Shown: positions 1-64,000 of the stretch, piece by piece
Numbering within the stretch: position 1 is the first letter of the stretch
Layout: each line of letters opens with the position of its first letter
NCBI GenBank assembly: GCA_964255285.1
Contig: CAXUUL010000014.1
Coordinates: 1-64,000, forward strand
Direction: 5' to 3'
Source: Ionaspis alba
Taxonomy: Eukaryota
Length of the DNA: 64,000 bases
Made by a program: the position numbers and the translations under genes
The notes under the pieces: generated by a model
What the model was told of the DNA's origin: nothing
The model's input: the letters and a program-made list of their open reading frames with translations, nothing else
Databases searched by the model: none

Positions 1-374
1 AAACCCCAACCTCAACAATCCACTCCACAACCTCCCAACCCTTCGCCCCAGCGCCCGGCGGCACCACCACCACCACCACCACCCTGCAAAGCAACAAATC
101 GGTATCTGACCCCTCCTCGTCATCACTTTCCGAACATCCCAATCTGCCAGAATGGAGCGACGCCCATTTACGCACGTATCTGGAAGACGATTCAGAGATT
201 AGAGATTTGTTGGTCGTCGTGCATGATCGGTCGCAGCTTGTGCCGCCCGGGCCGGACCATCATGTTGTGAGGGATTTGTGTAAGGAGGAGAGGGGGAGGT
301 TAGAGGGGATGGGGAGGAGATTGGATGGGTTGTTGAATGAGTTTTTGAGTCGGAAGAGGGGAGCTGTGAGGTAG
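1..374 (+). CDS. 3' end of a hypothetical protein (partial, begins upstream of the window)
   Basis: Open frame ...HPNLPEWSDAHLRTYLEDDSEIRDLLVVVHDRSQLVPPGPDHHVVRDLCKEERGRLEGMGRRLDGLLNEFLSRKRGAVR, ending at TAG 372-374. It shows the same C-rich to G-rich terminal composition as other genes here. Confidence 0.7.
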   Translation, partial: TPTSTIHSTTSQPFAPAPGGTTTTTTTLQSNKSVSDPSSSSLSEHPNLPEWSDAHLRTYLEDDSEIRDLLVVVHDRSQLVPPGPDHHVVRDLCKEERGRLEGMGRRLDGLLNEFLSRKRGAVR

Positions 375-1127
375 ATTGGGTTTGTTCTGATGGGTGTGGT
401 TAGGGGTGATGGTGGGCGGTTGTGTTTTCATGGTTTGGGCCTCGAGTGGCTATCGATGGGGCCATGTCTATCTTCGCTTTTGTGTTTTCCCTTCAATGTC
501 TATGTGAAGTCGAATGAGAGCTGGGTGGTTCGCTTTGGCCTACGTTCTTGTTTCTTGTTACTAGGGATCTTCGTTTGCTCTATACGGTGGCATTCTCGTC
601 CTCGTACAAGGATGGTGTCATTTTGTGGCTTGCTTTACTTGTATCTAAGGGCGTTTCTATGAAGGCGTTGATGGAGAGGGAGAAACGTTGTGGGTGATAC
701 CATAGCTATACTACCTTTTGCGTTATGACAAATCACTTGGCTATATACTCCAGCACAATTGCCTGCTCGACTTTGCGAGGGTGAAAATCTTAATGGAAGG
801 TCTATGCGTGAGTATCGATAAGAGCACATACGCCATATACCGGACTGTAAAGCAATCTCTAAAGACCGAGAGGTGTAACAATGGGCCATTATATGGGACG
901 AATGCAGTTGTTGCACACTTGCTCAAGCCACTTGCAGGCTTATCAATTAGCCCTAATGGTTCAAATATCCACCACCGACTCACTGAATGGCCCGTCAAAT
1001 TTCCATCGAACCGCAAAACAAGTTTGTAATCCTCGGGGTTGTCTCCGAGCTGAAAGCCGACGCCAACCTTGCCTTGCCGTCATCCCACTCATATCCGTAC
1101 CTACCCACCAGCCAGAAGCTGCAGAGC

Positions 1128-4100
1128 ATGGCATCGAGTTCTACAAGTCCGACAGCTGCAGCTACAGAGGTCACAGCACCGACACAGACTCATAAGCGGA
1201 CATATCAGGCGTGCGTGAGTGTTATCTCTCTTTTTCTTACGTCCATGTGAAGATCGCCTTGCGGGACCCCAGCTTCGTCTGTTTGGAATAGATAGCGGTG
1301 TGCGTATGAGGAGGATATGGGAGATTGCGATTGGTATCATTGTTACTTCTTATCTGGACTGACCTGGATCTATGTGACTGCAGATACCATGCCGCCGACG
1401 CAAAGTACGCTGCGACTTGGGTTCCGTCGACGAGCCGCATGATCCGCCATGCGTGAGATGCAGGCGGGAGAAGAAGGACTGCTTCTTCACGGAGACTCGG
1501 AGAAAGCGGAAAGCGGAAGATGACGCGGAGAATGACCATTCGAAAGCCAGAGAGCTAGATGACGGTTTCGTTGCGAGAAATCGACGTGCTCAAGGCGAAT
1601 ATGCAGCATATGGCGAAGGGCAAGATAGTACATATCCTGTACCTACACTCAGCTCGGCGAGTAACGCTTATGGAGGACAAGAAGGACTACGAATATCGAG
1701 TGGGAAGAAGGAGAAGACGCCTGGTGGTCGAGAAGTGACGAACGAGACTGCCGCAGCTCTGTTCCAGAGCCCGATCAATAACCCAGGAGATGCATTATAT
1801 CTCTTGGTTGACGCAGTGGCTAGGACGGGAGACTTGGAGAGGAAGAGCAGTCAGGCCAACGAGTCGTCAGCCCAGCAGGATCGAAGGCGACGTTCTTCGA
1901 TCCATCAGAACTCGCGTGGTCCAGGAAAAGCACAGATTCAGTCACCAGCGATCGATCCAGCCCTAGTGGGCGATCCCGAAGTCAACGAAGCACTCCAGAC
2001 GTGGTCGAGATTGAGATTTGTGAAAGCTGGGTGGTTTACTGCTAAGGAGGCTCTCTCGCTCATTGACTATTTCTACAAGCATCTGGCTCCTCTGACTCCG
2101 ATCTCTCCTCCTGATTTCCGTTCGCCATCCTCTCATGCTAGATTGTTGAATGACGAACCTATGCTTGCAGTCACGCTGCTCACTATCGCTGCTCGATACA
2201 AGAGGATGTCTGGTCCTGGCGCGCAATCTAGATCGTTTCTGATTCACGAGAAGCTGTGGGTGTATCTGCAGGGAATGATCACTCGGATGTTCTGGGGTCA
2301 AGAGCAGTTTGGAGGAGGCTTCTGTGGGGCTGGTACGGCAAAACGATCTAGCAACGGGAGAGGCTTGAGAAGCTTAGGAACTATCGAGAGGTAATCACAA
2401 ATCCGAGACTTTATGGACTTTCTCGAAGTGAGACTAACCAAGAACAGTCTCCTGCTTTTGAGCGACTGGCATCCTCGATCTATGCACTTTTCTCCAGGAG
2501 ACGATGGCGATGAAATTGCTTCCCCTCTACCAAAAGACAACGAGACTAGCGATACATCCAACTCTCCATCGTCAAATACTTACGCGAGTTGGACAGAGCC
2601 CGCTCTCAGATCCGACAGAATGACATGGAGCTTGGTAGGATATGCATACACGCTGTCTTACGAGTTAGGCATATTCGATAGCATGATCGATAATGGAGCA
2701 TGGGTACCGAAAAGTCAGTTCAAAACCTGTCACGACAGCGTTCGTGCAAATCGCATAGGACGACTACTACATATCTACGTCGCTCAGGCTTGCGGTAGAC
2801 TGGGTTTCCCTAATATGCTGCCTCATCAGAGAGACTTGACCAATATCGATTTTTTCAGGATGGAAGTAACTCCTGGGCATTTCTGTTAGTACTCCATCTC
2901 TATCGTTGGGCTCGTCTTATATATGTCATAGCTGGCCCTTCTGATCCTGACGAGTCTTCCGAACGAGTGCAACGGGCTTGGGCTGAGATCACAGCCTTGA
3001 TGAGAAGGTGCAACGCCGAGATGTTCGAATCTAAGGCGATGACTCGAGATAGGATAGAGTCAGGGGAGTATCTGAAGTATCTTGAGGACTACGGCCCTAG
3101 ACTTCGAGAGTGGCGGGAGAGGTTCAACAGTATTGAAGGTTTGGACCTTGTTTTTCTTCTCTCTTAGTGTAGCTGTATTGACTCTACCAGTACCTCCTCT
3201 TTCCAGGACTGCCTTGCTCATGGAGTATGAGTATACTCGTAAGCTATTTTGCTATCCTCGTCATATTGCTCGATAGTCGCTGATCGTTCAAGGGACGTAC
3301 ATCAATTCACTATCATTGCAAGCAGTCCTCGAGCAGTGTGTCATCACAAGCGAAGAAAGTACAAACTCAGGCCCCCAAGCGCAAACGCCGCCTGCACTAC
3401 TGCCGTCCAAGATGGTCAACGTGTACAAGGAAAATGCCGTTTACATTGCTGAAGTGGTTGACGCCTCGAGAAATTTACTACGCCATGTCGTTGAAGGGCT
3501 TGTTCCATATGATGGTCTGAAGCATGCACCTGTGAGGACTTACTTCAGGGTCTTATCTGGTGCTATGTTCTTGCTCAAGGTTAGTACTATCGTGTGGAGA
3601 AGACATATGTCAGCAACATACGGCTTGTGCACTGATTTTCCTTTTGTACCACCATCAACCAAAGTTCAGAAATATACTCACATCATCACCACAGACATTC
3701 GCCCTCGGCGCCAAAGAAAAAGAAGTCTCAACCTCCATCTCCCTCCTCGACGCCACAATCTCCGCCCTACGCACAAACGTCGTCGATGACGTCCACCTCA
3801 GTCTCCGCATCGCCGATCTCCTCCACGGCCTCACAGCCAGTATCCGGACAAAATTCGTCCGCCTAGCAATACCCTCCCGCCCAACTACCAAACGCTCCAA
3901 CCATCCACAGAAGACTCCTCACCACCACCAACACCAGCACTCTGACTCCCATCCCCGACTGCTTTCGCCCAAAAGCAATGCCCGGAAACAAAGCACCACA
4001 ACCCACCCGCAGCAAGCAAACGCCTCATCCCACTTCCCCGACTCCTCTCCGCCATCCTCCCGTGTCCAGGGTATAGCAACCAATCTCGTCGATCCGAACG

Positions 4101-4579
4101 ACGCTTCCATCACCATCATGCCGCCTCCCGACTACATCTACAATCCCTTTCCCAGCGCCTCGAACGCAAGCGGCAGTCCGAATCTCTACAATCCGCTCTC
4201 GCCCCACCAATCCTTTAGTCACCAGTCCTTCACGCAGAACCAAGGTCTGCAATCCCCACAACAACACCAGCAACAACACCATCAGCAACAGCCCTTCACT
4301 TGGAGTCCCCCCTCCACAACCATCAACACCGTCAGCGGTCCCTCCTCCAGTCCCGGCATGGCCAACTCGAGCGGGAGCGGTGGAGGAAGCGCTTACGACT
4401 GGCTTGCGCTCGACGTCAACAAATTGCTTAATCCTGGTGCGGGAAACGGAGGAAGTAGTGCGGAAATGGGATGGGCAGGCGCGTTTGGGCCGGATATTGG
4501 AGATAGTTTGGAGATGTTGGGGGTGTTGGGAGGTGAGGGGTATGGAGTTTTTGGGGAGGGAGGACCAGGGATTTGGTAG
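1128..4579 (+). CDS. ARO80: Zn2Cys6 transcription factor, Aro80-like
   Basis: ATG at 1128. Splicing intron 1215-1383 (GTGAGT..CAG) gives HKRTYQAC|IPCRRRKVRCDLGSVDEPHDPPCVRCRREKKDCFFTETRRKRK. Later motifs include WSRLRFVKAGWFT, RMFWGQEQFGGGFCGAG, LKHAPVRTYFR and VVDDVHL. Further introns lie near 2391-2447, 2885-2931, 3139-3190, 3239-3292 and 3580-3694. Confidence 0.9.
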
Positions 4580-4986
4580 ATTGAGAGAGAGGGCGATGGG
4601 GACGGCTTTTTGAGCGGGGAGTTGGTGGTGGAGCTGCTTGAGCTGTTTCGGCCTGCGTGCTATCTTTTGTTTGTTGTGAGGACGGACGGGTTCTTGCTGG
4701 AAATGGATGTGGAACGATAGTCTACTGGAATCTCGAATTGGCTTAGCTAGGCGCATGGTCCGGAATATGTTGGTCATTCATAGTGCTGTCATTAATCACT
4801 AGAGGCTAGCTAATAGTGGACAAACCGACTCGCTATCCCCACATGGGTTCCAAAGATGTAGTCAGTACGCCCAATCCGATGCTCGCATTTTACCATCCAA
4901 TCCGCATCTCAAGAGATCGAAAACGCCCTTCGCACTGACCTTACCATATTTACATAACGAATCTATTCCAAAAGCAGTAATGACGA

Positions 4987-6461
4987 CTAGTAGCCCCCGC
5001 CATATGTCGAAGTACGGTGCGTCGAGTGCGGGTACGTGCTGCTGGCGTACTCTGAATTGGCATCGTGGTAGTGAGAAGCACGACGGTCTTCTTCGGGAAT
5101 AAGCTCCTTTACTTCCCAATTGCCTTGTTTNNNNNNNNNNNNNNNNNNNNNNNNNNNNNNNNNNNNNNNNNNNNNNNNNNNNNNNNNNNNNNNNNNNNNN
5201 NNNNNNNNNNNNNNNNNNNNNNNNNNNNNNGCTCCTTTACTTCCCAATTGCCTTGTTTGGTGCCGACGCTGAACTCGAGGTCCTCCTTTGTGATGGAGTC
5301 CCAATACTGTTGAGGAGTGGAAATTAGCAGATGTTCCGATTCTGCAGCCAAGGATTGGCGTAGGTGACAAAGCAGGAAACGGGAAACTCATGAGAGAAAA
5401 CTGATAGATGGTGTCACATGATTGAGCACGTACCTTGTACACCATCATGACGGCCAGCAGATTGCAGATGGTGGCGAAGAACAGCCCGTCCAGGTAGTGC
5501 TGTGCACCTTCACATATCTTATCGCCGAAGACGTACAGAATAACCTGACCAATGACAAAGAAGCAAACTCCAAAGGTAATATCTCCGAGCGGCCATCTAT
5601 CCTGGAGCGTATTCGCGACCAATATAATCTGCATGACCACATACACCAAAAGACAAATACCATTGACAAGATACAAAACCACAAACAGCCCAATCGTCTT
5701 CGTAGGTCCGAGACCCACCTTATCCATAAACGTCAAGATCGACACCGCGCCCGAGATGAAGAACATAGCGATGGAGCAACCGCGCAGCAGCCATACCGAC
5801 TGCGTGGTTCCGTCTTCATACAACTGAAAGCCGACGAAACCGTTGATGAGCAGACAGGTGCAAAGCGCAGAGGTGAAGCCGTTCTGCACCGCGACGAAGT
5901 AAGGGTAGACGCCAGAAGCAGGGGTGATGACGCCTGAGTCCAGGACGAGGGAGACGACGGTCAGGAGCATGTAGATGTAGAAGAAGGTGGTGATTTCCTT
6001 GCGGCCTGTAGCGATTGACGAGAACGGATCTCCGTGTCAGTGACTTTTGGTCTTTGCTCTCACTCTGCGTATGTCTCGCTTGCGAAAGGGGAATTGTTAG
6101 GCGAAAAAAACCCGGGGCATTGGGTACACAAGAGGGCTTGTGCTCTGCTTTGACGAAGAAGACGCAGCAGGAAAGATGTAGGGAGCAGTAGTAGGGGTGG
6201 TTTTGTTTCTGTAGCTCACTTACCGACAGCCGTGAACTTCGATCGCACATGGATGATCATGACTGTTGTCATCGCTAAGGCCAAGATATGCATGAAATCC
6301 GTGGCGGCTTCGAAGATGATGGTGTTGGCCAGCTCGATGCTCCGTGCATAGCATTTCGCCTCCAGTCCCGTCGTACCGGTGATGGGTGATGTTGGACCCA
6401 CCAGGGAGCAGAGCGGTAGGGCGCTCTTGGAGCATATGGTCTCGAAGTCGCCGAAGCCCAT
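4987..6461 (-). CDS. CHS7: Chitin synthase export chaperone (multi-pass ER membrane protein)
   Basis: [10 protein letters not shown]...[15 protein letters not shown]...[14 protein letters not shown]..., [49 protein letters not shown]. Two introns. The last exon spans the N gap. Confidence 0.95.
5131..5230. other. Assembly gap (100 N) flanked by an identical 28-bp duplication
   Basis: gctcctttacttcccaattgccttgttt occurs at both 5103-5130 and 5231-5258. Confidence 0.95.
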
Positions 6462-9006
6462 CTTGGTGGGTTCGAGGCAGCGGATGTGGTGGATAGGCCA
6501 GGCTCTTCTCTAGGTGTCTGCGACTGTGGAGAGGGATGTAGGTAGAGACTTGGAAACGGGTGCCGCGATCGTGATGCAGAAGAGCCTCCGATTGTGCGAT
6601 GAACGAGAGTGGGTATAAGGATGATCGTGGCTATTGTAGGTATTGTTATGTTGTATAACGAGCGTGGTTGTGGTAGCGTGTATTGCTGCGTTTTTTGCAG
6701 TTTTGCCTGTTGTTGTTGATGCTAGATGAGACCTGCGATGTCTCTCTGACTTGCTAGTCCAAGAATAGATGCGTGTCCCAGCCACAAAGAGCTTAGCGTC
6801 GATCAGGCGAGAAAGGTTCAAGCGTTGAGGTCTGTCGACTCGGCAATAGGGAGTGGCCCGTATAAAGGCCCAAGTGCATACGAGGTCCTTCCTACACATA
6901 TGATACGCATGTCTTTGCATGTCTTTGCAGGTCTCTATCGTCTCATGCAGAGTAAATTGCTGTGTTTATTGCATTCGCTACCCTGCTCCTGTCCACGGTC
7001 CTGCCTACGATTGGCGAATCGAGGCATTCTGACAGGCCTCGCGTATAGTAAAAAGTGCCGCTGTCCAACTGATCCCGTTCCGTCTTTCCGAAATCTTCGT
7101 CCTACTGGAACACTTTCTGCATCCTTCTGACCTTCTGAACGGCGGCCCGTCACTCATGCAGTAGTAGCAGCACAGATAGATGTCTCTCCTGTCCATTGGG
7201 ACCTTGTCGACCTGGCCCTATCTGTCCAACGTGCAACGTCGCCCAGACACCACATCCCACGCAAAGCCTGTCGTTTCTCTCCCCTTTCCACACCCTTGTT
7301 TCTGCCCCTAAAGCTGTCACGTCTGCTCTAGAAGCGATATCCGACCCAACCTGTTGAGTCTGCACTGGTAATCATCCGCCTTCCCCGAGCTAGCAGCTCT
7401 CTCCTGAATGTCTCCGCCTAACCATTTAAGGGCTTGGGAGGCTTTGGTCCAGTTTTTGTGCCGTTAGATGGCTCTTGGGCCCTTCTAGAAGATCCACATA
7501 GGATGAAGATATTACGACATTGTGACCAGATCCCTACCACGTGCCGCGCTCTCCAGTCCACATTTTCATCACCAATTCTTATTGATCCATCCCTTCATGG
7601 AAGCGCCTGCGCTTGTATCAATGCTCGCAGATGCAATAGAGTGGTGATCTCGCAGCGGCTCCTAATGGATCTCCGATCGTAGTTCCTCTCTAGCATGGCC
7701 GGTCGGCATCCTGCGTTGTTGCTGGGTACGGTAGAATGTCGGCCAAGCCCTGTTCGATTCCTCCTTCGCTTCTTTTTTTCTCTCCTTCTCCTGATTTCCT
7801 GTTGGATCTGCTGTCCAACTCCCCACCCCGGTTGATGACACCGATCGTTGATTGAGATTATCGTCACAAGCCCGGAATCGGGACCGGCCATCCAATCAGC
7901 TTTCAAGACCAGATGAAGTCGTGTGCTTGAGCCTATGACGGGGGTACAACTCGTCGCGTATATCAGATGCTGTGAAATCTTCTCTGTCGTTTGCCCCCTC
8001 CCCCTCCAGACTTGCCCCTGTTCTTCCTCACTCCGGACGTGAATCCGTTTGTCAATGCTGTGTTTTGTTCGTACTCACACACACACCCTTTTTGTCAAAA
8101 TCATGGTTGAGGTACTACCGCTACTTCCGCTCCATTCGGCACTTGGACAACCGTTGCTAGTTCTAACTTTTTTGCACCTGTCAAACTTTACCAAACTTTA
8201 CCCAAGTCACGGTCTCTAGCCTGATAGGTACACTGCTACCTTTCCTTAGACAACCCCCAAAGCCGCCGAAGGGAAACCCAGTGCTTTGACCGCTCATGCC
8301 AGCCGGGACCCTTTCGATCGCTTTCTTTTGCGCTCTCTGCTGTATAGTCCATTTCGTTCCACCCCCCCGGCCATACGTGGATCATCCTCGTCTTCCACGA
8401 TGGCTGACGCATGACCTCTCTGTTGCGCAAGTACGGTCTTGGACCACCTGGTGGGACCTGCCCTTCTTCCAGATCACAGACCCTGGTCGTCGCCCCCAGA
8501 GCGTGTGAAAAAATATATCAATGGGCACAATGCGGCAAATCTCTCCTTGTACCATGGACTTTTGGCTGCATCTGCGTGCTCGCCTTGCCTACGATACCTC
8601 CTTCCGCCATGTGAACCTGCTGCAAACGCCGGTACTTTCTGCAGCAACGAGACTGTAGCTCAATGCAAGGGGCCTGCAGCTGTACTGTCAACATTTTCTC
8701 CTGCTCTACAGCCGCGATAGGTTTTGTCATATATCAAGCCCGCGAAGCCGAGTCATAAAGACGACATTGCCCTTGGATCATCATCAACAACAGCCTCAAG
8801 CATACCAACTCGTACCCTCCCTTCCAAGAGAGTCGTCGTCCACAGCAAGTAACATTCTCCATTGAGGGAGCTAGAAGACTCCATTGCTGATAGCTTCTCC
8901 CAAGGCACTAGTTCTTCCAACCATCGAGCCGTTCAAGACCAGGACCCGCCGACATTTGTCCAGACCTTGTATCCACATCTTCCGACCTCATTCCGATACT
9001 TCCATC

Positions 9007-9168
9007 ATGTGCCAGTACTTTCGGAATTACTACGTCTACAGCTCTTGTATACACCGAGCCATCCACTATTTCAGAACCGAGATGGACGGAACAAGAGACC
9101 CACGATGCTCCCGAGGACCTCACGAGCGGTACATTGTGGTATCAGGGACCTGCAGCCAGTGTCGTTAA
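9007..9168 (+). CDS. Small 53-aa Cys/His-rich protein
   Basis: The ATG sits in a catcATG context. Translation is MCQYFRNYYVYSSCIHRAIHYFRTEMDGTRDPRCSRGPHERYIVVSGTCSQCR*, with an MC..C..H..C..H..CxxC pattern like other fungal small metal-binding proteins. Confidence 0.6.
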   Translation: MCQYFRNYYVYSSCIHRAIHYFRTEMDGTRDPRCSRGPHERYIVVSGTCSQCR

Positions 9169-11901
9169 CACGAGGTATGAACGCCGGCGTGGCGTTAGTA
9201 CCTTCGTGGAAACAAGGGACCCGTAGAGGGAACATAGAATGGTATGATAGAGACTCTCGATATCCACATAGAGCCCTACTAATGGCATCAGACAATCAAC
9301 AGAGCGATCTGTTATATCTAGGCTGAATCAGGAACACTCGGAGTTTCAGGAACCATTTGTAATATGCCAATAATCGACTCAAACGGAGAATGCAGAGTCT
9401 CGGTGTACCTTCGTCGCAACCACTGAATTACGGCAATCCATCATCGAAATTACTGGTCTGAGGGGGGTTTTCTTACCATGCTCGATGAAAAATGAAAATC
9501 GACGTTGTTTTTTCGGTCCCGCCTTGGCGCGACACGTGTTGGGTCACATTAGCCTTTGCGGCAAGATGCAGGACGGAAGAAGAACAAGGATTCAACCATT
9601 TTACCGTCCTGTTTTCTGCTTGCAACAGCCGGATGATGATATTGATAATTTTTGCTTTTTCTTCTTGCCTTTTCACTAATACTGATCACTTGGTTTCTTC
9701 ATGATACCCTGATCTGCGTTGCCCGTCTCCTGATATTACAATAATAATCCACAAACAATGATTTCGCTTGCCACATGCGCCAGCCGGGCTGTTTCATCTC
9801 GTACTGACTAGCTTCACTGTTGTCCAAGCTTTGCAGAATTTACTCGCATGAAACATGTGCTGCTGCGCTTTGAGGCAATCACTCGGCAATCAGTCATCCA
9901 TACGAAGAACTTCGGAGCACGGCTGTGGGGTGAGTACACGCAATCGTTGTGAAGCCTTGCTGAGAAACAAACCCGCCAAAGGGCCACCAGCCACAGAGCC
10001 CTTCATCCCTTTTACCAGCTCACTCCTCGCTCGCGCCTCAAAACCGCATTCAGACAGTCCAATCAATCGGACCGAAATTTTCTCATCACATCATCGTTCG
10101 TCACCACTCCCGGTCTCCCAAGCCTGCATATCCTTTCCTGCCAAAAAGGGGGCAACCCCCACCCCTAATGCCGTATACCGCGCCCTGAAACCCCCAGTAT
10201 ATGCAAACCTTAACCCCGATAACAACCATACCGCTTACCGCGCTCCGCGGGCCCTACCGTCTGCCCCTTTTCCATACCCGTTTCCTTTGACCCCCTTCCC
10301 CACATTCCTACCCCAGACATCTTTGTCGAAACCAACGAACCCAAAAATTCAAATCAAATCATGCCCGCTTAATCTCACTCCAAGGCCCCCAATCCCGCAG
10401 ACCTGACACATAACCACCACTACCGACAAGACAGCCGTAGCCACATCTCGCGTCGCTGTCAGTTGCGATGCAAGAGGCACGAGCTCAAAGCACGCAAAAG
10501 CCTGCCACATACCGGCTCGGTCCGAGCACGGACCCTGCAGCTGCCGCCCAATCAGAAGCAATAGGCTTTGGATGTTGAAGTCAATGCTCAGGGATTCGAA
10601 AGCCGCGGAAACGTGAGGGCCTCATGGCGGGCACGTGGCGGTGAGATGAGGGTGGAAGGGTCTGGCCGGTGGTTTGATGTGGTTGCCGAGGCAGGTGCAT
10701 AGTGAGGATGGCTGGCTGGCTGGTTGGCTGGGTTGAATTTGTGACGGGTCTGGCAAGTACGAGCTGGTGCCTGGACGTGCAGTATTGACATGTTACCTTG
10801 TAGTCTTGACCGGAGGTGCATCTTGTGTTCCTGGAAGAGGAAGAGGTTGTGCTGGGCTCTTGTAGAAACAAGCGAGATTCTTATGCCCTACATTTGCTAC
10901 TCGAAGTCGCTTTCCTGATGTGCCATTTCCATGTGCCTGACCCGACGCGTATTGGGTTCTCTCTTCTCACCCCTTCCGCTCTTCTCCCGTCGATTCACGT
11001 TTTCCGGTTTCTCCGATTCGTCTTCCACGTTCACTTCATTCCTAATGTACATCCACCCTTTGTCACTCGAGATCCTGTGTGTTCCTATGTCGTTCGTCAG
11101 ATCCTTTTTCGCGCCGGAGTCGTCTCAATTCCCACTCTCAACCAATTTGTTGCTTACAAGTTTCCCTGTGGGAAGAGACAGATGGGAAGGAATACAACCT
11201 ACAACAAAGACAAATAGATACATGAGCGGGAATTTGGAGAGAGCTGTGGTATAGTGAGATTGATATCAAAAGCCCAGCACTTGATTTGAGGGCTCAGTGA
11301 GCATCGTGGATTAGACATCCATTGCTAAACAGCGAGGGAGTGTGTGGCGCAACCGCGGAGGCGGCAGTCTCAACACAAGGCAGAGGCGTCGAGACGTGGA
11401 TCGCCACATTTAGGAAATGGCAGGAAGGAAGACAGCCAGAAACAAGAATGAAAGTCACAGTCGAGATCGATTATACCTATCACCCACGATCTTCTTATTC
11501 CAGAATCATCGTTCTCAAGAGCACGAAGCCACAAATGAGATTAACACACCTCTATGGATCTTGATGCTCGGTATAGGTACAAACACTCTCCGAGGATCTA
11601 GAAGCAATCCACATGCAACACCTTTCCCGAATAATCCACTCCCTTACGGGACAAGAGTCCCGCAACGAATGCAGCATCAACAGAACACCACAGCAAAATG
11701 CAAAACCCTTTCTCTTCCACGCATGCATGCCAAAGCTAAGGAAAATGTTCTCGTCGTGGGTATACAGCATCTCTCACCATCTCCATCCGACAGCATAGCA
11801 TACCCATCTTCGACGTTCTCGTTATATGCACATCTACCATCTCTTTGACTTCCACATTTATATCCTTTACCACTTCCATTATCATCTACCACCACCACCA
11901 A

Positions 11902-13097
11902 TCATATGTACACCTGGAACATCGCCTTCGGCGTACTGACCAACGCCTTCCCACACCCCTCGACAACACAATGTGAGAAAGGTTTCGTGGGTACCTGGCG
12001 GACCTGACGGGGTTTCGTCTTGTGTCGAAATTTGGTGCAGGTGCCGCAGTAGACCTATAGTAAGCCCAGCATCAGCAACTTGATCTTGACCCAAACACTC
12101 TAAAGCATGGTTATAATGTAGAGCAACCTACATGACCACAATTCTTAACAACCCAAACCTGCCTCTCTAACTCGCCCTCTCCAACCCCCAACTCCCTCTC
12201 ACAATTCGGACAAACAATCTCATCGTCCTCTCGCGGCGACCTCGTGAACCCCAGTCTCGCAGGCGGTGGTGGTTTGAACGCCGGCACCCTCCTCGGCGGA
12301 CTCTCATGCCCCAATTGAAAGCCCTGACTCTCAAAGTCCAGGTCGTGAGGTACTCTGTGGCGAGCCCATCCAGGAGGTGTAATATGCTCTTGAGGGCCGC
12401 GTTGCCACGCCATAGCGCGATGGAACCGCGTATGCGGGAGGTGTGGCCGCGAGCCGGAGAGCGAGCGATACATGTCTTCTGAGTTCAGAACGTTGGCCAC
12501 AGCGTCGCCGGCAGGGCCTCCTGGGACGTAGTTCCAGAGGGAGCGGATGAGAGACGCACCTGGTATTGAGGGTAGGTGGACGCCTTCTGGGTGATGAGAA
12601 GCTCGATTTGAGTGGTTTCGAAGCAGGGCGGTGTAGGCTGCTATGCCTTGTGGCGGTGGGGCTGGAGGCGGTGGGTCGGGCTGACGGAGGGGACGTGAGC
12701 CGAGAATTTCGACATCGGGGCTTGTGTTGTTGTCGGTGTTTGGGAGGGTTTCGTCTGTGTCGGGGAAGATGCCGGAGTCGTAGTCGCCGAAGAGATTGTC
12801 GTTGTCGTCGTCGATGAGGTCGATGATGTCTTCTCTGGAGTAGCGTGGACCTCGATTGGCTCTTGTGGACGTCGACGTGGAGGCGTTTGTGAGAGAGATG
12901 GGTTGGGTTGGGCTGTCGGGCTCTGTGGTCAGGTCGATCACATTGGGAGCTGGCTGGGACATTGTGGGCCGTCGATGATCCAGGCCGTCGCCTGGGAATC
13001 TGAAGGTTGGAAGGCTGGGTTGAGAGGCGGAGGATGTGGTGTTGAGAGATTGTGGAAATTGGAGAGCCCACGAGTTCCTTGAGCCTTGTCTCGACAT
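11902..13097 (-). CDS. SIM-containing RING-variant protein, Slx5/Rfp1-like SUMO-targeted ubiquitin ligase subunit
   Basis: SIM-like motifs VIDLTTE, IIDLIDDD and DVEIL. The C-terminal CPNC..KNCGH|VYCGTC..CVVEGC..MFQVYI* appears after splicing intron ~12131-12056. Confidence 0.7.
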
Positions 13098-13773
13098 CTG
13101 ATCGTGACTCCTCTGCAGGAAAGTCTTAGCTTGGTGGATTTGATGTATGACAAATGCAGGATGGAAGAGAATGGATGCTCACCTTGCGGCTCTCATGGTG
13201 TGTTGAGGCTTGTTCGAAGTAATTCCGATCTTCCATGTGTCCGCCGCAATACAGTAGATCCACGCGCTAAATGTGAAAAGATTGAGACGACGACCGAAGT
13301 GATGAGGACAGTGAGTTCCGGTCGTGAGGGACTGAGGAGGGGGGAAAGGATGATCGAAGTTGGATGTCGAGTAGATTCAGGGAAGCCGCGGCAGGTGGTG
13401 ACATACATAGGCGAGAAGCAAGCCTTGGACGACGGCTATTTTTGCCACAAGAGAGCATATTTCCCTTCACTTCGTGGATGAACATCTTCACCCAAAGCTC
13501 TGGTTGCGACACGTTGAGTGGTTGTGACACTGAAATCTTGGTTGCCGACAGTTCTCATGAGAGTTAGGAGAAATGCTTCACAGGCAGGCGACACAATCTA
13601 TTATCTGATTGAAAGGGTCGGGAATCCTCCGCCCCGAGATATGTCCTATTGAAAACACAAACTATCTGAATCATGGTTTCGACCAAAGCACCACTCCTGT
13701 TGCCATTGCTTGTTCTGACCTCTTCCTTCCATATTTGCACACAGAGATATCTTTTTCCACCCCATTCGCATAG

Positions 13774-15393
13774 CTAAGAAAATTCAGTGATCGAACCATC
13801 CGAACCCAAGGAAACTATACTCTGAGCCTTGGGACCCCATTCAGCACAAACGGCCGCAACACCACTTCGCAGAGGCTCCGACCACTCCTTGGTCGATTTT
13901 AAGTATTGCTGAATAGCCAAACCACTGGGTCCGGCTGCCAACAAAAATTGTCCTGTGTAATCCCACCTCACACTGTGTATCTGACTCCCTATTTCCAGCG
14001 ATTTGATCTGCGCTGCCTTACGTAAATCCCAGATTGCCACACTCGTGTCGCCTTTGCTCACAGAAGCGAGCCACGTTCCATTCTCTGAGAATACAATACT
14101 CTGCACCGAACCAGAAGCGTCGAAGTTTGCAGCATTTGCTCCAGACTTCACGTCAAAAACCTTGATCTGACCATCGACGCCTCCTGCCGCGAAGAGATGA
14201 CCGTCAGGATGAAAGGCGGCAGTGGTCAAAGCTTGGAATGGTCAGTCGAATTCAGAGCTCACAACGAGAACAACATACCAGAATCTGTGTAGACCTGAGT
14301 GGCTACCGAAGATGAAGCCAGATCGTAGAAAATGTAGCTTTTGTCCACACCAACTGAGGCGAGTATCTCGCCACTTGGGTGCAGAGAAAGTGAAGTAACA
14401 CCACCAGCATGACCAGAGAATCTGGAGACTTCGGCACCATCGCTGTATACTCTGACCGAGCCCGTAGAAGTAGCGAGAACGGTACGATCACCTGCCCATA
14501 GTCCATCTGCGATAGACCCTCCAGCCCCTTTTATGGTCTGAACCAGCTTCTTCTGCGATACCGAAAACACACCAGCATCACCATTCGATCCTCCAAGTAG
14601 AACCAGATCGCCGCTCGCATCAACTGATAGAAATCGTGATCCAGTGAACAAGGGATCTGATAGCTTCTCTGGCTTTAGCGCTTCCAATGTTTCCGCGTTG
14701 GCCCAGTCCTCCGACACAGCTCGTTTCCGCCTCGTCTTGGACAACCTGGAAGCAATAGATCAGCCATAGATCCCAAGATATCGGTAATCTTGCATACTTC
14801 TCTTGTGTTGCATCGATTTTGGTAGCTAGAGCCTCCGAAAGCCCCTGTCCATCTACTTGCATGGCCTCTCCATTGCTTGTAGGCCCGCCATTCACAGTTA
14901 CCTTCGAGAGAGCATCTCGAGCTTCGTCTCTTTCTCGTGATAACCTTGCAATGACCCTGACAGCAGCATCGTGTTGATAGAGTGCTGTGCTGAGCTCTTG
15001 CCGGGTCTGTGCGAGTTGTTGTTTGAGGGTATAGGTCGCCAGCGCCAAGGCATCCCATTCATTCTGGAAGACGGACAGGAGAGAGGGTATCGAGGTAAGG
15101 GTAGGGGGTCGAGGTCGGACGGTGTGCGCGGATTTGAGGCTGACAAGGTCTTCGGTGGTAAGATCTTCGTTTGTCACAGGATCGGTGCCATTCTCGGATA
15201 TATAAGCCTCGATGAGACGTCTCTCGAACACGTTGCCTGGTCATGTGAGCATCGGACGGAGTCCCTGAGAAAGCATAGCATACCACTCTTCTTTGACGCA
15301 ACCGGATCTTGAGGCGGTTCTCCCGAGACTGTTTGTCCATTAGACATTGAATGTACAAAAGGGCTTCGTGATCCACATACTTGCGCAAAGCAT
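13774..15393 (-). CDS. PRP19: Pre-mRNA splicing factor Prp19/Cwf8 (U-box, coiled coil, WD40)
   Basis: MLCA|..SGEPPQDPVASKKS|GNVFERRLIEAYISENGTDPVT, RPPTLTSIPSLLSVFQNEWDAL, RQELSTALYQHDAAVRVIARL and WD40 repeats (FHPDGHLFAAGG). Several GT-AG introns. Confidence 0.96.
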
Positions 15394-15925
15394 GATGAGC
15401 AATATGGCTTAGGGTCCTTCACATTGATTGTTGTTCTGAGGTCCCGTTGCGCAAACGAGGGAAGCATTCGAGAAATATTTAGCTCCAACCTAAATTTTGA
15501 GCCGCATGGGTATAGCTTCTAATTGCGAAGCGTCGAGAAACTAGATATTTACTGTCTCGTTACTAGTGACGACGCAGATTGATAGGAGTTTATTTACAAT
15601 ACTGTGAGGCTTTCTTTTGACATAGTTAATGCACGCATCGTGATATACTAGACCTCGTGCTTCTCATAACGGTGTCACAACTTCTTGGTACTACATGCGC
15701 AGGGACGCTGTCCTGGATTCTGTCTATCCAAGCATGCAACAAATACAAAATCGTTTCGAGAACCTTCACGTTGGTAACCCGTGCCACAAGAGCATAGATA
15801 GCAGCTGTAGTCCGATCCTCCGTATCCCCAATCATCTTTCATTCACTCTGACTCTGACCGCAGAGCTTTCACGATAATATGGCCAATCGCATTTGGAGCA
15901 TTTGCAGATTATATACCTGAGTTCC

Positions 15926-16506
15926 TCAAGCCTCAATAGTTTCATCTTCGAATGCAAGCTTTATTTTCTTGACTTTCTTCGTGGCTTTCTTCCCAGACTT
16001 TGGGACCCCTTCCTTAACCTTTTGAGGGCTTACTGCGCGTTTTGAGCCATCCTTCGCGTCGTCTTCGTCACCAATGACTTTGGCAATCCTTCGCTTCCCT
16101 GAAGATCCAATTACAGCGATGGCCTCTTTCTTCGGTAGCTCCTCTTCTTCCAGTGCCTTCCCATCCTCAGTGTCTTCCATGGACTTGACGGAAACACTCC
16201 GAACTTTAGCTGTCTCTGTAGGGGGAGCAGACTTGTTACCAGCGCTCAGCATAGCAGCATACTCAGCCTTGCTGATGGTATCATTGCTCTCCTCGTCCAC
16301 GTAGGTCGGCTCATCATCTTCGTCACCGTCTTTCTGTTTCCTTGGCCTAGCCAGGGGCCGCTCGTGACGATCAGAATGACCACCGAACTCGCTCTTCAGC
16401 TTTCGCAGGAACGTGGGCTCTTTCGACTCTAAAGCGTGGTGAGAAGGAGCTGATCAAGATAGGAGGTTGACAAACCATAGCTCAAATTCTTTGCATTGAA
16501 GCTCAT
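15926..16506 (-). CDS. DUF4604-like small charged protein
   Basis: MSFNAKNLSY|ESKEPTFLRKLK...EDDEPTYVDEESNDTISKAEY...KKIKLAFEDE. One intron, ~16475-16430. Confidence 0.8.
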
Positions 16507-17319
16507 TATGACAAAACTCTTTGAGTCACACAAATTGTGATACTGACCGTGATGTCCTTGCAGAAAGCAACAAGTGCTCAATCTATGTAAACATCCCTCA
16601 TCTCCTTTGCTTAGTATTAAATGAAAAAAGACACATCCTCAAATATTGGTGACTTTAGTCCGAAATAATGATAATTCGTAGGACAAGACACGACTAAATG
16701 TCGTAGCTTCAAGCAGCATTCAACCGAGGGTTAAAATCGATTTGACATCGCTGTGGTACGACCCTGTACATGAGTCTCGCACCTTAGGCACACAAAAGAG
16801 TAGTCCGCCACTCTAATTGCGTCGAGAGGATGGTTGATTTGATTGGAGCTAGAAAAGGCTTGAATGTGAAGAAAAGGGCGCTAATGTCCTGCAGAGAACG
16901 TTTCTCGCCGGAAAGATCCCAGCAACTTTCGTAGCACCCAACCTCCTATCGCTGAACTTCCGCGAGCACCACGAACAATCACCACCAGCAGACGTCCGCA
17001 CCCACGAAAGAGATGAACTGTCGTTAATTGATGCCATGAGGCTACCAGTTCTCGACAAGTTATTTCGAACACGACCGCTGCGAGAGTCATAGCGCAATTC
17101 GGTCCCTAGGATTTCCTCCTGTCGCTCGTTACTATTCCTGGATTCACAATACGCAATCAAGACGAATCTACGACTACAATTAAGGCCCGCTGGCTAACGG
17201 AGCTCAACAAATCGTGTCACTAATCCTCATTCCACCGTGATACTCGTTCTCAACTTTTCCTCGTCTCTGTTTCTTTCTTCGAAGCAATCTGACGCGGCCT
17301 TTGCCTGTTCTCAGCATTC

Positions 17320-19070
17320 ATGGGGCTGGTACAAAACCTTGCGAAGCGGATACCTTCATCGCCAAATCTTACTTCTCTCGAGAAACTACCATCTTTGAGC
17401 GACTTGTCAAGATCTCGGGAAAGAATAACGCCAAGGTTAGCATTTTTTCGACGGAGGATACGCCTGAAAGGGAATTCGAAAGTCTCTATCCCACTTGGTG
17501 CGGTACTTTTATTTCCATGTATAGTCATCTTTACGATACTGGCTTTGGTCGTACGACACCCTTCGAGTCCTGGGAGAGCGCTATTACCAGCGGGAGCCCC
17601 GCCATCCATAAGGTATACCACTCTGCTACTTACATACCTTGTAAGTCTAATTGATGCTGACGCCATCTTTCTACAGGAGGATCAGTGAAAAATACGATAA
17701 GGTTTTTGTGACAGGGTGCCTCGAACCACAAGTTAATGGACCCCGCGCAAATGCCGCCTTTGTTGTTCTAGCTAGGGATAAGGAGTTAGAAGGGGTGATA
17801 CAATCCGTGAAGTCGATAGAGAGGCATTTCAACAGATGGTTTCACTATCCATATGTCTTTTTGAACGATGGAGATTTTGGTCAGGAGTTCAAGGACACCA
17901 TCACCAATTATACAAGCGCTCCAGTTGAGTTCGGCAAGATAGATCCGTCAATGTGGGGATATCCCGACTGGGTCAACGCAGATGTTGCTCGGGAAGGTAT
18001 AAGAAAGCAAGGAGACGCTGCTATTATGTATGGTGGTATGGAAAGTTATCACCATATGTGCAGGTTCTACTCTGGGTATGCAGATCCACTTATGAGCAAA
18101 AGACAGCGGCTAATAGTTTTTCAAGCTTCTTCTACAAACACGAGCTTCTACAGAAGTACGAGTGGTACTGGCGGCTTGAGCCAGAGATCAAATACTTCTG
18201 CGATATTACTTAGTGGGTATTTCTTGTCATAATCTATGTGGGACTGCTAACAGCATCTAGTGATCCTTTCATTCATATGGCGCGGGCCAACAAAACATAC
18301 GGGTTTACGATTGCAGTGAAGGAGTTGAAGGAGACTGTTCCCAACATCTTTCGTTATGCGTCAGCGTACAAACGCAAGAATAACATCAAGTCCACCGGAC
18401 TCTGGGAGATGTTTCTCGAACCCAAACCAGAGCAACCAAAATCTCTTCCTAAGGACGATCCGAAATACAAGGCGCCTTTGCCCGAGGAAATATTGAGCAC
18501 TGAACCTGGTCATGGTAGATTACCCGACATAGATCCCGAGTCGATGGACGGAGAAACCTACAACATGTGTCATTTCTGGAGCAATTTCGAGATAGCCAGG
18601 CTTGACTGGTTCAGAAGCAAAGAATATGAAGACTTCTTTACCATGATGGATCGAAGTGGTGGGTTCTGGATGGAGAGGGTAAGTCCTCGTCCAGTGCGCA
18701 TAGATTGGACTATACTTAACCAATTTAGTGGGGAGATGCTCCCATTCATTCCCTAGCAGCGGGTGCTCTTTTGAGCCCAAAAGACATCCACTACTTCCGT
18801 GACTTTGGATATCGGCACACAACTATCCAGCACTGTCCCGCTAACGCGCCGGCTCGGCAACTACCAAGAGAAAAGTTTCTGGAGAAGACGACATTGGACG
18901 AGAAGAAGAGGAAAGAGGAGGATGATTACTTCGAATCTTGGGACTCCGAGAAGGAGAATGGCGTTGGTTGTAGATGTAAGTGTGACACTGATATCGTGGA
19001 TGTAGAAGGGAAGCAAGGCAGCTGTCTGGCAGAGTGGGTGGAGGTCGCTGGTGGCTGGGCGTCCCCGTGA
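17320..19070 (+). CDS. Alpha-1,2-mannosyltransferase, GT15 (KRE2/MNT1/KTR family)
   Basis: Type II TM anchor. Motifs RANAAFVVLAR, HFNRWFHYPYVFLND, ESYHHMCRFYSG, YWRLEP, YNMCHFWSNFEIA and GGFWMER|WGDAPIHSL. Four introns. Confidence 0.95.
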
Positions 19071-20007
19071 TACGATAATGGCATCGATGTTGAGCATTCC
19101 TTCTCTCTCGTGAGCCTAGGGTATTGGGAGGTAGCATCGTATGGTGGGGCATAGATATTGTCTTTGCTCCCCCGGCACTGGAAGCGGCGTTGTTTGGAAT
19201 ATTCGATATACATAATGGATCAAAATTTACGTCTCTCCTTCTTCTGGGCACCGAGGCGTCAATCACCTTTACAGAACACGTCCGAATGGCCCTAGGGAGG
19301 CTTCTCATACTTATAATGGAAGGCAAAATGTCAGATATTGCGGTCCTGTAAGCCCACTACCATTGCAATATCCCAAGCAATCCTGGAGGCTGGTTTGATA
19401 TAAATGTACATATTACTTCTTGAGAGGATCAAGAACAGAACATGGCTGATTGTAGGAATATCTTAGAGTTTATTTCGTCTGAATTTGTCGAGATTTCTTG
19501 CAAATGTTCTCCTGTGATATAATGCGTCTTTTAAAATGAGCTTATTGAGGTTCTATTACTATGTAAATACTAATCGCAATGGTAAGGCGATAGAATGGGG
19601 CTTATCGGAAGCGAACTAAGTAGCGGGGTCATAGCTGGCAGCCTGAAACACCCCTCGGTCTGTCAGAACGTGTCCATCAACCACGAGCAGCCTCCATGCG
19701 CTCATGAAGTCGAGGTTCTCCATCATCTTCTAGCTGGCCATAGTCGCCTTTGGTACTGTGTTCTGCTTGTTGCCATCAGCAACCGCATTCGTCTCGTGAT
19801 CTGCGCGTGGGAGTCATTCGGTTGCTTCGACCGGACTACTCCACCAAGACCAGGCAGTACTTTGGTAGCGGGTTGGTCGAACTTTCCTTAGCCTTTATTC
19901 TATGCTCTCTACTTCCTGATCATAGCTCGCTGTTCTCGATCTCCCCCTCCTGAGATTACTCATGACTGGCAAGGGCAGCTCTCTGGTGACCGCTCGCTGA
20001 CACTCCC

Positions 20008-22704
20008 ATGCAGCCGCTACACGAGGCGGAGGATTACGTCCACCGCAACGAGAGTGAGACAGCTCGTGTCACTCTACGCTACCCCACTATACCTCTCGAC
20101 GATAAGGTTGCCTCTTGGCTCTCCCACTCTCAACCTATCCCCATGGCTTCACAGGCAGATGACAGTTCGGTTGACGACAATATGAGCTCAGTTGGAGAAA
20201 GTAGTTGGGACATTATCGACGGATCAAGCGTTGCAGCTTCCGATGACGAAGATCATAGTGTTTCTCGCCAGAGTACGCCTTCGAGTGATGGACATGACCA
20301 GAATGGCACTCATAATGCTACGGAGAACATTGAGACGAGTAATAAACGCCACGAAGGCGAATCGACTCGAACTCGGTCCCTCTTGGACGATTGTGTTGAA
20401 GATAGACCTGTGGGCCTCCACGGCTCGAGTAGCTCTGCAACGCCCAGGATCGCACAGCAGCACGATGAGGATATGGAGGCAACCAGCAAAGACCTCCACC
20501 AAACCTCTCATCACCTCAACGCCGAACCTTTGAGGTTTCATGAATCGAAGTGTTCACCGAACCAGGTTCACGAGCATGTCGAGGTCTCTCACCTTGTACA
20601 TTGCTTCGATGGGGAGCAACCTCGCCATATTTCCAAAGAATTCGACTTGCACCCGATTCCAGAAGTCTTGGTTGGTACTGTTCGACAGAAGATGAGCACT
20701 CATAGCCTACATCCTTCAGGCCCTTACAAATTATTCTACGTCGGTCCGTCATTTACCAGAGATCCTATCGTGCAAAAAATTGGTGCCGCACTGGCATCAC
20801 CCACGAATTCGAGATCAAGTCCCACAAACGTCGGAGAGAATAGATTCACGATCGCCCCAATTGCTGGGTTCGGAGATGAATCTGGCATGGAAGTTGTCCT
20901 CCTGAACTCTCTTGGGCTTGACATCATTGTTGAAGAATGCACTTCTGCATCTTACGTCAAGGAAGGAGCTTGCAGTGATTCCATCTCACTCGAAATCAAC
21001 GAGAGCAAGAAAATCAGCTCTGTGTGGAATCGCACCAGGAATGCCTTCGCGGTGTCCCAGGATTACAAGCTCCCAGATGTGGCAATCATTTTCCTGCCGG
21101 AGAATGAGCCAATATCTGCCAAGCATACGAGACTTCTAGCACGGTCATTCATGATCCGCCACGAGGTACCAGTGATCATGATATCTGCAAACACCGATTG
21201 GAAGAAACCATCCCAGCCTCTGATATTAGACCACAGGACTCCTCACCTCTGTCTTGAGTCTAGGAGTACCAAAGGGCAGAGCCAGCGCATTCTTCGACGT
21301 CTTCCAATTGACCTATCAACCTTCCTTGACATCGATGCTGGTCAGCTAAACCGTAACCTGGCATGCATTGCGCATATGGCTACCGAAGCCAACTCGAATA
21401 CCATGGATGCAGCACAGAAGCACAGACCTTGGACAGGACAAGGACTTCCGGAACTGAAAATCATGAAGACTCTGAAAGTCTGGACCAACTTCATTAGCAT
21501 GCAGATTACACGAGATACAAGGTCGATTGCCGGCCTCGGAGCTATACTACTCACTATTTTGGTTGTCTTTGGCATCAAGTCCGGCATTTACAGTTCGAGG
21601 TCGCTTACTATCTCACCAACACCCTCTATAGAAGCCGTTCCCTTGACTCTTCCTTCTTCGAGCAGCTCTATGGTATCAGGCCTACCGACATCGATACCAC
21701 TAGCTAAGGAAACATTACTGCTTCCCGGATCTAGTTCTCTCAGTGCAAGTACTCGCACGAAAAATGTGGCGCCTTTACGTACAAGTACCGATCTAGCATC
21801 GTTTCTACTGGACTCTACCTTGACCCCGAACATATCGGATCGGTTCCAGCTACATGTTGTTGGTGACTGTCATGTCGTTCTACGACCGCCTCGCTGGTTC
21901 ACAATGCTGAGAAGAGCCCCAGCGCTGTCATTTAGTGTCGAACGTCATGACAAAGCAATCAGCTATGAGTTCAGCACATTATTTGACGGTGTCTATGCTC
22001 TAAAGCTCCCGCGAGAGGATGCACATGGCTCACTAAATGTGTCAGTCTCGACTTCCAAGAAGCCCAGGATCAATGAGACATTCCAGGTCGACTTCGGCAC
22101 TCCGTGGCTCAAAATCGCTGGTTGGAAGAATGCCGCACAACTGGTTACTGAACAAGTCCGGGAAGAGTTTCAGTCTGCACAGAGTGGTCTATCCACTGCA
22201 TATGAACATACCAGCTCAGGAATACAGTCATTCATGCGCGACGCTGTCAAGAAAGCTGATGGCGTTCTGAAGGAGGTGGAAAAGATCAGTCTCATATCAC
22301 TCAACCAGACCGCAAAGACTACTGAGATTATGGTCACACATTCCAAAGAACTCTCTCGCGCCGTCTCTAAGCATCTCAATCGTCGTGGTTGCCAAGCTTC
22401 ATATCAAATTACCGCTAGAAGACGAGCGCTTCGCCATGACGTCAAGGAGTACACTCGAAGAATGTCGGCCATTCTTGCGCAACAGGCACAGGTCTTAACC
22501 GAGGCAGCTACTGGCTTGAATATGGCAGCGCTGGCACAGGAAGTCCAGGACTATCGAGAGAAGCATCTGGTCGAGACGCAGAAGAAGGCACTACGTATGT
22601 GGTGGAGAGTTCGAGGCTTACCTCATCAGAAGAAGTCAAGAGCCTCTCGAGGTCAGAATCCGAAAGTCAGAGGTCGTAGGTCAAAGCGAGCGGCGAACAG
22701 GTGA
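20008..22704 (+). CDS. Uncharacterised 898-aa protein with a central TM segment and C-terminal helical region
   Basis: Long uninterrupted ORF with an acidic/Ser-rich N-terminus and a hydrophobic segment IAGLGAILLTILVVFGI. No family recognised. Confidence 0.8.
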   Translation: MQPLHEAEDYVHRNESETARVTLRYPTIPLDDKVASWLSHSQPIPMASQADDSSVDDNMSSVGESSWDIIDGSSVAASDDEDHSVSRQSTPSSDGHDQNGTHNATENIETSNKRHEGESTRTRSLLDDCVEDRPVGLHGSSSSATPRIAQQHDEDMEATSKDLHQTSHHLNAEPLRFHESKCSPNQVHEHVEVSHLVHCFDGEQPRHISKEFDLHPIPEVLVGTVRQKMSTHSLHPSGPYKLFYVGPSFTRDPIVQKIGAALASPTNSRSSPTNVGENRFTIAPIAGFGDESGMEVVLLNSLGLDIIVEECTSASYVKEGACSDSISLEINESKKISSVWNRTRNAFAVSQDYKLPDVAIIFLPENEPISAKHTRLLARSFMIRHEVPVIMISANTDWKKPSQPLILDHRTPHLCLESRSTKGQSQRILRRLPIDLSTFLDIDAGQLNRNLACIAHMATEANSNTMDAAQKHRPWTGQGLPELKIMKTLKVWTNFISMQITRDTRSIAGLGAILLTILVVFGIKSGIYSSRSLTISPTPSIEAVPLTLPSSSSSMVSGLPTSIPLAKETLLLPGSSSLSASTRTKNVAPLRTSTDLASFLLDSTLTPNISDRFQLHVVGDCHVVLRPPRWFTMLRRAPALSFSVERHDKAISYEFSTLFDGVYALKLPREDAHGSLNVSVSTSKKPRINETFQVDFGTPWLKIAGWKNAAQLVTEQVREEFQSAQSGLSTAYEHTSSGIQSFMRDAVKKADGVLKEVEKISLISLNQTAKTTEIMVTHSKELSRAVSKHLNRRGCQASYQITARRRALRHDVKEYTRRMSAILAQQAQVLTEAATGLNMAALAQEVQDYREKHLVETQKKALRMWWRVRGLPHQKKSRASRGQNPKVRGRRSKRAANR

Positions 22705-23164
22705 TGGGTTTTCTATATGGTCTTCATCATGTTTTACGGATGTTTCACACGATGGCTTTGGCGTATGTGGCATTCCTACAGTGGGATTTCGAGGGAAGGG
22801 GAGAGACTTGTGGAGTAAGCTAGCTGGAAACATTGGCTTGGGAATTTGGACCGGGGAACGAAGGAGGGATGGCGAGATGGTGAACATGATATTCTGATAT
22901 CTCAGATTTCCTACCGGTAATTAACGATAGTCTGATAGTAACCTTTGGCTTCATGGTCCAACCAGGTGAAAGGATCTCAAGCTGTAGATAAGATTTCGTG
23001 TCACTCTGAAGATGCGATCAATGCCAAGATATCTGACGCTAGTGAATGCTTGCTAGTGGGATAGCATAACACTGCATCCACACCCCGCCAGGAACCATTA
23101 AATTTCGTGAACGACCTTCTCATCGGCACCATATTGCAACCACCTTCGCACCTGTATCGCCAAC

Positions 23165-24225
23165 ATGTCTTCAAACACAGATACTAAGCTTGATCCGTCA
23201 GCGGAGCAAACAGCTTCCAGCGAGCCTAAGCTTGCCCAGCAAGAGACGGAGCTCGCGACAAACCCCAAAGGGGACGAATCGTTGGAAGCTTCAAAGGATG
23301 CAAAGCCTACAACTTACACAGCTATGGCCAGTAACGCCGCCGCATCTGCTACTGCTACTGCTACGGCGACTGCTGCAAACATGAAGGATAACGTCTTCTC
23401 CATGTTCGGTGGAGGGGCAAAGAAAGATAAGAAGCCAGAGACCGAAGAGGCAGCGAATGAGCCATCTGGTTCATCGAAGGCGAAGAAAGAGGCTGAAGAG
23501 GATGATGTGAGCGTTTTCATTCCTTGAAGCTATCATAGTAACGTGCATTGACCTACATCCCTCCCTCCCAGGACGAAGCGCCCGACTCCCAAGAACCTGA
23601 CGTCCATTTTGAACCTGTGGTCCGCCTGACCGAAAGGGTCGAGGCCAAGCATAGTGAGGATCAAGAGGAGCAGATGTTCAAGATGCGCGCGAAATTGTTC
23701 AGATTCGACCCTGGACCCAGGGAGTGGAAGGAGCGTGGCACAGGGGATGTTAGGCTGTTGAAGCATAAGGAGAATAGTAAAACGCGGCTGGTCATGAGGA
23801 GAGATAAAACGCTGAAGGTTTGCGCGAATCACTACGGTATGGATGAGCACGCTTCTAGGTTTGAATACGATGAGGGTTCAGATGCTAATGGTCTGGCTAC
23901 AGTTGTTCCGGATATGAAGCTCTCCCCCAATGTGGGCAGTGATCGAAGCTGGGTCTGGAACGCGGCAGCGGATGTGAGTGAGGGTGAGCCGGAGGCTTGT
24001 ACTCTTGCCATTCGATTTGCCAATAGCGAGAGTGAGTCCATCCCGTGCGGGCTTTTTGGCGTTTGTTTGACGACTGACTATTTTACAGACGCAAATCTTT
24101 TCAAGGAAGCGTTTATCAAGGCCCAGCAGGAGAACGAGGAACTACTCAAGAATGATACTGATGGAACAGAAAGTGCACAGAAGGCTGAAAAGACCGAGAA
24201 GACCGAGGAGACCAAGGCTGAATAG
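23165..24225 (+). CDS. YRB1: Ran-binding protein 1 (Ran-specific GAP cofactor)
   Basis: RanBD motifs [62 protein letters not shown] and LAIRFANSE. Three introns. Confidence 0.96.
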
Positions 24226-24759
24226 ATTCGCATCGTCCTGTACCAGAAGTTGGTGCTGGTTGAGAGTGTCGATGTGGTGCCTCCTAAGGTTCCAATAGAT
24301 AGCATGCTCGTATGCCTCTTTCATCATTGATATCGAGGAGTACTTTTGTTGCCTGTGACTGAGCATAGCGTGTTTGATGGACGTCGGTTGGGGGCTTGAT
24401 AATATAATACACTCCTTGCCAAATAGTCAATTGGTCAATCCGTGATACTACCAATCAAATCAGGCTATTTGAGTCTGGACAACAGGAGCTTGTTTCATAG
24501 CAGTATTGTTTTTATTACACGGGCATCTTATTTTGCCCACCGATTGGGTCAACACCAGGTTAGAAGAATGCTTAGATAAAGCCAAACTAGGCTAGCTTCA
24601 AATTGTAGCCCTAACTTTGAGCCCTTGGAAGCTGTGCCGAGCATGGATACTCTTGACCCAATGAGGGACATGAGAAGTTCATTACCAAGGCTTCCAGCAT
24701 CTTATCAGCTGACTGAGGTGACATACATAAGTTTGGATACTGTTCTCAGCACAGTGAAC

Positions 24760-25947
24760 ATGGCAGGGCCAGTGGTGGTACCTCCTCCTCCTCCTCCAGG
24801 GGGACCCCAACAACCGACTCAGAAGATCTGCGACATCATAGGCACATTACGGCCAACCAAGGTACATCGATCTCTTCGCTGCGATCTCATGTTCTAAGCT
24901 CGCATCTCTGACTCCAACCCTCAGCTCTTCAAACTCAGCAAGCCCGAAACCTCCGCAACATCCCTCTCCTTCGACGACTCCGGCGAATTCCTCCTCGCCG
25001 CCTGCAGTGACGAGTCCCTCCAGCTCTACAACGCAAAAGAAGGCCGACACCTCAAAACTCTCTTCTCAAAAAAGTACGGTGCCCACCTAGCGCGCTTCAC
25101 GCACCACTCGCAATCAATCCTCTACGCCTCGACGAAAGGCGACGACACAATCCGCTACCTCTCCACACACGACAATCAATACCTTCGCTACTTCAAAGCG
25201 CACACCGCCCCCGTCACATCTCTCGCCCTCTCCCCCGCAACTGACACCTTCGTCTCCGCCTCCCTCGACAACACCGTCCGCCTCTGGACACTCTCCTCGC
25301 CCTCCCCCCAAGGCCGCCTCAACCTCGCAACTCCCACACTCACGACCTATGACCCCTCCGCCTCCGTCCTCGCCATCGCCTCCCCCAGCACATCCTCCAT
25401 CCTCCTCTACGACCTCCGGAACTACGACAAACCCCCCTTCGCGACCTTCGACCTGCGTGCTTTACCATATCCCCCAGCCACCTCCGCATCGGTCGACTGG
25501 ACAAAACTCGAATTCAGCAACGACGGCAAATCGTTGCTTGTGGGCACAAACGCCTCATCCGGGCATCTCCTGCTCGACGCCTTCGACGGCTCGCTAAAAG
25601 CCTTCCTAACACGGCCACCGCAATATCTGCCCCTTAATCCAGGAAACCAACGTGCAGCGCCATGGCCGCCTAATCCGCAAGCGACGCCGGGACAGGGAGA
25701 TGTGTGTTTCTCGGCTGATGGGAGATATGTGATTGGGGCCAGTGGGGGGGAGAGGGATGCCGTGGTGTGGGATGTGCAGGGGGAAGTAGAAGAAGCGACG
25801 CAGGGGCTGAGGCCGTTGGCGGTGTTGCCGGGTAAGAACAAGGTTGGGGTCATGGAGTGGAATCCGAGGTTCAATATGTTGGCGAGTGCGGATCGGGAGG
25901 TAGTGTTTTGGTTGCCGGAGGAGTTTGTGGGGTTGAAACCGGCTTGA
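24760..25947 (+). CDS. SWD2: WD40 protein Swd2/WDR82 (COMPASS and CPF subunit)
   Basis: ATG at 24760, intron 24862-24924. Motifs SLSFDDSGEFLLA, LKTLFSKKYGAHLARFTH, IRYLSTHDNQYLRYFKAH, LYDLRNYDKPPF and WNPRFNMLASAD. Confidence 0.92.
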
Positions 25948-26338
25948 GGGTGGGGTGGTGTGAAGGAATGGAACGATGATTGAAGAGGAACTGTGTGGGG
26001 GAGGACAGGGATAGAAGTGGGTGTTTGCATGACATTGGATAATGGCTGCATTGGGATCTAGTAGAGGGGTGGCGTTTCACGTGAGTCCTGTGGAAGGGCT
26101 GAAGATACACCATTTAGCGAAAGTAGTAGGACAGAAGCACAGCACGGAGCAAAGTTGAATTCCTCAGTGCATATCTATCCATTGCCGTGATCACTTCTAT
26201 TTACCCGACGACCAAGATGATCCACCGAATGCATCTATATCCAGTCTAAAATCTGACCCTCACATATCTACAAGAATTAGTCAAACACAACTCACAGTAC
26301 ACATACAAATACCTCCACGGCCCAGCCCATCTATCCAT

Positions 26339-29300
26339 TCAGCTCAAAGTCCCACATCCCACACACTCCAACCTCCTTTCCCCCCTCACAACTCTCGCCC
26401 GAAAATTGTCTCCTCCACACGCCGTACATCTCACCTCGCCATCCGCCTCCGTCTCCGCATCATTCGAAACAACATCCGAATCACTACTCAAAACACTAAC
26501 CCTACTCATGGGACTGCCACCCCTGGCTCCACCAGGTCCAGGCCTCAAATGTCTAGAATCCGTGCCCGTGCCCGAACTATCGATACTATCCCGTGCACTA
26601 GCAGCATCCAGATCGCGTGTTTTCCGCCTTTGCATCGAAGACGCCTGATCAGCGTAGGCGGCCTTGTTCCAGAACATGTAGGACTGGTGGCCGTCGAGCA
26701 TGAGGGGGTCGGAATTGTGACTCAAGAGTGGAGAGCGGTTATCCGGAGCGGAAGGGGAAGGGTTGAGAGTTGGCGACTGGGAAAGGGTTGAAGCGGAAGG
26801 GTTGGGATTTGTGGTACCAAGGACATGGGACTGCAGTCTTGGCGAGCCGATGGATTTACGGGGCGAGACACTGCGATGAATGCGGGGACTGTTGGCGGCG
26901 GAAGGGATGGTGAAGGAGGGGCGAGGGCCGACGCTGTCGTGGGAGCCATTGTTACGTTCGATAGATTGGCGCCAGGACAGGATACGGTCGGAGGGGGGCG
27001 CTGTGAAGGAGTCGCGCTTGGAAGTTCGGGAAGCGCGGGTAGCGCTCGATGGGCTGCGATTGAGCATTTTCTTCGAGAAGGTCGATGAGGCGTCCCAGGT
27101 TTCGGAGCGGAGACGCTTACGGTAGGCGCAGTCTTGGCGGAAGACTTTGATGCGGCCCATGTAGTCGGCTGTGACGATGATGTTGCCGTCCAGGTGGGCG
27201 GACCGTGCAATGTAGGCTGGGGATTCTTCGGGCTTGGCGGACTTGGGAGGGGAGGGTTCGCCTGTGATGGGGGTTGAGGGAATGCTGGTTTGAGGGTCGT
27301 AGCCATTCTCTGTAGGTGGTTTGGAGGAGGTGTGGGATTCCGATCGACTGATCAATGTCACGGGAGGTGGATTGCAGAGTTCGTAAAGTGGATCACCGGA
27401 TGCTTGGAGGAGTTGCCGGGTTTTGATAGGGGCCATTATTGCGTTTGTGATGATTGCAGAGTGGGCTTCGAACATCTCCACTGGACGTTTATCCTTGTCT
27501 TTCTCAGGCGGACCGGTCGACCAAATATAGACTTTTTTGTCTTCGCTCCCGCAGATGACATATTTGGCGTCATCACTGAAAGCAGCTCGGATCTGGCTAC
27601 CTGTGTTCTCGTTGCCCTTGAGTTTCAATTCCAGTCCCTTATCTCGGTAGTTGTAGACTCTCACTCGAGAATCATTCGTAGTGATGAGTAGCTTGATCTC
27701 GCCATTAGGATCCCCTGGAGGGTAGTTGATGGCTTGGATGCCCGTGACCTTGCTTCCTTTGGCATTCTTGCCATGGGCCGATCTGACTTGCATAGAAGTC
27801 TGATACTTGAGGCCCTCAGTCTCGTAAAACATACAGAGACCTGTGAGACATCCTGCAATGGCAAACTTGCCATCGGGAGTAAAGGTTACTGAAGTGATCA
27901 GATCCTGAAGTTGGCTCCAGAATGCAACACTTTTGTCAGGAATGCTCCACAACCGAAGTTTCGAGTCCAATGAGCCAGCAAGAAAGAAGCGATCGTCTCT
28001 TGGATGGAATTGGATGGAAGTGACGAAGTCGCTGTGCTTGAAACAGCACAGACACTCGGTGCGCGATGTGTGCCATAATCGTACAGTCTTGTCCATAGAC
28101 GAGGAGAGAAGGAAATTGTTCTACGCCTATCAGTAAGAGAAGAGCCGCACTCCTTGTGTGGTTGGCTGACCTTGCTCCAGCTCAAGTCCAGGACACTGGC
28201 GGTATGACCCTGGTATTCCTGGACTGGCTTGGTCTTGAACACAGGTGCGCTCAATCTTGTCCGCGCCCCTTCGTTGTTTGGTGCCGCCTCATGCATGGTT
28301 CTGTCCTCCTCGTTTGCGATCACCGCCCATACTCTTACAATGTGATCGTGACCTCCTGCAGCCAGGAATCGCCCATCCTTAGAGAATCCCATTGCCCATA
28401 CCGCATTGCCATCTTGTGATTTCGCTGCCGGATTCACCGGACCGCTCTTCGCTGATCTCCCACCTGCTTGCGCAATCTCGACGCCCGTCCTGCCTCTAAG
28501 CTCTTGGGCTAAGAAGACTCGATTAAAATCCTTCTCTTTCTTCCCCCGCGAACGCACTTTGATGTACTTCGGAGGCGCAGGAAATCTCGGAACGAAACCG
28601 ATAGGTTGAGAGAACACGTCAGCGTCTGTGCCCTCAGCCCGTTTGTCCCCATACTCGGACTCGTCATCCTGGTACTCGATTGGTGTTTCTTTCTTCTTCG
28701 AACCAATGAAGCGACTGAGGAACGAGACGCCTCTTCTGCATGCGCCATTAGCTTAGCATATTGCAGAGAGTTATGCGATCGACACAGGGGTGATCGTTTC
28801 AAAGATATAAAGTGGAGGGTAGCACACGATCAGATCTTGAGAGATTGCTCACTTCTTATCCTTGGAAAGAGAGCCGGAGGTGTCGGCTCTCACAACGGTT
28901 GGATCTGGAAGTGCGCGTACAGGTGCAGCTACAGCACCAGTCTCGGGTGTCTCTGGATCGCCTTCGTCTGAGTTCATAGTCCCAGTCCGAGCTTTTTGAG
29001 ATATCATGCCTTCTGGATGTGTCCGTTCGAGGATATGCTGTAAGACGATGCAGTGTGAGCTGGCGTGGTCGAAGAAGATGGTCGCCGTGTACGTACTTGC
29101 GACAAAGGATCAATGGCTATCTGAGAGTCTCTCCTGCCATCTCCACCAGCCCCATGACCAGCTGGAATGACATGGTTAGATGAAAGGTTGCGAATCAGCT
29201 TGTTGGGGAAGCTCTTTCCGTTCGATACCGGCTTGCCTTCGATTGCAGTCAGCCAAAGACGGACAAGACTCGCCGTAGATAGTATTGAGTCCAGATGATA

Positions 29301-29453
29301 TATCTCACCATCAATAGAGCCTCCCACTTTCCCACGCCCGTTTGCCGTGACTCCCCCATCCGTGTTGGGAGACTGTGCAGGTGACCCCGTCGCACGAGAG
29401 CCATCGCCAGGTGATTGGACAGTGATCTGAGGAGTAGATGCCGCCGCCATCAT
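26339..29453 (-). CDS. WD-repeat protein, WDR44/Ymr102c-Dgr2 family
   Basis: FNRVFLAQEL, FSKDGRFLAAGG, GHTASVLDLSWSK|NNFLLSSSMDKTVRLWH, FKHSDFVTSIQFHPRDDRFFLAGSLDSKLRLWSI. Multiple 5' introns. C-terminal CxxC..CxxC. Confidence 0.92.
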
Positions 29454-31635
29454 GGACCACCGACTGACGCATTTGATGCGTTCAAGGTATAGGGAAGATG
29501 AAGCTCGCAGGCATCGGTGAGGATGCTTCTTCGCTGTTTTCCAGTCGATGGGTCTGCTTCCTCGCGGATGTATGCGGCTAGCACACCATACTGTAGATGT
29601 GCGTGGATTAACACATTACAAGGTTGAGGATGACTTGATGAACGTTGGACAACGACGCGATGAAAGAGAAGTTGTCGACTGGCCTCAGAGCAGTGCTTCC
29701 TCCAAGGCTCAAACCCACTTTCTTGCGGCCGCCGTTTGGTTCGTGTTCACGGTCCCTAGAAGGACGTCATTTTAGTTGGTCGTCTTAGTTGGTTAGCAAC
29801 GGCGCCCGAGTGGCTATAGGGCTGTACGATCTAGGATTCCCCCGCGGGGGCCCCGTACCCCCATTTCGCCGTTGGGAAGGCATTGAGACCTCTTTCATTT
29901 TTTGGGAGAAATAACAGCAAATTAATGAGCTACACTGCAGATCATTTTATGTAGACATGGTGTCAGAAGTGGGAAAATTGTTAGTCTGTTGGTCGATTGA
30001 TGTCCAGCTGTCTTGTGTATGTCTACCAATGTGTCATTGCCCATATTATTTAGGTTCTGTTGATGAACATACTAAAGCTGGGGGGAGAAGTGCTCTAGGG
30101 GTGTCCAAAGATAGCCCATTAAGGCTAAGTTGACCTCGAAGATTGTCTTGGATTCAATAGTCAAGAAAAAAAATGTGAGGCTGTGGCGCTCAGATTGACT
30201 CGGAGACAGACACCGACCATATGACAGGTGCATTTGTTCAGGAAAGCTATCGAACAATAGTACGGCAAAGGAGAACCAAGAGCAACTTCTCATTAATAAG
30301 ATGACTCTGCTCAAAGCCATCTCATCCCATGTGCTCCGATAGGGAACAGTACCTCAACTAGGATGCACATCTGTTTCTCTCGCGACAAACCTCCGGATGG
30401 ATACTGCATTAGCCAAATAGATGGATGCTAGGATACTGGGTATCTCCTTGCATATGATCGAGATTGAAGAGGTTCGAGAAGCGCGGAGGCGGCCCTCTGA
30501 AGGGCCTTTCCGTGTAACGACGGGAAACCCCTGGATAGCATGACCATTTTGTCACTAGAGGAGAATCTTTGGAGGGTAGAGAAAAGTTTTCGAAGGTGGT
30601 TCTCAGACGCATTTCCTTAATGGTGAGGCATTTTCGTGAGGCACGGGACCGTAGTCGGCATTATTTTGAATCCTCGCAACTAGCTGAAATCATATTCGGT
30701 GGTCTTGAGATCGAACAAGATCAAAGTCTGCAGTGGTATCGACTGTGGAGCAGTAGGCCTATATATGCGCACTGTAGTTTGGAGTTTAACGTCGTGAATG
30801 CGCGATGAAGAACGAATTCCATGTTATTGCGGTCTAGGTACAGATGATTGAAGTAGATCGTCAATTATAAAGATGTTTATACGAGCTCGACCCGAGCAGA
30901 CAACAAAGTGATGCAGCTGGTACGCATGCAAGAGCACCGAATTAAAAATCAAGGCGAGCGCCGTCACATATGTTAATCAGGCCCTAAACCACTGCTCTGG
31001 GGTCGTTTTCCGGATTCTAGGTTGTCTGTGCGGCGCATCATTTTGTGGAGGAAAGATGCAAGACTAAGCGTCAAGACTGTGGATGGGCTGCAAGCCCTCG
31101 TGGTGGTCGCCGATCTTCGCTTTGCACCTTTGCGACCTCTTCCCGTGCCTTGTTTTGGAGCCCACCCGATATTCGAATGGTCGAGGCACTGTTATGGTGT
31201 GGTCGCCATGGCAAATTTTCAATGGATGTGCCTGACTGCAAAAAACTTGCGGACGAAAGTCAATTAAATTGCTCAGGTGACAGCGGGCGTTGTGAGTCGC
31301 ATGCCGGCTTGCCTCATCTGAATAATATGGCGGATATCCTTACAATTTAGCTGCCCACGTCGAAGCCTGAAGCCGTTTGGCACATCCTTGCGGCTCAGCT
31401 CCCTATTCGTCGTCTGCAGGGGATCGACTAGGTTCTCCGCAATTTCCATCTTTTTCGGTGCACCTGAACAATAATGCCAGAGGTCTAGTAGGTACTTGAT
31501 CAACATGAAGCCCACCATGGACAGAACTACCTCGACGACCTCTGCCCCAGAGATCCAGTGTTCTCCAGTCCTGTCGCCGACTCCAATTCTTCAACGCGAT
31601 GTCAGGGTGATTTCTCGCGAACTCGATCTCCAAAG

Positions 31636-32484
31636 ATGATCTTCAATTGGTATTCCGCCAATCATGGCGCCAGTCGAAACACCTTTCCTTTCTTTGCAGA
31701 AGCCACGCCTTCAACGAGGCTCTTGTTCTCCTCCTTATCGACCGATATCCCTATGCGCCCATTACACAAAAGAGTGCGACCAAAAACAGACGTGGATGGA
31801 GAAGGATCGGGGACGGTTCAAAAGAAGAAGCGAAGACTTCGATTGAATCTCGTTACTTCAAGACTCAGTCGACCATACGCGACTCCAGCCACACATATCG
31901 CCGGCCGAGGTACTCCCAAGATCTGTATGTGGACTCGAAGAAGGGCAATAGGACAGGATCTTTTGCGGAAAGCAGCACTCATGAACTCGACCAAATCAAA
32001 ACACGTGCGAGGGAAGGGCGGTGATCCACGATCTCAACCAGCTTTGATAGCTTCGAAGATCCATGATTGCATGGACGGTCTCATAGTCGGTGACGATATT
32101 ATTGCGGACAGGAAAGACGACCACCACCACCTACCGCCTTCGTCCATAACACCACCTTCACAGCCTTTCACGACGTACCCCTCACCTCTGGGCTCTACAA
32201 GCTATAACGCGTTCGATTTGGATAGTGATTTGTATAATGATGATGAGTGGGAAGATACAGAAGAGGACGAGAGCGAGGCGATCAACAGTGATTTCAACAA
32301 CCGGGGACCCGCAGAAGATATGCTTGATGACTACGACCTGTGCATGCCTCCCGAGTACGACATAACTGAATCATTTCCACAAAGGTCATCCTCGCACGAA
32401 GAATTGGAAGTTGTCAAGGAGATAAAAGACGAAAAAGAAGGATCACTCGGCCAAATAGAAGGTAGAGCGATCGTCACTTACTGA
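31636..32484 (+). CDS. Hypothetical protein with basic NLS-like and acidic regions
   Basis: Intact ORF of about 280 aa containing KKKRRLRLNLVTSRLSRPYATPATHI and an acidic C-terminal half. The start codon is uncertain. Confidence 0.75.
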   Translation: MIFNWYSANHGASRNTFPFFAEATPSTRLLFSSLSTDIPMRPLHKRVRPKTDVDGEGSGTVQKKKRRLRLNLVTSRLSRPYATPATHIAGRGTPKICMWTRRRAIGQDLLRKAALMNSTKSKHVRGKGGDPRSQPALIASKIHDCMDGLIVGDDIIADRKDDHHHLPPSSITPPSQPFTTYPSPLGSTSYNAFDLDSDLYNDDEWEDTEEDESEAINSDFNNRGPAEDMLDDYDLCMPPEYDITESFPQRSSSHEELEVVKEIKDEKEGSLGQIEGRAIVTY

Positions 32485-32664
32485 GTAGTCATGAATGTTC
32501 ATATAAAGATGAGAAAGGGGCTATCGGATCGCTTGGAGGATATTTCGGCGTTTCAAAGAAAATGGTCGATATACCCCGGATCAGCAAGTCTTTCCACACG
32601 CAGACGCAAGGGAGTTTGTGGATTACAACGAATGTATGCAATATCCAAAAAGCAATGTTCTATC

Positions 32665-33310
32665 CTATTGACCAACCAAAGCCTTGTTTGCACGATCAGC
32701 CGCAATCTCACACATAGCCTGCCCAGAAGTCAGCCCCCGTAAACCCAATGTTCGAGAAGCCGACGGCACCTTGATTGCATCTGTCCTCTCTAACTTAATG
32801 TCACCTCGTTCGATGCGAGACTTCATGTCCTCCATAATGGTTATCCTGGGACGTCCATTGACGAAAGTCCTGTTATACTCAGGAGAAGCTTCCCGGAGAT
32901 AGCACTCCGCCGACTCACACGTATCGAAGGCCTGGGAATGTATGCTCGTATTGTGTATTCAATTTTGCCAACTGTTCTGTTTCCTCCTGACCACCCGATT
33001 GCAGCTGTGCCTGCTCTGACTTGCTTTGTGCACTATCAATCTTCTTCTCTCCCAATCGTGGATGTGCTCCCAGTATCTTTTCTAGCCATTCTGAGTCACT
33101 CGTAGAGGCCGACTCCGCAAGGTCGGTAAGCTGCACTCCGATACTTGCAATCATGTCATTATAGGATGAGAAAGCTTTCTCATGCAGAAGTTCCACGGAA
33201 AGTGTATGCAGCTGCGTGCATGGTTCGAACAGCATGTCAAGCACAGCTGCACGTTCTGCAGTGGAAAGCTCCGAGAGAGCTTCAATGGGGGGTAGCTTTG
33301 ATGCTGCCAT
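32665..33310 (-). CDS. OHCU decarboxylase (urate degradation)
   Basis: VLDMLFEP, ILGAHPRLG, QSKSEQ, LNTQYEHTFPGLRY|VTFVNGR, AIK|AMCEIAADRA. Two introns. Confidence 0.92.
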
Positions 33311-33807
33311 GACCAACTAGAACTATGGCAGGTTCGACATAGAACGATGTTGGCTGCTAGTGCTGAAAGTGGCTATCATGTGTCACAGAGGACACGTCTC
33401 GAATCGGTGCCAAAAGTTGCTTTTTTGACCATTGCTGTGCGAGGGTAGTCCCCACGTTTTGATACCACAGACAGATAAGGTTTCGGGACCTGCGCGACGC
33501 TAGAACTATTACGATATCTCGAATCTGGATTTCTGCTTCACCTCGTGGCATTCACAATAAATAGAACTCGAGCCTTTAGCTTGCTGCTCCTACAAACTCA
33601 TACTTATGACTGGGGAGACCCACCACGGAGATATCGCCGCCTCCCCTGTTCTCAATTAATGGAATTGCTGCTATGCCATTTTTCCGCCTTTCCTCGATTG
33701 CCCCTGAGAGCTGATCCGCGTGTTTGTCGACCTATCAAAAATAATTGGAAGCCATCGTGTGGTCCAAGCACGTGGCACATGTGTAAGAAAGCCATTGGGA
33801 GGCGGTC

Positions 33808-36800
33808 ATGTCACTCAATGGACTCGATAATGCAGTGATCAATCAGGCATACCAAGCTGCGGCGGGAGATCCGGGAGGATGGTACAGACCACGAGATCTG
33901 TGCACATATGCATATGCTGATGCGACCGCGCACAGGTTCCTGCTCAAGTACGCCACCAGGGATGAAGTAGACATTTTCAAACAAGGCAGTGGCAGCGTAG
34001 TGGAGGTCAAGCTGGCAGTTGCGCAGTACAATGAGAAGTCTCCATTATATGGCTTGGTTCTATATCGTCGGAGAAAGGTCCTCCTCAAGTACCTTCCAGA
34101 TGGGACTTCGCGTCTTCTACGAGGTATGTTGAACCATTATTCGTTGCAGAAGCAGGACGTAGTTGATACATATCTCTCAGCACGACTTGCCGTTCACTTC
34201 CAATCAGTCATTGAGAAGTTCGCCCACGATGCTATCATTTCCTTCACCGAACCCTCCGATCTAAGTGATACTCTCTTCTCATCCTCTGTGTCTCTTCCAA
34301 AATCTTCAAACTCGGTCAAGTCCTCAAACAGCTCTCTAGAAAAGAGACGCCTCACGGAGATCACAGAAGATGTTGAGAATACTACACGTTCGGATGGGTT
34401 GGCAGTGGGTAGCTCCTCGCAGAATAGGGACCGGAACAGGTCTGGAAGGGGTCATTCAATTGTCTCAATACGTAGCGGTGATACTGCAAAAGATGGAACA
34501 ATACCCGTCAGCAACGTGTTATCTGGGATGAACGAACAAGCTAGAATCGTTGCGTCTACTAAAACGAACGACAAACCGCGGAACCTAGATAAGTCTTTAC
34601 CTGCGACCCCAAAGGACTCTTCGCACGAAGCAATGAAAAGTGGAGACTCCACTGTGAACGATCAATTTGAGAGCAGGCCCAGTGTGGACAGACGTCAGTC
34701 ATCACAGTCAACTCGACCCTCGACGCGAAACCTCTACAGCGCGTACAAGCCAAGGGTTAAACTAGCATCTCGGCCTTCACTCGAGTACGCAAGAGCTCAT
34801 TCTTCTGGGACGTATGCTCGATCGAATGAACCTCGTCCCGTTTCAACATTACCAGTCGGTCTACGTATGCCTCAGCGCATGGCAATTCTGGAACGACCGC
34901 AATCTCATCATACGTCCCGTGGACCTAAGTTCGACAGCTCAAAAATGCCTCCTCTTCCGTTTGCAAACCAAGTTATCTCTGGTGCCGCATCTGAGCGACC
35001 TGCATCTAGAGCCGGCAGCACAACCAGCGTCTCAACTTATGCCAATCACACTACCAATTATGCTGACTCGAAGTCTTCCACAGCAACTCCGGAAAAGATA
35101 AGACTGATGAAGGCCTTGCAAATGAGGAAGAAGCAAATGGAAAGGAGAATACCAGAAGAATATGCCACGTCGCAGCCGACCAAGTTACCTATAGATCATC
35201 AGCATATGAATGAAGTGCCAGTACACGACGAAATGTCAAGAAAACTCGAGGAGGTCTCTCATGATGGACATGAGTCTGATATCATGCATGTCGACCCGAA
35301 GGACCTAATAAATTCTCCAAACACGAATCTCGATCCTTCTTCAATATCTACTTCTGATGAAGCCTCCACTCGTAGCACGTCAATTGTGGCTGCCGGAGCG
35401 AGTTCTCCCGAAGCTTCAGCAAAACAACCTGAGGAGCCGAATAACAGAAATGATCACGGGGAGGCAGCTATGACGCAGATAGATAATGAAGGAACAGAGT
35501 CTGTTCAACCAGACCGTGTTGATGTTATTCATCCAAATGAGGATAATATTGATACCACGATGGAGGGTTCCGGACGTCAAACGCACGTTGCTCAGCACTG
35601 GTCGTCACTTCCTTCACCAATATTGGATGAGGAAGAGGAGACGCGCATCCCTGAAGATGAGGCTTCTGCCGAGGCAACCGTACCCCAAGATGTGCCGCTG
35701 CCGCCCATGGACGAAGAAGAGAAGGAACTACTGCAGACGACTCTAAGGGGCACGGATCAACACGCTAAAGCTCCCCTTCCAGATGGGGCAACGAGCCCAC
35801 CAGAGGAATTGTCACCTTCTCATTCTCAGCGTGTGGACAGGCGCGCAGTTCACAGCTTCACTATGACAAGACCATCCACTGCAGATTCTATTGATATCCA
35901 AAATATGGCGCGTAAGGCGAAACGACGTGGATTGATCGACCCTATCCAAATTGTGTCAAATGCTGAACTGTCGGACGATAATTTCTTGTCAGACGATTCG
36001 TTCATGGAGGAGCTACAAAGTGCCACTGTACAGCAGGCGAAGCCAATACTCGTTTCCAGATCTCCTGTCACATCCGTATTTCCAAATTCTCCAAACTCGC
36101 TCAGTCGACGGCAGTCTAACGAAGTGCCGAAATTAGTTCGCACTAGATCAACTCCAGGAGACAGTGAACTATCTCCTACCGGTGAAATCCCGCCTCCGGT
36201 ACTACCAAACTCGAGTCCCAAATCTCAACACGAACCTGAATCTCCCGAAAAGGCCAATGGTTCTCGATCCGTCTCGAATCCGCTAGATGATGCAAGTAGA
36301 GGTAGTCCAAAGCATCTCTCGCCAGCATCTCCCAAATCTTTTCTCTCCCGCAGGTCTCTATCGATCTCTCCCACACCAGGAGCAACGCCAGATTCACAAG
36401 GGACCCTAACCAAGAAGACCGGTGTCTCGTCTCTAATATCACAAAGAATTCGTGCTCTTGAGCGATTTTCGAGCCCTGGTTCGCAACCCGCTTCTTCATC
36501 TCCTACTATCACGCCAAGTCTTGTTAGCGTGCGGAAACCCTCGTTCAGTACTCCGCCAGGCACTGCGAACTCCTATGATATGCCTTCTAGTGCGAAATGG
36601 CGAGGCAAGAAAGATGCTCCTTACCCTACACCATCTCCATCACCCCATGGCAACCTCGTCTCGGAAGGGCATAATTCGAAGGCAGAGAATGCGTGGAAAA
36701 CGCCGTCAGAGTCCGTCTCTGTCACAGCAACTATTGTTCGCGATGCCACTAATCAAAAACCTGAGATTCCATCGAATCCGTCCGAACCCGTCAATATGGC

Positions 36801-37759
36801 CCTGCATCACAGCCCACTGATGGTGCTTCACGAAAACGCTTCGTCAGCCTCTTCCAAAACACCAAAGAAGACCTCGAAGTCAAAAGCCAGCAGTGTCAAA
36901 TCCAGCTCTACAACAGGCCCGGAATCCAAAAAGGAAATGCTCGCATCTCCAAGACGCGAATCTCTAATAAGTAGACGGTCTTCGTCGAGCCGTAAAAGCA
37001 TGGATGCTTCTCGGCCACTCAGTCCAGCATCCTCTGATGGGCCAGCCAGCGTCGATGGCACGAGCGAGGACAAGAAGGAGTCGAGAAGCAGTAGACTATT
37101 CAAGCGAATGTCTTTGATATCGGCAGTCTCGCGCCGAAGTATTGCTCAAGCTCTGGGACCTTCTGTCAAGGAAGAGCCCATCATCGAACGGCATGAACCC
37201 GCTATTCCTGAGGCGACGCCAATGGCTGTGGATCTCGGAGAGTTGAACATACAATTTCCGGATACTCTTGTGAGTGTGCAACATCAAATTAGTTGCTTCT
37301 ACTGACTTTTCGCAGCTTTGGAAGCGACGCCATATGACGATTGACCCTCAAGGCTACCTCGTCCTTTCGCCGTCAACAACGGACAATGTAAGTCATCGCT
37401 TGCCCTCTCTACAAGTTTCTTTTCTAAACTCTGACTCTTTAGCCCTCCCGAGTGGCAATCAAACGCTACCACCTCTCTGAATTCCGACCACCCTATCTGC
37501 CAGACCAAGACCGTCAGGAACTACCAAACAGTAGGCTGGCTCAATTACCTCTCTGACAATGATTGGCTAACAAATTACAGGCGTGGTTCTTGATTTCAAT
37601 GACGGCAGCACCTTGCAATGTGCTTGCGAGAGTCTGAGCGACCAAGCGTGGGTGTCAAAAGGTAAGCTTGCACAGAAGTCCGCGATTCGAGCCGTGCCAT
37701 CTAACATCTTCCTCTCCGTAGCTCTCTTCGATGCCTACCACGCTTGCAATTCCACCTAG
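33808..37759 (+). CDS. Large protein with N-terminal ADF-H/cofilin-like domain, long Ser/Pro-rich linker and C-terminal PH-like domain
   Basis: MSLNGLD..GGW|FLLKYATRDEV..PLYG..YRRRKVLLKYLPDGTSRL. C-terminal LNIQFPDTL|LWKRRHMTID..YHLSEF..PDQDRQELPN|SVVLDF across several introns. Stop at 37757-37759. Confidence 0.8.
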
Positions 37760-38630
37760 TCTCAGCTATTTCTCTCACCAATCAACTCTCTGCAGCAACC
37801 AGTCGCCACTTCCAGAGACGCATCCAAAGATTCTCCGTTCCTTGATTCTACATTCCAGTGTTCGTGAAGGACATAATTTCCTTATGACTGTAAACGTCCG
37901 CATGAATAATACCCCTCCTTGTACACAACATCTGCATATCTTCTATAATATTGCGACGTCTGTATAGCACATGGGTGTTTGGATGGAAAAGCGCTGCCGG
38001 GAGGTTGGATCTCTGGGTGGTTGTTTATAGGCGAAGGGCAATTTGGTTCCGTTGAGTGTAGATAGTTGTATTTAGGTATATGGTAACAAATTTCTGCATA
38101 AGGGAGATGGCGCGGCCTTGAGTGCGTTGACGTCTTCATGTCTCTTTGGCCTCATACCACGGTATGTATCGAGAGGAGGACGTGACCTTTATGTCACGAC
38201 GATTCCGTGATTAATTGTAGCTAGTATACCATTGCGGACGACCTGGTCTATCATTCTGATATTGCCGATTTCACAATGAGATCCGGGCCCGTACTGTACG
38301 TGCAGCACGTGAGAACGGCATTGAGCACTTGAGCTTGCGACTAAGATACAAATTGCTTTAAACAAGGCATACACGCTCCAACGTTTCTCATTCTCGATAC
38401 CCAGCAACCGATCACTGTCAGCAGTTCCTCCCTGACATACTGTGTTTCCTCTACTCCACAAACATGTACACAAGGGTAGAAGGCGCCGCGGAAACTTCGT
38501 CGAGCAAATTTTCGACTCGTAAATAAGGCTTTCGATCGACAGAGTGGCCGACAGACATTCACCTAGGCAAGGGACAAGGACAATTATGTGCATGCTAAAA
38601 CACCAAAGCACAAAGATAGAAATCAAACAA

Positions 38631-39875
38631 TCAGACCGAAGTCTTCGATATTTCCATCACCACGGGATGGAGATTGAGCCCCAAGTCCTGCAAACGTAGG
38701 AACAGCTCCTTCCTCATAGGGTGAGCAAACACATTGTCATCATAGTGGTCGAGAAGAAATTCCAAAGAGGCAGCAATGTCATCCACGGTTTGGGACACTG
38801 CTTCAACGGCGCGTGAGAAGTTCCTGGCCGCACTCTCGCATCCAGACATCATGAACTTCGCGAAGGCCTTCGCGAGCTGCGTCAAGTCTATAGCGATAGG
38901 TTCGTTACCATCGCGATTGCCTTCATTCTCACTGACCAGACCCAAGACGGTCTGGGGGTCGCCACGACACAGGCTAGCTCCGGCCATGTGGCTACAAATC
39001 TTGTTTATCTTCGGATCCAAACCCCTCAGGATGTCAGGCAGTGGGCTATCTGCCTCGACTCCAAAGAAATTGGCAATTCTCTTGACAAGTTCCACATAGC
39101 TCACAACTGATCTCCAATGCTGGATTGCTCGTCGATAAAACCCAGTGTTGTAAGCCTTCTGGGCTGCGATCGAGTATTCTTTGAGCACAGTGAGGAAGAG
39201 ATCGGGATCAGGATCATAGGGAAGCTGTTCCAGAAAATGCTGAGCACGTTCGTGGTCGATAGCACCGGTGATAACGACTTCCCCAAATCCGTGGACATTT
39301 GCCAATGAACCCGTCAACATCCTTTGCACTGCTTTTGGATAGTTGAAGAATGACTCGCCGTAATCCAGGGTGATGGCCAATTTATGGAGACCAGGTCTAC
39401 GAACACCAGATCCAGTACCGTATTCCTGTTTTGCCTGCCACAAGCCTTCTACCAGTCGGTCAAGCATTTATGGGCTCGTGTACCGAATGATGCCTTCAAC
39501 ATCTCTCCATTCTTCCTCGTCCTCCAGGGCACCCACATGTTTGCCCTCCTCCTAGTCAGATGCTTCGAGACGCTTGACCTCGATTGTGAGTGCAGTCTTG
39601 ACCTGCTGTCTGATGTCTAGACGAGGAAAAGCGGCGAACCAATTCCAATACTCGCATCTCGTCCAGGGGTCAAATTTGAACTGCACGAAATGGTTTCTCT
39701 GATAAAGAATTGATTTTATTTCCTCCTAGATCTGATGGCTCGCTCGCATCAGAGCCACTGCGTGGAATCTGTAACATGGTCCAAATTTGCCGAAGGAGTA
39801 TGCCTAAGGAATGGTGAACATGGTGAACAGCATCTCATACACCTCGTCGCGGATTTCTCTTGGAAGATCAAGTCA
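38631..39875 (-). pseudogene. Pseudogene of an F-box-like (LDLPREIRDEVY) protein
   Basis: One continuous frame, LDLPREIRDEVYEML..ALMRASHQI.EE..ILYQRNHF.., joins the 278-aa ORF but is broken by stops at 39873-75, 39804-06, 39726-28, 39552-54 and 39468-70. Confidence 0.75.
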
Positions 39876-40800
39876 TCCGTATCCCAAAGTAGCAGACTCT
39901 CGTTAAGATGTCTATGTGCACTGATCGTTCCTATCCGTTTCTGTTATCGAACTGGCTCTACCCTGCTTCGACAAGTCCAACGTTCCACCGATAGCTAGAA
40001 TTGTGCTGGCATAAGAATTTCGCCGAAATCCGTATCGCCTGCTGGGACCAAGGCATTGGAGCGAGCTTTCTTACGGAAATAGATGTTATCCTATTGATGA
40101 GCTAGCTTGAGGTAATCTCGCATATTCGAGAGACGAGCTGGGGGTAGAAAAGGACATCCTGCAGGATATATTGTAGGCATAGATGGACGATTGCTTAGGA
40201 CATAGAGACCAACGGCATGTTATCATATTCAAGGGACTCTGAACTAGAGCGTCTGCTAGACTCTAACTCGAAAGACTGCTCTTGGCACATCTGCTCGTAC
40301 CTTACTTTTGTAAAATTTTCATATCGGAAAATCAAGCCCGGAGCAGTTCGCCCCTAATCGCCGAGCTCTTTCGGCCGCTAGAGGATTATGCGCTAAACTC
40401 AAATCGCGAGAAACCAACGTTATACGCTCGGCGCGTTCTAGCCGCGCTTTGGATGCCTCAAAGCTACTAAACCGCGCGCTTTCCAAAGAAATGCAGATAT
40501 GTAAATGAATTTTTGGGTTCCTAGGACCGATCAGTCGCAAAGAAATCGACAGTATCTAAGTACGTATGTTTAAGGACGTAGGGTATTGTTGTTGAAGCTA
40601 TAGGTCTTCTATTATAAACGTGGTAGGCATGGTGGTGGTCGCGGAAAGAGGTGGAATTATTGCCAAGACATATCATACATAAGTCTTTTTTTCGATCACT
40701 ACATGCCAGTTTATCTTACGCTAAAGCCCTACGTCTCTCGGATCTCTCGGTGTCATGTAGATATCTACGTATCATGTTTTGTTCTGGAGGCAAGCCCTCA

Positions 40801-42718
40801 TTACTCATAAACTCCTTCATGACATTCTTCCATCCCTCGGCCTGACTTTGTGCAGTAAGCGTTTTCCCTTCCCGTGAAAAGGATCTGAACATTTACATAT
40901 GATCAGAATCTCTTCATTAGACCCGTAGCTTTCGAGGCTGGGAGGTGAAATCAAACGTACGACTGGCACAACACCACTGGCGCAGAACGCAGCCATCACC
41001 CACACCGCCACATTCCACCCTTCTCTATCGTATAAGAGACCCGCAAAAGCTGGTCCAACTATCGCACCAAGCGCTAGGGCTGCGTTGAAGAGGCCATACG
41101 CTTTGGCAAAAGCTCCGCCGGGGCCAAAGAGAAGATAGTGCTCTTTCCCCATCTGAGATACAATGTCGTACATATCGGCTGCAAGAGGGGAGAGCATCAT
41201 AGTAATACCAACACCTATATGTACGCCTTAGGTCAGCCAGGGCTAGTCTCAATGACTACCACGGAAGCGATCCAGTGAGGGCAAGGATGACTTGAGATTT
41301 ACCCGTCATAGCAAGAAGGGCACACAGCAATATTATATGTTGAATGCTGTCTTGTCCCACAAGACTTAGCAGCGCCAATGTCAACGTGGAGATCCCGAAG
41401 CCTGCCAAAACCACTAGACGTGCACCCAGGCGATCAGACATTACGCCTACGACCGGAGCAGCCAGGGAAGGAATCGTGAGTGCCAAGAATATTGATCCTC
41501 CTCCGAATGTTTCCCATCCAAAAGTCTTATAGACGAAGAGCGGTAAGATGCTATCAAAGGCACAGACAAGGGAGACTTGAATGAAGCCGCCATACATGGA
41601 AGCTAATATTCCCGGTGACCTCAACAAAATGGCTGTCGTTTTGAGAAATCTCACTAGGCCGTCTCTAGGACCTGATCGATGGTCACTTGGCTGGTCCGTT
41701 GCAGGCTCTCTAAAGCCAGAAGACGAAGAGTTACATTCGTCATCCTCAGCCACATCCTGCAGATCGGTAGTCCTGTTGTCAACTGTGTCTTCTTCTTGAG
41801 CGGAGATTGTATTCCCATTGATTGGTCTGTACTGTCGGTAAGGCTCCCCAGAGAATGTGCCGTAACTATCTCCTAGAATCCATTTCCGAGCGGATTGCTT
41901 CTCGATCATGAATAGGCGCAATATGAAATCTAAACCGATGACAGCCAAGATGGTTGCAAACACTGCGAAATATCCGGCTTTGGCGTATATGATGCCTGCA
42001 ACAAAAGGACCGATCATCACACCAGCACTCAGTCCTGAAAAGGCAGAGCCCATCCACGCCCCAACTTCGTCTCGACCAACAGTGTCAACAAGTAGCGCTA
42101 GGCCAACAGTGTAGACAATACCAGCGGAGGCCCCTTGAAAACATCTGGCGACGACGAGTAGTATTGGATCCCTTCCGAGAGCAAACATTAGAGTCGACGC
42201 AAAGAGCAAGGCGAGGCCAGAGAAAAAGGACTTTTGGCGTGATGACCCTCGATCGGCCAACCAGCCGGCAGCGGCTCATCTTGAATTAGCATTGACGCCG
42301 TATGTAGGGACTATACACACGAGATGCTATAGCCATCGCTAATCCATGAGCCATAAGAAGCGCCGAGATCCAAAATTGGACTAAGAGACATGGAGTTCAG
42401 TTTTCGATGAAGAGCAACAGGATCTCGCATTCCTACCCTCATCCTGAGGAACACCTGATCTGTCAGGAAGGGAGAAAGGAAGGATCGGTACAATCTAAAA
42501 GTGTCAGTCGTACGTTTGAATAACCTTGTGGTCATGGGTTTACTGCTCCGTAGGCCACCCCATCCTGGATCCATGTGAGTTATACGCCGAAAGTAAGAAG
42601 ACCTCTGACGACTTACTGTGAAGGTAGCAATGAAGATTACCACACCGATAAAGGACGTCGAGGAGCGGAATCGCAGCCACCTGGGTGGTCTGGATTGCTT
42701 GTTGTTGGAATTGGACAT
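40801..42718 (-). CDS. MFS transporter, vesicular amine transporter (SLC18/VMAT)-like
   Basis: RFRSSTSFI..ATFT|DG..|IVPILPF, GWLADR, VARCFQGAS, VGLALLVDTVG, AFDSILPLFV, VGVMSDRLGAR and AFAKAYGLFN. About six introns. The last exon ends at TAA 40801-40803. Confidence 0.9.
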
Positions 42719-45700
42719 ATCTCAGAGAACTTGCAGTCACCGACACTTCACTTGCCAAAGCTGCAGAAATGTTAATCCTGTGACCAAGTTTAGGTTCTTC
42801 GATCATCTACACTTGCAGATACAGATGCCAGAAGAGATGGTAGCAGGGGATAGTATCTTCCATTCGTACAGACTAGGTGCGCAGCATGATGTATCATATT
42901 ATACTGGACGTCGAAAATGATACGACGGATAGGGTATGCAGACAAGATATGACCGTGAGAAATGACAGCTTATCCATGATATCTCAATCAGCATAGGCCA
43001 GCTCTGGACCGTTCAGTTCTGCAAGATTCGGCCGAAGACCTCCGCGTCCACCGCAGATCCTCATCGAATCATCTACTTCTCGATACAGATACTCACGCCA
43101 CCGAATCATTTGAAATCCGCCTATCACGTTGGCCGCATACCCGAGTGAAGTTGAACTTCCTCAAAATCTGGCGTAGACTATCCCAACGCTCAAACTGGAC
43201 TTCGGCACCCGTATCAAGACCAAACCTTGGGGTTTCAGGGTCAATCTAGGGCAGCTCCTATAAAGAATGTCGGAGTTATGATTTGCAAAATCCGTTCCCA
43301 TCGTCAGCGAGCTCGGCTCTTCCCAACTTAGACCACATACGTGTAATTTTAGCCAGTGTATCGATAAGTAATCGATCGTTCTCTATAACAAACGATAAGA
43401 CGCACGTTTCAACAGATGTCCTACCACTCACCAAAGAAATCATGCATTTCCAGCCTCTGCAGATACGATTACAGATTTCAGATACGCGAGTACCTCACAA
43501 CCTTAGAGCATCATCATGCTTCTTGGACCGCATACACACTTGACCAGGAGTGGTTGGTTGTTATGCTTGGTAGTCCTGGGCTCCACGACGGTAGGTATGA
43601 GCGCCAGCCATCTCGCTGCAGGCAATATTGGTGCGACGGTCGATGCTGTTGGATGTCGAGCTATCGAACATGGCCAAAGTCTCGTGCATTTGGCTGGACC
43701 AGTTGCCATATAATAGCTGCTTTCGATCAATCGCATCTCTCATTGGATCCAACGGCTTTTCATCTGGCATCTTAGGCTGTTAACCTCTTGCAATTAAGCA
43801 GGCTCCATGTAGTCCTTACCTTCAATATGTTTCCTCTCCTTTTTGTATCCGATCCATTCTTGGGGAGGACCTCTTCACTCACCATCTTTTACGTATAAGA
43901 GGACTTTATGCAGTCGATCATGTTGTCGATCTCAGGCTTTGTTGCGACACTGATCTCCGTATTCATTGGTTCGTTGACTGCTCGCTTACTGCATGCATGA
44001 ACCATCATGCAGCTTCATTCGCTGGTTACAGACCCCGGCACCGGAGTTCGGCTTATCGACCGCATGTCGTCAACAGCGAAATTCGTCATGACACCATTCC
44101 TTGTCTACACTATCCGGTCCCTTTTTTCGAATTTTCACCACTGCAAGCAGCGATGCATGCCAGCGAGCATCTGAACCGCTGTTGATAGGTAGCAGGCAGT
44201 GTTGCTTGCGAACAGTGTCTGGGTTCGACTGCGAAGCAATGTAAGCAATCTTCACGATCGTTGCGAGGCATCACCACTGACCCCACCTCGAGTGATGGCG
44301 AGCAACTCGTTTGGTATGCAGTTTTTGAGCTGCATGGTCTTCCACCATCATCTCTGATATTGCATGCAGCTCCGCAGTGGTCGCACACTCGACCTTGAAT
44401 CCAGCATACCGCATGTTACCGACCACCAACACCGACCTTGCATGCAGTTCCGCAGACGCCAAGCTACATCTGCATTCGTCCAGTTTAGCTGTATGTAGTC
44501 TCTACTCCCTGCTGCTATCGACTATCATTGTGGATACAGCATGCAGTCACAGTGCCTCCCCAATCGAACCAAACCACCAGCTCGGGCGATCCTAACCCAC
44601 GTTCTAGCACCGCTAGCAGTTAGGGAGTAGTCTATTTCGACGCGCAATTTGTTACCGGTATCTTCGATCCTTTCGCTGTCGTAAGACTGCGTGGAGATTA
44701 CTCCAGGATGACTCGCCGTGCGGTTACGCTCCATCTTTGCCAGCAAGTCATGCGTCATGTTTTGGAACGAGGATTCTGAGAAGCCCTGACGGTCGGTGAG
44801 CGTGTGCCCACGTGAGCGCATATCAACATGGCCCGCGATCTGCTACCAGCATTCCCACACACCTTCGAGGAGCGGCGCCGCCGCTGGGCCGGAAACTCTC
44901 AGCAGACATGGGATTCCTTCGCTGAGCCTAGTTCTCCTGCCGCGTATCTTTCAATGCGACGTACACGCAGTGAGCTACCCTTGAATGCAGACTCGAATGA
45001 TTGATCGGATGCCTCGTCCGTTATTCTCGCCGCGGAAATCGATTTACTGCTTGCAGCGCCTTCCGGATACTATTCTATCGTCGGAAAAGTCTTCGATGAT
45101 AAGGATGGGCCACCACAAAAAAACCCCGGATGCCTTTTGAAAAGGACGTCTAAGTTGACATGTTAGAATCTTGGATGAAAACGTAGTAGAATAAGAATTG
45201 TCTGAAATTTACCATATATATCTTTATTGTGTAAAAATGTTTGTATCCCTTCCAGGACCTCAATTGCATGTATTTATATACCCTTCTAAGCTTATGCTGT
45301 AGTGATATAACAATAATGTCGATCATACAAGGGGTCCGGAGTCTGTTGAGTCACGACTACGCAACCATCCATAGGGGGGTGGTCTTGTAGTGTGTAACTC
45401 TGTGGCTTGATTGTAGGCTAAAAAGGTACTATATACATGCGCTAGTCACGTGCACTAGCGTAGCTTTAATCCCTTGGCACTCCTATGGCTGAGTCCCTGA
45501 CCTAATAGAGTCCCTCGTACCTCGGGATCGATAGTCAATATCAGGGCATTTTTGCATGATATCGTCAAAAGAACAACCTAAGAAAAGGGCCGTCATATAC
45601 CAATACCGTGTGGATGAGCCGAAGGCCGCTATCAGTACCTAGTCATGATTGACGACGCATGACATGAAATATGTATAGATTGTATCGCTTGATAGGCAAA

Positions 45701-46226
45701 CGCGGGACTGCTAAATGAATGCATTGGGTTGACCACAATCGTCGTATAGAATATCGATTTTCGTTCAACGACAGGATCGGACATCTTGGACACAAACAAC
45801 GGTCTATTAACAATCCATCAATTGAGAGCAATTGCCAGGGCACCTAGAATAGGTTCTCTTTCATAAGGTCGTACGCTCGCGATGCTGGGGATGTCTTCAT
45901 GATCAAAACAACATTCTTGTGTGTCAACTTCCACAATAGTAATGCTGTAGGTGTGGTTGAAGCCCAACCTTACTCCTCGTATTTACCGGCTAGATGTTGT
46001 ACGGAGGACAAAGACGTTAGGAAGGGACTTACTATCTATAACCGCGAAGATCATCAGGTGCAGTATGGCGGCGTGTCTATTCTTACTGTGCTTCCACCCC
46101 GGGTCTTTTGCTCCATCTAGCCGCGCCGTTTCCAGTTTGAATGCTTCACGCGCGCCAAACAGGCATAGACGATTCCTACTTACCACCAAAAACTTAGCTT
46201 TTGCGAGTCCATAGGTGGACTCTATC

Positions 46227-49200
46227 TCAGAACCCTGGCAAGGGCTTCTCCTCTCGCAGCCACATCAAATTTCTCGCGACCGCTGCCTTGATGCGAGACC
46301 TCATGGGGTCTGCATCGCCGCCACAGTCCGGCTGGGATTCGAAAACTGCACCCGAACTACGTTGCCTGTCCTCGAGCATCCACATCAACGGCCAGAGGCA
46401 GTGCTTCTCGCCGCTTCTTTGCACGTTCTCCCGCATCTCATGCCACCAATGTTCAGAGGGCATTGGTCGTAGCTGGTACCCAGCTTCACGGACGACCTGC
46501 CAGAAATCGGCGATAGTAATGCCGTCCAATATCTTGACGACTTGGACTTTTGCGCCAATCGAAGGCTCCATCGCTGCACGGATCGTCGAGCGAGCAACAG
46601 TCTCGACGTCGGATAGGTAAACAAAATTGTTCAGCTCATCACCATTATGAGCTTCGATCTCTATTGCGCCTGCCACCAGCCTCCAGAGGTAGTCGGTCGT
46701 GTTCGCGACCCCATCTCGTACCGATCCGATGATGTAGGACGGCTTGACAACGGAAAAACAATGGTGAGATCCCAGTCGGCTAACGGCGACATTCTTAACA
46801 AGTAACTCTGAGGCCAATTTTGTCTGGGCGTATCCGTTCGAGGCCGTGACCTGTTGGAGATTGGCAGCGTCGTCATCGTCCCCTCCAGGCGTTAACTGCT
46901 GGCCGCCGGACACGTAGACGAATGATTTAGCAACCGAGGACCTTTGCAATGCTTTGAGTAGTTCCATGGTCGACAACACGTTGGCATCTTTTAGCGTTTC
47001 GTAGTCCGTGTTCCAGCGAACGACTGCCCCGTTATGAATAATGACGTTCACGTCTTTACTGAGGGTCTTCCAGTGCTCGTCTACTAGACCCAATCTGGTC
47101 TGCTGGAGATCTCCCGGCCATATCTCAATTCTGTCTGGGCATCGCAGGATAGCCTTCCCTGCTACCTCAGCGATGCGAGCATGACCTTCTGCTTGGCTTT
47201 TGCAGCGTACGAGGACGAATATCTTTTCACATTCAGATCTGCTGACAAGTTGACCCAAGATCTTACGGCCTAAGTATCCTGTTGCACCGGTCAGGAAGAC
47301 GAGCTTAGTCCTACTAGTCAATTTGACTGGTTTTGTGGCAGGCTGTGTGTCCCGAGCATGCAATTCAGAACACATCGCCCCGACTTCTTGAAAGAGCTTG
47401 ACGGTTGATGCACTCTCCAAAGGGTATTTGATAAGATGAGCGAGACCAGAGATAGTAATTGTATCTGAAGTAAGTTTAGATATTGGGATATTAGCGTCGA
47501 ATTGCTTCTTTATCCACACCCTCAGCGTTATAGCTTGAATGGAATCGAAGCCGACGGCCGCAAGGCGGAAATCGTACCCGATCAATGATGTGAGTCTATG
47601 GTTGTTCCTCGATGCCAACAGTTCGGCGACTTTGACGCTGATCTCGTGGGCAAGGGCGTTTGATAGTGGAAGTGGAAGAAATTGGTTCTGATCCTGGTTT
47701 CCCAATACAGCGATCTGGGTGTCATTCGCGTCTAGCCCGGCCAGGAGGTCGTCTACCTGACGCCGATCAACCTTGATGGACGTAGATAGGGGAATCCGGT
47801 CAGTGGCCAACCAAACAGAAGGAATCATGTACTTAGGCAGCCTCCCCTTCATGAACGTTTTAGCTGTATTGTCGTCATGACTAGCGACTTTGTCGCACCG
47901 TTCAATCACAGCTACAAGCTGATTTGCGTACTTGCCGGTCTTTGGAAAGGCTACCATGGACTTTGCTACCCCATAGTATTGCGCGAGTTGATTCTCGATC
48001 TCTCCGAGCTCAACGCGCTGTCCTCGGATCTTGATCTGGGTATCGCTCCGGCCTACAAACTTGAGGGAGCCATCAGTCCTGTACTGAACCAGGTCCCTGG
48101 TCCTATAAAAGCGATGTGCACTTGCTCCTACGTTCGTAAGGAGCCACGCCGGACTTTCGATGAAGGCTTCTCGCGTGCGTGACTCGTCATTCAGGTAGCC
48201 GCGAGCCAGCGTGGGGCCTTCAACTAGCAGTTCCCCCACTGCCCCAATGCTGACGAGTCGATCCACATCATCCTCGGCGACGACCCAGAACTTGAAGCAG
48301 GGTAGCGGACGACCAATCGTATCTGGTGGGCTGTCGCAGCTAGCGTATTCATAGGCGGTGCATCCTCCGCATTCGGATGGTCCATAGCAGTTGATGAGCC
48401 GGACCATGCCCGCCCAACGCTCTACCTGCTCCTTCTTGACCTCTTCTCCGGCGAGTATGATGGTGCGCAGGAACGGGACGTCTTCTGGAGCGAATGTATT
48501 TGAGAAAGAGGGCGTAATATCTGCCCAGTTGACTTTCATGTCGTTGATGACGCTAATGATCTCGTTCTTTCTTTGAAACTCGGATGGCATACAGACACAG
48601 CCTCCGTGTATAAGAGTGTTGAAGACTAGTCGCAACCGTCAGCACGTATTTTGCACGGGGCTTGGTAGAAGAACCGTAGGCTGTGAATTAGGGGCTTACT
48701 CACTGTCGACAATGGAGACGTCGAAAGCATAGCTAGCCCCGGTCGGTCAGAACGCCTCTTATCCAGTGACTATGCAATCCCAAATGCACAGAGGGATGTC
48801 AAACTGAGATTCTTGCACGGAGTCTACTCGTCATAGTCTCCTTGGTCACTTGCCCCTTGGTCCTGATATACGTGCAAAGAATTTGACAACGAATCACGTA
48901 CCTTGCGAATTGCAACACCCGACTATTATGATCAACGTACAAAGCCTCCCCATACGCCTTGCTGATGGTGCACACTGAAGCATGCTCCTGGACCACACCC
49001 TTTGGCTGTCCCGTACTTCCGGAGGTGAATAGCACGAAAGCTGGGGACTGCGGCGAGACGATCACAGATTGCATAGATGATATTCCTGCCTTGCATTTGA
49101 AAGAACTGTCCACGACAACGGTCTTCACCTCGGAATCCTCAAAGGTAGTTCTGTAGGTCGGCGAGGTGAGTACGAAACGTGCATTAACGCTCCTGACAAT

Positions 49201-50270
49201 TGCCTTCGTCCTGTCGGTTGGATTGGACGGATCCAACGGCACAAAAGCACCCCCTGCGAAGGTCAGCGTCCATCAAAAACGCGATAGTGGTATTTATTGC
49301 CTGCTTTCAGTATGCCGAGCATTGCCACAGCAGCCCATTGCGACTTTTCGAAATACACCGGCACTAGTTCTCCAACGCGTATTCCGAGATCGCACATATG
49401 AGATTTTAGATTTCCGGAGACCAAGTCAAGCTGATCGTAGGTGAGATCTCCATCCCACGCGTGTATAGCAGGCGCATCAGGGCGATTTTTGACGTGCCGG
49501 CTGATTTCTCCGTGAACGGTGGACTCCACACTCTGTCGGATACCGCTGTTCCACGCAACAATTTGGTCAAGGTCGCGGCCGCTCAAGGACCGAACCTCAC
49601 CAATCGTTTGTTTCGGGTTTTCCAATAGGCTCTGAAAGAGAGTGCGGCAGGTGTTGCCCACGTTGAGTATCGCCTCTTTGGTATAGTCGGAGCTTTTGAA
49701 GTGGATCTCCAGTATCAATTTCCCCAACCAGTCATTGAAGACTGCTACAAGACCGTTGTGGTACATCTGGGGCAAGTTAGCAAATGGGTGAATGTCTATG
49801 GAGGTTGATAATCTCACATGTCGGTGTTCATTCAGCATCTCTCTTTCCTCTGACTCTTTGTCACTACATAGACCTCGTGGCTTCGACTGAGTGTAGAGCA
49901 TCTTCGTGTTCAGCAGAGGAGTGGCTTCCCACAGGGTGCTGTCTACGACAGATGAAACATGTGCGTAACAAAATTCAACGCTTGAAACGGTCTGTGACTT
50001 GGATATTACTGCAGAGCAGACGTAGCCTGGTTGTGTGTGGAGTTCACCTTTGCTGGTATTGCCCTGTATGCGAAAAGCGACGGTCTCATTCCCTGTATAG
50101 ACGCGAAGCACGAGAGCCCAGAGAAGCTCATACAAGTTCAATTGTCCTATGGCTTTCTGAAGTGTATCGAGCTTCGCTTTGTCATTGCAGAGTGAGAAAG
50201 TCAATGCTTGAGCCTTACCCGCATGGGTAGTTATTGCATAATCGAGGGTGGGAAATAAACAAGGCTCCAT
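46227..50270 (-). CDS. Monomodular NRPS-like enzyme: C-domain remnant, A, T and terminal reductase (R)
   Basis: A-domain motifs LTYDQL, ILKAG|GAFVPLD, FTSGSTGQPKG, FA|SYAFDVS, NCYGPSE, GELLVEGPTLARGYL and GRSDTQIKIRGQRVELGEIE. T-domain GFDSIQA. R-domain VFLTGATGYLG, IIHNGA and GYAQTK. Introns include 49300-49254, 48901-48733 and 48703-48626. Confidence 0.93.
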
Positions 50271-50355
50271 ATTCCACTGTAGAGAGACGAGGACGGCCCA
50301 AGATACGGAGCGAAAAGGACTGTGCAGGTGGGAGAAAATAGAATGATAACCTCTT

Positions 50356-50655
50356 GACTATATAGACAGCGCCAACAGGAATGAAACACAGGAATAAAAC
50401 ACATAGTTGTTTTGATACCGCCAACAACACCGATTCGCATAAGAAAAGCCCACCACAACGTTCAATTTCTATTTCCCGATACGTAAATAAATTATAGATT
50501 GATACAGGTATTAACTGAAACTTAAGCCGCAAATTAAATCGACGTGCTCACTTTTTGGGCTTATTAGCGCTACCAGGCAATGGAAAAATAGCCTTTAGAC
50601 TATATGAACAGCGCCAATAGGGATCGAAACTGTAGTTGACTTAACACCACCGACA
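50356..50655. repeat. Degenerate direct repeat (period ~242 bp) upstream of the NRPS-like gene
   Basis: gactatatagacagcgccaacaggaatgaaac (50356) aligns with gactatatgaacagcgccaatagggatcgaaac (50598). Each copy is followed by tagttg. Confidence 0.6.
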
Positions 50656-52390
50656 GTGGGCGCCATTGGAGTGCAGAAACAGAAAAATAAGGTAATGGTT
50701 AGCCAGGCGTTTGAGGCATAGCACCATGGTTTCTTTAGGCGACTTGACACGACCGCGACAACCTGCGTCAAAGAAAAAGATCAGCCAGACTGCTTGTTGG
50801 GGAAATAAACTGCTCTTCAGAACCTAAACTTTTGTTACTGGACCTAGAATTAGGGCAAGGTTTCCATCCCACATTCTTTTTTTCTGCTTGTTCCTGAACC
50901 GGCACTAGCTTCTTGTCCTCCTGCAACGCTAAGCTTCATGTCAAGCTAAAGCGCCTTCGTATTGCGTCCAACATATACATGTACATGTACATTGCAGACT
51001 GTACTCTGTATAAATACGCGTGATCCAATGCTCTATAAATCCTGGAAGGCGCATTGCATGAAGCGTTCTCCAAAAAAAGGAAAAGAGGGATCAAGTTGGA
51101 AGAGCCGATCGTTAAGAAGGAACCCACCTAGTTAAGGTACAGTACACTGTTGGGCATCTGGTCGGTTAATTGAGACCTCATCCAACTCCTTTCCCCACAG
51201 GCCCACCTCTTCTCGGTGTTTATGATGATGCATTCCCGAGGGATGTTGAGATACGAGCTTCGTTCAATAGTGGTGGCAGTAGTCTTAGGCCGCCCGGGCG
51301 CCTAACATAATCCAGGTTGTCCAAATCGACCCTCAACACGGTGGCCAGTCGATCTCACAAGAGAAGGGTCTCGATGCGTCAAGAGCAACAAAGGAGTGGT
51401 TCTTCTAGCTCGACATATTGGGCTGACCTCTGCCGGATGCCAATTTCTTGTCCAGTGGTGGTAGCTAGCATCGCCTTCATCAAGTACAAGGTGATGGTGA
51501 TTTATGGGTATGACTGGCCTTCTCGATCCCACCGTTGAGCCTGATGAGATCCAATCTCGTGTTCGCTCGAATGGAAGGAAGGCCTGCAGGCTTGAGTTTC
51601 AGGTCTTCTCCACGCTTCATCATATGTACTGCATTGGTCGGTACCTTCACAGTGCGTATGTTCAAGGTCGTCACCCACCAGAGGAACACGTTCACATAGT
51701 CCAGGACGGATTCTTGTAGGGATCACTAGGCTATCTGGAAGCAGACAATCAATCGAGCGCGTTGTTTTGTTACTAATTTGACCAGGCTGTCCCAGTCTTT
51801 CCTTCTTCACTCACGAAACAGGTTGGTATTCTCAAAGACGAAAATCTGCTTCCTGTCCTTGTCACTACATGATCTCGTTCTGAAACCTCAGAGTCCAGAA
51901 ATGGCTGTCCATTCTCATTTGCTGGGCTGCCGGGGCTCGTTTATGGAAAGACTGGTTGGCCAGGAGTAGTTGGAGTGTCAACGGCGATGGTTGCTAGCGC
52001 TGGGGTGCAAGTTTTCAGACACAAAGGAAAGAGAACATTATCAGCAGGAACCGCTGGTGATGCGTGAGGTCTCTCTGTTGTTTTGGTGTTTGGCAAATGC
52101 GGCATGTTGGAATGATCAGTCTTAGGATTGGAAACAGTACACAACAGTGGGTGTCTAGCATCGTGTCAATAACTCGCCATTTCAGGCCACGCAATATAAC
52201 ACTCCATACTTCATCTTGATATTTCTCGACACCACTTGCATTCCATATCTGTCGCAACGCATGAGGCTAGTATAACATATCATGTGCTCTAAACATCGCC
52301 GCAGGCTTGTTGTACTTGTGCTACAAGTAGTGATCCGCGTCGAATCTATAATATCAGGACCTGGGACAAGACGGAAGCTCTGCGGAGGAC

Positions 52391-53541
52391 TTATAGAGTT
52401 CCATGCTCAACCAAATATCCGCCATCAACTGGGAGAATCACTCCGTTCAGGTACTGACAGCAGGCCACAAACACTACTGCGCTCGCCATATCCATGTGGG
52501 TCCCAACTCTCCCGCTGCTGATGTCTTTAACAGCCGGCCAAGACTCTTCGTCCAGTGTGCTCTTGCCATTCAAACTGGGCGTGCCAGCGGTTATCTCCGA
52601 CGGAAATACTCCCGGTGCGATCGAGTTGACGCGGATGTGCAGCTTCATCCTTGCAATCTCCGTCGCAAGCATCTTGGTCACATGGATCGTCGCTGCCTTG
52701 GCCGCGTTGCTCGCAAAATGGTTGAGAGACGTTCTGATGAGGCCGTTGATGCTGCTGATGTTGATTACGCAGCTCTGGTAACCAGGGTGCTTGGGACTGC
52801 TGCCGCGGGCAAGGAGCGGGAGGAAGGCTGTTGTGACAAAGTAATGTGAGGCAGCGTTTGTGCGGTAGACATTTGTCCAGTCGTCAAAGGTGGCATTGGG
52901 ATGGTCGAAGAGATTCGCTCTTGCTTGGGACGCATCTTCGCCTTTGGGTTGCTGCGACGCGCTGTATATGCCCGCATTGTTTATCAAGAGATGTAGAGCC
53001 TCCTCTTTTGTTTCGACTTCATGAGCTAGGCGTCTGTGAAGAAGAACCTGTTAGATCGCTGTCCGAATTGCTGTAATGAGTAACAAACTGCCAAGGAAGC
53101 GTTTGTCTTCTTCTCCTGCCCCTTCTCCTTCGCCGCACCCTCTTACGTTCACCATCTCCACGACCAGCGCCTCGCGTCCTTTGACTGGGAAGTCGATCGT
53201 GATAGACAAGACTTACTTGATGTCTTCCTTGTTAGCCACATCGCCCACGAGCGGAATGATCTCGCCCCTAATATTCTGGCTGTACACGTCCGCAGCCGTA
53301 CGCAACTTGCTCTCTGTCCGCCCAACAATATAAACCTTTGCTCCATTGACTGCGAGAGCCTGTGCAGCCATCAATCCTATTCCAGTGGCCCCGCCCGTAA
53401 CCAAAGCCACCTATGTGGAGGGTTAAACTCTATAACGCCGAAATTCTTCTGCTGGAAACACCATACCTTGTGCTCGACGTTGAAAAGAGAATACAGCTCG
53501 AAGTCTGCATTGTCTGTTGCCATGTTCTCTGAGGTGGCCAT
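52391..53541 (-). CDS. Classical short-chain dehydrogenase/reductase lacking the catalytic Tyr
   Basis: LFNVEHK|VALVTGGATGIG, LINNAGI, VINISS, HFASNAAK, RVNSIAPGVFPSE and VDGG. Two introns. Confidence 0.9.
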
Positions 53542-54849
53542 AGACGTCTCGTGCTGTCTTTCGATGTTGCTTTCTGAGTGTGGAAACAATTCAAAAGCTC
53601 AAGATATGCTCCGATAATACGGGAAGGACCTCTGCTTTATATAGTTGACCAGCATGGCCCAACCAGTAGGCCCGAAGGCGCTGAACCTAAGCCTGTTTTG
53701 AAGTTTCACCATCATGCAGAGTTGGCGTATCAGTTCATCTGGAAAGAAGACGCTCTTCGTTCAAACCGAAAGAACGCTTATGACTATGCTATTGACCATC
53801 AGTTTGGTTTCTAGCTGGATAAGCGGGGTTTTGATGTTTTCGTTTTCCCCCCCAACTAAATGTAGATTACTAGAAAAAAGAATAATGAGCTAAACCCGAT
53901 GGAGATTAAGTCCTATGAACTCCAACGTCTTAGCAGCATCGACACAACCCTGATATGCTTCTACTGTTGCTCCGTCACTGAATCGTTGCAGTCCTGATGC
54001 AGTAAAAAGCAGACACTTTGGTTGTGGTTGTGAACCTTTAAGCGTGCAGCAAATGAGACGAGGTGCAAGGGAATAGCGGAGTTCAATCTCAAGGCCATCC
54101 TGCACAGGCTAGACGTCCACTAAGAGTATGCGGGCATGATGCAAAAGACTCCTTGCATTGAGCGGCTCACTTGAAGCAAAATGTCGTGCGGCTCGACTGC
54201 TCACGTCTGAACTCGTTGTTTCCTAGGCAAACCGATTGTCTCTTACGGGGTCGCCGTCAACTATTACTATTCTTTCGTTTTGAAGGTGTAATCCAAATTC
54301 GCAAAGGAACCACTACTGGGTATATCTGGACACACTCACCACGATTCTCGTTGGCGCCACGGTGTAGTCCTACAACATGATCAGTAGAAGCTTTAAGGAT
54401 AAGCTGGAGTCGCCCACTAAGCGATGGTAGACGTTTTGGACTGGCTGGGCCCGTCTCCATTAAAAGTTCCACATCTCTCGACGAACGATGCAAATGAAGA
54501 GAAACACTTGGAGGACCGGGAGAAGTAGGATGAGGTGGTAATAACGGATGAGAGGATTGGAGAGCCATACCACCTGAAGGCTTGCAAGGTAAGTGGATCT
54601 CAAGGCTTTCTGGAGTATGTTGCCTTCGATCTTCCGACTCATGGTGATTTCTGCCTTGCACAAGCGCGCTGAACGCATAATTGTGGGCATGGCTACTAGG
54701 TCGACCATATATGATAGTGTTTCAACAACTAGTATCAATTTCTTGCGACGCTGTGCAGTCTGTATCTATGCATTCCAGCGACGCTTATTCCGGCGATCGC
54801 CAACCAAGAAAACCCACCTTTCTATCTCGGGCTTTTGTACTATGGGTCA

Positions 54850-56272
54850 CTAGACAGACGCTGCTTCAATAAGGGTCTCGCCTGCACGCGTGTCAGTGTG
54901 AATCCAGCCATCTTTCTCCGAGACAGCTCACCTCCATCCGGAAAAAGTGTCTGGGCAGTATAGAATGTGCCACCCCTCCCAGCGAGGAAAAGAATTGTGG
55001 CTGCCATGTCAATCTCATGCCCGGCCCGGCCTGCAGCGTTGGTGATAGCTCTCGTCAATTTCGACTTTTGGTCGGGACCTGAGCCACCGGCGGTCATCTG
55101 AGAGCGATTGTAAGCGTGCCTGCCGTGATAGACTATTCTTATTGAGGCGGCTAGGGACTGGATGACAAACCTCGGATGGGAATGTTCCAGGTGCAATCAT
55201 ATTGACCCGCACCTTTGTCTGAGAGAACAAGTGCGCCAACATGCGACTCAGGTGAACAAATGCTGGGCAAACATCAGCCTAGGAATCGTGTCTTATCTTT
55301 ATCTGGCGGATTTTCCAACACCTACCGGCTTTTGAAGCCCCGTAGCTGATGTGGCCCCGCGTGGTGTTCTTCAAGAAAGCCGAGTTGCTTGTGACGTTGA
55401 CCACGCTAGAGGTATAACCGGGTATAACGTCACATCCTTGTGCCAATAGCGGAAGAAAGCCGATTGACATGAAATATCCTCCCATACAATTCGTCGTGAA
55501 GTTCTGTTGCCAGCTGACGGGGTCTGACTTCCAGAAATGCTCGGAGATGGCCACCGGATCCTGGAAGTCGGGAGCCGGATTTCCTGCAAACTCGGTAGCG
55601 TAGTCTCTTGCAATACCCGCGTTGTTGACAAGAAGCTGGATGCCGTTTGGCTCTTCGCTTGAGACTTTGTCCACGAGTTTCTTGATCTCGTCCTTCTTGC
55701 TAATATCAGTAACGATACTAGAACAACGTCGAAGTCAGCAGAAACGAGCTGGATGTCTCTTCCGGCCAAGGGATTTTCCTTGCAATCATGGGAGCCTTTA
55801 CGGGATGATCTTGCCAGGGCCGGTGTTGTAAAGCTCCATCACTAAGCGCGGGTGTTAGGACAAAGTGTACAGACGAAAGATTGGTCCCGCATGCTCGGTC
55901 TCGTGCACTGAGATTGGAGCAGTCTAATAAGGATACTATTATACCTACCAACTTTCAGCGCCTCCTCACGAAGCTCAGCGACGTAGACCTTCGCCCCATT
56001 GGATACCAATGCCTCGAAGTTCTAAGTCAGTCCATGCCCTTCCGAAGTCGAACTGTTCACAATCTCGTGGTGCTTCAAGTCTGTATTACCTGCGTGATCA
56101 TCAACCCAATACCACCTGCGCATGGCCATTAGCCTTGCGTTTCTTCGCCTTTGCGATTAGCTCCACAAGATTACTAACTTCCACCTCCTGTAACAACGGC
56201 AACGACGTGGGAAACGCAGAATATTTTTGAGCTCTGGAGGTCTACATTTGTTCCTGGCTTTGCGAATGCCAT
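54850..56272 (-). CDS. Classical short-chain dehydrogenase/reductase (multi-exon)
   Basis: MAFAKP..VAVVTGGG|SGIGLMITQ|..ALVSNGAKVY, LVNNAGIAR, SYGASK (YxxxK), RVNMIAPGTFPSE and FPDGG|ETLIEAASV*. Confidence 0.9.
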
Positions 56273-56652
56273 TGTCGCTAACTTGCGCTAACAACCGACA
56301 GAAGGTTCGGAGCAAGAATACCGTTGCTTTAGGTGCGTAGGTATTTGACTCAGCAATTGACTTCAGAGAGTTGAGGACGATATCTTATCGCAAGCAAATG
56401 ACTCCGAACACAATTTCGCGTTGGAAAAACTCCATGGGAAGCTGTCACTGCATTTGGGAGAAAAGCAAATGAGCCAACATCGACTTTTCAAGAATCAAAA
56501 TGCTTTTGTTTTGCTGCTTTTCTGTACTATGAAAGAATGGAAATGATGAGTTAGTATACTTTTCGTCAAACATGCCGAACGCTTTTTGACCTTGAGATTG
56601 GGTTTCTGCTATCCTGATAGGTCGACCTGAGGGATCCGATCCCATAGCTGCA

Positions 56653-58471
56653 TCACGAGGCATGAACCTGGACTCGCGTAAATTGCACCCAGAGTGCGTC
56701 CTCGAGTGAGCCTGGAGAATGGCAGCCAAAAGTCTCGGTGCGGACCGGTTGCGCAGTGAAGTTCGAAAATATCAATGCCAAGATGTATCGCATTACTGGT
56801 AAACGTTAGTCCCCTTCCTGTCGATCAGTATTTTGACGTGCGGCAACTGACGGTACTGAGACAGATTCGACCCCGCACACATCCTAGGGCCGCTGCAGAA
56901 ACCCCACATCTGGTTCTCGCCACTGCATTTAAGTAGCTTTCCATCGCTGTCCAGCCACCTCTCGGGTATCCACTCGTCCACCCGATCCCACTTCTTCGAA
57001 TCCCTGTGCACAAACCACTGGAAAGCGTTGACGCGCACCCTTGGCGGGATACCCTCGATACCAGCGAGCCTGACAGACGAGTTTGCAGGGGTAATGCGTG
57101 GGAGAGGTGTGCTGTTGGGACGCATGCGGAGGGACTCGCAGATGATGGCCGAGAGGTATGGCAGCTCGTCTAGCGTTGCTGCAGAGGGTAGGTGCTGGTC
57201 GTGTAGATTGAAGGAGTCCGAGCTCGACAGGTGGTGCATTTCAGGAGCAGCGGAGGCGATCTCTTCGCGGAGCCGGTGTTGCGCTGTTGGCTTTTGGGAG
57301 AGGTAGTAGAGGGTGTAGGCAAGAACGAGACCTGCAGGATGTAAGACAGTGGAGCTGCCCAGCAGCCTGGCGATATACTAGCTTACCGAGGACTTCCCTG
57401 GAGGATGCTGTATATGTAGGCTCTTAGTGCCTCGAACGCTTTTCAAGAGATCAATACTTACACATGTGGTCGAATAGCTCGCTGGCAACCTCAATTTGTT
57501 TGGAATGGGCATCCAGGTGGCTGGAGTCTTGATCTGTAGCGCCTTTCACACGAGCATAGACGGTGGGAAAGTCTGCGGGGTTTTCTAGAGTCGATCTTTC
57601 GCCCCTCCGCATTGCAGTGTCCGCTGCCTCACACATGGCCATCATCCAAGACTCCATCCACTTCTTCGAAGTTGATGCACGTTTTGGGACTAAGCATACC
57701 CCGACCTTCTCAAGAGTTCTTGTAAGTCGTGGCAACTCCTGGGGCCAGAAGCTCTCCGCGCAGTATCGGTTCTCGTAATGCTCAAGGAATGACTTGATAT
57801 CCTCTCCCTTCGTCAAGAATTTGGATCCATTGGACTGGCCGAAGAGGTAGGCGTTGACAAGATCAAGGCACATCGAGTAGCTGAGCTCGAGAAGCTCGGT
57901 CTGCTGGGATGTAAAGGCGTCATTTTCCATCCTCGGGACAAGGCCACCAAAGAGTATCGTCTCCGTGACGGCTGTAAGCTGGGGGGATGTAGAAAGGGCG
58001 GACTTCGCATACACTGCAGCAATGCGTCGTCTGTGCGTGCTGTGACTTTCCCTGGTCAGGCTGCTAAAGGCATTCTCCATCCTACACCCAGCATCAGCAA
58101 TGAAACCGAGCAAGTACGATGGATTCCATGACCTACCCATAGTAGTCAAAGAAGGAATACCACGGAGGCTTGTCAAAGCCTCCATGGTATACAGTCTTGA
58201 TCCCATCTTCAAAGCAGCTTACGCTGATGTCTTGGGGTCCGAGCCTGACGATTGGTCCCAATCTTTCATGAGCTTGCCTAACGACATGTAACTCCAGTCT
58301 CCTGTAACGTGTGACAAGAATCCATAGAGAACTCAAGGGCGAGGACCAATGGGCGTTGGGTACCTTGGCCAATGGGGAGATGTGCAGAGGATATACAACG
58401 AAATGGTAAAGCAAGGAAACACCAACCAATCCAGCCGCTAAGATCACTGCGTAAGAGCCTTGGAAACCCAT
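56653..58471 (-). CDS. Cytochrome P450 monooxygenase
   Basis: N-terminal TM followed by SPLAKVP, GPIVRLGP, ExxR (ESLR), PERW and heme motif FCSGPRMCAG. A 21-nt microexon at 57407-57387. Stop at 56653-56655. Confidence 0.95.
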
Positions 58472-59375
58472 AACAATGATGAATCAACGGATGGGCTACA
58501 ACTGTAGAGGAACAAGGTTTTCGTTCAGAGAAAATTAAATCAGCCTACCGTCCGCTTGCCCCTTATGGTGCTTCCATCCAGGACCAAAGAGGGTATTCGC
58601 ACCTAAAATTTCCTGTCCAATATAGGCCATATTAGAATTAGGGCTTGAAGTACATACACCCCTGTGTTAGTCCCTTAGCTGCCATAAGGCACATATGTAA
58701 ATGCGATCTTGGCTAGCATGGGGAAGTTGAGAATGTACCCTGTAAACAACATATGTAGGCCATATCGGAACAAGAATCCTAGGTGTGACTACATAACCTA
58801 TTACACTGCTTCAGAGATGTCCTGTTGTTGAGCTGTGCAACTCCGATCTCGCTTACGATGTGAATATCAGGGACAATAGTTCGCGCAAGCGTCTAGCGCC
58901 GATCACGATTTAGAGTTCTGACTGGGGCGTTCTGTTGTACTGTACAGTAATGAAAGTTACATGTAAACTACAAATCTGGTGTAAAGCCTTGGACTACGAA
59001 GGTGTCTTTCAACACTGCACCACACAGCTCCCCGGCATAAGATTCCTCGTAAGAGTACTACAGGGCTTTGACATAAGCGAGTGAGCTGGCGTGGGAGTAT
59101 ACCAGTGCCCACTTTTTCTCCCAACATTTCAAGCGACATTTGCGGTGGAGGGGCGTTTATCCTCACCAGTCGTAGTCTACATGTATGCTACATTCCCTAA
59201 TCAGCTTGGTATCAACCTACACCTGCAAGTTGCGAATCATATGACTAACGATTCGTCGATCGAGTGGTGATCAAGGCCACCATGGCATTCACATCTAGCC
59301 TACAACTATCTCTGATATCCCCACGCAACAAAACATCTTGCCATTACACAAAACGAGTTACGAACAAGCCAAAGA

Positions 59376-60665
59376 ATGGCAGTCAACGCTACTTCCAGCT
59401 TCAAACCCTACACCTTACATCCGATGCCGCCTCTGGTTCCCGGGATATCGGATCTACATCTCGCTCTATTCGTCCCTATTGCCGTCCACTGGCTCACCTC
59501 GGGGTGCTTCGAAATTTGTGAGCGAACCGGCTGGCTGGGGCAATATCGGCTGCATACAACCGCGGAGGAGCTCACGAGGAATCGTGTTACACGGCTCGAA
59601 TGCCTACGCGTGACGCTTCAATGTCAGGCAAGTCTATTCTTGTGGATTTGGCATTATGCAATACCTGATAAAATACAGGGCCTCCAGACACTCATGGGGC
59701 TTGCGCTAGGTATGCTTGGCGAGGGCGATGTCACGGGAAATGAGGACTACGATCTTGCTGTTTGGATCAGCAGAGTGCATGCTGTCTTTGCAGCACTCCC
59801 CACACTACTCTACCTCACTGGCGTCGATTTTAAGAAAATGGCGATCACGCCATCTGGATTCGGGTCTTTCCTTCCTACGATAGGACACCCTGAACTTGAC
59901 ATGCACAGCATCGAAGTATCGATAGGCACATTGCTGTACCGGTATATTGTACCAGTCTTCCAGCTTGCCTATGCACTGATTATCGCGGATGCCTGCATGT
60001 ACTGTCTTCATCGCCTAGGACATACGAACAAATGGATCTACAGTAAGTCCTGAGACCTCAACCAAAAGGTGTTCAGCACATTGACAAGTCCTAGAACATA
60101 TACACTCCCAACATCATAGGCTGTACGTCCCATATTCATGGGGTGGCTCGTACAATCATCCTGTCGATAGTTTATTCCTTGACGGTCTCAGCTATGGTAT
60201 CGGCTGTGGGGTTTCTGGCTTGTCAAACAGGCTGTCTATTATACTTTTCGCCTACTCATCATTCAAGAACGTAACTGACCATTGTGGGTACCTGTTCCCG
60301 TGGAATCCGATCCGCTCGGTCACAGGGACTGATGCCGGCTTCCACGATGTCCATCACCAGAGTTGGGGCTTAAAGGCAAGCTCTCGTGCATCCCACCCAA
60401 GCTGTGAAGGCTAATTTCGACCAAGACAAACTTTGGAGCCCATTTGGCTCTCTGGGATCGTATGATGGGAACTTATTTTGCCGATGAAAAGCAAATTTCA
60501 AGGCTTCGTATGAAGAACCGTGTTGCAGCTCAAGACCTCGTATCCGCACAGGGCGTTAGCACGGACGCAGCGGACTTGGTTCTCCCTCAATGCGACGAGA
60601 AGGCTCTAGGCGGAGAAGGTGGCGGTGACTCAAAGGCTGTAATAACCAGGTCTTTCTTGTGCTGA
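59376..60665 (+). CDS. Sur2-like fatty acid/sphingolipid hydroxylase (membrane di-iron), copy 1
   Basis: QYRLHTTAEELTRNRVT. His boxes HRLGH, HSQHH, YNHP, DHCGY and HDVHHQSWG. C-terminal WDRMMGTY. Introns 59628-59678 (GC-AG), ~60043-60094 (GT-AG) and 60376-60425 (GC-AG). Confidence 0.92.
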
Positions 60666-61492
60666 CGACGAATACCGAGTTGACAGTGGGACTATACCTA
60701 GCGGTCCGGTAAACGGAGACAGATGGCCTAAGTCTGCGCGTCAAATTGCAATCGGGTTTGCGATAGTGCATGGCCAAGTCCAGGCACGCCATGTTGATGT
60801 CTCATGCTATGTAGGTTAGTGATGAGTTCTCAAAAGTAACGCAGAAGGTTTTTTCACCACAGCGCTCACCCGTGATCTGAAAGAGCTCAGTCTAGTTCTA
60901 GCGTAAGAACATTCCAACTTGCAGGTGCGTCGTCTTTTGTTGGCTGTGGAGCATACATTTCACCATTGAGGTAATGTAATGTAGTAACGTGGTGCATGAG
61001 TATTGGCGCTACTGCTAGTTGACGATTCGGCCAATAGGCATTAGCGTGCGAGGACAATGCTAGGTCATATCATGCTCAAAACGAGACCCCGGCTGCACTG
61101 ACATGAAGCGGAGGTTGCGCCGATGGTGTCGAGGATATATATACTCTTGGACGTATCACCTGCATGGTCGCGAAGCACAGTACATCCTGAGGATGCAGCA
61201 GCATGCGGAGGTGAGGAGATCGCGCAATTCCCGCATGATTTTAGTCAGGCGTGGACGGCTTGCGCGATTGAACTTGCCGACCTTGTCAAAAGCTGCGTTG
61301 CTTGTTATCCCGTGAACGTCAACTCATCCTCCCTCATACAATTTTCATGTCCAAGCACCGAGCGCCTATTGTTGTCATAGGGTAGCAAGGCCGACATATG
61401 CCGCCGCTGCACTCGGGATCGATACGAGGTAATCTAAATGCTAGTTTGAGCGTAGCCCAAGGTCTCAAACAGAATTTATTGCATCCCGAGGT

Positions 61493-62586
61493 TTAGGACT
61501 CAACAGCTTCCTTCAACGACACTTCCAAACCAGTAAATCCTGGCCTGCCGTATCGCCGTAGTAGCTCCTGAGCTCTTTTTGTATCCACAATCTTCAAGTC
61601 CCTCGGTGCATCCTTGATCCTTTCGAATTGCCTACTGCCATCGCCGTAGCCTTCAGCGTCAATTTTCTCCATCAAAACCGCCGTGTCGTTGAAATTGAAC
61701 GGGCCCGCGAAAGCCAAAAGCCTTTCCCCTATAACATCCTCTTCAAGTAAAGCCGCAATGTGTAACAGCGCTGTATCTGTCACATTGACGTAATGTTGAG
61801 GCGGGAAGTGATTCCTTAGAAGTTTGAGCGTCTCCGCATCCCCTTCCCACATCTTCTTGTACCAGCCCCCTGTCGACGCTGGCTGCTCCTTGGACAAAAT
61901 CCTCCCAATGTTGCAATTTGGTAACACGGCATTGAGGACAAAAGCAGGTTTCTCTTCCTGCATAAAGCGCCAACACTCTTTTTCCGCTAGTGTTTTACTC
62001 GCCGCATATACGGCCAGCTTTCTGTCGTCGTTATAGGGCGGAGGTGCCCATGCGGCTTCAACGTCGGCGTCATTCCAGGAGGATACGTCAATATGGAACT
62101 TCTTGTTCGCTATCGGCGCGGTCGCTGCAGCGGATGAAGACGTGTAGACGAAGCGTTTGACGCTTGGGTTGCGCGCCGCTGCGGTGAGGGCGTTCTTAAT
62201 TCCAGACAGCACCATTGGTAGCACTTTATGCGGGTCCGGATTCAGAGTGAGGTCGGAGGCAACGTGTATGACGCCTGCACAGCCTGTCGAGCCTCAGCAT
62301 GACAGTGGTGAGCAGTGCGCGTTTGGAGTACAATCTGACCTTTCATGACCTCGTCGAAGGCACCGCCCGTAGCCATGTCCTTAACGATCTGGACCTCGAA
62401 CGCATCCTCGCCGTACTCCTCATCGAAGAGTGCGTGCATATAGTCGGCCTTGTAGGCATCGCGAACGGTACCACGAACACGGTAGCCGTGCTCAAGGAGC
62501 TGTTTGGCGATATGGCTGGCGATATACCCGTTCACGCCTGTGACAAGGACGAGGGATTCTTTGGGGATTGCTGGCATGGTCTTCAT
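61493..62586 (-). CDS. NAD(P)-dependent extended SDR, aldehyde reductase II/Gre2-like
   Basis: VLVTGVNGYIASHI, GYRVRGTVRD, G|CAGVIHVAS, VKRFVYTSSSAA and YAASK. One intron, ~62339-62287. Confidence 0.93.
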
Positions 62587-63014
62587 TATTAGCCTTGCAA
62601 CCTTAGGCTTCTCGAAGGTTATAAGAGGGTTGAATATTGAGATATGTAGAAGTTACTCGAAAAGATTCTGGCCAGCATGACGAGGAAACCGTGACGCGGG
62701 TGTTTTCTGTGACGTAAACCGCAGCCGATTACATTTATAGTACGTGGTAATAAGTATCTACACAGGTCCGTACACGCCAAGGATTAACTAGGCCCACACT
62801 CTCCCCGTGCCAAGGCATCAGCCCTCCTGTCATGCAGGGGTTTTAAACCGGAACCGATTTTGCCTTTACAACGTTTTCGCTACATACTGCATGTTGAGTA
62901 GACTATGAATGAGGAAGATGTGAGAGTTATTGCTAATACCCTATTGAACGGACAGTGGTGGAAAAGATGTCCGCAAGAGTTTCACGTGAGCATTACTCGC
63001 ACTGCCAATTGGGC

Positions 63015-64000
63015 TCAAGCCAATTTTTCACGGAGATTTGACTTCCTCCCCCTTTCCTTTCCAACCATCTCCGCTGCCTTGCGGTCCCGCGTATATAATC
63101 TAGATGCAGCTTCGGTGTCCGTGAACTCAGTCCCCAGAAGGCGATCCCAGAATCGGAAGTGAAGGGCAAAATTGTTCTGTAAGATATATTAGGAAGAAGG
63201 GTAGGAAGGGGATGAAAAGAGGAGTTACCTTGAAACCCCATCTCTGATGGTGTTTGTCGTGATAAGCAGCGTCGACTGAGGTAAAGAGATCCATTGGATT
63301 CCAAGGAAAGGTATATCCGCCGTGATCGGTACAAGCTTTTGCGGAGGAAAAGGCCGAGAATACCATACTTTCCCTCAATGTCATCCCGGAACCGATGACA
63401 GCAAACACAAAGGCTCCGACGCTGAGAAAAAGGCTCTCGATAGGGTCGTCATAGATTCCGCCCCAACTATAAGTCACGTTCAATCCATGATGACGGGCGT
63501 GAAAATGTTCTACACCATAGCATTGGTCAGTGATCTCTACAGACGTGATCTCACTTACTGTACAACCATTTGTTGCTGTGCTCTGCCCGATGAATGAAGA
63601 AGACCCACGTATCCGCTAGCCATAGAGCCACGTAGAGTCGTAATGCAGGTATCAGTCCGTAGTAAATGAGTTTAGCCGCTAACAACTCCGCCTCTTGTTC
63701 CGCTCGACCTGACGCGAAGAAAGTTGTGACAGAGACGGAGCGGGAAACGGTAGCGATGAGCGCCTTAACGTTAAGGCCAGAAGATGACAGTAAAGTAAGA
63801 ATCGCTTGTCCAAGAACATGCACTCGACTTGCCCAGATCGTTATATCGCGGCCTTCGTTACCAATTGTCTCTACCTCGGAGAATGCTCCGAGTACGATTC
63901 CAAGACCGGTCTGTAAAATCTAAGGCTTGGAGATTAGGCCAGCTAAAGGCAATGGAAGCAAGTTATAACGTACCTGCACTAAAAGTACGCCACGGAGACA
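63015..64000 (-). CDS. Sur2-like fatty acid/sphingolipid hydroxylase, copy 2 (5' end beyond the window)
   Basis: VLLVQ|ILQTGLG. His boxes HRAEH, HARHH, DHGGY and HDKHHQRWGFK|NNF..FWDRLLGT. Three introns at the same positions as in copy 1. Stop at 63015-63017. Confidence 0.9.

What the first reader, a model, noticed from the sequence alone, without database searches (positions are those of the whole stretch)
40801..64000. Candidate undescribed biosynthetic cluster: reductive NRPS-like enzyme with twin Sur2-like lipid hydroxylases, a P450, three SDRs and an amine-type MFS
Seen: eight consecutive genes are all biosynthetic or transport, with no housekeeping gene among them, and the run is cut by the window edge. 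Established: A-T-R enzymes release aldehydes or alcohols. Sur2-family di-iron enzymes hydroxylate acyl or sphingoid chains, and hydroxylases of this superfamily occur in some lipid-metabolite clusters (e.g. ahd1 in the ustilagic acid cluster). SLC18-type MFS proteins carry amines. Inference: the cluster makes a hydroxylated lipo-amino-alcohol or sphingolipid-like metabolite. An acyl-chain supplier (HR-PKS/FAS or acyl-CoA ligase) and a regulator may lie to the right of the window. I do not recognise this gene combination from any characterised cluster.
Basis: partly seen in the sequence, partly recalled or inferred. Interest (0 to 1): 0.85.

Follow-up and report, generated by a model that had tools for sequence, protein, structure and literature searches.

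The report
Uncharacterised lichen-fungus reductase gene cluster
This stretch of a lichen-forming fungus holds a real eight-gene biosynthetic cluster of unknown product, built around an enzyme that reduces an amino-acid-like acid to an aldehyde, and its core genes also sit together in distant insect-killing fungi.

Summary
At 40.7-64.0 kb lie eight genes and no recognisable housekeeping gene: a DHA1/SLC18-like MFS, a 1249-aa NRPS-like reductase, two classical SDRs, a P450, a Sur2-like di-iron hydroxylase (FAH1), an aldehyde-reductase-II-type extended SDR (AR), and a second hydroxylase (FAH2) cut by the window edge. Housekeeping genes lie to the left.

Best hits place the window in a Teloschistaceae lichen fungus. 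Locus tags show the same gene order in Ikaeria and cf. Caloplaca. NRPS-like relatives share a contig with FAH1- or AR-type genes on 10 contigs, including four Ophiocordyceps species. All 10 carry the window's substrate-pocket signature, which 47 of the 120 listed relatives have. This refutes "no conserved linkage".

The N-terminus of the NRPS-like enzyme is a condensation-lobe remnant without the catalytic His motif, as in Lys2-type reductases, so it cannot attach a lipid. No acyl-chain supplier is in the window.

I read this as a real, uncharacterised cluster that reduces an amino acid to an amino aldehyde or alcohol and then oxygenates it. The sphingolipid-like product remains conjecture. 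No RNA data, MIBiG comparison or direct view of neighbouring genes was available. It is a new variant of a known kind, of moderate interest.

The parts
40716..42718 (-). MFS transporter (DHA1 type, SLC18-like), about 523 aa, 6 predicted exons
   Evidence: Pfam MFS_1 E 3.7e-29 and 7.3e-11 on two exons. TIGR00880 scored 62 bits, below its cutoff of 131. All 16 PDB matches at E<=1e-3 are VMAT1, VMAT2 or VAChT, best E 2.5e-11 over about 110 residues. Gene model.
46227..50270 (-). NRPS-like reductase, 1249 aa in 4 exons (50270-49301, 49253-48902, 48732-48704, 48625-46227). Domains: C*/ADA-like lobe, A, T, R. The intron at 49300-49254 is GC-AG.
   Evidence: Pfam AMP-binding, PP-binding and NAD_binding_4 (E 1.9e-43). 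TIGR01746 thioester reductase scored 223.6 bits against a cutoff of 213. Exon joins checked against the Ikaeria homologue. Motifs A2-A10, the T-domain Ser, GATGYLG and YAQTK located. N-terminal fold.
52391..53541 (-). Classical SDR 1, about 303 aa, with TGGATGIG and NNAG motifs. The catalytic Tyr position reads Ser (AGC at 52711-52709).
   Evidence: Pfam adh_short and adh_short_C2. Best PDB matches are Spm14 (9K8Q, E 7e-20) and RhlG (2B4Q, E 4e-15). Alignment to SDR2, codon.
54850..56200 (-). Classical SDR 2, made of many short exons, with TGGGSGIG and YGASK motifs. Start codon not fixed.
   Evidence: Pfam adh_short on two exons. The Rossmann-motif exons were read by eye. Model. It shares 93 of 269 aligned columns with SDR1.
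56445..58630 (-). Cytochrome P450, about 570 aa, heme motif FCSGPRMCAG. The N-terminal exons and one 21-nt exon are uncertain.
   Evidence: Pfam p450 E 9.2e-24. Model. The N-terminal exon found only 26 representative clusters at E<=1e-30 among 1.84 billion proteins.
59376..60665 (+). FAH1, a Sur2-like di-iron membrane hydroxylase, about 345 aa in 4 exons. Intron 1 (59628-59678) is GC-AG and in frame. His boxes are HRLGH, HSQHHRLY and HDVHHQ.
   Evidence: Pfam FA_hydroxylase scored 42.8 bits on one exon against a cutoff of 31, and 86.7-89.4 bits on full-length relatives. Alignment A1, tblastn, intron.
61493..62586 (-). Aldehyde-reductase-II-type extended SDR (AR), 339-342 aa in 2 exons
   Evidence: PDB 1UJM 'Aldehyde reductase II' E 3.3e-46 over query 4-264. 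Orthologues at 65-91% identity. Tree. Model.
63063..64000 (-). FAH2, a second di-iron hydroxylase. His boxes HRAEH, HARHH and HDKHH are present. The first roughly 70-85 codons lie beyond the window edge.
   Evidence: Pfam FA_hydroxylase scored 34.9 bits against a cutoff of 31. Its best aligned segments are 27-53% identical to the 44 FAH1-family proteins. His boxes. A Logan contig of the source run continues 1298 bases past the window.

Best explanation
This is a genuine, uncharacterised secondary-metabolite cluster of a Teloschistaceae lichen fungus.

Proposed route:
1. The core enzyme has a Lys2-type layout: a non-catalytic condensation-lobe remnant (C*/ADA), then A, T and R domains. It adenylates one alpha-amino-acid-type substrate, loads it on its carrier domain and releases it by NAD(P)H-dependent reduction as an amino aldehyde. 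The domains and motifs are shown. The substrate class is inferred from the retained Asp235 and Lys517, and from a roomy pocket with an acidic residue at position 278.
2. The aldehyde-reductase-II-type enzyme, and/or the SDRs, take the aldehyde (or its cyclic imine) on to an amino alcohol or amine. This step is inferred.
3. The two Sur2-like di-iron membrane oxygenases and the P450 hydroxylate or desaturate a hydrophobic part of the molecule. This step is inferred from family membership.
4. The SLC18-like MFS exports the amine-bearing product. This step is inferred.

The cassette of NRPS-like gene plus FAH1-type gene (plus AR) recurs in other Teloschistaceae and in Ophiocordycipitaceae, so the genes are held together by function.
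For: Gene content and integrity:
- Searches show the A2-A10 motifs, the T-domain Ser, the R-domain GATGYLG and YAQTK motifs, three His boxes in both hydroxylases, and the P450 Cys motif.
- The R domain scores above the cutoff for thioester reductases (223.6 against 213 bits). It matches a solved NRPS reductase domain (6NKI, E 9.5e-53).

N-terminal domain:
- The model has a mean pLDDT of 70.
- 102 PDB matches reached E<=1e-3. The listed rows are NRPS condensation, heterocyclisation or multi-domain NRPS structures.
- No HHxxxD motif occurs in any of 15 N-termini.
- This matches the ADA/C* domain described for Lys2-type reductases (PMC7884236, passages read).

Linkage:
- Ikaeria carries AR, FAH1 and NRPS-like as Q9222_003527, _003528 and _003532. 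The tag spacing fits the window's gene order.
- cf. Caloplaca carries Q9220_002184 and _002189.
- O. australis carries CDD81_2582 and _2587.
- O. camponoti-leonardi carries CP532_3047 and _3060.
- O. unilateralis carries XA68_13375 and _13386.
- Five unnamed contigs also hold two of the genes.

Pocket signature:
- All 10 linked NRPS-like proteins carry D-[IV]-A-C-[GA]-C-K at pocket positions 278-517.
- 47 of the 120 listed relatives carry it. None of the other 73 is linked (with tables matched by eye).

Other support:
- AR is of the aldehyde reductase II type.
- A related species at about 90% identity covers all 30 bins of 44-64 kb. The indels listed for it lie outside my predicted exons (84 further indels were not shown).
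Against: - No product, no expression data and no regulator gene are in the window.
- No shared promoter word was found in the six upstream regions.
- Synteny within one family could be simple descent.
- In Ophiocordyceps the partners lie 5-13 genes apart. In O. australis the AR-type gene is on another contig.
- Cross-class NRPS-like identity is only about 41%.
- Contig identity for unnamed records rests on equal contig lengths.
- Pocket positions use GrsA numbering that I recalled. It is only indirectly checked by the 1AMU row.
- SDR1 lacks the catalytic Tyr and may be inactive.
- The fold match of the hydroxylase model to Scs7p is within noise.
Confidence: 0.6

Rival explanations
1. The cluster is the same, but the product class differs. 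The amino aldehyde cyclises or dimerises, as in the tyrosine, leucine or phenylalanine reductase pathways (LnaA/LnbA, HqlA, AsaC, BrsA). The product would be a pyrazine, piperazine or cyclic-imine alkaloid. The SDRs would act as imine reductases and the oxygenases as late tailoring enzymes. It would not be a sphingoid-like lipid.
For: - The set A-T-R plus SDRs plus P450 plus MFS is the pattern reported for amino-acid-reducing fungal reductases. 'Clade I' enzymes are said to lead to piperazine cores (PMC9605436, passages read).
- Asp235 is retained, and an acidic residue at pocket position 278 would suit a basic side chain that cyclises.
- The MFS is amine-transporter-like.
- No acyl-chain supplier is in the window.
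Against: - The enzyme has the extra C*/ADA domain of the Lys2 type. I recall LnaA and HqlA as plain A-T-R enzymes; this comes from no call.
- Two membrane di-iron hydroxylases of a lipid-acting superfamily are the most conserved partners of the core gene.
- A dedicated aldehyde reductase argues for the alcohol, not for self-condensation.
Confidence: 0.22
2. There is no single pathway. The NRPS-like gene merely lies next to lipid- and aldehyde-handling genes: Sur2-like hydroxylases, an aldehyde reductase and SDRs that serve membrane-lipid remodelling or detoxification. The shared order in Teloschistaceae would reflect common descent only.
For: - AR-type genes at 73-75% identity occur in Cercospora berteroae and Ustilaginoidea virens, where no linked NRPS-like gene appeared in my lists. 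In O. australis the AR-type gene lies on a different contig.
- No shared promoter word was found.
- No regulator gene is present.
Against: - NRPS-like and FAH1-type genes share a contig in two fungal classes, and only for the pocket subtype of the window: 10 of 10 linked proteins against 47 of 120 overall.
- The same lichens keep ordinary AR paralogues elsewhere, in a separate clade.
- The FAH1 family is small: 44 proteins at E<=1e-3 in 5.8 billion clusters. That does not suit a housekeeping enzyme.
Confidence: 0.1
3. The core enzyme is a Lys2 paralogue that still reduces alpha-aminoadipate, or a related acidic amino acid at its side-chain carboxyl. It would feed a semialdehyde (piperideine-6-carboxylate, pipecolate-type) precursor to the tailoring enzymes.
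For: - The C*/ADA-A-T-R layout is so far tied to enzymes that activate alpha-aminoadipate (PMC7884236).
- The Lys2 model TIGR03443 is the best NCBIfam hit of the large exon, and it weakly matches the N-terminal exon (E 1.8e-6).
Against: - The score is 252 bits against a cutoff of 1030, although only exon fragments were scored.
- The A-domain part scores best with the generic amino-acid adenylation model.
- The canonical alpha-amino-binding Asp235 is retained. From memory, side-chain carboxyl activation does not need it.
- The true Lys2 of this fungus was not available for comparison.
Confidence: 0.07

Closest known systems
Lys2/Nps3-type L-alpha-aminoadipate reductases (ADA-A-T-R)
   Same: Same four-part layout. 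The N-terminal domain is a condensation C-lobe remnant without HHxxxDG, followed by adenylation, carrier and NAD(P)H thioester-reductase domains. The ADA/C* domain is described in PMC7884236.
   Different: It scores far below the Lys2 equivalog cutoff (252 against 1030 bits on the 803-aa exon). It lies in a tailoring-gene cluster rather than standing alone as a lysine-pathway gene. Its pocket signature DVVDIACGCK was found in no paper.
Amino-acid-reducing fungal NRPS-like enzymes and their clusters (LnaA/LnbA, HqlA, AsaC, BrsA; 'clade I' of PMC9605436)
   Same: An A-T-R enzyme reduces an amino acid to an amino aldehyde and is clustered with SDRs, a P450 and an MFS (for the enzyme classes; the cluster contents are recalled).
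   Different: This enzyme has the extra C*/ADA domain. Its partner genes include two di-iron membrane hydroxylases and an aldehyde reductase II homologue. I know of neither from those clusters, and neither turned up in searches.
Sur2 sphinganine C4-hydroxylase and the FA_hydroxylase superfamily (PF04116)
   Same: Length of about 340 aa, a helical membrane protein, three His boxes and a Pfam match. One source names two relatives 'sphinganine C4-monooxygenase'. A nearest named Atlas cluster is 'Related to SUR2 protein', score 0.97.
   Different: FAH1 belongs to a small, patchily spread family (44 hits) that is linked to an NRPS-like gene. FAH2 is a further lineage, at most 53% identical in any aligned segment. 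Substrate and regiochemistry are unknown.
VlmA of the verlamelin cluster and Ahd1 of the ustilagic acid cluster (fatty-acid hydroxylases inside metabolite clusters)
   Same: They are precedents for a fatty-acid hydroxylase encoded in a fungal peptide or glycolipid cluster. VlmA is mentioned in a table of PMC13236867.
   Different: Those clusters have a full NRPS with an acyl ligase, or a glycolipid pathway with a fatty-acid supply. Here there is one reductive module, twin hydroxylases and no visible acyl supplier. No sequence comparison with VlmA or Ahd1 was made.
Aldehyde reductase II of Sporobolomyces salmonicolor (PDB 1UJM/1Y1P/1ZZE)
   Same: An extended SDR of about 342 aa, matched at E 3.3e-46 over 261 residues.
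   Different: The window's gene belongs to a separate 13-row clade (100/100 support). The clade mixes Teloschistaceae, Hypocreales and Cercospora, apart from the ordinary paralogues of the same lichens.

Membership tests
NRPS-like carboxylate/amino-acid reductase (A-T-R) | Adenylation domain with core motifs | tested here: met
   Pfam AMP-binding on three exons, and 212.5 bits on the full-length Ikaeria orthologue. LKAGGAFVPLD, FTSGSTG, FDVS, NCYGPSE and the A10 Lys were located.
NRPS-like carboxylate/amino-acid reductase (A-T-R) | Carrier domain with a phosphopantetheine-attachment Ser | tested here: met
   Pfam PP-binding E 3.7e-5, 24.3 bits against a cutoff of 20.8. GFDSI at residue 809.
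NRPS-like carboxylate/amino-acid reductase (A-T-R) | Terminal thioester reductase with a Gly-rich NAD(P)H motif and YxxxK | tested here: met
   TIGR01746 scored 223.6 bits against a cutoff of 213.35. GATGYLG at residue 897 and YAQTK at 1049. PDB 6NKI E 9.5e-53.
Lys2-type L-aminoadipate reductase (TIGR03443) | N-terminal ADA/C* domain: a condensation C-lobe with no HHxxxDG | tested here: met
   Foldseek gave 102 matches at E<=1e-3, and the listed rows are NRPS condensation-type structures. No HHxxxD in 15 of 15 N-termini. No Pfam Condensation hit.
Lys2-type L-aminoadipate reductase (TIGR03443) | Score at or above the equivalog cutoff of 1030.1 bits | tested here: not met
   251.9 bits for the 803-aa exon and 25.6 bits for the N-terminal exon. 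The spliced whole protein was not scored.
Lys2-type L-aminoadipate reductase (TIGR03443) | Activates L-alpha-aminoadipate | not testable with these tools
   This needs an enzyme assay.
FA_hydroxylase superfamily (PF04116), Sur2-like | Pfam match above the gathering score | tested here: met
   The FAH1 exon scored 42.8 bits and the FAH2 exon 34.9 bits, against a cutoff of 31. Relatives scored 86.7-89.4 bits.
FA_hydroxylase superfamily (PF04116), Sur2-like | Three histidine boxes (HxxxH, HxxHH, HxxHH) | tested here: met
   FAH1 has HRLGH, HSQHH and HDVHH. FAH2 has HRAEH, HARHH and HDKHH.
FA_hydroxylase superfamily (PF04116), Sur2-like | Orthology to Sur2 (sphinganine C4-hydroxylase) rather than to Erg3, Erg25 or Scs7 | tested here: inconclusive
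   Only automatic names support it: JGI 'sphinganine C4-monooxygenase' and Atlas 'Related to SUR2 protein', 0.97. No tree with reference enzymes was built. Fold searches were within noise.
Aldehyde reductase II-type extended SDR | Full-length similarity to the solved enzyme | tested here: met
   1UJM E 3.3e-46, query 4-264 against chain 83-337. The N-terminal exon carries the Rossmann part (Pfam Epimerase).
Classical SDR | TGxxxGxG, NNAG and catalytic YxxxK | tested here: not met
   SDR1 has TGGATGIG and NNAG, but the Tyr position is Ser (SNAAK). SDR2 meets all three, with TGGGSGIG, NNAG and YGASK.
SLC18 / DHA1 amine-type MFS | Closest to vesicular amine transporters | tested here: inconclusive
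   16 of 16 PDB matches are VMAT1, VMAT2 or VAChT, but only over about 110 residues, with best E 2.5e-11. TIGR00880 scored 62.1 bits, below its cutoff of 131.
Any characterised cluster (MIBiG) | Full-cluster match | not testable with these tools
   No MIBiG or antiSMASH was on hand. Full-text searches found no described cluster of this make-up.

The most novel reading that the evidence does not exclude
A mobile cassette makes an undescribed family of hydroxylated amino-alcohol (sphingoid-mimicking) amines. The cassette is a Lys2-layout reductase with the pocket DVVD[IV]AC[GA]CK, a Sur2-like di-iron oxygenase and an aldehyde-reductase-II-type enzyme. It would have moved between lichen-forming Lecanoromycetes and insect-manipulating Ophiocordycipitaceae. 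The support for movement is that AR-type proteins of three fungal classes form one clade whose cross-class distances are as small as within-family ones.
Probability: 0.2. Interest if true: 0.75.

Novelty: new variant of a known kind. Interest (0 to 1): 0.5.

Why it matters
Lichen fungi are hard to grow, and almost all of their known chemistry is polyketide. A conserved non-polyketide cluster is a concrete target for heterologous expression. The C*/ADA domain has so far been tied to enzymes that activate alpha-aminoadipate. A subfamily with another pocket, sitting in a tailoring cluster, would widen what that layout can do. Sur2-type membrane hydroxylases as conserved partners of a reductive NRPS-like enzyme are not described in the papers I could search. 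The presence of the same core in Ophiocordyceps, with very similar AR proteins across fungal classes, raises a testable question of gene transfer. It also hints at a shared bioactive amine.

Tried and rejected
- Own genome: none is held, so the right flank could not be read. A Logan contig of the source run ends only 1298 bases past the window.
- Earlier findings of this scan: nothing by place or by sequence, and only unrelated bacterial entries by words.
- Metagenome scan with the FAH1 alignment: 2 loci. One is an 1818-base contig and one is a doubtful 37% match, so it gave no usable synteny.
- RNA: no RNA holder was listed, so splicing and co-expression are untested.
- Shared promoter motif: no 7- or 8-mer occurs in 5 or more of the 6 upstream regions, and there is no recurring CGG-Nx-CCG.
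- Extra genes in the gaps at 42.8-46.2, 50.3-52.4 and 53.5-54.8 kb: no Pfam hit and only weak codon scores.
- Fold of the hydroxylase: Foldseek gave no match at E<=1e-3, with Scs7p at rank 4 and E 1.1. VIA-align wide gave a best Z of 4.1, with Scs7p at Z 3.9 over 167-182 residues. This is within noise.
- Sequence search of P0121 against PDB: nothing meaningful.
- The first Atlas search gave unnamed clusters only.
- True Lys2: rejected on score.
- Literature: searches found no matching cluster, locus tag or pocket code. A search for 'Spm14' gave only unrelated papers.
- My first splice script crashed and mis-spliced the GC-AG intron. It was rewritten.

Full report
**Observation**

I translated every stop-to-stop ORF of 75 aa or more from 37.9 to 64.0 kb (100 ORFs) and scanned them against Pfam. 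I then scanned 99 more ORFs, mostly shorter ones from the gaps.

| Gene | Coordinates | Strand |
|---|---|---|
| MFS transporter | 40716-42718 | - |
| NRPS-like A-T-R enzyme | 46227-50270 | - |
| Classical SDR 1 | 52391-53541 | - |
| Classical SDR 2 | about 54850-56200 | - |
| Cytochrome P450 | 56445-58630 | - |
| FA_hydroxylase FAH1 | 59376-60665 | + |
| Extended SDR (AR) | 61493-62586 | - |
| FA_hydroxylase FAH2 | 63063 to past 64000 | - |

- No other family reached E 0.01 between these genes. My codon-usage scan found no strong ORF in the gaps.
- To the left (90 ORFs) lie Prp19, a KTR-type mannosyltransferase, RanBP1, WD40 proteins and OHCU decarboxylase. The left border is therefore sharp.
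- The genes are rich in short introns. I derived models with a splice-aware script (after a failed first version) and checked them against homologues.
- Two introns are GC-AG: 49300-49254 in the NRPS-like gene and 59628-59678 in FAH1.

**Organism**

- No whole genome is held.
- The large exon of the NRPS-like gene finds relatives at 61-90% identity. All seven named ones are Teloschistaceae: Seirophora, Ikaeria, cf. Caloplaca, Haloplaca, Xanthomendoza, Teloschistes and Pyrenodesmia. The next tier is at 45% or less.
- The window therefore comes from a lichen-forming fungus of that family.

**The core enzyme**

- The spliced model has 1249 residues. It carries all the adenylation motifs, the carrier serine, a Gly-rich NAD(P)H motif and YxxxK.
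- The reductase part passes the NCBIfam thioester-reductase cutoff (223.6 against 213 bits). It matches a solved NRPS reductase domain (6NKI, E 9.5e-53).
- The first roughly 240 residues have no Pfam family.
- Folded with 19 homologues, this part gave a mean pLDDT of 70. It gave 102 PDB matches at E<=1e-3, and the listed rows are NRPS condensation-type structures (best Txo1, E 3.5e-10).
- No HHxxxD motif occurs in any of 15 N-termini.
- This is the C*/ADA domain: an isolated condensation C-lobe known from Lys2-type reductases and from module 1 of ACV synthetase, where it is needed for adenylation but is not catalytic (PMC7884236, passages read).
- The enzyme is not Lys2 itself. TIGR03443 gives 252 bits for the 803-aa exon against a cutoff of 1030.
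- Because the N-terminal domain lacks the active site, it cannot attach an acyl chain. That removes one route to a lipo-amino product.

**Substrate pocket**

- Using the GrsA numbering, which I recalled, the ten pocket residues read DVVDIACGCK.
- The numbering fits the 1AMU row, where query 30-227 aligns to chain 268-458. That places my positions 278, 299, 301, 322, 330 and 331 as assigned, if that stretch is ungapped.
- Asp235 and Lys517 are kept, as in enzymes that bind an alpha-amino acid.
- Small residues at 301, 322, 330 and 331 and an acidic residue at 278 suggest a large or basic side chain. This is inference.
- No paper holds this code.

**Tailoring genes**

- FAH1 and FAH2 both pass the Pfam cutoff and carry three His boxes.
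- FAH1 belongs to a small family of 44 proteins at E<=1e-3. One source names two of its members sphinganine C4-monooxygenase, and the Atlas places it beside a cluster named 'Related to SUR2 protein'.
- FAH2 is a separate lineage. Its best aligned segments are 27-53% identical to those 44 proteins.
- Fold searches with a model of a FAH1 orthologue were within noise.
- The 'third SDR' is an aldehyde reductase II homologue (1UJM, E 3.3e-46). It fits a step from aldehyde to alcohol.
- SDR2 is canonical. SDR1 has Ser where the catalytic Tyr should be.
- All 16 solved-structure matches of the MFS are SLC18 vesicular amine transporters, but only over about 110 residues.

**Conserved linkage**

I therefore compared locus tags and contig lengths across three homologue tables.

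- Ikaeria: AR, FAH1 and the NRPS-like gene are Q9222_003527, _003528 and _003532. This is the spacing expected from the window's order.
- cf. Caloplaca: the NRPS-like gene and AR are Q9220_002184 and _002189.
- O. australis: FAH1-type and NRPS-like genes are CDD81_2582 and _2587.
- O. camponoti-leonardi: CP532_3047 and _3060.
- O. unilateralis: NRPS-like and AR-type genes are XA68_13375 and _13386.
- Five unnamed contigs also hold two of the genes. That rests on equal contig lengths.
- Ten contigs in all show linkage. All ten linked NRPS-like proteins carry D-[IV]-A-C-[GA]-C-K at pocket positions 278-517.
- 47 of the 120 listed relatives carry that signature. None of the other 73, mostly DVML[AV]GCA[CS]K, is linked (tables matched by eye).
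- The Ophiocordyceps enzymes are only about 41% identical overall but share the pocket. That argues for the same substrate.
- Logan contigs of a related species at about 90% identity cover all 30 bins of 44-64 kb. The indels listed for it fall outside my exons (84 more indels were not shown).

**A side result on AR**

- In a 44-row tree, the window's AR groups with 4 Teloschistaceae, 7 Hypocreales and Cercospora berteroae in a 13-row clade with 100/100 support.
- The path from the window to Cordyceps sp. RAO-2017 is 0.22. The path to Xanthoria steineri is 0.17.
- The ordinary AR paralogues of the same lichens sit in a separate Lecanoromycetes clade.
- This suggests either gene transfer or unusually strong constraint. 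I did not test topologies.

**What I conclude**

The cluster is real and conserved, and my searches found no description of it. The most likely route is as follows:

1. An amino-acid-type substrate is reduced to an amino aldehyde.
2. AR or the SDRs reduce it further.
3. The two di-iron enzymes and the P450 oxygenate it.
4. An amine-type MFS exports it.

The sphingolipid-like product is possible but unsupported on the acyl side. A cyclised or dimerised amine alkaloid, as in the known amino-acid reductase clusters (PMC9605436, passages read), is the main rival.

**What stays open**

- Expression is untested: no RNA holder was listed, and no shared promoter word was found.
- The genes to the right of FAH2 are unknown.
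- No MIBiG comparison was made.
- The genes lying between the linked partners in other species could not be seen.

Noticed in passing
window 49254-49300 (- strand) and 59628-59678 (+ strand): Two GC-AG introns lie within one cluster. The donor is GCAATA in the NRPS-like gene and GCAAGT in FAH1. The FAH1 intron is 51 nt, in frame and free of stops, so it reads through as 17 extra residues in a naive ORF call.
   Followed up: partly
window 45344-45479: A short repeated element sits in the gap between the MFS and the NRPS-like gene. Summed Logan contig depth rises about tenfold in that bin, and to 2400-4300 against about 130 at single sites. Many short contigs end there in two runs. It looks like a dispersed repeat.
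   Followed up: no
window 52709-52711 (- strand): SDR1 has Ser (AGC) at the catalytic Tyr position of the YxxxK motif. Its neighbour and paralogue SDR2 keeps Tyr. Two base changes away from Tyr, so it is unlikely to be a sequencing slip.
   Followed up: partly
window 61493-62586 and proteins P0171-P0196: The AR protein is 84% identical to a protein of Cordyceps sp. RAO-2017 and 73-78% identical to proteins of Ophiocordyceps, Ustilaginoidea and Cercospora. All form one 100/100 clade, with cross-class distances as small as within-family ones. This may be horizontal transfer.
   Followed up: partly
window 38634-39467 (- strand): A 278-codon ORF with a codon score as high as the cluster genes (37.4) has no Pfam family. 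It lies just left of the MFS gene. Whether it belongs to the cluster is unknown.
   Followed up: no
window 5131-5230: A run of 100 N, which is an assembly gap.
   Followed up: no
window 33787-37302 (+) and 19990-22701 (+): Two very long open frames (1172 and 904 codons) have no Pfam family at E 1e-4.
   Followed up: no
proteins P0046-P0120: A second large subfamily of the same C*-A-T-R layout has the pocket DVML[AV]GCA[CS]K. It occurs in many Lecanoromycetes and Leotiomycetes, including paralogues in Teloschistaceae. It shares no contig with FAH1- or AR-type hits.
   Followed up: partly
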